This document shows positions 1 to 64,000 of a DNA stretch of 64,000 nt, in pieces; positions within the stretch are counted from its first letter, which is position 1; each line of letters begins with the position of its first letter. The notes beneath the pieces are model-generated. The model was given only the letters and a program-made list of their open reading frames with translations, made no database searches and was not told the DNA's origin. Source of the stretch: Stegostoma tigrinum (lineage: Eukaryota); assembly GCF_030684315.1 (NCBI RefSeq), contig NC_081363.1, positions 39,974,200 through 40,038,199 of the forward strand. The letters are read 5' to 3'. The translations under genes and the position numbers were made by a program.

Positions 1-80
1 CCAGACCCAAAACATCAACTTGCCTGCTCCTATGATGCTGCCTGGCCTGCTGTGTTCATCCAGCTCCACACCTTGTTACC
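1..80 (+). mobile_element. PLE pLTR fragment (family A), cut by the window edge
   Basis: ...CCCAAAACATCA...GATGCTGCCTGGCCTGCTGTGTTCATCCAGCTCCACACCTTGTT. Confidence 0.75.
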
Positions 81-84
81 ATAA

Positions 85-1318
85 TAAGATTACTGCTGTT
101 ATCAGTTTCTGGCAGAATTGTTTTGGTGCAGCAGCTACTTGGCCCATCATATCTGTACCAGCTCTCTGAATAGTATTATAACTTAGTGCCATTCTCTCAC
201 ACTTTCCCCAGAACCCTTATAAATAATCATCAAATGCCTTGAATGTTTTGATTGAACCTGCTTCCACCACACTTCTAAGCAATGTGTTCCTGATGCAAAC
301 CACTCACTGTGTAAAAAGGTTTCTTCTCACATTACGTTTCCTACTTTTGCAAATTACTTTAAATTTGTTTCCTTTCATCCTTGATCTGTTTGAGTGGAAG
401 CAGTTTCTATCTATGTCCACCTTTCTTGATTTTGAAAAAAATTCCTCAAATCTCCTTTTGGTCTTCTCCTCTCCAAGAAAACAGTTATATCTTCTCTAAT
501 CCGTCTTCATAACTGAAGGTTATCTTTCCTATAAACATTCTTGTAAGCCTCTTCTGCATGCTGTCTAATGCATTCATTCACATCTTCCTAAAATATGGCA
601 ACCAGAACTGTACTCAATATTCCAGCTGTGGTCAAACTGGTACCTTATACAGCTTCAGCATAACTTCCCTGTTCTTATACTCAATGCCCCCTATTAACAA
701 ATCCTTTATGCTTTATTAATTATTCTCTCCATCAGTCCTGCCATCTTTAATAACACACAGACATCCACATCCAGACGGTTCTGCTGGCACACACATTTTA
801 GAATAGTAGTCTTCATTTTATACTGCCCCTCCATACTCCTCCTACCAAAATATATCATCCCACAATTTTCCACATTGAACTTCATTTGCACCAATCCAAC
901 TGCTTTATCAACTTGTTGATGTCCTTTTGAACTTGTACACCATCTTCCTCACAGTTTACAAAGCTTCTAAGTTTTGTTTCATCTGCAAACTTGGAAATTA
1001 TCCTTGTACTCCCAAGGTCTAAGTGATATAAATCAGGAAAAGCGAGGGTGCCATTGCTGAGCCATTGCCAAGCATTACCTTCCTCTAGGCTGAAAAAAAT
1101 CTATTAGCCATGACACTCTGTTTCCTTTCAATCAGCCATTTTTTAAAATCTATGTTGGTACTGGCCTCTTTTATTCCATAAGCTGCAATTTTTTCTTGTA
1201 AGTCTGATATGTTGTACTGTATTGAATGCCTTTTGAAACTCTATGCTGACCATATCAATAGCATCAACTCTGTTAACTCTTCAAAGAATTCTGGTAAGTT
1301 AGTTGAACAGGATTTTCC
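85..1318 (-). mobile_element. Old CR1 3' fragment
   Basis: QMKFNVENCGMIYFGRRS on the minus strand. Confidence 0.7.
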
Positions 1319-1320
1319 AT

Positions 1321-2075
1321 CACATCTGCCAATGTGGTATACTGCATCCACTGTACCCGGTGCGGCTTCCTCTACATTGGGGAAACCAAGCGGAGGCTTG
1401 GGGACCGCTTTGCAGAACACCTCCGCTCAGTTCGCAAAAAACAACTGCACCTCCCAGTCGCAAACCATTTCCACTCCCCCTCCCATTCTCTTGATGACAT
1501 GTCCATCATGGGCCTCCTGCACTGCCACAATGATGCCACCCGAAGGTTGCAGGAACAGCAACTCATATTCCGCCTGGGAACCCTGCAGCCACATGGTATC
1601 AATGTGGACTTCACCAGTTTCAAAATCTCCCCTTCCCCTACTGCATCCCTCAACCAGCCCAGTTCGTCCCCTCCCCCCACTGCACCACACAACCAGCCCA
1701 GCTCTTCCCCCCCACCCACTGCATCCCAAAACCAGTCCAACCGGTCTCTGCCTCCCTAACCGGTTCTTCCTCTCACCCATCCCTTCCTCCCACCCCAAGC
1801 CGCACCCCCCGCTACCTACTAACCTCATCCCACCTCCTTGACCTGTCCGTCTTCCCTGGACTGACCTATCCCCTCCCTACCTCCCCACCTACACTCTCTC
1901 CACCTATCTTCTTTACTCTCCATCTTCGGTCCGCCTCCCCCTCTCTCCCTATTTATTCCAGTTCCCTCCCCCCATCCCCCTCTCTGATGAAGGGTCTAGG
2001 CCCGAAACGTCAGCTTTTGTGCTCCTGAGATGCTGCTTGGCCTGCTGTGTTCATCCAGCCTCACATTTTATTATC
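1321..2075 (+). mobile_element. 5'-truncated Penelope-like retroelement (GIY-YIG endonuclease end, 3'UTR, pLTR with hammerhead)
   Basis: [31 protein letters not shown]...VANHF...[21 protein letters not shown]; C-rich 3'UTR; terminal repeat shared with many short copies. Confidence 0.9.
1982..2013 (+). ncRNA. Minimal type-I hammerhead ribozyme (family A), intact core
   Basis: CTGATGA-A-GGGTC ta GGCCC-GAAAC-GTC; palindromic ACGT stem III; stem I only about 2 bp. Confidence 0.7.
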
Positions 2076-3694
2076 AAGGGGTATTGTGGATTCAGCTTTG
2101 TATTCATTCATGCATTCATACACTGAGAAGTATTCAAGTTTGTATTCAGAAAGGTCCCAAATTGTTTTATACTTGTTCACTGTTCAGAATTATTTTCTTA
2201 TTAGTTCTACTGGGAAGTTAAACAGCAAAAATGTCATCCTTTGAAATTATTTTAATTATTGGATATATGTAGGAAAGTTTTCACCTTGAATTATAATATT
2301 CAGTATACTAAAATTCACATATTTTCCCTATCTCTGTTAACACTGACTTAAGATGGATTCTATCATCATTCAACGTGTCCTTATTCAACCTCCACACATT
2401 TACTTTTCAGGCAAAATGACTGCACATAATCTAGAATGGAAGCCTTGATTGACTTTTGTCCTCCTTAGCCCAGAACAAGGTGGTATCCCTACCACAGACC
2501 TATCTCAAACGTGCTAGCCTAGTATGACAAATAGATTGTGCGATCTTAAATTGTGCTACTCAGTTTCACATCAAACTTCACAGAAGTAAGTAATTAGGAA
2601 GACTCGTAGCAATGTTGTTGACTCTTAACTGCCCTCTGAACAATTAGAGATGGGCAATAAATGCTAGCCTTTGCCAGTGATGCCCACACCCCATGAATGA
2701 ATGAAAAAAGAGCAACTTTTTTTTTCTTTTCCTGGATGAAATTATAAAATTTTCAGAATATCCTGAAATTAGCATAGTCATACAGCATGGAAACACTCAA
2801 GTCTATGCCAACCATTTTCCCAAATTAAACTAGTCCCACCTGCCTACACTTGGCCCATATCCCTCCATATCTTTCCTGTTCACAAACTTATCTAATTGTC
2901 TTTTACATGTAATTGTACCTGCATCCACCAAGTTCTCTGGCAGTTCATTCACATATGAGCTACTCTCTCTGTAAAAAAAGTTGCTCCACATGTCCTTTTT
3001 AAATCATTCTCCTCTCACGTTAAAAATGTGCCCACTAGTTTTGAACTCCCCACCCTTGGGAAAAGACCATTGTCATTCACATTATCTATGTCCTTCATGA
3101 TTTTGTAAATCTCAATAAGGTCACCCTTCAACCTCCTGCACTCCAGTGAAAAAGTCCCAGTCTTGTCAGTCTATTCTTATACTAGAATACATTAACAAGG
3201 GAGAGGATTTAAATGAATTCAGCAGGAGGCTTGGGATCCAAAATGTCATATTAAAAAATAGAAAGATGATACGTGGAGGACTGAGAAAGAGACACATACA
3301 AAAGCTGAATTTCTCTAGGAAATGGGAGGTCAGACTTCTACCTCTCAATGAAAAAATTGCTGCCGACCAGTTTAATTGCCCAACAGCTTCAACAGTCCCA
3401 ATGGCATCAGAATTCAATATCACAGCTGGAACTGCAAGCATCTCTACAAAAATGATTTGCATCTGGATCCAGGTAAGTCCTGGGCTTTTATGGTGAGGAG
3501 GGATCCGGTATCGTACAGAGGGAGAACAGGATTTGGATTCTGGAGGCCAGGCAGTGTGGCACAAAGCGTAAGGGGTGAGGTGGCATCAGGGGTGTTGCAG
3601 GGAAGGTAAGATCTTAAGCCAGGCAAGGTCGTGCTCCTGACGAGCACAGGGTACCCCTCCCAAAAGTGTATCCCCTTCTTTCCATTCTTTTCCA

Positions 3695-4400
3695 CTTTTT
3701 TTTCAAGGACCAAGATGGTGATGGAGTAGGACATTTAAGCCAGAGCTCGTCCGCTCCATCTGTTCCTTTTCTGTTTTGTTTTTTTTTGCTCCTCCTCTTG
3801 GCCTCTCAGCCTCAGTGCAGACGACAAGCCATCCTCCCAGCGCGACAATGCATACTGCTGGCCCATCGTAGTGGTCTCTCAGCTCAGCGTGGCAGTCTCC
3901 CAGCAGATCAGCATGATGGTCTCTCAGTCCAGCATGGCCTGGGTTGGCATCATCTCAGTTGGCATGTGATCTCGCAGTGGCTGAGCATGGTAGTCTCTCA
4001 GTATGGCAAAATGGTCTTCTGGTGGTATGTGGTGTTCTCTCAGCCTAGCATAGTCTCAGCATGGACTTCTGGACTCTAGATGATTTGACAGCGATCTCCC
4101 AGCCTCTTGAACCCTGAAGTGAAGCCTGTTGCAGTCTGGAGTCAAGGTCCTGTGCGGATTAGAAGCTTGGTGCCAGCAAAAACTGAGTTGGAAGACTATT
4201 GTTTTGAACTTTTCTTTCTGCATTTTATAATTTATTCCTAAAATCTGCAATGCTTGACTTTTTACTTCTCTATTTTTTTTTCTAAGAACTGTAACTGATG
4301 AAGCTATACCTAGCGACCTTTGTACAACAGATAGCACTGTAAGTTGCAACTTGTGCACTTTTCACTGTACTCATTTGAATACATGTGACAATAAAGCTTA
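3695..4400 (+). mobile_element. Non-autonomous non-LTR element with internal degenerate ~21-bp tandem repeat
   Basis: CAAGATGG start, repeated TGGTCTCTCAG units 3870-4062, 3' end TACATGTGACAATAAAG. Confidence 0.45.
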
Positions 4401-6292
4401 TTCTGTTCAAAACATTCTAACTTGCCTTGCACCGTCCAGCATATTATGATATTGAAGACTGAGTTCTATAAGTGGGCAATAACTGACCACTTCAATGGTC
4501 CTAAGAGTGGGAGGACAGGACTCCAGAAATTTTACCTATCCCTCTGTATTTTGGGTTCCAGATTGGACAGGAGTGGCAAAGTGGTAGACTAGCCACTTGG
4601 CATTTTATGTGCTTCCCCTGGCCTGGCAGGGTCTGTAAAATCTAGTCCAGAATTAACAATAATACAGCATGAGGTTGGATCATTGAAAATTGAAAAGGAG
4701 GCTTCATGTTAAATTTGGAGTTTAATTATGTAAACAATTCAAATGTAATTAATAAGTTTGGGGGCTTAGACGGCTAATCGTACCAATGGCACGGGTTTAT
4801 TCCCAGCTGAGGTAGTTCATGAAGGCCTGCCTTCTTGCTTCTCCATTCTTAATAGTGCCGCTCAGACTAAGTACTAAATAACCACTCTGACGCTCTTTAA
4901 CAGAGAAAGATGACTCTTGTTCCTCATGTTGACTTTCAGGAGTAACCTTATTTTCATACCAATGATTACAATGAGATTGCTAATCACAACTGTTTTGCAA
5001 ATCTTAATGACTATTTATTTATTTTCAAATGAGAACAATAAACACACATGATTGTTTAACTCTACATTTATTCACATTCTTACACTGCAAAGTACTCAAG
5101 TTGGTATTCACAATTTAATGACAATTTTGTTGATCAGCATGTATTCTGCCCAGCAAGAAAGGAGGCATTGCTGAATATCTGTGGAATTAGGTTGATCAAG
5201 TGGAGAATATCATAGTTGGAAAGTGTATCAAAAAATGATAATCATTTCATAAGGTTTAGATTCATTATGGAGAAAAGCAAGAAGAAACCTGGAACACTAA
5301 TGCTGAACTGGTGGATGGCTAATTTCAAAAAGGTGAAGATCTCTTCCTGGCACATTAAGTTGCAATCTATATTGGCAAGTAAAATAAAATGGAGTAAATC
5401 AGCAACCTTTAAAGACTATAGATACAGTATACATACATTTCCACAAGGGGGAAAGGGAGAGCAGTCCAACACCAGAGCTTTGGAGATAGTGAATTAGTAA
5501 GGAAGATGCATAGGAGTGATGTCACCATTAGACTAAAAGGAAGCATGAGGGCGAATACAAAATGTTTATGGATGAGTGAAAAAAAAAGTAGGAGCAGTGA
5601 GGTTACAGCACCATTGGGAGCTAACATAAAAATGAATTCAAACTTTTCCATTAGCACTGATAGGGAGGGGAGCATTTGAAGGGGATAGGAGGGTGGTTAT
5701 GTCTCTGAACAAGAGATCCAGAATCTCAGACAAATGTTCTGGTGAAATGGATTTGAATTCCACATGGGAGATGATAACATTTAAATTTAATAAAAAATCT
5801 GGGATGAAACACCAGCCTAATTTTGGCCATGTAACTACTGCCAAATCGTGAAAATACCTACTTGATTTACTAATAACCTTTACCAAAGGAAATTTACCTA
5901 GTCTGGCCTACATGTGACTCCAGGCCAACAGCAATATGATTGGCTATTGACAGTTGGGGCTGGGCAGTGCTGGCCTAGTCAGTGACAATCACACTCCATG
6001 AACTAATGAGATGAAAATTAACTGATAAAAAGATTGTCAGAGGAGTGGTGGGGTCAATTAGGGACCGAATATTACAGTCTATTGGTCATAAGGCATTCCT
6101 GAGGTAGTAAATAAATACTTACTTACAAAGTAAATGAGATATTGCAAAATCTATGGTAAATGTAAGTGTTATTGGGACACTGGTTTAGATAAAATTAGAA
6201 AAACAGGATGTCTGTATTAAAGCATATGTGCAACCCAATCCAGAAGGAATCATCCAAGGTTGCTGAATGAAGTAAGGGTAGAAATTACAAAC

Positions 6293-6465
6293 TAATCTAC
6301 ACATTCCTGAACACTATAGGCAATTTAGTATGGCCAATCCACCTAGCCTACACATCTTTGGGCTGTGGGACAAAACTGGAGCACCCAGAGGAAACCTATG
6401 CAGACATGGGGAGAACATTCAAATTCCACTCAGATAGTCGCCTGGGGGTGGAATCAAACCCAGTG
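6293..6465 (-). mobile_element. Partial HE1-like V-SINE
   Basis: V-domain reverse complement. Confidence 0.7.
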
Positions 6466-6474
6466 CCTTTCAGG

Positions 6475-8580
6475 ATCCTAGGATGCAAGCCATCAGGGCG
6501 AGGGAAATTATTTGCTTTTTGGCCAATTAGTTCACTACTTCTTTAGCGATGGTGATGGTACTTAATTCCTCCCCAAACTCTTTAACATTGATGGAATTTT
6601 TTTTATATGTCCTCCACCATAAAGACTGATTTATAATATGTTTAGCCATTTCCTTGATCCCCAAAACTGTATCCCCAAGTCATTTTCTAAGGGCCTATGT
6701 CCATTTTAACCTCTCCCTTTTTGGATGTTTAAAAAAATACTCTTATTGTCAGTTTTATTTTCCTCACCAGTTTGCCTTATAGTCTATTTATGATGTTTTC
6801 ATTATCTTTTTAGTCTTCCTTTTCTGGATTCTTAATTTATCCCAGTCTTCACAGTTATCACAGATTTTGACCTCCTTTTTCGTTTTCTTTCAACTAAATA
6901 CTTTCCTTCTTTGGTTAGCGACGCTTGGTTTCTCTTTCTCCGGGAGTCTTTCCTCCATTCTGGGATGTATCTTCTTTCAGAGAGTTACAAATTGCTTTCA
7001 TAAATGTCAGCTGTAGTTTGCTGATTGTCATTCCCACTAATTTATCTGACCAGTTCATTTTAGCTGTCATTCCCCGTTTCATTGTGATTCCCTTTATTTA
7101 AACACAGTTGTTTCCAACCTAAGTTTCTCACTCTCGGCCGAACATTAAATTCTATCATGTTATGATTACTACTTTCTAGGGTACATTTTACTCAGACGTC
7201 ATTTATTGAAACTGCCTCATTATTCATTACCAGCTCCAAGATAGCCTGCTCCCTGGTTGGGTCCATGACATTTTGCTCTAGGAACCAATACTAATGCACT
7301 GTATCAATTTATTGTCATACCTATCCTTTCCAATTTGATTATACCAATTAGAAGATTAAAGTCACCCAAAATTATTGCTCTATTCTTTTTATATTCTCTT
7401 ATTGTTTGTTGACTTACAGCCTTTCCCAGAGTGACTACTGTTTGGGGGGAGTCCGTATACTATTCCTACCAATGACTACTCTTCCTTGCTGTTTTTTAAC
7501 CTCCACCCAAATGGACTCATCATCCGAGACTAGATCTTCTCTCACAACTGTCTTCATTGTGTTTAGTATTAACAGTGCTAACCTACCACATTTTCCATTC
7601 CTCCTGTCTCTCTGAAAAGTCAAATATCCCTGAATATTAAGTTCCCAGTTTTGATCTCCTTGTAACCATGTTTCTGTAATGGCTATGACCAATCATATTC
7701 ACTTACCTCAATGTGCATCTTCAATTCATCTAACTTATTCCAAATCCTTCACACATTAAGATTCAAAGCCTTTAATTTTATTCTATTATTGAGTTTGCCT
7801 ACAATTTTATGGTACCTTAGCACTTTATGATATTCACAAATTCTATCCCTTCCTTTTAATTACTGGTAACAAGCAAACTCATCAACAATCTACAATCCTA
7901 TCATCTCCTTTATCTTTGATTTTACAATTTTCCATGCAACAGAATCCACTATTTAAAGTCCTATCTAGAGCTCTGGTTACATGATTCACCAGGACTTTAA
8001 TCTCAGCATGATTCAGGTGGAGCCCATTCCATCAGAAATGTTTGGTCCTTCCCAAGTACTGGTGTCAATGCCCATGAATTCAAACTCATTTCTCCAACAT
8101 CTATCTTTGAGCCATGCATTGATCTCTTGAAACTTGTTGACCCAGTGCCAATTAGCTCATGTTCAGTAGCGATCCAGAGGCTTTCATCTCTGCTTTCTAA
8201 TTTAGCACTTAGCTGCTCATAGTCCCTCAGCAGAACCTCTTTTCTCTTTCTACCTATATCAATTCTGCCCACATATCCATGACAACTGGATCTTTCGTCT
8301 CCCACACCAACATCTCCTGCAGCCCAGAAGCAATATGCTGAATCCAGGCATCACGCAGGCAAATCTTCTCTTTTCTCCCCACTCTTAAATGGTTCCTTGT
8401 GCCATGGTGCCACAGTCAAGTTTGCTATCCACATCTACAGCCCTTGATCTCATCCACACAAACAAATCTCAAACCTGTTAGACAAGCTCAAGGGCTAAGG
8501 TTTCTTCAGCACTACCTCCTGAATCCCTCTATCTGCCTTGTTCAGTCACGCCATCCTGTCCCTGACCACTGAAAAAATTG
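6475..8580 (-). mobile_element. Old CR1 fragment (APE/ORF1 region)
   Basis: VIAITETWLQGDQNWELNIQGYLTFQRDR on the minus strand. Confidence 0.75.
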
Positions 8581-8588
8581 GATATAGT

Positions 8589-8695
8589 CAGAAGTCACAC
8601 AACGCCAGGTTATAGTTCGACAGGTTTATTTAAAATCACAAGCTTTTGAAGCACTGCTCCTTCATCAGGTGGACTTTGACCACTCCAGTCTCTAC
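8589..8695 (-). mobile_element. Family-D hammerhead-bearing mini-element
   Basis: Minus strand CTGATGA-A-GGAGC agt GCTTC-(A)AAAGCTT; TSD AAATTGGA(T/C)ATAGT at 8575-8588 and 8696-8709. Confidence 0.7.
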
Positions 8696-9719
8696 AAATT
8701 GGACATAGTTAATCTATGGAGTGTGACTGCCTCCTGAAACACCAGGTAACTCTCCTCACCCTGACATGTTCCAGTGTTTTTTTAAGTTCAGGCTCCAATT
8801 CATCAACTCTGAGCCAGAATGGGGTCCACCAGCTCCCACATCACGCCCTCCATCTCTGTTTTATTTACATAGATCTTAATTTGTTTTTTTTAAGTCCTAC
8901 TGGTCTTTCAATTTGCAATCTGTAAATATTTGTATCTACCTACAATCTGAAAGCAACATATAATATTCAGTCAAATTAGCTGCAATTGAACTTACGGTTT
9001 TAAAGAGAACAACAATGAAAATTGCAGCACAGGAACCGTTCCTTCAGCCCCCCAAGCCTGCGTCAATAATGTGCCCGTGACGTCAATTTTTACTTTGTGC
9101 TGTGCCCCCGATACTGACGTTCAACTTATCCTGTTAAAAAGACCCTACAAGCTATGAACTAAAAAAGCAAGCAAAAAGCACCCCATGCCCTCTGCACCAA
9201 ATTCCCACACTGCCTCCAAAGTTCCCAAGCTATATTCTGACTCAGGCTTTGTCTCAGTCCAGACATAATCTCTCCTTCCTGACCATGCAAAGCCTACTGA
9301 TGGTGCACTTTTAATAGGACCTCTCTTAAATAGAAGTGAGGTAAGTTGAGATGGTCACCCTGCATTTTACCAATTGGGAGGGCTGCCCATGTTCCTGCCT
9401 CCTGGGAACAGAATTAATCTCAGCAGTGGAATGTACAGGCCCATACACAGTCATTAATTGACTTAAGGATGTCAATTGGTGGTGCGGCAAAGAGACCTTA
9501 AGCTAGTGCTGACAGAAATATTGTGGGCACCTCCCTAAAGCAAAGCCAAGTAATTTACTTCGTCTCCCATCACATCCTCTGCCACTTCTCAGATGGGAAG
9601 ATTCCATACCATTTCTATATTTTTGAAACTTGTTGAAAGATTAAGTGATTTTAAAAAAGTGTGTTGGAAGGCCGGAAGCCATACATTGAAGCAAATCTAA
9701 TAAACATCCATTTTCAAGG

Positions 9720-9886
9720 GTATCAGAGATAATAGGAACTGCAGACGCTAGACAATCCAAGATAACAAGGTGTAGAGCTGGATGAAACAGCATTGTGTTC
9801 ATCAAGGGTCTAGGCCCAAAACGTCAGCCTTCTTACTCCTATGATGCTGCGTGGCCTGCTGTGTTCATCCAGCTCTACAGCTTGTT
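9720..9886. mobile_element. Palindromic PLE mini-element (family A)
   Basis: Inverted arms; TSD ATCCATTT(T/C)CAAGG at 9706-9719 and 9887-9900. Confidence 0.8.
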
Positions 9887-11001
9887 ATCCATTTCCAAGG
9901 CTTGTCTTCTGCAATGAGTCTTATTTTCACCTTCAGCCTATGGCACAAACTCTGCTCTGACTAGTTCTCATAAAGAGTCAAAATGAACATCAATTCTTCT
10001 CTTTTTGGAGATACTGTCTGCCTTGCTGAGTATTTCTTTCTGTCTTTGCTGCCACAATGCAACATTGTCACCAGTTACATGGACAGTCTCAGGCTGAAAA
10101 TCTCATTGTCCTTGTAGATCTGAATTAGGTTTGAGTCATAACCTCTCAATCACAAATACTTCCACAGAAAAATATCAGTCATTTCTGCCACCTTAAGATA
10201 TCTACCAATAAAACCCTTTTGCATGTTTCAAAATCAAAAAATCCCTCCAGTGTGGAAACAGGCCATTCAGCCGAAGTCCACATTAACTCTCTCATTTCAA
10301 ATTAAAATATTCCAATGTTAAGTTCCATCCTCCAGTTTTCAGGAATGACAACACATCCATAATTGATACAATAGGTATGCTGCGCCATATCCCACTTTCC
10401 AAAACCCCATTTTCATTGATATCATTAGCTCCTGAAGATTCCACTGTCTCACATTTTCACTGAAGCATAAGCAATTTGTTCTTTGGTATCTGTTCATTTG
10501 ATAATTCAGTTGCTAAACTACATAACATTTATAGAAAAGGACATATGGGCAGCTTCATACAGAGACCAATGAATGTGGAAATTGCAATGTCTTTTGAGGA
10601 GTATTGTCAATGTTTTTCAAAGTCATTGCACAGGCTTACTTTGAAATTTGTTTTAATACCTGTTATATTGACCTTCAGAAAACCTCTTTTTTTATGGGAT
10701 CTGAGCATTGCTGGCAAGGCCAGCATTTGCTGTCCAGCCCTAAAAACCCTACAGATCAGTAGTTTGTAAGCCATTCCAGAGGGCAATTAAGAGTCAACCG
10801 TATTGCTGTGGGTCAGGAGTCTCATGCACACAGGCCAGAGGACAGACGCATAGTTGATTTTCCTGTTGTGAACCTGATGGGCATTTACAACAATGTGGCA
10901 CCATTTCAGACACTAACTTTTAATTCTACATTTATTGATTGAATTTGAATTCCACCATCTACTGTGGTGTGATTTGATTCCCAGAATCCATGGTCCCAGA
11001 A

Positions 11002-11090
11002 CAGTGCTGAGGAAGGGTCACTGAACCCTTCTTATTTCTCTCTGCTGATGCTGCCAGATCTGCTGAGCTTTCCCAGCAATTTCTCCTTTT
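11002..11090 (+). mobile_element. Family-C fragment inside a SINE (older copies at ~9965-10040, 14790-14910, 22225-22395, 35765-35880, 57115-57200)
   Basis: CTGAGGAAGGGTCACTG...GATGCTGCCAGATCTGCTGAGCTTT; 9-bp TSD GTCCCAGAA. Confidence 0.65.
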
Positions 11091-14000
11091 GTCCCAGAAT
11101 ACTAGCCTAGGACTCTGGATTACTAGTCAAGTGACAACACTACCACTACACCACTATTTCCCTGTCAGAATTCGAGGCAACATCTGTTGTTTCAAAGTGC
11201 ATCCTCTTATTACCGTCATCAAGTATCCTCTTTACTTTCCAAAATGCAACAGACAGAGCAGCAAGAAATACTATGATTAAATTTGTATTTAAAGTCATTT
11301 ATTTTCAACAAGTGCTTTTAGAAGATGCAAACAGTTAATGACTGCCAGATCTTACTGAGGCACCATTCATGTCAAAGTACACTTATTAATTACTGCATTG
11401 GTATTCTAATCACAGCATAACAATTCCCTTTAAGAAAACTATAGTTGTCAATAGACAATGGTTAGAACCATAGAAATAGAAATGATACAGCACAGAAGAT
11501 GACCACTTTTTTAGCTTTAGAGCATTTACAGCTTTTGCTGTAACAGCATATATAATGCACCAAATGTTTCAAAGCATGGAAAAAATCTTTTAGAGCTCTG
11601 TGGGTTATGGTGAATGTTTGGCATAAGTGGGCAACAAATGTGGTGACATCGATCTCAATATCATAATTAAATTGCTGAACCTTCTATGTTTTTCACAAAT
11701 GCATGGCAAGATTCACTAGACAGCCATGAGATGTCAGTTGACAGTCATTAATGCTTGTTAAACACCTTCTTAAAGCCAGTAATCACCTTACTGCCTACCA
11801 AATTTACCAAACAAGCTGGACATGGGAAAAAAATCGCAACAAGGAAACCAGAACATGTACCTGGCAGATTCAGCTAGCTGAAGTTACCTTCATGTTGGAC
11901 ACCTGGCAATAACATCTTGAAACAATCTACCAACACCAGCCAACCACATTCCCCCTCTATGGGAACTGGCGTCAGGAAGTAGCCAACCCAATGTAATGTT
12001 CCTAGCACTTCTACTCTGCACTGGCAGTGCACTCTGAAAGCACAGACTTGCATTGCAAGACAAACCAGTAAGGAGCACTGAAATGCTTCAGTGGGGACAC
12101 TTTGTGCACAGGGAAGCAACCAACTCTCAAACTGGATTATACTGCATCTTAGGAATGCTCTTTGCCCTCGCACTTGGTCACAGTGCCTACCTGCATTTTC
12201 ATAGCATTCGTGCCTTGCCTTTCCAATTATTACTCTTACCCAACCAAGTAGCTTACTTTGCATCTAAGCAGTCCTCAGCCTAGGGGGTGCATATCTTGCT
12301 GTACATCAGTATGCTAATCAATCTCACACCTGGTCCATACCAACAGGATACACAGCAAAACAGTGGATCTGCGGCAAAACAGGCAGCCACATATTCTAAG
12401 GAGATCAGTCCTCACTGAAGTCCATGCAAGCAACAGTCAGTCAGAGGGTTACAGTGCAGTAAATCAAGTGCAGCTTCCCATACTGCAGAAAGGCATTAGT
12501 TACAGTCAAGCATCCGTTTGTGTATTGCGGGGATGGGGGCTCTTAGGCAGGTTGCTCTTGGCTTTGGGAATAGGCCTAATGCTGTCATGTCTAGTTACTC
12601 ACTGAATATGGGCATCGTTGTCTGGACCAGCGTTTATTGTCTGTATGTGGCTGCTTCTCAGAAAATGGTGCTGAGCTGCCTCCTAGAACCGTAGCTGGCC
12701 ACTTGCTGTAGGTAAACCCACAATGCCATTAGCAAGGGGATTCCAGGATTTTGATACAACAAAACTGAAGGAATAGCGATATATTTCCAAGTCAGCATGT
12801 TAATGGCTTGGAGCATGCAGGTGGTGGTGTTCCCATGTAGCTATCAGACCATAATAAATAGGAACAGGATAGGCCATTTGGCCCCACAAGCTTGCTCAAC
12901 CATTCAATAAGATCATGGCTCATGTCCACTTTCCTGCCCTTTCTGTATAACCCACAATTCCCCTACTGACCAAGAATCTAAGACTTAAATATACACAAGG
13001 ACTCTGCCCCTCAGCTCTGGGTGGCAAAGAGCTCCAAAGACTCTCAACCATCTGAGAAGGAATTCCTCCTCATCTCAGACTTAAAATAATCCCTTTTTAT
13101 TTTGACATGAAGCCCTGTGGTCCTAGAGTCTCCCATGAGGGGAAACTTCCTCTCAGCATTTACTCTGTCAAGACCCTTAAGAACCCTATAAGTTTAAATG
13201 AAATAAACCCTCATTCTTGTAAATTCCAGTAAATACAGTCACAACCTGTTTACTGATAAGACAACCCCTCCAAAAATATCTACTGCCCTTATCCTTCAAC
13301 ATGGTAGTGGTCTTGGGTTTGAAAGTACCCTGGTGAATTTCTGCACTGCATCTTGTTGATAGTACATATGATTACTGTTGAGCATTAGGGAGTAGAATGT
13401 TTGTGGATGTGATGCTGATCAAGCAGGCGGCTTTGTTCAAGCTTCTTGAATGTTTCTGGTGCTGGACTCATCTAGACAAGTGGACAATATCCATCAAGTT
13501 CCAGACTTGTGCTTTGTGCATGGTGGATAGACTTGGAAGTCAGCAACTGTGTTACGATATAAGCATACATAGTAACTTCAGCATCCCCAAGGTGCAGGTT
13601 AGTCCAGCATGAGGGGTAGGTGCTTGTCCCTGCCTATTTAATATGTACCAGTTATTTCCCTGGGCATATCTGATCACGTATCTTGAGAGATGAGGCGGCA
13701 GTCAGTCTGTCGGGTTCAAACCCCAGACACAAAAGGTAGATCAATGCTTTTGAAACATTTTCTGATAAGCCCATTTTGTAACTTGATAAGGGTATTGAAA
13801 CACCAAGAGTGGAGGGAGAGATGAGTCGGCAAATTTAGTTAAAATAATGGAAAATCATTCAGTTTTCTCATTTTCACCTGTTTTCATTTTTTCTATTCTG
13901 CCATTGACAGTAGTCATTTACCGACAGTCTATCTTTATCCTGGCTTATCTTTTAACACAGTAATTGCACTAAGCAATTTACAATCTTTGTTCCTTTCAGC

Positions 14001-14448
14001 ACCGGAAACCTAAGCAAAAAAGCTATTTATGTTGCAAAGCATTTATCCACATTATTACTGGCTTACAATCGTAATTTTATATTTGCTCCTGCAAAGAAAA
14101 GGAAAAGGTAATTTATCTCTACATGGAACATTTTTGGTGCTTTTTTTTCCCTAGAAAGCTTCCTTTTCAAATTGTTTCTCCACCCCCCCCCCATATTTTC
14201 CAACCCATAATACTTCATGCAAGTCTTGCAGAGATTAAATTTCTTCAACCTCTCATTTCTCCCCATGAATTTTTCAGACACAAGATAATGATTATCCCAC
14301 ATGATTTGACAATAGAATATTTTTGTTAAACCAGGTCCATGCTTGTGATGGATGACATAATTATAAACAAAACTTGCTGTTAACATTGTACAATACAGCC
14401 TTAAATTATATAACATAACTCAAAGGACATGGTAGCATGGTAGCACCA

Positions 14449-14745
14449 GGCGACACGGTGGCTCAGTGGTTAGCACTACAGCCTCACAGCGCTAGGGACC
14501 TAGGGTTTGATTCCGGCCTCGGGCGACTGTCTGTGTGGAATTTGCACATTCTCCCCCTGTCTGCATGGGTTTCCTCCCACAGTCCAAAGATGTGCAGGCT
14601 AGGTGGATCAGCCATGCTAAATTGCCCGTAGTGTTCAGGGGTGTGTGCGTTATAGGGGGATGGGTCTGGGTGGGATGCTCCAAAGACTCAGTGTGGATTT
14701 GTTAGGCCGAAAGGCCTGTTTCCACACTGAAAGGAATCTGATCTA
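14449..14745 (+). mobile_element. HE1-like tRNA-derived V-SINE
   Basis: Box A TGGCTCAGTGG, box B-like GGTTTGATTCC, V-domain, LINE-type tail GGCCGAAAGGCCTGTTTCC. Confidence 0.88.
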
Positions 14746-15211
14746 ATGGCAGTTTATAGACCGACATTTTCCTAGCTACCATCAATTGCAACGAAGGGTC
14801 ACAGACCTAAAACATTAACTCTGGTCTTTTCTTCACAGATGCAGTCAGACCTTCTGAGCTTTTCCCGCAACTTGTGCTTTTGTTCCTAATTTACAGCATC
14901 AGCAACTCTTTCTGTAATGAGGTGGTACAGTATTTGTGAAATACTGCTCCACAAATCCAATAGCTCATTGAAATTGCATGTGATTAGACTTAAACCCACT
15001 CGAGCACATAATTGATACAGTATGTTGCTACACTGTCAAAGGCGTTCAGCTTTTTAAGATTTGAAAAAAAAGCCCATTTGCCTACATAAATGGATGTGAA
15101 ACATCACATAGCATATTATTTGGAGGGCGAGAGTTCTTTCGGTGCCCTGGCTAATCAATCATTTATCTCCCTTTAACGGTTATCGTTGCTTATAAGCAAT
15201 TATGAAACCAA

Positions 15212-15341
15212 TGATAACAAGGTGTGGAGCTGGATGAACACAGCAATCCAAGCAGGAAAGCTACGCTTGACCTGCTGCATTCATCCAGCTCCACACCTTG
15301 TTATCTCGGATTCTCCAGCATGTGCGGTTCCTATTAGCTCT
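15212..15341. mobile_element. Palindromic PLE mini-element (family A) inside a DeuSINE remnant
   Basis: GATAACAAGGTGTGGAGCTGGATGAA and TTCATCCAGCTCCACACCTTGTTATC arms. Confidence 0.8.
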
Positions 15342-15719
15342 GCTTGTGAACTATGTTGCGCTCTTATACGTTTTCCTACTTAACAGCGGAAACTACATTT
15401 CAAACGGACTTCTTCATCTGTCACATCTCGTGGAAGTTATGAAAGTCGCTATATAATTGCAGATTTTGTCTTCCCATCAATTCCTGTATTTCTCCCACAA
15501 TTATTAACATAGAAGCTCAAAACGACGAATTAGAAGTTGATGCTCACTACACATCTATACTGTTTATATAACTGCTGGAAACGTGTCGACACCGCAGCCG
15601 ATTCTTCTAGAAACTTGAACTGACCCGTCTCACCCAACAGTATTGAGACAATGGCTCTCAATTTCACAATCTCTCTCGGCCACATGATGCAATCAGCCTC
15701 AAAACCTGCCACAGATCAA

Positions 15720-16012
15720 CCAACCGGCACACCAATCCACTCTCGCGAGATCACCACCTCTTCCTCGCGACCCCCCCCCCCTTATCTTCAGAGCCCTGCG
15801 TACTGACGTCACTCTGAATGACAAGCCGCTCGATCACGTACAACAAAAGCCCCAGGGACGGTTTTCCAATGAGAAAGCTAGTAGCTGCGCAACAGCCAAT
15901 CGTAGCGTGGGCTTGGGGCGGGCCCTATGTGCTATCAAGCTAGATTGAGCTGACTGACTGGCGTCGATATAGAAAGGCGTTTTTTGTGGTTTGTAGGGCA
16001 AACGTCGTGGAG
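15720..16012 (+). promoter_or_regulatory. EIF5: EIF5 promoter (5' part of CpG island) and probable short first non-coding exon ending at 16012
   Basis: TCTCGCGAGA 15741-15750, CRE TGACGTCA 15804-15811, CCAAT at 15732, 15866 and 15896, GC box 15915-15924, TATA-like TATAGAAAG 15968-15976, donor AG|GTGAGC at 16013; CpG-rich to ~16800. Confidence 0.8.
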
Positions 16013-16147
16013 GTGAGCGTAGCGGAAGGAGTAGAGCGGGCGGGCGAGCTCGTTAAAACAATTTATTCGGGCCAAATGATAAGAATTAAGGCGGAAATTG
16101 GGGCTGTTTAGGATTCACGTTGACTTTGTGATTTTTCTCGCTCACAG

Positions 16148-16304
16148 ATTGCCGCAAACGAGGGCGTCTCGCTCCACCGACGGGCTTTTTTATTTGTTGC
16201 GCAGAGAAGGACTTCGGCGTCTCGGCACCGTGACGTGCCGTCCAGTAGTTCACCATATCCAAGAGCGATTAGGCTTGTGTTTATGTCTTTGTTTTGTGAA
16301 AACG
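16148..16304 (+). other. EIF5: EIF5 5'UTR exon carrying uAUG1
   Basis: Pyrimidine tract plus cAG acceptor (16146-47), donor G|GTAAGG; its only ATG (16283, TTTATGT) splices in frame into the uORF of the next exon. Confidence 0.75.
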
Positions 16305-17398
16305 GTAAGGTTCTGCGTACGAGGGATGTAACTTAATTTAGGATATGGTAAAGTAAATGATCGGTAACTGAAATGTGCTGGAAAAGCTGGATGAAGCGTT
16401 ACTCAAAATGGCGCCGTACGGTCCCGGCTGGGACTGAGCGATTCCCTCCCTCGCCCGTGTGACGCAGTCTGCACCACTTTTCGGAAGGCTCCTGACTTGT
16501 ACTAGGAGCCCGCGGTGGCACCCTCCCGAATGGTGTAATATCGCAGCTCGTTTCTCGAGGAGCACCCGTAGATGGTTAGCCGCTAAGAAGCGTTTATTTA
16601 AAGAAGGCAGGATATTTTTCGTTGCCCTGCAACGTAAGGACTACGCATGGTGGCGCTTGGTAGTGACTCACGTGTTGCGGAGACTGTGTGCCTGCACCAA
16701 GCAATGACTCAGCGCTTGACTGCCTCCTCCCCTTAAATGCCACCTGGCTGATCATTTATTATTCTCGTTAGTCTTCGTTCGTGCCATCAGCTGAAGTGCA
16801 CTTATTTCCAATGTTTACAACAGATCAGTACCTGTCACAGTTGGAATACGTGACTGAACACTGGGTGAAATCTGAGTTTTTGGTTGAATTACCGTAAATG
16901 CTATACTATCTGACTTGTAACTTCTAGGCTTTGATTTAATGCATATGCATATGCATTAATGATAAGATGCATGTCTTTGCTTCCTTGTTTAAAGAAACAA
17001 CAGTCTTTATAGTTTTGTTTGAAACAATGACTGTAGAATATGATGCAAATTCATAAATGCATCCATGCAGAGTGTTTAAGTATTTTCTACCTAACATCTC
17101 TTTATTTCTCTCTCTTGTAACTACAGAGCTGTTGCGCAGCCGTTGGTACCTGTGTCGGGGAAACCTAACCAACAAACGGGGAACTTGCAGCCTAAGTGGC
17201 GCAAACTTTTTCATGTCAGAGACCGAGTACACTTGCAATTGTTTATGTCATCCATTCTTCTTCAGACAGAAGATACCAAAAAATTCCATTCAAAGATCTT
17301 TTCACTTTACTCATAAATCTAATAGTAAACCAGAATGGCTGTCAACGTCAATCGCAGTGTGTCTGACCAATTCTATCGGTACAAAATGCCCCGTCTGA
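16283..17398 (+). promoter_or_regulatory. Inhibitory overlapping uORF of EIF5 (spliced 16283-16304 + 17127-17398, 97 aa; internal uAUG2 at 17213)
   Basis: MSLFCENELLRSRWYLC...FFMSETEYTC...GTKCPV*; out of frame with the main AUG and overlapping the CDS by 64 nt; both AUGs have U at -3 and +4. Confidence 0.8.
17245..17316 (+). promoter_or_regulatory. EIF5 uORF from uAUG3 (23 aa)
   Basis: TTTATGT context; MSSILLQTEDTKKFHSKIFSLYS-TAA, ending 18 nt before the main AUG. Confidence 0.8.
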
Positions 17399-17406
17399 TT
17401 GCTAAG
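17335..17406 (+). CDS. EIF5: EIF5 coding exon 1 (exon starts at 17127 with 5'UTR)
   Basis: AGAATGG strong Kozak; [24 protein letters not shown] includes the GAP arginine R15; donor GTAAGA at 17407. Confidence 0.97.
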
Positions 17407-20400
17407 GTAAGAGTAATTGGAAATGTTTGAATTAGTTTTAATGTGGAGCTTGACTGTCAAAAGCTAAAATGTGATTTGTTTTTTTCTTAGGTTGAGGGCA
17501 AAGGGAATGGTATAAAGACAGTAATAGTCAACATGGTTGATGTTGCCAAGGCGCTTAATCGGCCTCCAACGTGTAAGTATTAAATAATTCTTTTTATTTA
17601 GAGACCACACAACTGTCCATCTCTAATTGGAAATTGTATTAGTCAATTTTCTTAAGCATTCTGCATGGATACATGTAACAACTTTCGCTATTAAAATCTC
17701 ACTACCTGTTTTCTTAGACTAGACAGCTAAATCTGCTGATTAACTTATGCCATATATTGGTAGCTTTTAATGAAAATTTAGTAGAGAATAGTAATGGTTG
17801 AAACCCGGCCCATAACAATGGCTCACTGAACCTGGATCTTCTCTAGAATTTCCCATTAACCTATTCTTGATCAACTTCCCTCTTTGTAAAAGGAATATGT
17901 ACTTCAATATCAGTTCTCTAGCTTACTCCATCCCTGGAAAAGGCTTGATGGATAAGGGCACAAATTTGCCCAAAATAACAAGTGAACAGTTGATTTTTGT
18001 GAGATAGGCTTTGTTCTCTTGAAATAACTGTATTAATTGACTGCCAAATCTCAATTTGAGGGTGGAGGTGATCCTTGGCTGTGAATGTGCTATGGAGCAC
18101 ATCTGTACAACTTTTTGAAACAATAAATCTATTGCACCCTGACTTTTTTTAACTTTTTAGCACTATGTACTTACAACAAATAGATTTTAGTGGGTGAATT
18201 GCTGAAGGACAAAAGCAGTTTGTCCAGATGCCTCAGTTTTTATTTTAGACTGCTGTATTATGTAGGTTGGAAGCATGTGGTCTACAATATAATTGAGGTA
18301 CTTTCATGACTGCAGGTGAACATCCTGCAAGGCCCTGGTCCTCTGTCCTAGTGCAGAAAATGGGAATCACTGAATTAAATCTTTGTTATTAGCAGTTGGT
18401 AAAAGTCAGCTGTACTGTCGTATCTTGGCTGAGCTGAAGGGTCACTGTTTAAAGTTGAGAAGTTTTTAAAAATCAAAACAGCATTACACTTAATTTTTTT
18501 TCCAAACATTTTAAATTTTAGATCCCACCAAGTTTTTTGGTTGTGAGCTGGGAGCTCAGACCCAGTTTGATTCAAAGAATGACCGTTATATTGTGAATGG
18601 ATCTCATGAGGCGAATAAGCTGCAAGACATGCTGGATGGATTCATTCGGAAATTTGTCCTTTGTAATGAGTGTGAGAATCCTGAAACTGACCTGGTGAGT
18701 GTTCAGTAAAGCTGAAATACTATTGGCTAGTATAGCACGCTGTTATTTGCAGCATGATTAAAACCAGTTGAAGGTAAAGTTAGCTATAGAAAGCTTGGTT
18801 CACTTTATGCCGCTTTTGTTCATAGATTTGTGCACAGTCTTGATCTCTCTCTCTTTCTCAAGCTGCACCATCTCACAAAACTTGTGCATTCCATTCCTGC
18901 GGTTCTTCAGTCTTTGCAGCCTTCCATGCTCCTCTTTTCTGTCACCTGAGGCTGCCTTCCTAATGTTGAGGGCCACTATCATGTCTAATAGACTTTTATG
19001 TAATAACACTTTCAAGGCCCTGTTCAACTACCTTCCAATTTTCCTTTCTCTCCAGCGTGAGACCACTAACACATGCATTATTATTTCAAGCAGGATCTCT
19101 TTTCCATCACAAGTGAAACCGCTTGTAACTTGTATACAAGTTTTGTTGTTCAGGGATCATCTGTTAACAGACTGGCTGGTCACTTTGTACTGTGTCCCTG
19201 GTGAGGCCACAGACATGGCCCCAAGATTTTTTGCCACTTTTTTCTTTAAAATGCTCTACCTTGTTAGTGCTTTCTATTCTGTGACCTGAGGTGCTCCTAT
19301 TGAAAGCTTAAAACAAGCTTGAGAAACAGATCTTCCATCCCTGGCTCTGCACTCCATAACCTTCAAGTTCTAATTTTTTTTTTCTAGCAGTCCCACTTGG
19401 CCCAACAAGTCCACTCCAAGTATCCCAACCAGACCATCCTTGCTCTATCCCTTTGACGCTGCATTTCCTATGGCTAATGCATCTAACCTACTCCTGAACA
19501 CTGTGGGTACTTTAACATAACCAGTCCACATGCACATCTTTGGACCACCTGGTGGAAACCCACGTAGACATGGGGAGTGTGCACACTCCACAGTCACCCA
19601 TGGGTGACACAAACCTGGGTCCCTGGTGCTGAGGCAGCAGTGCTAAACACTGAGCCATCCCTCTTTAAGCAACAACATTGCAGATGGCAGAATTCAAAAT
19701 TAACCACAATGGATTTCTAATCCGTCACCTTTTAACCTGTTGGCAGTGACCACAACCACTTGACTTTGACTTCTATTGTCTCCTGTATTTTCAGGTTTTG
19801 AATTTGTGGCTGCTGTTCAGGTGTTTATCTCTTATCTGGCTGCTAACATGGCATGCTGCTTTCTCTTTTACCTGAGATTTTTCTTGGTTTTGCCTCTCTT
19901 GCTACCTCCCCAGTTAGAGGGAACTGTTATTGTTCTGTTATGTATTTAAACTGAGTTCTGTAAATTATAAATTTGACTTGCAATTTTAAGACTGCATCAA
20001 GATGTATGATTTTAATTTTTCAGCATGTCAACCCAAAGAAACAAACTATCGGTATTTCTTGTAAAGCCTGTGGATACCGAGGCATGCTTGACACACGCCA
20101 TAAGCTCTGCACATTCATTCTTAAAAATCCACCTGGTAAGTTTTTTTGGGTTTAGTGTGCTGTTGTTTGTTTTTTGGATAACATTTGAAGTGCAAACCAA
20201 AAGTCCTTAAGATATTTGACATAAGGATATCTGTTCCAGAAAATGGAGATGGTGGTTCAGCCAAGAAAGAAAAGAAAAACAAAAAGGGCAAAGACAAGGA
20301 AAATGGATCAGTACCTAATTCGGAATCATCCACCCACAATGAGTTTGATGCACCGGAGGCATTGGTAACTTTTTTTCTACATAGGGATTTACAGTACGTC

Positions 20401-23400
20401 CCAAGCAAGCTATTTCAGCTGTCAGCACCCAACGATAAGCATGTTCCTAATCCCTCTTCCTGCTGGTTTGCAGTTCAGGGTTTTTTGGATGTTTTATCCA
20501 GTTTAGCTTTGGAAAGCTGTGATTATTATTTCTTTGTATATTTCCCCCTCAGGAACAATATATATGCTAGATTTTAACACCTCCTTCAACCTGACCTACC
20601 ATCCTCACCGCATGGCTTGCACACAATGTAGTTTAAGTAAATCTAACTGTTTGATATTCATACGGACTCTGGAAAAGTTAACTGCTTAACTTTTCCGCTA
20701 GGATGGTGAAGATGATGATGATGACTGGTGTGAAGAAACCACGGAGGAAGCCCAGCGGCGTCGAATGGGTGAAATCAGTGAGCATGCCAAAAATTTGACA
20801 CTCAGTGATGATCTGGGGAAAACTTTAGAAGAAAGAGTGAACTTGTTCTACAACTTTGTCAAGGTATTCATTATGTCGTACACTTTCAGCTGTATGGCCC
20901 TAACCCTGCTTTTGCTCTGAAATTCAGTCTTCACTTTTTTCTATTGGCTTCCATCTGTAAAAGTTGAGCAGTATATACAGTAGCATTAAACAGAGCATAC
21001 AGCACAAACAGGCCCATCAGCCCAACTCATCCATGTTAACCAGGTTTCCTAAACTGAACTATTCCTATTTGCTGGTGTTTTGGCCCATATCCCTTGTATC
21101 AATTTTTTCCAAATATTTAAATGTTGTATCATACCTGCCTCTACCAGTCCCTTTTTGGCAGCCTGTTCAAATAGATTAGGTTCCCTACAGTGTGGAAACA
21201 GGCCCTTTGGCCCAACAAGTTCACGTCGCCCCTTGAAGCATTCCCCCCGCCCCGCCATAACCAACACACCCCTGAACACTACAGGCAATTTTTAGCATGG
21301 CTGATCCACTAGCCTGCACATCTTTTGGATTGTGGGAGGAAACCCACACACGGAGAATGTGCTAACTCCACACACAGTCACCCGAGGCTGGAATCGAACC
21401 CGGGGCCCTTGCGCTGTGAAGCTGCAGTGCTAATCACTGAGACACCACCCTCCTGAGGAAAGGAAAAGGGGAGCAACAGTTAGCCCTTGTGTCCCTTTTT
21501 TTAAAATCTTCCCCTCTCCTTAAACCTATGCCCTCTAGTTTTGGACTCCTCAACCCTATGCTCTCTTGTTCTTTTCCTCTTTTGCATCTTTATATCTGGC
21601 AGTAACAGTGGAGTAGGAGGAGAGCATGACATCCCGGCCCCTGTACCCGATGCTGTGACTAGTGAAGTCAAGTGTGCAAAATTTTTTGACTACGCTTTAA
21701 CTTGTCAGTTCCAAGCATTACTTACACAATGTGGTTCTTTGCAATAATTAGAACTAATTGCATTTCATAGAACTACAAAATATTTCTATTGTACTGAAGC
21801 TTGGTTTAGAAGCACAAACAGATCTAATATCAATGATGGAACTCCATCTTTAAATTTAATCACGACTTTGTATTTTCCCATTGTATGGTTGCATTGGATA
21901 TAACTTAATGTCTTTGTTTTTTTGATAATCCAGAAATTGAGTATTAAATTAGTTGGTATTCCACTCTAAAAGCGGGGAAAATGAAGTCTGAAAACTGAGT
22001 GTTGGACAATGTAACTGGCTGTGATATTTTCTTGCAGAAAAAGAAGGAGGAGGGCATTATTGATTCTGCTGATAAAGATCTTCGATCAGAAGCTGAAAGA
22101 TTGGATGTAATAGCTATGGGCCCTCTCATACTGAGTGAACTGCTTTTTGATGAGAACATAAGAGATCAGATCAAGAAATATAAACGACACTTTCTACGTG
22201 TAAGTAACTTCTCCCTCTCCCAAACTGAACAAAGCTGCAAATGCTAGAAATCTGAAAGATTGCTGGAGAAGCTGCTTCAGTCTTGCAGCATCTGTGGAGA
22301 GATGGTAGGAGGGTCTGAAATTCACTGGACTTAACGTTAACTGCCCCATGTTTCACAGGTGCTGCCAGATCTGTTTCCAGCAATTTTGTTTTGCTGTTCT
22401 TTTATAGTAACAATACAAACTTGCATTTGACAGTTCTGCCATGGTAATAAAAAGGCTCAGAAGTATTTACTCGGTGGCTTTGAGTGTCTGGTGAAAATAC
22501 ATCGGGACCAGTTGCTGCCCAGAGTTCCGCATGTGTTGAAGCAGCTTTATGATGCTGATCTCTTGGAAGAAGAGGTTATTCTTGCCTGGGCTGAGAAAGT
22601 AAGTTTGAGCAAATGTGAAAATTACATGTTGCTTATGTACTGTGTAACATAAAAATACAACTACACTAGTAGAAGCCAGGATAGCTGTAATATGCAGCCT
22701 CACTGACTTCATTACTCTATTTGAAATAGTCATGAAGAATTTGGCTGAGGATATCAATCTAGTTTTTAGGGGTGGTTGTGGTGAAAGTCGCAAAGTTTTG
22801 TGTGCTGGTTTTTTAAGCTGGATTCTTCATTCCTGAGACAAGCTGAGATGACTAATTCTGTGCAATGGGGAGCCATTTTTGGTCTCTGATTTCTTTTCAT
22901 ACTTCAGATCACACTGCAGAACCTTGGCTAACAGTGTGAAGCATTAGTCAGTTTTGCTGAGATCTACAGAATTTTAATGCAGAGTAACCAGAATAACTTT
23001 TTTAAAATTATAAACAAGGTCTCCAAGAAGTATGTCCCAAAAGAACTTGCCAAAGAGATACATGCAAAGGCTGACCCATTCATTAAATGGCTAAAAGAAG
23101 CTGAGGAGGAGTCTGAAGAGGAGGAAGATGATGAGAAGGATGTGGAGGTATCTATTTAATTGGGTCCCTTGCAATTTATGAATGTTACAAACACTTGCTG
23201 TCTAATGTGTGCATTGATGTAGATTCCACAATTGATCTGTCATTCAAATTTTGATCTTGGCAGCTCTATCTTGTGGAAATCTGGAGTATTGTGTTGCACT
23301 CACTTAAACTAGTCATGTTTATTTTACAGGTGGTTTATGATAGCTCTGCAAGAGAACTGACAGTGGAAACTGTGAAACCCATTAAGACAAGAGAGGAAGA

Positions 23401-23425
23401 AGATATAGATATTGATGCTATTTGA
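17335..23425 (+). CDS. EIF5: Eukaryotic translation initiation factor 5, whole spliced CDS (10 coding exons, 1278 nt, 425 aa)
   Basis: Exons 17335-17406, 17491-17572, 18522-18694, 20024-20135, 20240-20364, 20702-20863, 22038-22199, 22434-22598, 23019-23147 and 23330-23425 join in frame through GT-AG introns. Protein runs [24 protein letters not shown]...CNECENPET...CKACG...W2/HEAT domain...DIDIDAI*. Confidence 0.98.
17491..17572 (+). CDS. EIF5: EIF5 coding exon 2
   Basis: ttcttAG acceptor; [27 protein letters not shown]; donor GTAAGT. Confidence 0.97.
18522..18694 (+). CDS. EIF5: EIF5 coding exon 3
   Basis: [58 protein letters not shown]; donor GTGAGT. Confidence 0.97.
19395..19658 (-). mobile_element. 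HE1-like V-SINE (older), EIF5 intron
   Basis: Reverse complement of the same family. Confidence 0.75.
20024..20135 (+). CDS. EIF5: EIF5 coding exon 4
   Basis: [37 protein letters not shown]; AG/GT boundaries. Confidence 0.97.
20240..20364 (+). CDS. EIF5: EIF5 coding exon 5 (Lys-rich linker)
   Basis: [42 protein letters not shown]; phase matches both neighbours. Confidence 0.93.
20702..20863 (+). CDS. EIF5: EIF5 coding exon 6
   Basis: [54 protein letters not shown]. Confidence 0.96.
21172..21449 (-). mobile_element. HE1-like V-SINE nested in a CR1 3' fragment, EIF5 intron
   Basis: GGAATCGAACC (box B), CACTGAG (box A), V-domain. Confidence 0.88.
22038..22199 (+). CDS. EIF5: EIF5 coding exon 7
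   Basis: [54 protein letters not shown]. Confidence 0.96.
22434..22598 (+). CDS. EIF5: EIF5 coding exon 8
   Basis: [55 protein letters not shown] (AA-box 1). Confidence 0.96.
23019..23147 (+). CDS. EIF5: EIF5 coding exon 9
   Basis: [43 protein letters not shown] (AA-box 2). Confidence 0.95.
23330..23425 (+). CDS. EIF5: EIF5 last coding exon
   Basis: ttttacAG acceptor; [34 protein letters not shown]. Confidence 0.96.
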   Translation: MVYDSSARELTVETVKPIKTREEEDIDIDAI

Positions 23426-25520
23426 TGTATTCTTACAGGGGACAAATTCAACCTATTAAATCTTTCAGCGGAGAAGTCAGTAATGAAGAAATTCCTGTAT
23501 TTCAATTATAACTGAATTCAGACTCTGCTTTTCAGAGTCTACAGTATGATTCTAACACTTCACTACCACCTCCACCTACCAGTTAGGAACTTTTAAAGCA
23601 TGTCCAAAGTCTAAATGGTAGAATGGTCCTACTATAAATTTGTCAACTTTTTTCTTGTTGCTATTGAGTAACGCTTCAGCAGTTACTGTGCACTTCTACA
23701 GGGATGTAAAATACAAATTAAAGGGGATTGTGTTCTGTATACCAGCACCTGGGTTTTTATTTGGTGTGTAAATGTAACAACCAATTTTCAGATTTTAACT
23801 ATTAAAATCTGAACTAGCTCACTGTATATGGAGGCTATTGCCTCAACTGCCAAGCTGTCTGTAAGATTATATTGCTATTGAGTGCTTCATGACTCAGATG
23901 TCTGCAATGACTAAAGTAACAAAATCCATTATTACAACAAACTTCCTGTACATTGTATTAATCATCTTGGATGATGGGTGAACTTTAGCAGAGCCTGTGC
24001 TCTCTTGCCCACTTAAACATGGGTTTGTGTACCAACAACAGTGTTATTCAGACAGCAGTTTGTGTATTCTAAGCGACAAATTCTGCTTTTTGTGGATGCA
24101 ATCACTGATACTGATGCACGTATGACAGTAGAATTAGTGGAATTTTGATAGGTGGCTTTTGCATTTTTTCACATGGAGTTTAAATGCATGTTTTTGGCAG
24201 TTTTTTGGCATGGTAGTTAATTGAAGTAATTCAATCTTTCAAAAAGCAAATGTTGCAGATACTGGAGATTTGAAATCTTGGATAGATTTGAATTTTGGCC
24301 ACCGATTCTTGTTTCAGTAAAGCCTCTTGACCCAGAATAAGTGGTTTGGTGTTTTTTTGTTTTGAAATTCCCATCTAGTCTGTTTTCTTTAGAAAGTCAG
24401 GTCTTATTTTTAGGATCTAGTTCCTGTAATGTAGTAAAAGTAGAAGGGTTTGGGGGTGGGGGGGGGGGGGTTTGCAAAGACTAAGGTAAATTTACCCTGA
24501 TCTAGGATTGACTTCATATGTGCCTTTTTGATCTTGAGTCTGTACACATTAATCTAAATTTCTTCTAAAATTAGCTACCCTCTAGTTGATTATAAAATGC
24601 AGCTTTTTTTTGAGGAAATTAACTGCACAGTCAGTTCAGTCAGCCACGGCCGCTGTACATCACACTTCTTTACTTCTGCCCATCATTCTAGTAATTATCC
24701 TACATGCACTTGCAAAAAACATGTAGATGTTTACTACTACTCTTTAGAGGTATTGATTGGTCCCAGTAGTACCGTAGTTGTTTTGAGTGAGATTTTGGTA
24801 TGACCTTTGAAAAAAAAAAAGAGGTTTAAGATTTAGTCTGTCCTATTCTATCATAAACTCGTCAGTTTTGGGGTTTGCATTAAAGTTCATTGTCTAGTGA
24901 GATAAATTACTAACGTGGATCACTGGCAGTTTTGCAGCCAAAGATAACAATTTCAGATCTCCGCTGCAATAAGGAATAAAATTTGAAAATTTGAACCCTG
25001 CTACATCTAGTCTCTTGAATTGCTGTGCGTTTTCAAAATTTATCAGTCCTTTGCAAACTTTTATTCAAAAGGCCTGTTTCTGGTGTGTGAAGATCTTCAC
25101 TTGAGGGCTTCTGATTTCAATAATTTTTTTTAAATTAGTTTTCTTTTTAATTCCGAGCATAGCAAATACTTTTTTTCCTTCCACCTGACATGGGAACTTG
25201 TCAGCAGAATTGACTTGGTTTTTCTGAAGGTTTTTTTTTTCAAGTTGTAGTGACCTTATTGTTACTATGGTCTGCAAGAGTTACTCTTCTAAAAATAGAC
25301 ATGGTATGGGATTGTGGTAGGGACCTACATTTGTTTCAATACTTCAGACAAGGCACAACAGCACATGTATATCAAAAATTTAAATCTCTTAAGCTGGCCT
25401 CCCTTCACTTCAAGTTGTGTTGTTGTTGTTTCATCCTTAAATGTCATAGAGCATGAGTGCAAAGCCAATTGAAATTATTCTTGTAGAAACATTGCATGTG
25501 AATAAAGTTAGCTTTTGGTG
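23426..25520 (+). other. EIF5: Probable long EIF5 3'UTR with alternative polyA signals
   Basis: Largely repeat-free AU-rich stretch after the stop; ATTAAA 23801, AATAAA 24975 and 25501 followed by GT/T-rich sequence; true end unknown. Confidence 0.5.
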
Positions 25521-26626
25521 TGTAAGCTATCTGACATATGCTGGTCCTATTTCTTGACTTCTCCACTTCAGAAATACAGAGTTATGTTTGTTGCAACATC
25601 AAAAAAGGGGATGATGTTGCCTTGATTAAACTGTATTCCTTTTTTAAAAAAGATGTAGCAATATCAAGTTGTACTCCAGCATCTACTCCTAGGGGTGCAA
25701 TTCCAGCTGTCTTGTAGTAACTAGTTTCACTAAACAGCTGTGGAGTACAGAAGCAAATACTCCATTTTAATCTACATAATTGCAATGACTAGCAGGGTTT
25801 TGCTAGATAGCTAGCTACTATTTTCCTATAGGTTTCCTTCAAAGGAAGCACATGTTTCAACAGCCAGCAAATCAATTTGAAATGAAAACAGCTGCAGCTC
25901 AACCTACATTGGCTGCAACCTGACTGAACTTACCAGATGGCGTTCTTCACCTTTTTAAAGAATCTCTTATTTGCTTATTACAACTGCAATCTACAGCTGT
26001 AGTTATGAAAACAAATGATTTTCATTAGGTGTTTAGTGAGCACTACTCATGAACAAAGTGGGGAAAGGACTAGTCACAGACTTGAGGTATAGATGAGCAA
26101 TAATTTAGTGAATTGATTTCATGTAGTGGAAACTTCTTGCCATCACAAGTCCAGTGGAAAAGTGAGGGGAGTCCACTACCAGCAGAACATTGGCATGCAG
26201 TTGCACCTCAATCTGCAAAACATGTTGAATAGTGATGAGCAACCAGAGCCATGAAGTTAAGGGTATTTGGTGACCTTATGGAACTACAGCTAACCAGTGA
26301 CAGGACTGACACTTTGCATAGGACATTCCTACCAAGCTTCCAAAACCTATTCTGACTAGAGTCAAAACTATTCAGCATGAGCAACCTTTTTGAATCTATG
26401 CCAACCTATGTGTACTAACTGCACTTTCCAGCAGTTACAACAGAAACCAGGAGTATCTCAAGAAGGAAGAAGTGATAGCTTGTTTCTCCAGAGATTTTAC
26501 ACCAATCCCTCAATTACATACCTATCATAATGATTTAGACATAGGTACCTCTTGCTACTTGAAAAGAAAAGTTCTGCAAGGGGCTCTACTTGGAGCAGTT
26601 CATTAATTGAGACAGACAGTGCAAGT

Positions 26627-26853
26627 TAGCAAGTTTTGAGAAGATTTGTAGCTCAGGTTGAGTTTCTGGATGTGAGTTTGCTCACTGAGCTGGGAGGTTT
26701 TCAGACGTTTTGTCATCATTCTAGGTAACATCATCAGTGAGCCTCCGATGAAGCGCTGGTGTTATTTCCCGCTTTCTATTTATCTGTTTAGGTTTCCTTA
26801 TGACATCACCAACCCAAGGAAACCTAAACAGATAAATAGCGAGCAAACACATC
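26627..26853. mobile_element. Second family-B mini-element
   Basis: Closely similar to 36489-36650; TSD CAGACA(G/T)TGCAAGT at 26613-26626 and 26854-26867; perfect 24-bp inverted repeat 26776-26799 / 26816-26839. Confidence 0.85.
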
Positions 26854-27429
26854 CAGACATTGCAAGTGAATCACTGTTCAAACTGTTGTTCAAAAAGCTC
26901 ATCATTGAACAGGTAAATTGTGAATTTGCATTTACTGTTGTGGCTAGCTTTATAATGTTATGTAATTGTAGGTAAGTGAATGCACATCAAGTTGTGGTTG
27001 TAATACAAATTGAATAAACAAGAAAAGCAGTTGGTCATTGAATCTGGGATAGGGTGTCAAATTCATACCTCCCAAATTCAGCTACTCTAAAGCAGTAATT
27101 TAACCTCCTGTGGAAAGTATAGTGCAATATTTAACCCAACTCCACACTCTCAAGTGTACTTTCAAAGCATGCTTATTTCACCTCTGATCTACCCCCAATC
27201 CATCTGAAATAGCCTCTCAGGAGGAATAAATTTGACAATTTTGTATGCCTCTATGAAATGACTATAAAGGCTATGCATTTCATAGGGAATTTTGCACAGT
27301 TCTTCCCCCTCTGATTCACACCTGCCAATGCCTGTTATTCTCCAACCAGTTATCCTTTGCTTTTCCGTCATCTACTCAGAGGCCTGTTCCAAAATGCCTA
27401 GATTTATGTCTTGACTATTAGACTATAGA

Positions 27430-28870
27430 CTATAAAACAAAGAGCAGAAGTAGGCCATTCAAACAAAAGTGTCTTCACCTGTACAATGAGATCATGGTTC
27501 ATCTGATAATCCTCAACTTCACTTTCTGCCTTTTCCCTACAATGCTTGATTCCCTGACTGAAATGTCTCAGCCTTGAATGTGTTGTAACAATATTCTGAA
27601 CAACCCTCTGCAGTAAAAGAATTCCACAGATTTACTGTCCTCTCAGAAGAAATGCCTTCTTTTCTCCTCCCTTATTCTGAGATTATGCCCTCTGGCTATA
27701 CATTCTCCCAGAAGGAGAAATAACTTTCCACATCTATCCTGTAAAGTCCCCTAACAACCATGTATGAGTCAAGGTTGCCTCATTCTGCTAAGTTTTAACG
27801 AGTACAAGCCCAATTTACTCAACCTCTCCCATAATACAGACCCTCCATACCCGGTAATAGCTTAGTGAACCTTGTGGGGACTACTTCCAATGCTAGTACA
27901 GCTTTCCTTTGATAACACTTGTTCACAGTATTCCAGCTGTGATCTGACAATGCCTTGTACAGTTTTAGAAAAAAAAACTCCCTAATATTGTAATGCATTC
28001 TGTTTGCAGTAAAGGCCAACATCTATTACCTGCTGAACCTGAGTACTGGTATTATGTTGTTCATGGATGAGGACTCACAAATGCCACTATTCTGTAGTTT
28101 TTTGCAGTCTTTTTCTTTTCAAATAATATTAAGTGCCTCTTCTTCCTGCCAAAGTACATTATCTCAAATTTCCCCACATTATATTCCATCTACTAAGTGT
28201 TTGCCTACTCACTTATCTGTATCCTTCTGCAGACTTTTTTGTGTCATCCTCAGAACACTTGCCTTCCCATCTATTTTCTGTCATCTGCAAAATTGCCTAC
28301 AGTACATTCACTTCCTTCATTCAAGTCATTAATATATGTTGTAAATAATAATGACGGCCTAGCACTGATCCCTGTGGAACTTTTTACAAATTTCTCTCCT
28401 GAAAAAGCACACAACCCCCTGCCATTATTCCAACTTTGACTTCTATTAATTAGCCAATTCTATATCCATTATTAAGATTCTGTTTCCAACACCATGAACT
28501 CTTAAGTAGCCTAATATGGTACCTTATCAAGTAGCTTCTTAAAACAAACTGCTTCCTCGTTATCTATCCTGCTTATTACCTTCTCAAATAATTCTAATAG
28601 ATTGGTCAGGCATTATTTCCCCTTTGTGAATCCATACTGATACTGATTGATCATATGTATTTCTAAATGCTCTGCTATTACATCCTTTATAATAGACTTT
28701 AATATTTTCCCAATAACCGATTTCCAGCTATCTGGCATATAGCTCTTTTTTTTCTCCTTTGTAAACTATCGGTATTATATTGGAAGTTTGTCAACCCTCT
28801 GGGATTGTTCTAGAATCTATGGATTCCTAGAAGATCACTACCACTGCATCCATTATCTCTGTACCCAATG
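27430..28870 (-). mobile_element. Old CR1 LINE 3' fragment
   Basis: LYKAL..., LALEVVPTRFTKLLPGMEGL on the minus strand; (GACTATA)n tail at ~27412-27434. Confidence 0.8.
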
Positions 28871-29049
28871 GGACGTTCCATCCATTCTGATCATCTGTTT
28901 GAAAATACAAATTCCTGCTCCCCATCCTGGTTGATCACCTTCATACATCTATATGCCACATGCTGACTTCCTGTTGAGACTCCCAAAACCTATCTCAAGT
29001 CAGATTTAGGGAAATCCAATAAAGCACAATGGGAGGTGTTGGGGGTGGG

Positions 29050-30315
29050 AGTGGTCACGGGGTGCTTTTTCAAAGACCATTCCAGTCAATCTCACTTCCT
29101 TGCTCCCCGCTCCTGCCCTATTAAGTTTCTCATTAAGTCTGTTGAATTCCCTCTTAAAGGCAACTGTTGCGACAGCGCATAACAAAATCTAACCACTCAA
29201 TGTGTAAAAGCATATCCTTGTAATTCTTTATTCATTTACCAGTTTCTTAAATCTGTGTTCTTTCATTGTTGACCCTTCAGCCACCAGAAACAGTTTTTCT
29301 TCATTTACTTTATCTGAACCCTTCTTGATTTTAAACAGTCAATCAAACCTCTTCATAGTTTTCTCCACTATAAGGAGAACATTCCAAAAATCTCCTGTTT
29401 ACCATGTAACTGTAATCTCATTTACAGAATCCTTCTGGTAAATCTTTTTTGTACTATATCAAATGTCTTCACATCCTTCATAAAGTCTATTGCCAGAATT
29501 GGACACAATATTTCAATAAAGGTCTGAACAATTGTCCTATGAGTTTAGCATAACATCTTAGTTTTTGTACCTTGGGCCTCACTGCATTACGAACCTGTCC
29601 TGCCACTTTCAAATATTTCTTCGCAAACAATCTCAGAATTGTGTTTTTGCATCATAAAGATAATCTATCATTCAGTAAGTTACACGTTTGCGAGATTAAT
29701 AGCTGGATTTGTGATGTTAGAGTTGTTGAATTCTTACAACCATGAAAGTAGCCTCTTGGCCGATTGTGACCGTGTTGGTCATCAAAAATCTGTCTATTCT
29801 AATCCCACTTTCCAGCACTTGGCCCATAGCCGTGCCTATTACAACATTTCAAGTGATCATCTCACTACTTGTTAAATGCATTGAAGGTTTCCACATCTAC
29901 CACATATTTGGGCTGTGAGTTCCAAATACCTACAACCTTTTGGATAAGAAACCTTTCTTTAAATTCCCTCTGAACCTCCTGCTCCTTAACTTTAAACTAT
30001 GTCCCTTGCTTACTGACCCTCTACTAAGTGGAAAAGTTTCTCCCTATCTACCCTGTCTGTGCCCCTCAAAACTTTGTATTCCTCAATCAGATTTCCCTCA
30101 AACTTTTCAGTTCTAAGAAAAATAATATTAGCCTATTTAGTCTCTCTTCAGACCTCAAACATTACAGGAACCATCCTGGTGAATCTCTTCTCCACCCGCT
30201 TTTCGCAATCTTCCTATAGTGTGGTGACTAGAACTCCATTGAAGTACTCCAGTTGTGGCCTGGCTAACATTATATACATTTTCATCACAACTTCCTTGCT
30301 CTTGTATTCAATGCC
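29050..30315 (-). mobile_element. Two old CR1 3' fragments
   Basis: Antisense CR1 3' region (CCAGAATTGGACACAATA, CTCCAGTTGTGGCCT). Confidence 0.6.
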
Positions 30316-30319
30316 TTGA

Positions 30320-30604
30320 TGGTGGCTCAGTGGTTAGCACTGCAGCCTCACAGTGCCAGGGACCCGGGTTCGATTCCCGCCTTGGGTGACTGTATGGAGT
30401 TTGCACATTCTCCTCGTGTCTGCGTGGGTTTCCTCCGGGTGCTCTGGTTTCCTCCCACAGTCCAAAGACGTGCAGGTTAGGTGGATTGGCCATGCTAAAT
30501 TGCCTGTAGTGTTCAGGGGTGTGTGGGTTATAGGGGGACGCTTCAAGGGGTGGTGTGGACTTGTTGGGCCGAAGGGCCTGTTTCCACACTGTAGGGAATC
30601 TAAT
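30320..30604 (+). mobile_element. HE1-like V-SINE, young
   Basis: Intact boxes A and B (TGGCTCAGTGG, GGTTCGATTCC), full V-domain. Confidence 0.9.
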
Positions 30605-30834
30605 ATTGGCAAGATTCCCAAGTTTGCAATTGGTCAGGCTGAGATGTTGACCACAGTTGAATTTCCCCAGGTGCAGGGTCATTCATTGTACTTACACAGT
30701 TCCTTCAGAGTAAACAGGCACCAGTGTAAACAGAAAAGATCTTCATTCCTTTAATATTCAAGTAACTAATCTGCAAGCAATAAAAGCAAATCATACAGCC
30801 AGGATTTTTTAAAAACAAAACTGCTAAAACTTTT

Positions 30835-31185
30835 TATTCATTTTTGGGATGTGCATGTTATTGGCTAGGCCAGCATTTATTGCTCATCCCTAAATGCCCA
30901 GAAAGCAGTTAAGAGTCAACCACATTGCTGTGGATCTGGAGTCACATTAGACCGGACCAGGTACGGATGGTAGTTTCCCTCCCTAAAGGATATTAATGAA
31001 CCCGATAGATTTTCCCTGACAGTTAGCGATGGATTTGCAGTCATCATTAGACTTTTGACTCTAGATATTTATAGAAATCAAATTCCACCATCTGCCATGG
31101 CAGGATTCAAACTCGGGTGCCCATAACATTACCGAGGTGCCTGGATTAACAGCCCAGTGACAATACCACCAGACCATTGCCTCCC
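30835..31185 (-). mobile_element. Second tRNA-like shark SINE family (other copies 2605-2705 +, 5690-6005 +, 10690-11160 -, 31680-32050 +, 47225-47575/48685-48835 +)
   Basis: Shared core GAGTCAACCACATTGCTGTGG..TGGAGTCAC and tail GGCCAGCATTTATTGC. Confidence 0.75.
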
Positions 31186-31397
31186 AACAACTACATACAT
31201 ACTTCAATAGTTCCAGCTGTCTCAGCCTTTAAGCCACCTGAACATCTTAGGGGCATTAATTGAAGATATGGCTTCTGACCTCTGCATGTGATCCCAACAC
31301 ACAGATCATGGACATATACAACTGCCACTACATTACTACAATGCCATCATCAGATGAGTCAAATAGATCTGCATAACCAATATGCACTTTCAAATGA

Positions 31398-31528
31398 TAA
31401 AGTGTGAAGCTGGATGAACACAGCAGGCAAGCAGCATCTCCTGAGATGCTGCTTGGCCTGCTGTGTTCATCCAGCTTCACACTTTGTTATCTTGGATTCT
31501 CCAGCATCTGCAGTTTCCATTATCACTG
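31398..31528. mobile_element. Palindromic PLE mini-element (family A)
   Basis: Inverted arms; perfect 16-bp TSD ATGCACTTTCAAATGA at 31382-31397 and 31529-31544. Confidence 0.9.
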
Positions 31529-34500
31529 ATGCACTTTCAAATGAGTCTTGTGCCATTGTCACTTGCATTGCACCACCTGATGTTCCAGAGGGGAGTGGCA
31601 TTGAAGCCTGAGAAAGACAATAATTGAGCTGCAACCTCACAGGAGGATGGGCATGGGGCACCTCAACAGGATACCGGCTAATGAAGTGACAATGCCACTG
31701 GATTAGTAATCAACAGGCCTAGACCAATGATCTGGGGATCCCACCACAGCAGCTATTAGAATTTAAATTCAATTACAATTAAATTTAAAATTGAACGTGA
31801 GTCTCAGTAATGGAGAATTACCATTGATTATCATAAAAACTCACCTGGTTCATTAATGTCCTTTAGGGAAGGAAGTCTGCCTTCCTTACCAGGCCTGTCC
31901 AACATTTTAATCCAGAACCAGAGCAACGTGTTTGACTCATAACTGCCCGCTAAAATGGCCCAGCAAGCCACTCAATTCAAGACCAATTAGGAATGAACCT
32001 AATTTCAAATGCTGGCCTTACCAGTGATGACCACATCTCATGAGAGAATAAGAAAATTTGGGGTCTGAGGGTTCAGCTAAACTAGCAGTGATATTTATAA
32101 CAGAGAGAGTGGTGACTCTGTGATTAGCAGACGTTTCACATAAGGCCAAGTGCAAGTTGGTAATGAACCAACTTCCTCAGGCAGCCTTGCTGACTTTCAT
32201 AAGAAGCTCTTACCATTTGTCAACACTGTCTGACAAGGTTTTCTGTAACACACATTTTCACTTTTACAGGCACCCCATGTATTTGACCCTCCATTTGGTC
32301 ACTGACAAATTGTACACAAAAAATAGATTCATTGAATGTCAAAAACCTTAAAATGTTTGTAGCTTCTGCATGTTACAAATTATCACCCAGCGACATCCCA
32401 AATGCTAAACGTGGCATTTAAATTTTATAATGCTAACTTTTACTGAGTGATCTCCCTCTGTCTGGAGTTGATGCAGAGACAGTTTGCTGCCTTTCTGCTA
32501 TTGTGCATTCTGTGCAGAGACTTGCATCCTTTGGGTATTTGAGTTCCGTTGGGGCCCAAGATATCCTTTATAGGGCTCGCCTCAGTTACTGGGCAGTATG
32601 CAGCTTTTGTGCTAACTTGATAGGAGCCAAGTATCCACTTTCAATGATTTAAGCAGCTTGAGAGGAGACCACATTGTATTCAGCCTGTCCCCTCTCTACC
32701 TTCTCAGGCCCAACGTGCTTCTTGAATGCATGGAATGATATAGTTCCTGCTAACGGAGATGTGTGACTAATCTACCCACAGCTTCAAAGATCTCATGAAT
32801 AAAGAATGATATACAGGTTTGCACGCATGCGCTGCTTACTGTTGATAGTTTGCTCCAAGTGTCTCTCCATGAGGCCACTCTGTCAATGGAGGACACCATA
32901 ATTCACGTGCCAGAGAATTGGTGGCACACAGGTGTGGATAGATACCTCCATCATCTGTGCTTCAGAATCCATGTATCCGGAAAATTCAACAGGTTTTCAC
33001 AGATTTGATGCCGTTGCCAAAGCATTTCTTCTGAAGCATCTGCTGCTTTGCAGAATACATCAGATCCTCGCCATCTGCATGAGTTGAGGATCACAGGGCC
33101 TCTCTGTGCTCCTCCAAGAGGAAGTGACTGCAGCTGTGATTGTCCACCTTCACTCCTTTGCACTTCTGTGTACACTAGTTCCACAGGTGCACCAAAGCCC
33201 ACCGATGAGAATGTTTCTCTCCTGTGAATGGTGCGTTAGAACAATGTTAAGCAATGCTTTGAGATGTTGGCACTTTTATCAGCATCCTAGTACAGCCAAA
33301 GCTTTTAACTCTTCCTCATCTGCTGCTGTACCTGCTGTAAATATGCAGTTTAAGTGAAACTGTTGGATGTACAATTTATTTCCTTAAAGACCTATTGTTG
33401 TAAGATGCATCCAACAATATGACTGAACAACAGTCTCTCTATCTTGTGTTTGGAGAAGACATTTTAAGAGACAATAGTCAGGATGTTAAAGCAATGCAGG
33501 ATGTGTGCTGGAGCAATTTTATGTGATAGAATAAAGAAATTACATATCAAATTTTTGAATCCTAAGTGCCGTTTTTATAAAAGTATTTACCATCTGCTAA
33601 ATAATCCAAGTTATAATACTAATTACACAACACTTGGTCAAATCTAAACTGTACTTTACACAGGTTTCATTAAGAATCAGCCAATGTTGTTGTTGCATAA
33701 TAATAGTGTTATCATAGATCAAAAAGTGTTCTTTCTCCTACTAGAAAATAACAACACTGGAAGATCAAAAGGTACTTAAGGACAAAGAAAGTTGTTCGGC
33801 CCATCTAAGTTTGATCATCCACACGACTTTATCCCTCCTTTCATTGTCATTTATACATGCTAAAGTTTTCACCTGTGCTATTCTGCATGAAAGTCAATAC
33901 TAAGTATTAACCATTCTATTCCATACAACAAAATATTAAATAAAGGTACAAACCCATGTTTGGTGAAGCTTCCAATGTTTACTGGCATTGGTACAACCCA
34001 CTTCTTGCACTGCTGTCTATCCAGACCAAAAATATTTGACTCCATTACCTTCATTTAGGAAACTGTGTTTTTCCAAAGGTGATATCCATATTTAAGTATC
34101 TGTCGCAAACAGGTCTCGTATACAGAAAGCATTTTTACGTGGATAGGTCATTCATGTGAATCACAATCCCAACTTGAAGGACCACCAGTGGACTTTCAGT
34201 AATCTAGCTTCTACCTTTAGAATAATAAAGTGAGGGGGTCCTATCAGGGGATTTTTACGGGAAATAAGCCTCAGGGTCATAGCAGCATACAAGCGACCAA
34301 GGTGTAATCTTCAGGGAAGGTGAATCTCATGTGATACGTGCACTAAGATGCATCAAGATCAATGGAAAATGATGTCAGTCAACATCAATACATAGCACAT
34401 TTGTAGGTAACAGGTTGATTCATTGTCATCAGCGGGGTGCCACAGGCCAAGAAGATGATTTCATGGGTTTTGCCAAAAATAATAAATTTCTCTAGCTGCT

Positions 34501-35189
34501 ATAGAAACATTGATGATATCTGAATCTGTCATGAAAACAGGCACTTGGGCCCATAAGCTGACATTTCAGGGTCCACTGAACTACCAAAGCTCTTAGCAGT
34601 GTCTTAGCAGACACACTCCAGTCAACTTATCATTAATGGAATAGAAAAACAGATCTGGTAGGCTGACAACACCATTGTCTCATCAGCACTCTATCACTTC
34701 CAGTGACGTGTTACCAACTTTAGTGACAATTGAGTTCTGTATAATGCTATCAGTCTTGAGTACAGTATACTAACTTAAACAGAACTCTACAAACCTCAAA
34801 AATAATAATTCTAGCCTTTCAGAAACAATTTATTAGCAACAATCTACCAATTTCAATAACACTTCTTCAACAGAATTCTACTAACCTCAGCCACAGTTTA
34901 GTAACTTTAGTGATAATCATCCAACTTCAATGTCCCTCTGCCAAAGTCATCAAGAATAAAAAGTCCTGGAAAAATTGTTGTAAATGCACACAATGAAGAG
35001 CTATTTCTACTATTTTTAGCAGAATTGTTACTCAATATCAGCAAGTAGAAACAAATTGTGGATGTCTTACACAGAAAATAATAATTTGTTCAATTACAGG
35101 TAGTGTGTGGTAGCCTAACATTGAGAACCTTTCATTTGTTAGAAGGAATTTTACCTAAACCATCCAAATTTGCAAACAATACCAGATCG

Positions 35190-36440
35190 AAATCAATGGC
35201 AAATGGTGAATACTAAGATGTACAAATTCTAAAGGATCTTGTGAAACTTGATCAGTAAATTACGAAATGGCAGATCCAATTTAATATAGAAAAATTTAAA
35301 TTTCTGAGATTTGGCAGAAGGAATGTTGTGCTAAACATTAATTTACATGAAATACCAGTGCAGCATAACAACTTATATTTGTTTAGCATCATTAACACAG
35401 AATACCCCAAAGTGGTTAATGGGTGGATTATAAAATAATAGAAGAGTTGTCATGAACTGTTAAGAGATATGCAATAAAACTATGTCTTCAGGCTTGTGGA
35501 AAAGTAAACAAAATTTTGGGATGCATAGAAAGGGAGTACTTTTCAGTCCAGCAAGGTAATTTTCAAATTTTATTTGATCCTGGTGAAGCACATCTGACCA
35601 CTGTGCACTTTTACTCTCCCTACCTCATAAAGTATATTCAGTTACTGGGAGGTCACAGACAGGGGTTGAAGGGTTGATTCCAGAGCTTAATGTGATAACG
35701 CATGAGCAATAATCGACAATTCTGTTTTTATTTATCACTTGAAAAGTGATGGGGCTAATATTAGAAGATGAAGGATCATCAATCTGTAACGTTAATACCA
35801 TTTCTTTACACAGATGACCTGCAAAGGAACTCTAGCATTTCTCTTTTTATTTCAGATTTCTAGCATCTACTCATATTGCTTCTGAAGTACGTAAACCTGA
35901 GTTGTATTACCTGGAATTTAGAAAATTAAAAGGTGATTTTATTGACATTATGAATGTATTAAGTCATGCCTAGGAAGTCTAGGACGAAAGGCACAATATG
36001 GAAGTTAAAGCCAGACTTTTCAGAAGTGAAATTAGAAAATACTTCTGTACAAAAGGTGGCAGAAGTCTGGAACTCCCCTTCACAACTAACAACTGATAAA
36101 AGATCAAATGTAGCCTGGAATCAGAAACTGATCTGTTTGAAACAGACTGGGCCTGTAACCATTTGAGTTTAGATGAATGACTGGTGATTTTTAACACCTT
36201 GAGGGGACACTACTGTGTGAATGCTGAAAGGATGTTTCCCTTGTGGATAGATTAAAATTAGGGCACGTAGACAAGACTGAATGTGCATCATTGAATATTT
36301 TTAAGGTAGGAGTTGATTAATTCTTGACTAGTGAGGGAGTCAGTAGTTATCATGGGTAGGCATGTGTGTAGATTGAGGCCACAATCAGATTACCCATGAC
36401 CTTGTTGAACGATGGGGCATATTTGAGGGTCCCAACAGCT
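35190..36440 (+). mobile_element. Old CR1 3' fragments
   Basis: Degenerate WQ.QFN.EK and L..LV..HL motifs plus 3'UTR. Confidence 0.55.
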
Positions 36441-36488
36441 CCTAATTCAAATGTTTGAACTTTGCCTTCCAGGCGTAAAACCTGTATT

Positions 36489-36737
36489 AGCGAGTTTTGA
36501 GAAGATTTGTAGCTCAGGTTGAGGTTCTGGATGTGAGTTTGCTCGCTGAGCTGGAAGGTTCGTTCTCAGACGTTTCGTCACCATTCTAGGTAACATCATC
36601 AGTGAGCCTCCGACGAAGCGCTGGTGTTATGTCCCGCTTTCTATTTATCGTCGGAGGCTCATTGATGATGTTACCTAGTATGGTGACGAAACGTCTGAAA
36701 ACGAACCTTCCAGCTCAGTGAGCAAACTCATATCCAT
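36489..36737. mobile_element. Palindromic hammerhead-bearing mini-element (family B)
   Basis: 89-bp inverted arms 36528-36616 and 36648-36736; perfect 13-bp TSD TAAAACCTGTATT at 36476-36488 and 36738-36750. Confidence 0.9.
36565..36606 (-). ncRNA. Minimal type-I hammerhead ribozyme (family B), intact
   Basis: Minus strand reads CTCA-CTGATGA-T-GTTACC tagaat GGTGAC-GAAAC-GTC-TGAG: 4-bp stem I, 6-bp stem II, complete catalytic core. Confidence 0.8.
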
Positions 36738-37924
36738 TAAAACCTGTATTTCAGACCATTTTCCCATTGAAATAGTCTAATGTTGCTTCTCTAAAAGATG
36801 GCACTTATACAACAATGCCAAGAGTCCATTGAAAATCCAGCCACTTTCCCCATATCATGCAAGTTTAGACAACATTTTATTAGGCCACTAGATGGAGTAA
36901 TTCTTGGGCCACTGCTGCAGTTCAACTCTTCACAGCACAGAGAGCAAAATGAGGTTTTTGTTAACAGTTTACAGAATGTTCTAGAGTGCATAGTCTGCAT
37001 CCAAGAGAGATACAGATAGGGGAGATCATTTTAACTCACTAGTTCAGTGTTTTTTAAAAAACTCATTTTCCCCTGATATATTAAATTGTCTCTTAAAGAA
37101 CAAGTTTTTGTTATGACTATCACAACTTGTTGAAGGGACTACTTTAAACATCGATGTTCAGCACAAATGAGGCTGGCACACAAATAAAATTGCTAGTGAT
37201 TTACCTAGTGACGTTCCGTTTCCTTCTTGCAATCATCTGTTTTAAACTGTTTTCTGAGCAGGTATGAAGAATAACTTCCTATCAGTCTTACTTTAAAATA
37301 CAAAAATTGGTTTCTGATAAAATCATTGGGGGCTGACTACAAGTTTAACCAGCATCTAGTGTGGGGAAACCATTGTAGCTAATCTAGAAGGAAGAAGATT
37401 AGCAGAGGACCAAACAAGTATGTTTAAACAAAAATGTTTTTATAAATACTTTCGTTGTGGGCTCAGGAGGAGTAGGATTTTCTAAAAAGGGAAGATTGAG
37501 TCTCCCGTGCCCAATATTCATCAATCCCCAACACAGGCCTCGTGCGTTCCAGCCAGCTGCTATTTCTCACTGACTTCAGACAAGTATAGATAGAACATGG
37601 TAGTCATGCCTGTACATTTCGATCATTTGCTCTTTTTTCTGCCAGGCTCAAAACAGTTCACCACATGAATTTATCTCTACCTACCCAATTCCCACTCCGA
37701 ATTAAAAGTGTTAGTTCTTCCACAAATACATTTTTCCCTAACAGTTTGAAACATTCTTGGCTGAGGTATGAAGCACAATGATACGCTATTCTGATGCCTG
37801 TAGGATTCTTTACCCTATATTTAGTGGTTATGATCTCTACACACTTTTATAAAGAACAATTCATTGGCCTCTTTCTTTTCCACATTTAAGTATCAGCAGT
37901 AGTTAAATGAAACTTTTTGCTTTC

Positions 37925-38120
37925 TTCCTGGACTACTTTGAAATAGTGCCATGGACTGTTTCACATCTACCCAAGCAAATAGATGGCACCTTCAACTGTG
38001 GAAGCATTCTATCGGTACCACACTGGAGAGTCAGCCTTGATTTTTGCAATCAAGTTCAGGGCAAGCCTTGAACCTGGAACTTTGCGACTCAAACACTAAA
38101 AGTGTTACCCAGTGAACCAT
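37925..38120 (-). mobile_element. DeuSINE (SacSINE1/AmnSINE1-like) remnant; another at ~14960-15460 (+)
   Basis: GATGGCACC...CACTGGAGAGTCAGCC...CTTGAACC resembles the Deu domain as recalled. Confidence 0.5.
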
Positions 38121-39109
38121 AGCATGATGATTGGAACATTTTCTAATTTTGCAATGAATCAATGTTAGCTACTCCCATCATGGATTGTGGAGAGAGTAAA
38201 CTATCATTCATCAGCGAATCCTACAAGAGCAGCTCTATTCCATTCATGTTATTTTTGTTTCCTCTACCAACTTTCTTTATTATCCGTTTAAAACAAACAA
38301 TGGAAGGGATTTGTAAGGCATTGTGGGTCACAAGAAAACATCAACAGAATAGTTATCAGTAGATTCGATACAGACTGTTGGAGGGGCCCTTTTCAAAAAG
38401 GGCAGCAACTGACCACTGATTTACTTTGGCTCGATGCCAAATAAATCAATTTGCATTAAGTTTGAAGATGAATAAGACAACAAACAACAATCAGCATTTA
38501 GAATGGAACAGCCTGTCTGATAATCTTCTTGTATGATTTCCAGAGACTGATAACCTAACTAGACAATGCACTGTCCTATAAGATGTTTCTCATCTTCTAA
38601 AAAGAAGTTAAGGAGGTTTGATAAGAAAGGTTACTGGTTAAGTTTAAAATATTGGGAATTCAGGATAAATGTGGAAGAATATTTTTAAAAACCTGTGGTC
38701 AATAGTTAATGCATTTTGTAGCAAAATGGGAAAGCTGTGAACGGGTGAAGGAATTAACATTGGGATGTCTATCACTTCTATTTTCTATCAATGACTTGGA
38801 AACAGAAACAGGATACATGATGGACAAATCTTCCCAATACCAATACAGAATGGACAAATTTGGAACTGGATGAAATATAAATTGCCAACAAATGTACAGT
38901 GTGATATTTAAAATGGATAAATGAGCAATTTCAGGATTCATGAATGGCATTGAAATAACTCGGGATGTTAATGGATTACTATTGATATTATTATTTGTGC
39001 TTATTATTATCTATTTGTGCTGAGAAACCTGTGGTGGTCTTCCTTGAACAAATGTCCTTCTTGTGATAATGAGGGTCCACAATGATGTTAGCAAGGGAAT
39101 GCCATTAGT

Positions 39110-42100
39110 GTCACCACTAGTGTCCCTGCTGACTACATCTGCAGGAAGTGCACCCAACTCCAGCTCCTTGAAAACCACGTTAGGGAACTGTAGCTGGATG
39201 AACTTCGGATCATTCGGTTCGGGAGGCAGTGGGGGTTATTGAGAGGAGTTACAGGGAGGTAGTCACTGCTCAGGTACAAGAAAAAGGCAGATGGGTTACG
39301 GTCAGGGGACGGAAAGGGAACCAGCAGGCAGTGCAGGGATCCCCTGTGGCCATTCCCCTCAACAATAAGTATACCGTTTTGGATACTGTTGGGGGGGGAC
39401 TTAGCAGGGGAAAGCAATGGGGCACAGGTCTCTGGCAGAGTCTGTCCCTGCTGCTCAGAAGGGACGGGGGAAGAGGACCAGAGCAGTAGTCATTGGGGAC
39501 TCCGTAGTTAGGGGGACAGATAGGAGGTTCTGTGGGGACGAGAGAGACTCACGGTTGGTGTGAGAGAGATAATGGGAACTGCAGATGCTGGAGAATCCAA
39601 GATAATAAAGTGTGAAGCTGGATGAACACAGCAGGCCAAGCAGCATCTCAGGAGCACAAAAGCTGACGTTTCGGGCCTAGACCCTTCGTAAGAGAGCTCT
39701 CTGAGGAAGGGTCTAGGCCCGAAATGACAGCTTTTGTGCTCCTGAGATGCTGCTTGGCCTGCTGTGTTCATCCAGCTTCACACTTTATTCTCACGGTTGG
39801 TGTGTTGCCTCCCAGGTGCCAGGGTGCGTGATGTCTCTGATCATGTTTTTGGGATCCTTAAGGGGGAGGGGGAGCAGCCCCATGTCGTGGTCCACATTGG
39901 CACCACTGACATAGGTAGGAAGAGAGATGGGGATTTAAGGCAGAAATTCAGGGAGCTAGGATGGAAGCTGAGAGCTAGGACGAACAGAGTTGTTGCCTCT
40001 GGTTTGTTGCCCATGCCACGTGCTAGTGAGGCGAGGAATAAGGAGAGAGAGGAGTTGAACATGTGGCTACAGGGATGGTGCAGGAGGAAGGGTTTTGGAT
40101 CCTTGGATAATTGGGGCTCTTTCTGGGGTAGGTGGGACCTCTACAAGCAAGATGGTCTTCACCTGAACCAGAGGGGTACCGATATCCTGGGGGGGAAATT
40201 TGCTAAGGCTATTCAGGTGGGTTTAAACTAATTCAGCAGGGGGATGGGAACCAAGATTGTAGTTTAAGTATAGAAAAGGTTGAGAGTAGGGTGGTCCGAA
40301 ATAAAGTTTCAGGGAAGCAAGATGGCACCAGCAGGCAAGAAGTTAGTTTGAAGTGTGTCTACTTCAATGCCAGGAGCGTCCGGAATAAGGTGGGTGATCT
40401 TGCAGCATGGCTTGGTATCTGGGACTTCGATGTTGTGGCCATTTCGGAGACATGGATAGAGCAGGGACAGGAATGGTTGTTGCAGGTTCCGGGATTTAGA
40501 TGTTTCAGTAAGAACAGAGAAGATGGTAAAAGGGGTGGAGGTGTGGCATTGTTGGTCAAGGACAGTATTACAGTTGCAGAAAGGATGTTTGGGGACTCGT
40601 CAACTGAGGTAGTATGGGCTGAGGTTAGAAACAGGAAAGGAGAGGTCACCCTGTTGGGAGTTTTCTAATGGCCTCCGAATAGTTCCAGCGATGTAGAGGA
40701 AAGGATAGCAAAGATGATTCTGGATAGGAGTGAGAGAGACAGGGTAGTTGTCATGGGGGACTTCAACTTTCCAAATATTGACTGGGAACACTATAGTTCG
40801 AGTACTACAGATGGGTCAGTTTTTGTCCAGTGTGTGCAGGAGGGCTTCCTGACATAGTATGTAGATAGGCCAACAAGGGGCAAAGCCACGTTAGATTTGA
40901 TACTGGGTAATGAGCCTGGCCAGGTGTTAGATTTGGAAGTAGATGAGCACTTTGGTGATAGCGATCACAATTCTGTTATGTTTACTTTAGTGATGAAAAG
41001 GGATAGGTGTATACCAATGGGCAAGAGTTATAGCTGGGGGAAAGGCAATTACGATGAGATTAGGCAAGATTTAGGGAGCATAGGATGGGGAAGGAAACTG
41101 CAGGGGATGGGCACATTAGAAATGTGGAGCTTATTCAAGGAAAAGCTCCTGTGTGTCCTAGATAAGTATGTACCTGTCAGGCAGGGAGGAAGCTGTAGAG
41201 CGCGGGAGCCGTGGTTTACGAAAGAGTTGGAATCTCTGGTCAAGAGGAAGAAGGCGGCTTATGTTAGGATGAGATGTGAAGGCTCAGTTAGGGTGCTTGA
41301 GGGCTACGAGGTAGCCAGGAAAGACCTAAAGAGAGAGTTCAGAAGAGCCAGGAGGAGACATGAGAAGTTGTTGGCTGATAGGATTAGGGTAAACCCTAAG
41401 GCTTTCTATAGGTATTTAAGGAATAAAAGAATGACTAAAGTAAGATTAGGCCCAATCAAGGATAGTAGTGGTAAGTTGTGTGTGGAGTCAGAGGAGATAG
41501 GGGAAGCGCTAAATGAATATTTTTCAACAGTATTCACTCTAGAAAACGACAATGTTGTCGAGGAGAATACTGAGATACAGGCTACTAGACTAGGTGGGAT
41601 TGAGGTTCACAAGGAAGAGGTATTAGAAATCCTTCAGAGGGTGAAGATAGATAAGTCCCCTGGGCCAGATGTGATTTATCCTAGGATCCTCTGGGAGGCC
41701 AGGGAGGAGATTGCTGAGCCTTTGGCATTGATCTTTAACTCGTCATTGTCTACAGGAATAGTGCCAGACGACTGGAGGATAGCAAATGTGGTTCCCCTGT
41801 TCAAGAAGGGGAGTAGAGACAACCCTGGTAATTATAGACCAGTGAGCCTTACCTCAGTTGTTGGTAAAGTGTTGGAAAAGGTTATAAGGGATAGGATTTA
41901 TAATCATCTAGAAAAGAATAAATTGATTAGGGATAGTCAGCACAGTTTTGTGAAGGGAAGGTCGTGCCTCACAAACCTGATTGAGTTCTTTGAGAAGTGA
42001 CCAAACAGGTAGATGAGAGTAAACCGGTTGATGTGGTGTATATGGATTTCAGCAAGGCGTTCGATAAGGTTCCCCACAATAGGCTATTGTACAAAATGCG

Positions 42101-43195
42101 GAGGAATAGAATTGTGGGAGATATAGCAGTTTGGATCGGAAATTGGCTTGCTGAAAGAAGACAGAGGGTGGTAGTTGATGGGAGATGTTCATCCTGGAGA
42201 CCAGTTGCTAGTGGTGTACCGCAAGGGTCGGTGTTGGGTCCACTGCTGTTTGTCATTTTTATAAATGACCTAGATGAGGGCGTAGAAGGATGGGTTAGTA
42301 AATTTGCAGACGATACTAAGGTCGGTGGAGTTGTGGATAGTGATGAAGGATGCTGTAGCTTGCAGAGAGACATAGATAAGCTGCAGAGCTGGGCTGAGAG
42401 GTGGCAAATGGAGTTTAATGCAGACAAGTGTGAGGTGATGCACTTTGGGAGGAGTAATCGGAAGGCAAAGTACTGGGCTAATGGTAAGATTCTTAGTAGT
42501 GTAGATGAGCAAAGAGATCTCGGTGTCCATGTACACAGATCCTTGAAAGTTGCCACCCAGGTTGACAGGGCTGTTAAGAAGGCATACAGTGTTTTAGCTT
42601 TTATTAATAGAGGGATCGAGTTCCGGAACCAAGAGGTTATGGTGAAGCTGTACAAAACTCTGGTGCGGCCGCACTTGGAGTATTGTGTACAGTTCTGGTC
42701 ACCGCATTATAAGAAGGATGTGGAAGCTTTGGAAAGGGTGCAGAGGAGATTTACCAGGATGTTGCCTGGTATGGAGGGAAGGTCTTATGAGGAAAGGCTG
42801 AGGGAGTTGAGGCTGTTTTCGTTAGAGAGAAGGTTGAGGGGTGACTTAATTGAAACATAAAATAATCAGAGGGTTAGATAGGGTGGATAGGGAGAGCCTT
42901 TTTCCTAGGATGGTGACGGCGAGCACGAGGGGGTATAGCTTTAAATTGAGGGGTGAAAGATATAGGACAGATGTCAGAGGTGGTTTCTTTACTCAGAGAG
43001 TAGTTAGGGAATGGAACGCTTTGCCTGCAACGGTAGTAGATTCGCCAACTTTAGGTACATTTAAGTCGTCGTTGGATAAGCATATGGACGTACATGGAAT
43101 AGTGCAGGTTAGATGGGCTTGAGATCGGTATGACAGGTCGGCACAACATCGAGGGCCGAAGGGCCTGTACTGTGCTGTAATGTTCTATGTTCTAT
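39110..43195 (+). mobile_element. Near full-length CR1-clade LINE (ORF1 zinc finger/esterase; ORF2 APE endonuclease plus RT), recently inactivated
   Basis: ORF1 VIGDS/PGA/HIGT/DGLHL motifs; ORF2 YFNARS, ISETW, GDSDH, NYRPVSLTS, DFSKAFDKV, GVPQGSVLGP, FADDTK; (ATGTTCT)n tail; a few stops and frameshifts (40666, ~40855, ~41998). Confidence 0.95.
39563..39789. mobile_element. Palindromic PLE mini-element (family A) inserted in CR1 ORF1
   Basis: Inverted pLTR arms; perfect 15-bp TSD CTCACGGTTGGTGTG at 39548-39562 and 39790-39804. Confidence 0.9.
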
Positions 43196-43317
43196 ATGAC
43201 CCAGCAATGACGAAAGAATAGTCATACCAAGACAAATCAGGAAACTAAATCTAAGCACAGTGAACGACATAGCCAAAATAATGGAGTGAAATCTGAAAAA
43301 GACAAGCTCAAAATATA

Positions 43318-43411
43318 AGAGATAACAAGGTGTAGAGCTCGATGAACACAGCAGGCCAAGCAGCATCAGAGGAGCAGGAAGACTGATGTTTCGGGCCTAG
43401 ACCCTTTTTCG
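43318..43411 (-). mobile_element. Solo PLE pLTR fragment (family A)
   Basis: 13-bp TSD AGCTCAAAATATA at 43305-43317 and 43412-43424. Confidence 0.85.
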
Positions 43412-44539
43412 AGCTCAAAATATACATTGTTCTGATCAGAGTACACCATGAATAATTTCTGGCCACCCTGTCAACAAGGCAGACATGCAGATACTGCTGC
43501 TTTTGTCATCTCAGATCCAGTCTGCTGCTCCCTTAACATCTTTGCATTCTCTACTGTCTAGAAACTTGCGCACATCCAAAGCATTCCTGTCATTTTCCTA
43601 TCCTATTCCATGTATCATTCACCCAGCACCCCTATCCTTGACAGCTACAATACCGCTCAACACCTTAAATATAAATTTGTTATTCTCATACTTAAATCTC
43701 TTTGTGGCCTCAACTTGCATCATCTTCATAGCCCTATAACCTCCCCCTAAACACACACTTGACTCTGATCCCTTTCCTTCCTTCACTACTGATAGTCAAT
43801 TTCCAAGTTTTATTTTATTCTCCACGAACTCTGTTCCTGTTCTTTGAAAAAGATGTGGATAATTCCTTCTAAAATCCCTTTCCTCATCTCTCTGTCCACT
43901 TCTTGCTGATTCAGTTTTTGTGAAGCACTTCGATCAAGACTTTAATAAACGTTATCATTGTGGAATGTAATACAAGAACCATGCGACAGAGGAATCAGGC
44001 ATGCACAGCAACTAGAGAAATATGAACTGTTAGAAAGGCATCATTTCAGAGGTGACCTAGATATTCGAACGAAACTTTAAACCAAAAATAGTGACAATGA
44101 GCTGATCTGGTCCGATTCCGGGAGTTTGATTTTGCTTTAAATAAGTTGCCTGTTCGCGAACGTTCTACTCAGAATGCAACAGAACTGGTGAATGGATTTA
44201 CAATCCGTCGCGTTTCAATTTATAAATAAAGCACACATCATGATTAAACTAAGAGGCGGAGCGAAGAACACGCCTATTAAAGATGATCCCTGTGGTGGGG
44301 CAATAGGAGAGGAAAGGTAACCAGGTTTGAAAGAGTTTCACGAACAGCCGCATTCCTATATAATTAGGCTCCTCAATGAACAGTTTATTTCAGCGAATCA
44401 ATGAGTCGACCTAATCTAATAATAAGTTGTTAAGAGTGTGGCCTTGGGCTCAGGCCAAAGGAAGGATGTTTCCGTCTCAATTACTGAATGGAAGGGATTC
44501 TTTGAGCCAGGGCGTCGAACTTGTCTAACAGTATGAGCC

Positions 44540-45470
44540 TTCCCTGACGCACTGCGGCCCCGGCCTTTCCCTCAGACTCCAGGCCAAGGCCCGCCCTCCA
44601 CCCTCCTGTCCAGCCTCCTCCCTCTTTTAGCCGGCCCCGGACCTGGCCCTCACCTGTCCTCCCTCCTCACAGTCCGCCTCCAGCCGCCCCTTTCCGCTCC
44701 CGGCAGCCGGTGGGCAGGAGGCGGCGGCTGACGCGTTTCCTGCCGCAGCCCTGGGCTTGGCGAGCCGTCGGAGCCGGGGCGGCCATTTTCAGCCGGACAC
44801 CCCCCTTCTCCTCCTCCTCTCCACCCACTCCCCTCCCCAAATCTTCCCTTACCCCACCCTCCCTTCTTCACCTACCTACCTCCAACCCGGCGGCCTCTGA
44901 CCTCCTGCACTCCCCTCCCCTCCGTGTGCTCTCCATGTTAGAGGCTGAGGAGCGGCGTCTGAAACGTCCTGTCTCTCCCGTCTGGAGCCGGGAAGCTGTG
45001 CGGCGGCGCCGGCGGCGCTATCTGCTGTGGCAGCTGAAGCCGGGCCTTGTTATTTGAGGCTGAAGGAAGCGAGTGGTGGGACTGCAGCAGCAGCTGCTCG
45101 CTTCTTCTTATTATTCTCCTCCTCTTCCTCTGGGGCTGGGGTGAAACCTGGCAGTCGAGTGTTTAACAGCTCCGCAATCGACAGCGCTTGGAAACCACTG
45201 GGTTTGAGTGTCTAGATTTTTGTTTTGGGGCGGGAGGTGAGGAGGGAAAAAGATGTGGACGCACCGAAAGGATATTCAGCTTTACTAGGCGTGTGTTTGG
45301 TAAACGGCTGCTGGATGTCACCGGGTACAGTCGGTCGGGCCGACTTCAGCTGAAGCCCAACGCCTCTGAACATTTCGCTCTCATGTCCTGTTGAACCGAG
45401 TCTTCTGCAATTATTTGGGCAACGGTGCTAAATTGAAACCAGGAGGGGCAATTGTTAAAAAAGAAACAAA
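44540..45470 (+). promoter_or_regulatory. MARK3: MARK3 CpG-island promoter and long 5' leader
   Basis: GC/CpG-rich, TATA-less, GC boxes, YY1-type GGCCATTTT at 44781; lies directly upstream of ATG 45471. Confidence 0.8.
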
Positions 45471-45521
45471 ATGTCTACTCGAACGCCATTACCTACGGTG
45501 AATGAACGTGAAACAGAGCAT
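45471..45521 (+). CDS. MARK3: MARK3 coding exon 1
   Basis: AAAATGT start; [17 protein letters not shown]; donor GTAAGT. Confidence 0.95.
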
Positions 45522-48500
45522 GTAAGTCATCTTTATTGGGTTACAAGACACCCCGGAAAAGGGAGCACGGGCTTATTGTACACCCACCGTATTTGTTTGA
45601 AGGACTAAGTGTCCAACTTGGATCATGGTTTGGAAACGAATTGCTAGTGAACTGGAATAAATGTTGAGTTGGGTTCTTTTGTAAAGCTTCTCTGCAAATT
45701 TTGGGTGTTTACTGTTAAGTAGTTAGCATGTCCTGATGCTTGGCTTTTTATATTTAGTCTTGCTGTGCGCCTATACTGCTTCCTTTTTTCATCTCAGTCC
45801 GTGTCAACACGGCGTGAGGAAGCCGACAGATGTCGGGACACATCACGGAGGTGTTGGATTTGACCGAATTGGTTTTCAAGTGAGCCGCTAGGTCATGTTT
45901 TTGGAATTGACCGTCCGAAAAACAAGTATATTTAAAAATTGGTCCCATCGTTATCTTGTTAAGAATGTATTGTATTTGAGGGCCGTTCAAAGGTTGAGCT
46001 AAGCGTTTAAAGCCCCACAGTTACTAGCTTTAATCTTTTAAGACGTTTAGCATGCCTCTTGCAAGATCAGAAGGTGTCATGAATTGTACGCTTTGTGTAT
46101 CGCCTTAGAGAATTAAAAATGATCGCATCATTACGCAGCTGGAATATTTTAAACAAATTCTGCTAATGATTGAAAATATACTTAGGATTATGGGGTGCAT
46201 TAAATATGTTGGTTCTGAAGATAGCATAAAACCTGTATAACAGTTATTAAAATGTTGTATTATCACCATGAGCTGAATTTGCTATAATATGTTTGTAATT
46301 CCTTTTCAATTGTGAACATGTCCAGGAAAGCTGATTTATAGATATTGTCCTTTTAAATGTATCTGCAGGGCACTGAGGTGTGTAATAGAAGAAATTCTGA
46401 TGTCTGTAATCTCATTCCAAAAATCCAAAGTGCTCTGAGCAACGAAGCTCACTTGTGAGCATTTTTGAAATATACCCACTTAGTTTTGTGACAGCCAGTT
46501 TGCGTGCAGCAAGGGGACCTGGTGAGTTTGTTGTGGAACTAATCTTGTCCAGGACCTTTGGAGGTTCTGAAGAGTGGGGTCAGTCGCTGAACCTCTGAGG
46601 TAAGATGCAGTTGAGTGAGGTTATATTCCATCTCTAGTAGTGGCAGCAATAATTAGAGTTGATGCACTTGCTGATGTTAGTCTTATGTCTTTTAAAGACA
46701 ATTACTTTAGCTTCATTTGTAATGGGAGAGAAATTGGGATTTTGCAAGAAGTTTGTCTTGTTCTGGACAAACTCTAATGTTACATGTATGGGATATCATC
46801 ACTTTCCAATATACTCTCCTTTTTTAAATATAAACTACTTGGGATGTGCTTTTTTCACAAGAACCAACCAACAGAGGTAAAAGATATTAATCTGTTTTAG
46901 TAATGGTGGCTGAGTTGCAAATCTTAGCCAGGAGATGGGAAGTTCTCCCCCTTAAACTGCTGTAAACTTACTCAGTTGCACCCAAAATAATTTGTCAGGT
47001 CTTAAAATTAATTTGGATAGTAGTTTTTAACTGTACCAGTACATTCAGTTATGTGACTCTTCTCTCTTTTGAGACAAAAGAATGTCTTGGGTTACCCAGA
47101 AACTAGCTGATTCTTGAAGTGCTGTTGAGCATGAGGCTGTGCTCACCATCACCTGGAAAATGTAGATGTGCACTCTCTCTTGATTTGTAGATTTGGCCAG
47201 TTTATGGGACAGATAGGACAAAATGGTAATGTCAATAGACTAATCCAGAGGAAAAACCAAGAACTGCAGACGGTGTAAATCAGGAACGCAAACAGAAGTT
47301 GCTGGAAAAGCTTAAGTGTGGCAGCACCTGTGGAGGAAAAAAGCTAATGTTTCGGGTCCAAGGAATGGTCACTGGAACTGAAACGTTAACTTCTTTCCTT
47401 CACAGGTGCTGCAGATCTGCTGAGCTTTTCCAGCAACTTCTGTTTTTATGTAATAATCCAGAGGCCCCAGCTAATGACTCGTGATGCTGGTGGAATTTAG
47501 AATTTATTAGCATTTGAAGTTGAAAGTTGTCTGTTTCAGTCATTATTACTATCATTGCACAAATCCCTTTAGTTTACTATAATAAAATGTGAGGCTGGAT
47601 GAACACAGCAGGCCCAGCAGCATCTCAGGAGCACAAAAGCTGATGTTTTGGGCCTAGACCCTTCATCAGAGGGGGATGGGGGGAGGGTTCTGGAATAAAC
47701 AGGGAGAGAGGGGGAGGCGGACCGAAGGTGGCGAGGGGATAGGTCAGTCCAGGGAAGACAGACAGGTCAAGGAGGTGGGATGAGGTTAGTAGGTAGGAGA
47801 TGGAGGTGTGGCTTGGGGTGGGAGGAAGGGATGGGTGAGAGGAAGAACAGGTTAGGGAGGCAGACAGGTTGGACTGGTTTTGGGATGCAGTGGGGGGGGG
47901 AGGGGACGAACTGGGCTGGTTTTGGGATGTGGTGGGGGAAGGGAGATTTTGAAGCTAGTGAAGTCCACATTGATACCATTGGGCTGCAGGGTTCCCAAGC
48001 GGAATATGAGTTGCTGTTCCTGCAACCTTCCTGGCATCATTATGCCACTGCAGGAGACCCATGATGGACATGCCATGTAAAGAATGGGAGGGGGAGTTGT
48101 TTGTTGTGAACTGAGCGGAGGTGTTCTGCAAAGTGGTCCCCAAGCCTCCGCTTGGTTTCCCAAATGTAGAGGAAGCCACACCAGGTACAGTGGATGCAGT
48201 ATACCACATTGGCAGATGTGCAGGTGAACCTCAGCTTAATGTGGAATGCCATCTTGGGGCCTGGGATAGGGGTGAGGGAGGAGGTGTGGGGGCAAGTGTA
48301 GCATTTCCTGTGGTTGCAGGGGAAGGTGCCAGGTGTGGTGGGGTTGGAGGGCAGTGTGGAGCGAACAAGGGAGTCATGGAGAGAGTGGTCTCTACAGAAA
48401 GCAGACAGGGGTGGGGATGGAAAAATATCTTGGGTGGTGGGGTCGGATTGTAGATGGTGGAAGTGTCGGAGGATGATGCATTGTATCCAGAGGTTGGGGT

Positions 48501-51500
48501 GGTGTGAGAACGAGGGGATCCTCTTTGGGCGGTTGTGGCAGGGGCGGGGTGTGAGGGATGTGTTGCGGGAAATGTGGGAGACGTGGTCAAGGGTGTTCTC
48601 GACCACTGGGGGAAAGTTGCGGTCCTTAAAGAATTTGGACATCTGGGATGTGTGGGAGTGGAATGCCTCATCATGGGAGCAGAAGAAAATCTGCATCCGT
48701 ACCTGATCTGGCCTACCTATGGCTCCAGACCTAAATTAATATGGTGCATTTTGACTGGCCTTTGAGATGGTCACTTAAATGGTACGCTCCAAGTGCTGGC
48801 CTTGCCAATGAACTCTCATCCCATGACGAATAAAAGCTGGAGACAGCTGTGAACGTGAAAAAAGTTGTAGGTGTGGAAGAAATGTCTGATTTAGAGGGCT
48901 TTTTGCTGCCAAATTATCATCTACATTGATGCTGTCTTGTTTTCTATTTGTTGAAATTTTCATCTAGACTGAAGCCATTCTTGTCTAATTTCACTTTGCA
49001 CAAAATATAACTACTGCAAAGCACAATGTGCTTCCACATTTCTTCTGCCCAAGCAAGTTGTTAAAAGATTCTCTCATTTTCTCCCTTTTAAAAATCCTCC
49101 ATTGCTTTGACCTATGCTACTTTTCCCAGTGAACTAATCCAGCATTGGCCTACTACTCATTCCACATTGACAGCTACTTCTTGAGCCACAGGAATGCAGG
49201 ACCTTTCTCTGTCCTACCACATCCCTTAATACTACTAAGATTGTTCTCAGTGTATGCTCTTCCAGTCTTATTATCTCCCATCCTAGAAAACATTTAAGAT
49301 GTCTTCATACTAGGATTCCTATAAAAATGTAAGTACTAATGGCCATCAGCACTGCAACCACAGTGTGGAGCTGGATGAACACAGCAAGCCAAGCAGCATC
49401 TTAGGAGCACAAAAGCTGACATTTCGGGCCTAGACCCTTCTTCAGAAAAGGTTGTGCTTCTGTGCTCCTAAGATGCTGCATGGCCTGCTGTGTTCATCCA
49501 GCTCCCCACTTTGTCTCAGATTCTCCAGCGTCTGCAGTTCCCATTATCTCTTATTGCATTTTGGTATCTGCACATTAAATTTAGTGGTAGGACATTGGAC
49601 ACAAACTGCAGAACTAAGCTTAAAGTCTCTAATTTTGAACAAAGATCATAATTGCTGAATTATGCCTTGCAGAAGGAGGCTGTTCATCCCACTTGTCTTC
49701 AGTGGTTCTCAGAACTTGACATGGGATGGGGGGCGTTGGGTGGTGCAAGTCAGAAGTTTGGTGCTACAACGTTTGAAAATTGTTATTCAAATAGAAACCA
49801 TGCAATGTCTCAAACATCTCCAACCCACTACTTAGCAGCGTGCTCCAAACTAGATGATTTTGCTGTGTGCTATGTATTTCACCTCATTTTCTGCTTTTTT
49901 TTGTAAAGCACTTTAAACCTGTCCCCTACTGTCAATCCCTTTTGAGAAGACAGTTTCTTCCTGTGTACTGTTAGATTCCATGATTTTGCAAACTTTTATC
50001 CAATCTCCCTTTGCTTTCTCTCAGAAACAGTCCTAACTTCTCCAATCTGCCCCCTTAACTGAAGTATATCATCCCTGGAACCATTCTTGTAAATATCTTC
50101 TGAGCCCACAGCAATAAATGTGCCACCTTCCTAAAGAGGGGTGCCCAGAACTGTGCACAAGCTCCAGGTATGGTTAACATGTCCAACATTGTTCAACAGA
50201 AACCCGTCCTTTGTATTTAATTTGCTGTTAGAGGCTGAGTTAATTAAAGATGGACTATTGCAAATTTTCAATGGAACTTTCAAATATTACATGAGGAGCA
50301 GAACAACGATTTGACTTGGGGGGTGGATTTTATTTTGGCCTTTGTCCAAAGGAAGGCCTTGCTTTCAAGATGTGTCAATAGAATAAATGCTTGCGTGTTT
50401 TTTGAAACCTCTATCGCTATCTCTGACTCTAACAGTTTAGTTTAAAAGCTCAACATTTTAAACTAATGTCCTTGTTTTCCTCCATCAGCACACATCTCAT
50501 GTGGATGGCCGCTCAGAAATTTCTTCTCGGCCAACCCGTTCTGGAGGCGCTCGATGCCGGAATTCAATTACGTCTTGTGTTGATGAGCAGCCACACATAG
50601 GAAACTATAGACTTCTGAAAACTATTGGCAAAGGGAACTTTGCTAAAGTGAAGCTGGCTAGACATATCCTTACTGGAAGAGAGGTAAGTTGGTCTGTAAT
50701 TGTCTTGACTTCTTTATTCATTTAGTGGAGATCAGCATACTAAGTTTTCTTTTGTTACAGTTTATAACTTCTCATTTCTAGTGTTGTCATATTTTTGACT
50801 CTTGGTAACACTCTTGTGAACCTCTGACCTTAAATCTCTTCAGGAAATCTGAGCGTTCTCTTGTATGCCTCTTTGTATTTCCCCTCTTGAAGAAGAGCTT
50901 AACAATTTCACATGGTGAGGTTCCTAAGTGAATCATAATGGGAGATCAAGTGAAAAGTATGTGAACCAGCTGAAGTATTTTTGTGTCTTTAAGTAAACAA
51001 TCAATTATATTTCTATCTTCATGGGTTTATAGGTAGCATACTCCTAAGTCATGCCATAAAACAGTTTAATGAAAGGATCCATTTTAGATTTCTTTCTGGA
51101 CCATCAGCTGACCTGTAGCCTGCATATTTTCACAGTGCAAACATTTACCATCCTTTTCCAACTCTCCTCTGACTCTGAAACCCATGTCAAGGTTGTTGTG
51201 ACCTTCAAGTTTAACTTCTCAAATGTTACTTATTAGCGTCAATGTTGTAAGCTCAAATTTTAATTTAAAAAAATCACTGCCTATATTCTATCCTCCATTA
51301 AGCACTTACTGCCCTCATCCGTGTTTTGTCTTTTACCTCCCCACGCATTATCTTAAATTATCAAACCTGTTTAAAGTTCCATGTGCAGTAACAGTGGTTG
51401 TGACTGGACTATTGATTTTGATATGAAATTAAATCCTGCAGGTGGGGTATCTAATGCATTTGTATGAAATAACTGAAGTTAAAACTATAATTGTAAAATG

Positions 51501-54500
51501 AGACTTATGAATTGTTATAAAAATTTCTTATTTAGAAAAATAAATCTGCCAACCTTCTGTAGCTTGGCCAATCTGGCAGCCTTGTATCTAATTTCTCGAA
51601 GTACTTTCAATATTGCATCTCACTTTATAAGCTTTACTTTTCTACACTTGCTGTTTCTGCGCACATTGGGTCACCACCACTTGTCGATCCTTCAGTTATT
51701 GTGGCCTGCAATCCAGAAATGCTGCCTGGAAACACCTCTAACCTTGCTGTCAGCTTTTGCTAACAGAAGCAACTAGTCCAGTGTCTATACCCCCTCAACC
51801 GTATCTGTTGTTTAAGGCTTGCTTGTATTCTTTCTATGCTGTCTGTCATGATCCTCTTACTGTTTAGTGGCACAGTGACAATGTCGCTGAGCTTGTAATC
51901 TAAAATTCCAGGCTAATGTTCTGGGAACTCAGGACCATTACAAATAAGAATGCAAGCAGGCCATTTGGCCCCTTGAGCCCACTCTGCCATTCAATAGGCT
52001 CATGGCTGATCCAATATTCTGCACATCCACTTTCCTGCTGTTTTTTCCTGTTTAATCAAATCTATATACCGTGATCTTTAAATGTACACCAGGATTCCAC
52101 CTCCACAGCTGTCTGTGGCAGCGAGTTTCCAAAGGCGCACTGCATGTATGCGTATGCACACATCCTCCTAGAATTGCCCAAGTGGAGGAATAATATAACA
52201 GCATTTACCCTTTCAGCTTTTTTCTCGTTTTGTGGAAGCACACTGGATACCTAATGAGATCTGTTACCTCTAAATCCAATGAGCAGAGTTCCAATCTTTC
52301 AAACTTCTCATAAGGCAGTCTCTGCATATTTAGGGTCAGCCTTCTCCCAACTGCTTCAGCACCTTGTGCAGTTGCAAGACTCTCCATAACGCACTTGTGA
52401 ACCTCTGGCCTACTGTCGTAGTACAATACCACCACCACCCGCGCCCCCCCCCCCCCCCCCTGAAATGAGGCCAACATTCCACTAGCTGATTTGATGACTT
52501 GCTGCATCTGTACGCTAACTTTTTGTTTAGTGTGTTGCTTTGACACATCACTTCTTTAGTGATGGTATTTAATTCCTCTATATTCTTTAGAATTAATGGG
52601 ATGTTTGAAGTATCTTTGTAAGGTCTGACATCAAATATCTATCTAACTCCCACACCATTTCCTTATTCCCCATGACTGTCTCCCAGGTTCATTTTCCAAC
52701 GGGGCTTACCTAATTAGTGTTTGCTCTACTGTAGTAATGAGAAATCAATATCAAATTTGTTCCTTTTAACATTATTTTGAATAGTCATGATGGTTTTTCA
52801 AAATTTTTTAAACTTGCTCTATTGCCTGTACTATTTCTTTCTGGCATAACAGTATTCCACAGTACATAAGGAAACCATTGGATGGCCCTGGCTGTCCATA
52901 AGCTACATTTAAAAGCCCCAGAGGAGTTCCATTCACTATCACTTTGGCTTTTTTGGGGGTGGAGTGTGCATGGAAATATCTGCTCCCCTGTTAGAAATTA
53001 CAATACTGTTTTGATCACTGGCAGAAGGTGCTGTTTCTTAAGTGTTTAATGTAATGGAATACCAAAGTGGTTACAGTGTAAAAGTACTTCATTGACTGTA
53101 AAGTGCTTTGGGTAACAGATCTTTTCAAAAGTACTGTAACTGCCAGTCTGTTGTGATGGATATTTTAAATTTATTTGCCTGTTACTGTTAAATATTTCTC
53201 ACTAGAAAGATTTATCACTGATAAACATCTGGAATAAAGCACTCATTCAGCAATAAATCCTACTTTATGAACTTTGAATTGTTTATTTAAAATCAGGGTT
53301 TTTTGTTCTTGGCTGGCTTGGAATTAATGTAATGGATAATTGATCTCTACTGATAGAAAAGGTCTCCAGCCCTGGTTCTGCATAGTGTTGGTTAACTTCT
53401 TTTTCATTTGGATTGATAGTTGATTATTGGGTTTGAAAAGGTACAATAGGCCAGAGGTTTGGATGTAGAAATTTTGTGGATGTAATGGGGTAGAAACATA
53501 ATGTATCTTATTCATGTGTTTCAATGCCTTGGATACTGTGATACATAATATGTAAGTGACTATGGAAGAATATACAAGAATTTAAATGATTTAATGGTTA
53601 TTGTATTTAATTTCCTTCCATAATGAATTGATATATGCTAATATACTAACTGCAGCAGTCTCTTCTGAATGGTCTTCCTAGGATAAGTATTGGACTCCAT
53701 GATTTATAAAATATTTAATGCTTCTAAGAGCATAGCAGATTCCATCAGAGCTAAAATCCTCCTGTTTCTCTCTCTGTACCAATGCTGCCAGCCCTGTTCT
53801 CCAGCATTCTCCTACAAATTCAGTAGGACTCTGTCACCCTCGCCCAAGATTTTAGGATGAAATATTTCTAAACCTAATAGAATTGAAATTGGTAATGTGT
53901 AGGAGCAACTCTTTTAGATTTAGCAAAGAGACAAGAGAACACCTCTCAATTGCAAGACTTCATTTTGATTGCTACTTTGTTCTGCAATGTTCTAACCTAA
54001 AAACAACCAGTATGTTGCAAAGCTTTGAAATAACTTCAGTAAACGTGTTTCCTCATTTTTTGGCATTTACTTCCCACAACCACTTTTCATATGTCACTTT
54101 AATTATTTGATCCAGTTGCAAACCTTAAATGTAACTGCACACCTTATTGGCTATGTTTTTGTCCAAGTGTATAAGTAGTTGCATTTATTTTTCATATCTT
54201 TAGCTGGGGTAAACTTTTTCTGACACTCAACACAACTTTGTACTAGTCTCAATATGCTGTTTTAATTGATCACGTCCTCACTGTAGCTATTAAGAAATAC
54301 CCAAGTGTCACAAAGCTAAGAATTAGTCTAGGAGCTTGTGTTCAATTTTTAATCTATCTTAAATTTTAAGAACTTGACCAGGACTAAAATCTGTCATTTG
54401 CAATGTACTTTAAAACAATAATTGAAGTTATTACTGACTTCTGTATTCTTTGGTTCCTAACTCTTTGGTACATGATTCAGATATTGGATTTAAAAATCTA

Positions 54501-54583
54501 GTTTTAATTCATTACCTCTTATTCTGTAGGTTGCAATAAAAATTATTGACAAAACACAGCTGAATCCCACCAGTCTGCAAAAG
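45471..54583 (+). CDS. MARK3: MAP/microtubule affinity-regulating kinase 3, 5' part (exons 1-3; gene continues beyond the window)
   Basis: Exons 45471-45521, 50489-50683 and 54530-54583 join to [27 protein letters not shown]...[52 protein letters not shown]; N-terminus and EIF5 synteny point to MARK3. Confidence 0.95.
47252..47453. mobile_element. Palindromic mini-element (family C) inside a SINE
   Basis: Inverted arms CAGAAGTTGCTGGAAAAGCT and AGCTTTTCCAGCAACTTCTG; 11-bp TSD TAATCCAGAGG at 47241-47251 and 47454-47464; GAAACGTT core remnant. Confidence 0.8.
47580..48680 (-). mobile_element. Penelope-like element (RT C-terminus/linker, GIY-YIG, pLTR), degenerate, antisense in MARK3 intron 1
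   Basis: ...[14 protein letters not shown]...[36 protein letters not shown]; same family as 1321-2075; hammerhead core mutated (GAAA>AAAA). Confidence 0.9.
49361..49551. mobile_element. Palindromic PLE mini-element (family A), MARK3 intron 1
   Basis: Inverted arms; hammerhead remnant on the minus strand. Confidence 0.8.
50489..50683 (+). CDS. MARK3: MARK3 coding exon 2 (kinase Gly-rich loop)
   Basis: [65 protein letters not shown]; AG/GT boundaries. Confidence 0.97.
54530..54583 (+). CDS. MARK3: MARK3 coding exon 3 (VAIK lysine)
   Basis: ttctgtAG acceptor; [18 protein letters not shown]; donor GTAAGG. Confidence 0.96.
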
Positions 54584-55799
54584 GTAAGGACTGTGTATCT
54601 TGTTTTGAGTGCATGTTTTCTTTGAATTCCTTTAAGTTTTTAATGCTTCATTAACCTAACATGACTGGAATCTGAATATAGCTGAAGCTACATAAACGAG
54701 CCTTCATTAAGTATTAGCAGGCCAGTTTGCATTCTTTTTTTTGAAAGAACCTAATTAGCCTGATGTCCCTGATTTATTAAGTACAAGGTTTAAAAGCAGA
54801 TGTGCTTTGCAGGAAAAATGATATTTGAAAAGTGTGGTAGTATAAAGTATTTTTGTGTTATTGTCTGTGACGGGTGATATAAGTTTTTGTTCAAATGGCA
54901 TGTAAGTATTGCCAGCAACACAAGCTATTGTCCACACATAATTGCTCTTTAAGATGGTGACTCCTCACCTTGAATCATTGCAGTTCAATTGACAGATGTA
55001 TGCTCAGTGCTGTTAGGAAGGTAGTTTGTCTTTTTAATCAGGGTGAAGCAGCAATCTACTTCCGAGTAGGCAGTAGAGTGTGGGAGCCACATGTGGATGG
55101 ACAGATAGTCAGATCAGTGTGTATTTATATGTGCAAATCACTTGTAGAGTTTGGACTTTTGAAGTACTGGCATGTGCATTTTGCTGAGTGTTTAATGATT
55201 GACTAGTCTGTATTTCTGAAGCACTTTTTAAATGCCTGTATTAGAGAATCATCCTGATTGATCATGGAAACCTTTTTGCATTGAGTTTTGATTGGATAGT
55301 TAAAACTTTTATTTACTATGAGGTGGGGTATAGCTTGAGTCTCGTTTCAGTTTGCAGAAGTCCCAGTAAGATTTGATGTGAAGACAGTCTCCTCCTGAAT
55401 GGTTCTAAATTGTCTCCTCCAGTGAGTGTTACCTCAACATAATTTTAGATTTCTAAATTCCAGAATAGAAGTGTTTGGTTAAACTTTGAAGGGGTTATTT
55501 AAAGCTGGGAAAGCATAATTTTGGGTGAGTAATCAATGAAAAGTCAATCAAGCTCTCAGCAATTTGAAGTAACTGTTAAGCCATGACTATAGACAAGAGA
55601 GAATTTTTCTAGTGTTTGAGGTGACAGGGTTGGGATAGACAGTATTTTACATTGTCTCAGTCTATCAAACTGAACACTGTGTAAATTTGCTCTCTAGTCT
55701 ACTTGAATTTATTTTATGTAATAAACTTATTTAAAATCAGATCCACAACATTGCATGTTTGTTTCTGTGAAAGGCCACTTCTTTTAAACAATGTATCCA

Positions 55800-57110
55800 A
55801 TCGAATTTCAGCTCTAAGTTCTGAATTGTTCAATTTAACATCCAGTAGGGGTCATAAAAGCAAGTTGGATGGATGGGAGCTTGTATGATGAAGTCTGCTT
55901 GGATTTTCAACACTTATTTGCTAAGTACCAGGTCAAACATTTCTACCCCAGAAAAGAGCACATGGTGGAAGGGGTAGCATATTAACATGGATTAAAGATT
56001 GGTTAATTAACAGTATGTGATAACTTTGCTCTCAAAAGGCCACTTAGTATCTTTTGGAATGCTACAAGAATCTGTTAGATCCTCAACTATTTAGAACTTA
56101 CATCAATGACTTGGGTGAAGTGACTGAGCATTAAATCTTGCTGATCCCAAGATAAATGGGGAAAGTAAGTTGTCTAGAGCAGGTAAAGGTTCTGAAGTGG
56201 TGTACACGTTTGGCTGCATACAAAGACATGGTAAAGTTGCCATAGTCCTACTGGATCATAGGGCTGCTGTCCCATTAGAAAGGACTGGTGGTGGTTTAAC
56301 CTAAAGTGCAAGAGGTTGAGGAGGAGAGTCCTTTATGGTAACTTTAGCTTGTGCAGGAATTGAACCTACACTGTCAGCATTGCTTTGTCTCAAACTAGAC
56401 ATCCAGCCAAACTGAGTGAAGCATGGCCCATGGACTACAATTTTGGAACTTGTGAACTTTTCAATTTTGATTGAAAAATTGGAGAGATGAGAGCTATGAT
56501 ACAGACTGATCTGGGGAGTCTTACATGCATCACTGTGTACTTACCCCCTTATATGGGGAAAGTTAAATTTTGACACCCATTGCAAAGAAATGGAATCTTA
56601 AAGTAGGGATGTTTTGCTGCTGTGCAGAGCCTTGGAGTCCACATCTGTGTAGTTTTGGCCTCTTTGGAAGAAGATATAATTTCACTCAGCAGTAAGGTTT
56701 ATTTGCTTAATTTCTGTAATGAAAGACTTGGCTTTTGAATGAAGGTGGGGTAATTGGGTCTATACCAATTGCAGTCAAGAAGAATAAAGTGTGACTTCTA
56801 TTGAAAGATCACCCTAGGTGGATATTAGGAGAATGCTTCCTCTTTGTGGGTGGTGTGGGAACAAGGCAGGGAAAAGTGTGAAAATAAGAGGTGTCCTTTT
56901 TAGGAATAACAGTTTCATTTGAGTCATTTTGTTTCTGGAAATTTTTGCCAGAAAGCATTGGATGCTGCGTCAGTGAATTATTTAAAGACTGACTTAGATT
57001 ATTACATGGGAACTAAGAATTATGGGGCACAATAGGAAACTGAGTTGTCCACAGATCACATCGAGCTTGTGCTGCCATTTTGAGAGCCAGATGACATGTT
57101 CCTGCTCCTA
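55800..57110 (+). mobile_element. Old CR1 RT fragment (interrupted by a SINE remnant ~56230-56420)
   Basis: Collinear degenerate similarity to the 42-43 kb region. Confidence 0.6.
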
Positions 57111-58689
57111 ACAAAAAAGATGGCTGGAAAAAACTCAACAGGTGTGGCAGTGTACGTGGACAAATCAGTCATTGTTCTGGTTTGAGTGGCCCTTCCTTGG
57201 AACAAGTCCTAACACCTATGTTCCCATGACAGGAAGGCTACGTGCAGGTGATTGGTATTCTTGTGTATCTACTGCCCTTGCCTTTTCTGTATAGTAGAGG
57301 CATTGGTTTGTAAGGCGCTGTTGGAGGAGAATTAGTTGCTGCAACCACCATGTATTGGCAATGGTGGCAGGGGGGAGCTTGTGGTGGTGCAGTATCCATG
57401 AAGTGTGTTGCTCTGTCCTGAGTGGTATCAAGCTTCATATTATTTCAGAGCTGCAGTCTCCTGCTGAAGGGGAGAATATTCAGTCACCCCTTCCTGTCTT
57501 GTAGTTTTTGTTTTTTTGCAGTCACTTGCTCTTGTATTTTGTAGTCACTGTATTTGAATAGCAGGTCCAGCCCAGCTAAGTTTGTGGTCCACTAAATAGC
57601 CCATGTTTTAGCTGCCACCATTTTTAGTTTTAAAGTTGATTGGAAGTTTAGATTCTGGTGTTTGAAATAAGTGCTGGACAGCAACTGTGGCATTAATGTT
57701 TTTCTTCAGCCTAACTGACCAAGCCATGAATGTACCCCAGTTTTGCTGCATACTGTCTCAAATGGCTTCAGTATTTAAGGAGTTGCAATTGGGATTAAAC
57801 AGTGTAATCATCAGCTATTGTTTCACAAACTTTATGATGGAGGAAGGTCATTGAAGGACCTAAAACTGGGCCTTGGATGTTACTTCTAAGGACCTAGGGA
57901 ACTTGTGCCAGTGGTATTGCCCCCACCTCTGAAACAGGAGGCCTGATCTCCAGTCTCCCTGTTCCATACCCTGTAATTACCTATTTTGTGTGTTTGATTG
58001 GACTGAGTTCTAAGTATAATGGCCTGGATTCATTCCACCTGTTCAGTAGGCATGTAATTACACTTCTGAGCAGATTCTCTTAGAAAAGATCTAGGGTCAA
58101 TGTGGTATGATGGTAGTTGAGATGATTGGTTGTCAGGCATAAATATTTTCAGTTGTATGTTATAATACTCTGGTCTCTGAAAATCAGGAGGTAGTCACGC
58201 TCTCCCCTTGAATTCAGCTGTATAATCCCAAGTTTGGTTGAAGGTTGTAATGAGGCTGGTACAGAATGACCCCCCCGTCCCCTGCCCCTGCCATGGAACT
58301 CAAACTGAACACTTGAGTACTGTCATTGTCTTTCACGAATTTCCTGATGAGTAGACTCCATGATATTGGTGGATTGTCCTGCCTGAAAAGCTGATGACTT
58401 CATATCTGGGAACTTTTCTGCATGGCATTTGCCAGTGGTATAGCTACAGAAGAACAATCTGGGTAGATTTCAGTACAGCAACTGAGACATTGGATACAGC
58501 ATAGATTATGGACCATGCCATTGTGCAACTGTTCCTTGATGTCCCAGAGAAAATTGAATTTGCATAAGTAGCAGCTGTGATGCCTGGGTTCTAAAGAGGA
58601 GGCCAAAATGCATCATCCACTCAGCAGCCCTGGCTGAAGATGGATATGGATGCATTAGCCTTGACTTTTTTAAACATTTGACTTTAATG

Positions 58690-61100
58690 TTCCAGGGTAT
58701 AGATCCACTAGGAAGGATCAAGAGGAGGGAGAGTAGCATTTTTGATTAGGATAACATTAGAGCTCCCTTTTTAGGGAAGATATTTCTGGGGATATTTTGA
58801 AGTTATCTGGAACTGACTGTACTAGAGGCCCCACCTCCTAATAGTCAGTGGGAAATTGAGAATCAAATTTGTAAGGAGATCTTCTATCTTTAAGAATAAT
58901 AGGGGGATTTTGGCATTCCCAGTGTGTTTGGAAAGTTAGTGTTAAGGGTTTAGATGAGAGGAATTTGTGTATACAAAAAAATTGATTCACTGTGGATGTC
59001 CCTATTAGGTGCAAAACTTTCCCTACCCTTGAAGTAAGGCAGGGCAGGTAACTCGTGTCAGTGGAGGAGCAGTCTGGGGGCTAGTGACCATAATTCAATT
59101 AGTTTTAAAGTGCCTAGTGTTAAAGCTCTAAATTGAGGAAGGTCATTTTTAAACAGTATTTAACAAAACTTGCTAAAGTTGGGGACTGGATGTTTGCAGG
59201 CCAGGGGATGGCTAGAAAATGGGAAGCCTTCAAAAATGAAGAGTTAAGAGACAGTATGGTCCTATTTAGTGAAGGGTAAGGCTGATAGGTGTAGAGAATG
59301 TTGGGTGATTTGAAGTTTGTCAACAATAAGAAAGCAATATTAAGTATAGATGACAGATCGAATGATTCTTAGAGTATAAAAGCAGTAGGTGGAAACTTGA
59401 AGGAAATTGGGAACACAAAGGACAATAGCTTTGGCAAATAGGGTTAAGAAGAATCCAAAGGGATTCTGCAATATATTTAAGGACAAAAGGATAATTGGGG
59501 AGAATAGGGTCCCTTAAAGATCAGCAAGGCTACTTACCTGTGGAACCACAGAAGGTGGGGGAGATGGTAAATTAATAATTTGCATCTGTTTACTGTGATA
59601 AAGGATATGAAAGATGGAAAATGAAATAGCATCCTCCTTGAAGTCTCCATATTACAAAGGTGGTGATGCTGGATGTCTTAATGCATAAAGGTGGATAGAT
59701 GCCCAGGACTTGGTCAGGTGTACCCTAGAACTTGAGAAAGTACAAGTGATTGGGCCCTTAGACATTTGTATCATCAGTAGCCACCAGCAAGGTACTGGAA
59801 GACTAGAAGCTGGCTAACATTATGCCATTACTTAAGGAAGGTTGTAAGGGAAAGCCAGGGAACTATAAAGCAGTGAGACTGACAAGTGGTGGGCACGTTG
59901 TCACAGGGAATCATGAAGGAAAGATTTTCATGTACTTGGACCAGCAAGGACTGAGATAATCAACTCTAAGTGGGAAATTCTTGGTTTTTTGAGGTAGCAG
60001 AGGATTGAAGGCAGAGCAGCAAATCACCTTTATGTCCTTCAGTAAGGTGTTCAACAAAGTTCCTCCATGGTAGACTGTTTAGCAAGGATAGCTCACATGA
60101 AATAGAGGGAGAACTAGCATTTGGATACAGACCTGGCTCAAAAGTAGAAGGCAGGGGTAGTGGTGGTGGGTTGCTTTCAGACTGGTGGCCTATGACCAGT
60201 AGTGTGCCACAAGGATTGATGCTGGGTCTGCTGCTTTTTGTAATTTGTATAAAATTTTTTGATATTATCATAGGTATGTTTAAGTTTGCAGATGACACCA
60301 ACATTGAAGGTGTAGTAGACAATGAAAGTTACCTTGATACAACAGGATCTCAATTGGGTGAGTCAGTAGATCAGAGTGGCAGATGGGAGTTTAATTTGGA
60401 TAATTGAGGTGCTGCATTTTGGAAAGGCACATTGGGCAGTGCTTGTAAGCAGTATGATCCTGGGGAACATTGCTGAGCAGATTCATAGTTTCTTGAAAGT
60501 GGATTTGCAGGTGGATAGGATAATGAAGGCATCTGGTACACCTGCCTTTATTGGTCAGTGCATTGGGCATAGGAGTTGGGAGGTCATGTGGCTGTATGGG
60601 GCATTGGTTAGGCCACTATTGGAATAGCACATGTAATTTTGGTCTCCCTGCCATAGGAAGGATGTTAAGATTTACAAGGATGTTGCCAGGGTTTGAGCTG
60701 TAGGAAGAGACTGAGTAGATCAGGGCTATTTTCCTTGGGGCATCAGAGGCTAAGGTGACCTTTCATAGAGGTTTAGGGGCATGGATAGGGTAAACAGACA
60801 AGGACTTTCCCTGGGTGGGGAGTGCAAACCTAGAGGGCATGGGTCTAAGGTGAGGGCAAGATTTAAAAGGGATCAAAGTGGCAACACTTTCCATGCAAAA
60901 GGTGGTGCCTGTATGAAATGAGCTGCCAGAAGAAATGGAGGCTGGTACGATAACAAAATCTAAAAGGCATCTGGATGGGTATATGAATAGGAAGGGTTGA
61001 GAGATATGGGCCAAATGCTGGCAAATGGACTAGATTTATTAGGGATATCTCCTTGATAGGGATGAGTTGGACTGAAGGGCCTGTTTCCATGCTGTGTATC
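58690..61100 (+). mobile_element. Degenerate CR1 LINE (ORF2 plus 3' tail), MARK3 intron 3
   Basis: SSVPQGLMLGLLLF...KFADDT; LYGALVRPLLE; tail GAAGGGCCTGTTTCC. Confidence 0.85.
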
Positions 61101-62987
61101 TGACATGCTGGTCTTAACAGTGTACAGCTTTCTACAGTTTTAGTTGTTCACTGGCATTTGTGACAAGATATGACAGCTATGCTGAGCTTTGATCTGGTCT
61201 GTTGTCTGCAGGATTGCTTGACTTCGTCGCGTACTGCTGTCCATATCTGGCATGTGTAGTTGTCTTATTGGGGTACCAAATTCAGGCACACCGTTTGCAA
61301 CTCTGGACCAAGATTACTGTGCAGTATAGGTCATCTTTTAAGGTAGGATGTAAATTCTGTAATAGCAGCTCAAGATTTCACACACTAATACCTCAAATGT
61401 GTGGGTTGCCATCAGGAAAAGTTGGATGAACTAGGTTTATATCTAGTGGGTTAGAGTAAGAGATGACTTGTTTTGAAACACAATCCTGAGGAAGCTGCTT
61501 AAATATGGTGAGGATGCTTGCTGTTCTGGGATTTGCTGTTAAGAATAGGTGCTCTGCTCTTAACATAGAGATGAGGCAGATTTTTTTGAGTCTGTGGAGC
61601 AGTCTGTCTGAAAAGTTGGCAGCATAGCCTTGATCATTCAAGTCAGAAGTAGGTGAGGAATTAAGTTACTGGTCTAGGTGGAAATGTGATTTGACACGAT
61701 GGTCAGGTCAAAAGAATTTGTGAACTCAAGCGTGTGTGATTTAAGCATGTAAGTTAGAACTTGTGTACTCTTAAGCTGGCACAAAGAAATGCAAGGACTT
61801 CCTAGCCAAGCTAGGACTAGTTTAGCTAATTGTATTTTGATCTAGTACAGAAGGAGACCATTCTTTTGGAGAACTGTCTAATTCCACTCTTGTTTTGTTC
61901 TTTCGCCCTAAACTGTTTATCCTTTTTTCACTTTTCAAAGTTGGTAGTGAATCTTAAGTTAGCAGGTCTTGGTCACTTCTCGGCCATTTTTGAGCAAAAA
62001 AGTTCAATTTGCTCTGATTCCTTTGCAAGTTATCTAAAATCATTGTAACCTGATTACTGACATGAGACAGATGAGATGATGCTTCTAATCAAAACACTTC
62101 ATGAATTTGAATTTATTAATCTCTTGTCTGAATTCCTTCATGTATGATATCATTATGGTCACTTTTGTCAATGCTTTTTAACACCTGAAATGTTATTTGA
62201 AGTGTGGTGTCCAAAATTGAACATTACCTCACTTGTGGTCTAACCTGTGTTTGTTCCTTTCAGCAAAACCACTGCCTTAGCGTTCTCTTATTTCTCTCAA
62301 TTAAAGTCATGTATACATTTTTCAACGACTGACATAATTGTCCTGTCAGGTCTGTGTCCTGCATATCTTAAAATTGTAACTGTTTATTTAGATTTAAATG
62401 GGTTATTCTTTATGACCAAAATGTATCCTGTCACACTTGTGACAGATGAAATATAACACTTTATCTGAGGTCTTAAGTCTCCTGCTACTCCATTGTTTAA
62501 TATTTTGCCTAATGTCATCTCCCCACTTTGCAGATAGGATATAATTTCACATCCATCTGAAGAGATTTGAAAAGAAAAGCAAAACACTTGCATGCTGTGT
62601 TTCTGACAGGAAGACTTGAAGCTTTCCACTTTTTCAAGTTTTAAATAGCTCTGCTGTTTTAAAAAGTTGTGTGCACACATGTAGTGTTTGGCTTTTACTG
62701 AACTAACAGACCCAATGAGGCCATAATTGGGAAGATTACAAGTCTGTAAATTGCTGTTTTGGTTTCTAACTTCTTTGGTTAAACATAATTTTCATTGGAA
62801 ATCTTCTAATGGGTAGATGAAATGGCACAATGAGCTGATGGAATTGGTTAAGTGTGGTGAAGTTTTGGGGGCAAAAATTTTATAATTCAAAAGCTATGCT
62901 TTGTGCTAAAAATGAATTGTCAATAGATTTGAGTGGAAACCTCTCAAACTGAAGTGAATGAATAATTTTAGCATTGATTTTGGGACA

Positions 62988-63259
62988 TTAGATTCCCTAC
63001 AGTGTGGAAACAGGCCCTTTGGCCTAACAAGTCCACAGCACCCCTTGAAGCATCCCCCTATAACCCACAGACCCCTGAATACTACGGGTAATTTGGCACG
63101 ACCAATCCACCTAGCCTGCACATCTTTGGACTGTGGGAGGAAACCCATGCAGACACAGGGAGAAGGTGCAAACTCGACACAGTCGCCTGAGGCTGGATTC
63201 TAACCTGGGTCCCTGGTGCAGTGAAGCTGCAGTGCTAACCACTGAGCCACTGCTGCCCC
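62988..63259 (-). mobile_element. HE1-like V-SINE
   Basis: Reverse complement of the 30320-30604 family. Confidence 0.88.
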
Positions 63260-64000
63260 TGATGAAGTTAATGACTATACACTTTCAGAATTTTTTCCTT
63301 TAATGCAATGGAAATGCTACTACACAGACCTAGAAGAAAGGTCAATTATGTTGCTATGAAACTTTAATCTGAAGCAATGATTTTTTTTTAACGGAACAAG
63401 TTTGTTAGGAAGCTAGTTTCTTCACACCAACTGTAGCTGGTAGATTGAGGAACCAATTCTCAACATTGACATAATTGAGCACAAACCTACTTTTTTTAAC
63501 TTTGAAGTTCAAAATTCATTCACTATGAAGAAGTGGAAAGGCATCTCCACAGATTGCCATCTATATTCCTAGACCTGCTTATGAAAGGCCAGCATTCTGT
63601 ATTTGTCTCAAATTTGAGACTAAAAGATTTAAATCTAGTATAACATAGTACTGTTTGACTGCAGTTATCTTTGCAGAAATACCAAGATGATCAATAGAAT
63701 GTGACTAGGGAGGCAACATGTTCCTGGAACTTTGGAGCCAGTTGTAGTGTGCTACGAACTTGTATGTGTCTTAGTTGCATCTAAATGAGGCTGGGACCAA
63801 TAATATCAGTCTGACCAATGTTTTGAACACTAGTATAAACCATGTGCTGCCCTTTCTATTGCAGAGTAGGTGAGAATACCAGAAAAGAATGTGAACTGGG
63901 TGAATGGCAAAAAAAATCAAAGCCAACTGATTTGTCAAAATGTATTTTAAATAAAGCCTTGCATTTTTATTTATAGCACCTTTTTCAACTAGTGTTTAAA

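Follow-up and report, generated by a model that had tools for sequence, protein, structure and literature searches.

Short hammerhead inserts of Stegostoma tigrinum as truncated pLTR ends of Penelope-like elements, likely made anew at each insertion site

The short hammerhead inserts scattered through the genome of the shark Stegostoma tigrinum belong to four families (A–D), all of them 5′-truncated pLTR ends of Penelope-like elements (PLEs). With a probability of about 0.9, they derive from four PLE families with coding copies in the same genome and were newly made at each site by the elements' own endonuclease and RT. A short insert is the hammerhead-to-tail segment of its parent, and full-length copies carry the same segment at both ends of the ORF. 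Inverted pLTRs, a one-sided tail, TSDs and dispersed minimal hammerheads are already known for PLEs, and in these respects the finding is mostly ordinary; the less expected feature is a piling up of 5′ ends just before the ribozyme. The value of the shark inserts lies in their numbers: some 860,000 copies by scaling, together with the strict one-tail rule, the coupling of the arms and the 5′ hot spot, help to narrow down the insertion mechanism of PLEs, an unsolved problem.

The window, that is the whole 64-kb stretch analysed here (39974200–40038199), is from a genome of 3.2 Gb. Family profiles were built from natural copies and run on the window and on a shuffled control; in the window they matched 26 arms, which make up 18 inserts, and in the shuffled sequence nothing. 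A sequence-only reading of the same stretch had listed 14 loci, all of which proved real, each being present and matching its own family profile. The 18 inserts are as follows; most pairs are given without a strand.

1..80, + strand: family A arm by profile match, no tail, broken core, cut by the window edge
1307..2078, + strand: family A 5′-truncated copy with GIY-YIG end, 3′ UTR and intact hammerhead core at 1984, no tail
8575..8709, - strand: family D untailed single arm with A in place of core G12, 14-bp TSD (8575, 8696)
9706..9900, unstranded: family A head-to-head pair, left arm tailed, 14-bp TSD
10993..11099, + strand: family C single arm, no tail, without GAAA, 9-bp TSD
14790..14915, + strand: family C single arm, tailed, TSD not found
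15212..15341, unstranded: family A pair without the ribozyme part, right arm tailed, TSD not found
22225..22399, unstranded: family C decayed pair, left arm tailed, TSD not found
26613..26867, - strand: family B tailed arm plus inverted arm with internal deletion, 14-bp TSD
31382..31543, unstranded: family A pair without the ribozyme part, right arm tailed, 16-bp TSD
35767..35870, + strand: weak family C arm, absent from the earlier list
36476..36749, unstranded: family B pair, left arm tailed with intact core at 36602 (- strand), 13-bp TSD
39548..39804, unstranded: family A pair, left arm tailed, both cores damaged, 15-bp TSD
43303..43424, - strand: family A single arm, no tail, 13–15-bp TSD
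47241..47463, unstranded: family C pair, left arm tailed, 11-bp TSD
47579..48735, - strand: family A 5′-truncated coding copy with linker zinc finger, GIY-YIG remnant and pLTR, no tail
49357..49551, unstranded: family A pair, right arm tailed, intact core at 49445 (- strand), TSD not found
57112..57197, - strand: weak family C arm, absent from the earlier list

Comparison of flanks gave TSDs of 9–16 bp at nine of the 14 listed loci: 14 bp with one mismatch at 8589, 9720 and 26627, 9 bp at 11002, 16 bp at 31398, 13 bp at 36489, 15 bp at 39563, 13–15 bp at 43318 and 11 bp at 47252. At 14790, 15212, 22225 and 49361 a TSD was sought and not found, and locus 1–80 is cut by the window edge. Eight of the 14 (9720, 15212, 22225, 31398, 36489, 39563, 47252 and 49361) are head-to-head pairs with a tail on one arm only, and 26627 is a ninth such pair, its second arm internally deleted. 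The hammerhead core had been described as kept (CTGANGA/GAAA), but CTGANGA, GAAA and the cleavage triplet are intact at just two of the listed loci, 36489 and 49361; a third intact core in the window, at 1984, was outside that list.

The PLE origin of families B–D, previously only surmised, is confirmed by coding parents: elsewhere in the genome, the hammerhead of each family lies downstream of RT/GIY-YIG coding sequence. Among the B, C and D parent loci, defined as those fetched by GIY-YIG-region protein queries, the family's hammerhead was found downstream of GIY-YIG and on the same strand in 8/8 B loci (7 distinct inserts), 11/12 C loci and 6/8 D loci, so these families do not map to non-PLE elements. 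The family A copy L273 consists, in order, of an inverted tail-less arm, a pLTR, an ORF of 1,093 codons from the first Met (containing RVT_1, YIDD and GIY-YIG) and a tailed pLTR, the whole element being enclosed by a 13-bp direct repeat. Open frames of 700–1,105 codons occur in many family A copies among the 150 RT matches listed. Family B has RT plus GIY-YIG frames of 645–692 codons that continue into the hammerhead, and family C a 492-codon frame from RT to GIY-YIG, with the C hammerhead about 260 nt downstream. In family D, RT remnants, a linker and GIY-YIG lie upstream of the hammerhead in broken frames only; one copy (L055) has a pLTR followed by an ORF start right after the tail. For C and D, the 150 scored matches listed for each included no intact ORF. 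The pLTRs are arranged as a partial tandem with the hammerhead inside in A (L273, L274), B (L278–L281) and D (L055), while for C only the downstream pLTR was seen.

At the protein level, all four families have in their translations a CCHH zinc finger with two cysteines placed between the motifs GIY and YIG, a defining feature of EN+ PLEs (PMC8557442). RVT_1 and GIY-YIG were matched in A (L273) and B (L278, L245), GIY-YIG just below the Pfam cut-off, and the RVT_1 match of the 492-codon C frame was weak; a PDB sequence search with the family B protein gave no match. A Cys-rich, zinc-finger-like linker motif between RT and EN is present in A, C and D, which we label Neptune-type, and absent from B. 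A linker zinc finger in this position marks the Neptune and Nematis clades (PMC8557442), and by this motif, which does not separate Neptune from Nematis, A, C and D would fit that group. B, with no linker zinc finger and an ORF beginning, like that of PAc, at stem II of the hammerhead, would fit Penelope/Poseidon; all these clade names rest on motif and not on a tree.

The four families had been called unrelated. Five of the six family pairs have DNA scores at shuffle level, but A and C are relatives. Downstream of the core, A and C DNA aligns with a score of 42 (shuffle maximum 24), and their proteins are 58–61% identical over two blocks, compared with about 30% for A–B and A–D. Because A and C are related, the families represent three lineages rather than four unrelated ones.

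For genome-wide numbers, 106 pieces of 10 kb each (1.06 Mb) were taken from large contigs at round coordinates, a spread rather than a random draw. These contain 286 inserts (A 173, B 19, C 77, D 17), or one per 3.7 kb, which together with the 18 in the 64-kb window upholds the SINE-like density of one per 4–5 kb proposed earlier. Scaled to the genome, the total is about 860,000 (A 522k, C 232k, B 57k, D 51k). Head-to-head pairs account for 90 of the 286 inserts, and only three tail-to-tail neighbours were found. Arms of each family have two fixed 3′ end points, separated by about 35 nt, one including the tail and the other not. Exactly one arm is tailed in 77 of the 90 pairs, neither in eight and both in five; the excess of one-tailed pairs over the half expected from independent choice is significant (p 1.6e-12), and single arms are tailed in 97 of 196 cases. 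Thirteen of the 90 pairs thus deviate from the one-tail rule.

TSDs (score at least 9) were found in 45 of 87 fully flanked pairs, against 1/300 for a null of mismatched flanks, with a mode of 14–15 bp; by family, 39/62 A pairs and 3/19 C pairs have one. Among single arms mapped in the first 860 kb the count was 19/127 (null 1/250). The low rates in single arms and in C pairs may come from age or boundary error. The picture of inserts that are mostly palindromes with TSDs accordingly suits the listed loci of the window but does not extend to the genome, with pairs at 90/286 and single-arm TSDs at 19/127. Nor are the inserts confined to 90–250 bp: pairs measure between 107 and 2,685 bp (69/87 are below 280 bp), single arms reach more than 2.6 kb, and lengths are continuous up to full-length copies.

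An arm lies nearer to its partner than to other inserts (0.079 vs. 0.138; 50/57), and the two partners agree at 344 of 406 diagnostic sites, where 207 would be expected. Their 5′ ends are also coupled, with a Spearman coefficient of 0.66 and a median offset of 3 nt in family A (50/57 pairs mapped), and coefficients of 0.95 in 20 B pairs and 0.82 in 23 D pairs, mostly query-selected loci. Family C showed no positive coupling of 5′ ends (Spearman -0.44 in 45 short pairs, mostly query-selected). Arm similarity, shared diagnostic letters and coupled 5′ ends argue that each palindrome was likely built at its own site from one template. Two RTs stopping simultaneously would give an inter-arm offset of about 35 nt and are ruled out by the median offset of 0–3 nt.

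A route to such pairs is suggested by PAc, a Poseidon element of Anolis carolinensis, whose protein nicks and extends both strands, whose RT starts at two internal sites bounding the tail, and for which a dimer is predicted (PMC11167929). In the shark, GIY-YIG would nick both target strands about 14–15 bp apart, giving the TSD, and RT would start at either of two internal positions of the RNA, as in vitro work on the anole element has shown; the two 3′ end points seen here match PAc's two start sites. Both nicks would then be extended on one RNA, one per site, and the cDNAs would meet head-to-head to leave a one-tailed palindrome. Most copies would be short if, as a weaker part of the scheme, the 5′ end of the RNA lay just before the ribozyme, 90–130 nt from the start sites. 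The hammerhead would serve the parent element and decay in the stumps, aided by the CpG at core G12.

For the origin of the one-tailed pair, extension of both nicks on one RNA has slightly better than even odds. Its main competitor, to which we would give about one chance in three, keeps the same PLE origin: a tail-started cDNA stalls, primes itself (self-priming is proposed in PMC3846280) and copies back to the proximal site, after which the endonuclease resolves the product. Such fold-back copying accounts for the single tail, in many pairs the centre is a perfect palindrome or shows an overlap of 1–5 nt, and as a way of forming the second arm it fits the shared diagnostic letters (344/406) and coupled 5′ positions equally well. 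It predicts, however, that extra unpaired sequence should always be on the tailed arm, and in 50 A pairs such sequence was on the tailed arm in nine and on the other arm in nine. The prediction could be obscured by deletions that arose later in the middle of hairpins.

The 5′ ends of arms concentrate in the 10-nt interval from -6 to +3 around the first core C, which holds 61/235 arms in A and 32/98 in C; the two intervals upstream hold 8 and 4 ends in A and 3 and 2 in C. Family B has no such peak in 21 arms. Since several single arms ending at the hot spot are flanked by TSDs and by unrelated sequence, alignment drop-off alone does not account for the peak, and it may be partly inflated by subfamily divergence upstream of the ribozyme. 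The site resembles an initiator motif. An Inr-like TCACT is mentioned in a pLTR in PMC3846280. The hot spot may mark run-off at the transcript start, which as an explanation of stump size is possible, at somewhat less than even odds. Tentatively, and with slightly lower odds again, the start of a monomer transcript at the initiator-like site about 3 nt before helix I, combined with extension of both nicks on that one RNA from the two internal sites and 5′ run-off, would make stumps of 95–130 nt and one-tailed palindromes the default product, some 860,000 of them, with full copies coming only from read-through tandem RNA. Two other sources of these ends were rejected: hammerhead cleavage at +29 left no clear peak (in A, +24..+33 holds 16 arm ends and the neighbouring intervals 16 and 11), and the AG of a 3′ splice site fits family C only.

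At the family level, the ribozymes have the CUGANGA/GAAA/NUH core with paired helices I and II of a minimal type I hammerhead. The sequences of helices I and II and of the loop-3 palindrome vary between families with pairing retained; helix I of family A is only 2 bp, so a strict scan requiring 3 bp there missed this family. An Rfam scan, with no matching model, gave five weak matches, none of them a hammerhead. The unpaired base before helix II, the G10.1–C11.1 pair and the palindromic loop 3 are as in the minimal PLE hammerheads of PMC4209133. In the genome sample, the core is kept in 91 of 286 inserts (55 of them single arms) and lost in 195. In all four families core G12 is preceded by C, and this dinucleotide reads CA or TG in 47/146 A, 18/61 B, 46/77 C and 56/73 D copies, as CpG decay predicts. 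The two window pairs that were folded (36476..36749 and 49357..49551) form long hairpins (z -23 and -12.7), and in both the predicted fold locks the region of the cleavage site into the hairpin.

The earlier suggestion of a genome seeded with ribozymes is therefore unsupported as far as working ribozymes are concerned, given the loss of the core, the predicted locking of the cleavage site and the poor in vitro cleavage of such motifs, which cleave poorly as dimeric or trimeric constructs and not at all singly (PMC4209133). That host transcripts obtain working self-cleaving ribozymes or regulatory hairpin RNAs from the inserts is highly improbable. It could draw on the 91 inserts with a core, 55 of them single arms, which scale to hundreds of thousands, and on the long hairpins of the folded pairs. 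Against this, the core decays at CpGs as neutral DNA would, helix I of family A has just 2 bp, minimal hammerheads require dimers and even so cleave poorly (PMC4209133), PAc requires its own protein (PMC11167929), and eight of nine frog dimers failed to cleave (bioRxiv 10.64898/2026.07.22.740005).

Least likely of all is that the palindromes form SINE-, MITE- or retrozyme-like non-autonomous families which copy themselves as units through PLE enzymes, as the idea of self-propagating mini-elements would have it: a common size class near 130–250 bp (69/87 pairs below 280 bp), identical 5′ points in six of the ten sequences that best match 39563 and already published non-autonomous PLE derivatives speak for it, but the 46 short, unselected A pairs fall into 43 different centre clusters, the shared centres are located at the 5′ hot spot, lengths are continuous up to full-length copies, and the whole insert aligns to the parent pLTR with no sequence of its own. 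Copying as units is thus largely refuted for family A; unselected pairs of B and D number only 2 and 5. A repeat annotation naming these inserts MITEs or SINEs would be wrong.

Much of this architecture has been described before in PLEs, including inverted pLTRs, a one-ended tail, variable TSDs and truncation (PMC8557442, PMC3846280, PMC8969392). The shark inserts resemble Adineta Pen2a (PMC3846280) and the general PLE scheme (PMC8557442) in the head-to-head inverted pLTR, the 30–40 bp tail at one end, the variable TSD, the heavy 5′ truncation and the partial tandems. Unlike in Pen2a, stump-sized forms dominate in the shark, at about 270 per Mb, and the TSD mode is 14–15 bp as opposed to 8–10 bp in Adineta (PMC3846280). 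Family B is like PAc in a frame that runs from stem II and stays open through the AC-rich tail (PMC11167929), whereas the linker zinc finger is carried by A, C and D, and in A and D the first Met follows the tail. One-tailed palindromes and a 5′ hot spot are features of the shark that the available sections of PMC11167929 do not describe for PAc. Family A, a vertebrate element that lies outside the Poseidon type and has an intact ORF, is a candidate for the in vitro assay used with PAc. The literature searched, with most subscription papers outside it, contains no description of the families in this shark, of the one-tail count or of the hot spot for 5′ ends; Dfam or Repbase may already list the families.

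Tandem retrozymes derived from pLTRs have been described, one cartilaginous fish included (bioRxiv 10.64898/2026.07.22.740005). The shark inserts share with these non-LTR retrozymes the origin from a PLE pLTR, the type I hammerhead and the dispersed monomers, but retrozymes are head-to-tail tandem units and the inserts are single or head-to-head; the window loci, all single arms or head-to-head pairs, were on this ground not assigned to them. Dispersed families of minimal hammerheads, including opposite-strand pairs, are reported in PMC4209133, and as there, the shark has several families per genome, dispersed singly and as opposite-strand pairs. Its intact cores, at 86 per Mb, scale to far above the 4,000 of coelacanth and 9,000 of Xenopus (PMC4209133), with a different and looser search used here.

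The nearest named relative of the family A protein, encoded at L273:2368-5643 in the parent copy, is a bamboo shark protein at 78%; relatives after this one are at 57% or less, and those with names are from marine invertebrates. Upstream of the RT, the family A ORF carries a variable tandem repeat of nine residues (L273:3120-3290), with a copy number that differs among L273 and two other loci in the genome, L274 and L275.

Family D 3' UTRs contain very long CA-rich microsatellite arrays, sited between GIY-YIG and the pLTR:
L247:1800-2660, CA-rich array
L250:1-2350, CA-rich array
L246:4535-6127, CA-rich array

Two additional B-like hammerhead families, each with a different helix II and different downstream sequence, are present elsewhere in the genome, at L144:6614 (+) and L114:916 (-). 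The near-full-length family B copies (L278-L281) have flanks common to four contigs, which is a segmental duplication; their 5' start is exactly the ATG of hammerhead stem II, preceded by TTTTCAG.

In the window at 32120-32190 (-), CTGAGGA is followed by a hairpin of 6 bp and GAAACGTC; this arrangement may represent a fifth hammerhead family, now decayed. A GC-rich, CpG-island-like stretch of the window (44548-45057) contains CTGAGGA...GAAACGTC at 44945, which matched none of the four family A-D profiles. A lysine-rich stretch at 20182-20577 looks like a host exon; a Pfam search of it gave no matches.

The window also holds a broken LINE (39746-42860) with an esterase-like ORF1 piece and an RT, which we take to be of CR1/L2 type; its upstream end is the site of the head-to-head family A pair at 39563. 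Copies of a further dispersed repeat of ~300 bp, resembling a tRNA-derived shark SINE, are 76-92% alike:
window 6293-6433, repeat copy
window 14531-14677, repeat copy
window 21175-21447, repeat copy
window 30320-30604, repeat copy
window 62987-63250, repeat copy

What the first reader, a model, noticed from the sequence alone, without database searches (positions are those of the whole stretch)
36476..36750. Fold-back mini-element with one hammerhead ribozyme on each strand
Seen: a 249-bp insert with a perfect 13-bp TSD and two 89-bp inverted arms. The left arm encodes a complete type-I hammerhead on the minus strand (36565-36606). The right arm encodes the same ribozyme on the plus strand (36658-36699, one core change C3>U). 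Known: Penelope-like elements carry minimal hammerheads whose short palindromic stem III is thought to need dimerisation, and retrozymes are non-autonomous hammerhead retroelements. Inference: this is a non-coding, two-polarity ribozyme cassette with a viroid-like rod fold. A full transcript would form a hairpin that silences its own ribozyme, whereas co-transcriptional folding or dimers could cleave. It may be an undescribed shark retrozyme/MITE-like class.
Basis: partly seen in the sequence, partly recalled or inferred. Interest (0 to 1): 0.8.

Follow-up and report, generated by a model that had tools for sequence, protein, structure and literature searches.

The report
Head-to-head Penelope retrotransposon end fragment
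This is an ordinary insertion scar made of two short, back-to-back pieces of the end of a Penelope-like retrotransposon, each carrying that element's usual small ribozyme; its value is that its many relatives show how such back-to-back insertions may form.

Summary
The anatomy is real: 13-bp TSD, 89-bp inverted arms, a minimal hammerhead on each strand. A related species has the empty site. It is not a new retrozyme or MITE class. Both arms are the 3' end (pLTR) of a Penelope/Poseidon-type element whose longer copies run into RT and GIY-YIG coding sequence. The junction is unique in the 3.2-Gb genome. Inverted truncated copies, one-sided tails and opposite-strand hammerhead pairs are already published. 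In a read-through transcript of either strand the ribozyme is made after its complement and is buried by about 56-66 kcal/mol. The family statistics add something: 41 of 43 two-armed insertions have the 39-nt tail on exactly one arm, none on both or neither. The arms stop at matching positions and share variants. This points to priming of both target ends, one at each RT start site (inferred). A few junctions recur (2, 10 and 118 loci), so limited re-mobilisation is not excluded. Side finding: an APE-RT LINE inserts specifically into this hammerhead (16 of 20 copies, plus 3 in tandem; 1,866 junction matches).

The parts
36476..36488 (+). left copy of the 13-bp target-site duplication (last T can also be read as the element's terminal base)
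   Evidence: empty site with one copy in organism B
36489..36649 (-). long arm: 5'-truncated 3' end of the PLE (pLTR plus tail), about 162 nt; element sense on the - strand
   Evidence: 97% to a natural copy
36489..36527 (-). 39-nt PLE tail, present on this arm only; in full-length L068 it continues straight into the ORF
36565..36606 (-). minimal type-I hammerhead with intact core; putative cut after GUC at 36569; overlaps the ORF stop and the putative start ATG at 36599
   Evidence: cleavage not tested
36617..36647 (-). 31-nt unpaired spacer: further pLTR sequence of the long arm
36648..36649 (.). head-to-head junction with 2-nt overlap (TC); unique in the genome
36648..36736 (+). short arm: inverted 5'-truncated pLTR without tail, followed by one extra T at 36737
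36658..36699 (+). second hammerhead copy with C3>U and 3-bp stem I
36738..36750 (+). right copy of the target-site duplication

Best explanation
What it is (shown, about 0.95): a single, probably inert, heavily 5'-truncated insertion of an abundant endonuclease-containing Penelope/Poseidon-type element, in the known head-to-head form: pLTR+tail joined to an inverted tail-less pLTR, inside a 13-bp TSD. The two hammerheads are the pLTR's normal ribozyme copied twice. How it formed (inferred, about 0.6): the GIY-YIG endonuclease cuts both target strands 12-14 nt apart. Both 3' ends prime reverse transcription on element RNA, one at the distal start (giving the tail) and one about 39 nt upstream (no tail). 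Usually both copy the same source RNA, probably as a dimer whose two active sites cannot use the same start. Both cDNAs end early, often at nearly the same position. Having the same polarity, they can only be joined through short or palindromic microhomology. What it does now (inferred): nothing as a ribozyme; read-through RNA would be a long hairpin.
For: Identity: longer copies run from the same tail end into GIY-YIG and RT coding sequence. L053 carries a 630-aa open frame; its last 578 aa score RVT_1 E=2.6e-12 and GIY-YIG E=0.003. L068 shows inverted piece + pLTR-ORF-pLTR+tail, with the tail continuing into the ORF. 12,072 exact matches of an arm 30-mer, 0 for the control. Junction unique. 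Mechanism, from the first 100 listed matches on contig C1, which gave 46 two-armed insertions: 43 are scorable; 41 are tail/no-tail, 2 tail/shorter arm, 0 tail/tail, 0 no-tail/no-tail (counted by hand). TSDs of 11-16 bp in 36 of 46, of which 31 are 12-14 bp. Inner ends within 25 nt in 19 of 37 simple pairs against 4.8 expected, and 18 against 5.2 with one reference; the maximum in 20,000 shuffles was 14. Either arm can be the longer (16 no-tail, 11 tail, 10 equal). Arms share variants: 30 of 37 vs 21.7 expected, p=0.001; 17 of 18 vs 12.3, p=0.004. Junction overlap in 23 of 37, blunt in 4, filler in 10. Palindromic junctions (AAGCTT, ACGT, TCCTAGGA) recur, one also in a diverged sister family (L223). 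L118 and L165 have a tail arm only 10-16 nt long next to an intact TSD. In vitro, the Anolis Poseidon protein cuts and extends both strands, uses two RT starts that bound the tail, and is predicted to be a dimer (PMC11167929).
Against: The window's own arms differ at 5 of 89 sites, two of them low-frequency family variants. 7 of 37 pairs disagree at the main polymorphic site, so one shared template is not universal. In vitro, no strand difference in start site was seen (PMC11167929), and the one-start-per-end rule has not been shown biochemically. L179 has the tail on both arms (one arm extends further into the ORF), 1 of 30 in the AAGCTT set. The sample comes from one 22-Mb stretch of one contig and needs an exact 30-mer, so it favours young copies. 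Arm ends from local alignment are uncertain by a few nt. Arm concordance could partly be later gene conversion. The GIY-YIG Pfam hits are below the curated cut-off, and no RT tree was built. One 10-copy junction has the tail on the same arm in 10 of 10, which purely independent events do not predict.
Confidence: 0.8

Rival explanations
1. Self-priming / snap-back: one cDNA (or an antisense template, as proposed by Arkhipova et al. 2013) folds back at a short palindrome and copies itself; later central deletions make the arms unequal. The element's identity is the same; only the mechanism differs.
For: Near-equal inner ends (10 of 37 within 5 nt), palindromic junctions and shared arm variants. 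Proposed in PMC3846280 (passages read).
Against: Snap-back from a tail-less start cannot add a tail, yet the no-tail arm is the longer in 16 of 37. It predicts some no-tail/no-tail pairs, because tail-less single-arm copies with TSDs are common; 0 of 43 were seen. It also needs large one-sided deletions (tail arm 72 nt against about 900 nt in L108).
Confidence: 0.25
2. One reading: the fold-back is itself a propagating non-autonomous unit (retrozyme/MITE-like) with ribozymes in both polarities.
For: Some other junctions recur with different TSDs: 2 loci 650 kb apart, 98% identical; 10 loci with the tail always on the shorter arm; 118 loci with the AAGCTT junction.
Against: This locus's junction is unique. 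Of 19 other full-span best hits, only two share a junction, and with each other, not with this locus. Arm lengths range from about 70 to 1000 nt. The AAGCTT set holds at least 4 arm haplotypes, includes a sister family and shows no private fixed variant. The 10-copy set holds 2-3 haplotypes with no shared derived change. The ribozymes are buried in either transcript. There are no head-to-tail tandem units.
Confidence: 0.05
3. Two independent insertions, or a later DNA rearrangement (cruciform repair, inversion), made the inverted repeat.
For: The window's two arms differ at two family-variable sites.
Against: One TSD frames both arms and the orthologous site is empty. The same tail/no-tail layout holds in 41 of 43 unbiased cases.
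Confidence: 0.02

Closest known systems
Penelope/Poseidon EN+ PLEs (Poseidon_Ac of Anolis, PMC11167929; Pen2a_Av of Adineta, PMC3846280)
   Same: RT + C-terminal GIY-YIG ORF; pLTR overlapping the ORF start; hammerhead at the start codon; 30-40-nt tail on one end; inverted truncated pLTR; TSD.
   Different: This copy keeps only about 160 + 90 nt of the 3' end. TSDs here are 12-14 bp against 8-10 bp in the rotifer examples read. The strict one-tail rule and the coupled arm lengths were not found quantified in the papers read.
Minimal hammerheads of metazoan PLEs (PMC4209133)
   Same: Short stem I, long stem II, extra base after A9, palindromic 15.2-16.2; pairs on opposite strands 100-700 bp apart are mentioned there.
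   Different: Nothing of substance; here the pair is traced to its insertion anatomy.
Non-LTR retrozymes (bioRxiv 10.64898/2026.07.22.740005)
   Same: Type-I hammerhead, PLE-derived, non-autonomous.
   Different: Retrozymes are head-to-tail tandem units with ribozymes on one strand. This is head-to-head, single, with a unique junction.
L1 twin-priming 5' inversions (recalled; search listing only)
   Same: Both target strands prime cDNA; inversion inside one TSD; junction microhomology.
   Different: L1 inversions use mostly non-overlapping parts of the RNA. Here both arms copy the same 3' segment from two fixed starts.
Tx1-clade LINEs that target other transposons (Tx1 to Tx1D, Tx1-Mar to Mariner-N4; PMC4494074), for the side finding
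   Same: Two-ORF APE-RT LINE with a fixed target inside another repeat, and tandem insertions.
   Different: The target here is a PLE hammerhead, not among the targets in the passages read. Clade not tested by a tree.

Membership tests
EN+ PLE, Penelope/Poseidon | RT followed by C-terminal GIY-YIG endonuclease in one ORF | tested here: met
   In linked longer copies, not in the window copy: L053, (RVT_1 above cut-off; GIY-YIG E=0.003, below cut-off, motif visible)
EN+ PLE, Penelope/Poseidon | two Cys between GIY and YIG (CCHH) and DKG motif | tested here: met
   VIYKIPCKNCDKHYIG and PADKG in translations; definitions from PMC8557442
EN+ PLE, Penelope/Poseidon | no CX2-5CxxC linker between RT and EN (unlike Neptune/Nematis) | tested here: met
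   read by eye in the L053 and L065 translations
EN+ PLE, Penelope/Poseidon | pLTR-ORF-pLTR partial tandem, hammerhead in pLTR, 30-40-nt tail, inverted truncated copy | tested here: met
   L068; window
EN+ PLE, Penelope/Poseidon | RT phylogeny places it in the clade | not tested
Non-LTR retrozyme | two or more head-to-tail units with same-strand hammerheads | tested here: not met
   head-to-head, opposite strands
Non-LTR retrozyme | a fixed repeat unit amplified as a family | tested here: not met
   junction unique
Non-LTR retrozyme | self-cleavage and circular RNA | not testable with these tools
   no RNA run listed; folding argues against it
MITE (definition recalled) | terminal inverted repeats at both ends | tested here: not met
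   the inverted repeat starts 39 nt inside the left end
MITE (definition recalled) | uniform size and short fixed-length TSD | tested here: not met
   insertion lengths 110-2492 nt, TSD mostly 12-14 bp
Viroid-like ribozyme RNA | circular RNA with usable ribozymes in both polarities | tested here: inconclusive
   no RNA data; hammerhead fold 56-66 kcal/mol above the hairpin in both strands

The most novel reading that the evidence does not exclude
Fold-back products of this PLE are not all dead ends. Some are copied again in trans as non-coding head-to-head units with a hammerhead on each strand: the two target ends are primed on the unit's two opposite transcripts, which restores both ends and the junction exactly. 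Candidates are the 10-copy junction with the tail on the same arm in 10 of 10, the 2-copy pair and part of the 118 AAGCTT copies. That would be a second-generation, MITE-looking retroelement class, although the window's own copy is not a member of any such family.
Probability: 0.25. Interest if true: 0.65.

Novelty: new member of a known kind. Interest (0 to 1): 0.35.

Why it matters
The locus itself is a routine PLE remnant. The family matters more. How PLEs make inverted repeats and one-sided tails is stated as open in PMC8557442. The counts here give predictions that the existing in vitro Poseidon system (PMC11167929) can test directly: one start site per target end, coupled stopping points and a shared template. 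The thousands of long hairpins implied (roughly 5,500 two-armed insertions, extrapolated from 46 per 100 matches) are potential dsRNA sources. Separately, a LINE that inserts at a fixed point inside the hammerhead would add a ribozyme to the list of known LINE targets and breaks many copies of it.

Tried and rejected
Rfam scan: no hammerhead family at E<=10, only chance hairpin/miRNA models. PDB sequence search with the PLE ORF: 0 hits. Sequencing runs: no RNA holder listed, which says nothing on expression. Earlier scan notes: nothing. Idea that hammerhead cleavage sets the truncation point: none of 94 arm ends lies at positions 80-84 from the tail end, where the cut would fall. Idea that the flank is a DNase-like exon: dropped untested; the site lies between the last EIF5 coding exon (about 23.4 kb) and a MARK3-like start at 45471 (the MARK3 and EIF5 C-terminal motifs were recalled). 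Idea of a general bias for the tail-less arm to end 10-40 nt further in: not seen, 5 vs 5. Idea that the LINE rebuilds a working hammerhead at its 5' junction: weak, only 1 of 12 such junctions keeps GAAACGTC and most read AAACATC. Rows dropped before counts: L125, L134, L153 (one outer end hidden by the LINE); the window copy; L160 (same junction as L155) in length and variant tests; L141 in the variant test; and 8 pairs with extra pieces or gaps over 40 nt in the length test. One search was a first version without these exclusions (23 of 39 within 40 nt). PMC9004415 gave nothing on ZCCHC3/Tx1.

Full report
Observation. The + strand folds at -188.3 kcal/mol, z -23.1. A minimal type-I hammerhead lies at 36565-36606 (-) and a copy with C3>U and a 3-bp stem I at 36658-36699 (+). 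Rfam does not call it. It fits the minimal form described in PMC4209133: short stem I, long stem II, extra base after A9, palindromic ACGU. A contig from another species (run X5) joins 36475 directly to 36738, so the site is empty there and the TSD is genuine.

What it belongs to. A genome search gave 82 matches from the 40 best of 2,483 candidates. Twenty were full-span fold-backs including this one. They share the two outer ends but have different centres, except two that share a centre with each other. Copies matching only the left arm continue into GIY-YIG and RT coding sequence. L053 holds a 630-aa open frame, whose last 578 aa match RVT_1 and, weakly, GIY-YIG. L068 is a full partial tandem: inverted piece, pLTR, ORF, pLTR with tail; its upstream tail runs straight into the ORF. 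The hammerhead overlaps both the ORF's stop codon and the putative start codon, and the window's left arm reads as the first 37 codons. DKG and CCHH motifs are present and the Neptune-type linker is absent, which fits Penelope/Poseidon as defined in PMC8557442; no tree was built. An arm 30-mer occurs 12,072 times exactly (control 0). The window's junction occurs once, allowing 2 mismatches.

Family anatomy. I took the first 100 listed matches (C1, 0.5-22 Mb) as a structure-blind sample. They gave 46 two-armed head-to-head insertions and 35 other arm ends. Three pairs have one end hidden by a LINE and were dropped. Of the other 43, 41 have the tail on exactly one arm, 2 pair a tail arm with a shorter arm, and none has two tails or none (hand count; L141 read across the LINE, L102 across a 315-bp insert). 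TSDs of 11-16 bp were found in 36 of 46, 31 of them 12-14 bp. Among 37 simple pairs, inner ends lie within 25 nt in 19 (4.8 expected), or 18 (5.2 expected) with a single reference. The tail-less arm is longer in 16, the tail arm in 11, and 10 are equal. Arms agree at two polymorphic sites more than chance: 30 of 37 vs 21.7, and 17 of 18 vs 12.3. Junctions overlap in 23 of 37, often at palindromes. Against a strict single template, 7 of 37 disagree at the first site, and the window's own arms differ at two family-variable sites.

Mechanism. Shown: one event, one TSD, two fixed outer ends, coupled inner ends. Known from PMC11167929: a Poseidon protein cuts and extends both DNA strands, starts reverse transcription at two internal sites that bound the tail, needs no ribozyme cleavage, and is predicted to be a dimer. 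Inferred: both target ends are primed, one at each start, mostly on the same RNA, and the two same-polarity cDNAs are joined by microhomology (about 0.6). The published alternative is self-priming (PMC3846280). It explains palindromic junctions but not longer tail-less arms or the absence of tail-less pairs, unless later deletions are added (about 0.25).

Ribozyme function. The 3' ends point outward, so a read-through transcript of either strand contains the antisense arm before the ribozyme. Forcing helices I and II costs 62.7 (-) and 65.5 (+) kcal/mol in the full insert, and 56.2 and 57.5 in the nascent RNA, against 9.2 in the lone arm. The two ribozymes are never sense in one RNA, so no intramolecular dimer can form. 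Even tandem minimal hammerheads cut poorly in vitro (PMC4209133). No RNA data were available. By coding exons the insert is intergenic, between EIF5 and a MARK3-like gene.

Is anything propagating? Three recurrent junctions were followed. AAGCTT: 118 loci. Thirty were examined; they carry several arm haplotypes, no private fixed variant, and one belongs to a diverged sister family, which favours a hot spot at a palindrome. A second junction: 10 loci, tail on the shorter arm in 10 of 10, 2-3 haplotypes, no shared derived change. A third: 2 loci 650 kb apart, 98% identical, with different TSDs. The last two are compatible with small-scale re-mobilisation or with a directional joining rule; I could not separate these.

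Side finding. Ten sampled arm ends were preceded by the same poly(A)-ended LINE. It has a ZCCHC3-like RNA-binding/zinc-knuckle ORF1 and an APE-RT ORF2, with fish, amphibian and lancelet relatives at 35-55% identity. I searched with its 3' end alone and fetched 20 of the 39 other listed hits. Sixteen are followed by the 3' strand of hammerhead stem II of this PLE, 3 by the LINE's own 5' end (which carries a diverged copy of that target), and 1 by other sequence. The junction pattern matches 1,866 times, control 0; tandem copies are included in that count. 'Tx1-like' is my inference from architecture and behaviour; Tx1 elements that target other transposons are known (PMC4494074).

Literature seen. 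PMC11167929 and PMC4209133: parts 1-2 of 4 (main text). PMC8557442: passages and section 15. bioRxiv 10.64898/2026.07.22.740005: part 1 of 5 and passages. PMC3846280, PMC4494074, PMC9004415: passages. No supplements were read. Searches found no paper quantifying the one-tail rule or describing a LINE that targets a PLE hammerhead. Repbase, Dfam and most subscription papers were not searchable, so both may be recorded there.

Verdict. Real feature, known kind, ordinary locus. Interest 0.35, carried by the family-level mechanism and the LINE.

Noticed in passing
L141:1610-6908; L184-L203; genome-wide: A 5.3-kb APE-RT LINE (Tx1-like, inferred) inserts at a fixed point in stem II of this PLE's hammerhead: 16 of 20 copies, 3 more in tandem, 1,866 junction matches. 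Its 5' end carries a diverged piece of the target about 50 nt long. Deserves its own follow-up.
   Followed up: partly
window 26613-26867: Second copy of the same PLE in the window: tail arm of 177 nt, an inverted piece, a short tail-less end, and a 14-bp TSD with one mismatch; looks like a two-armed insertion with an internal deletion.
   Followed up: partly
window 1984-2011 (+) and about 49445 (-); ORFs at 1307-1759 and 48040-48735: Minimal hammerheads of a different PLE family. The one at 1984 follows GIY-YIG coding sequence; the frame at 48040-48735 has an upstream CX4CX2C motif, i.e. Neptune-like.
   Followed up: no
L172, L173 (C1:19.85 Mb and 20.50 Mb): Two 445-bp fold-backs with an identical off-centre junction, different TSDs and unrelated flanks; the only two in the genome.
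   Followed up: partly
L224-L233: Ten loci share one junction and all have the tail on the shorter arm.
   Followed up: partly
L179, L181: Arms that extend beyond the tail into the ORF (about 70 nt in L179): a possible third start site, or copying from an upstream pLTR-ORF junction.
   Followed up: no
L123, L146, L157, L167: Short internal inverted pieces next to a long arm, like classical twin priming on one RNA.
   Followed up: no
tables 2 and 7: Organisms C and D have many contigs ending at the same tail position (36486-36488), while organism B has mainly a sister family that shares only the hammerhead part.
   Followed up: no
window about 20.2-23.4 kb, 45471, 39.7-42.9 kb: EIF5 exons, a MARK3-like first exon in a CpG island, and a decayed APE-RT LINE (CR1/L2-like by eye).
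   Followed up: partly
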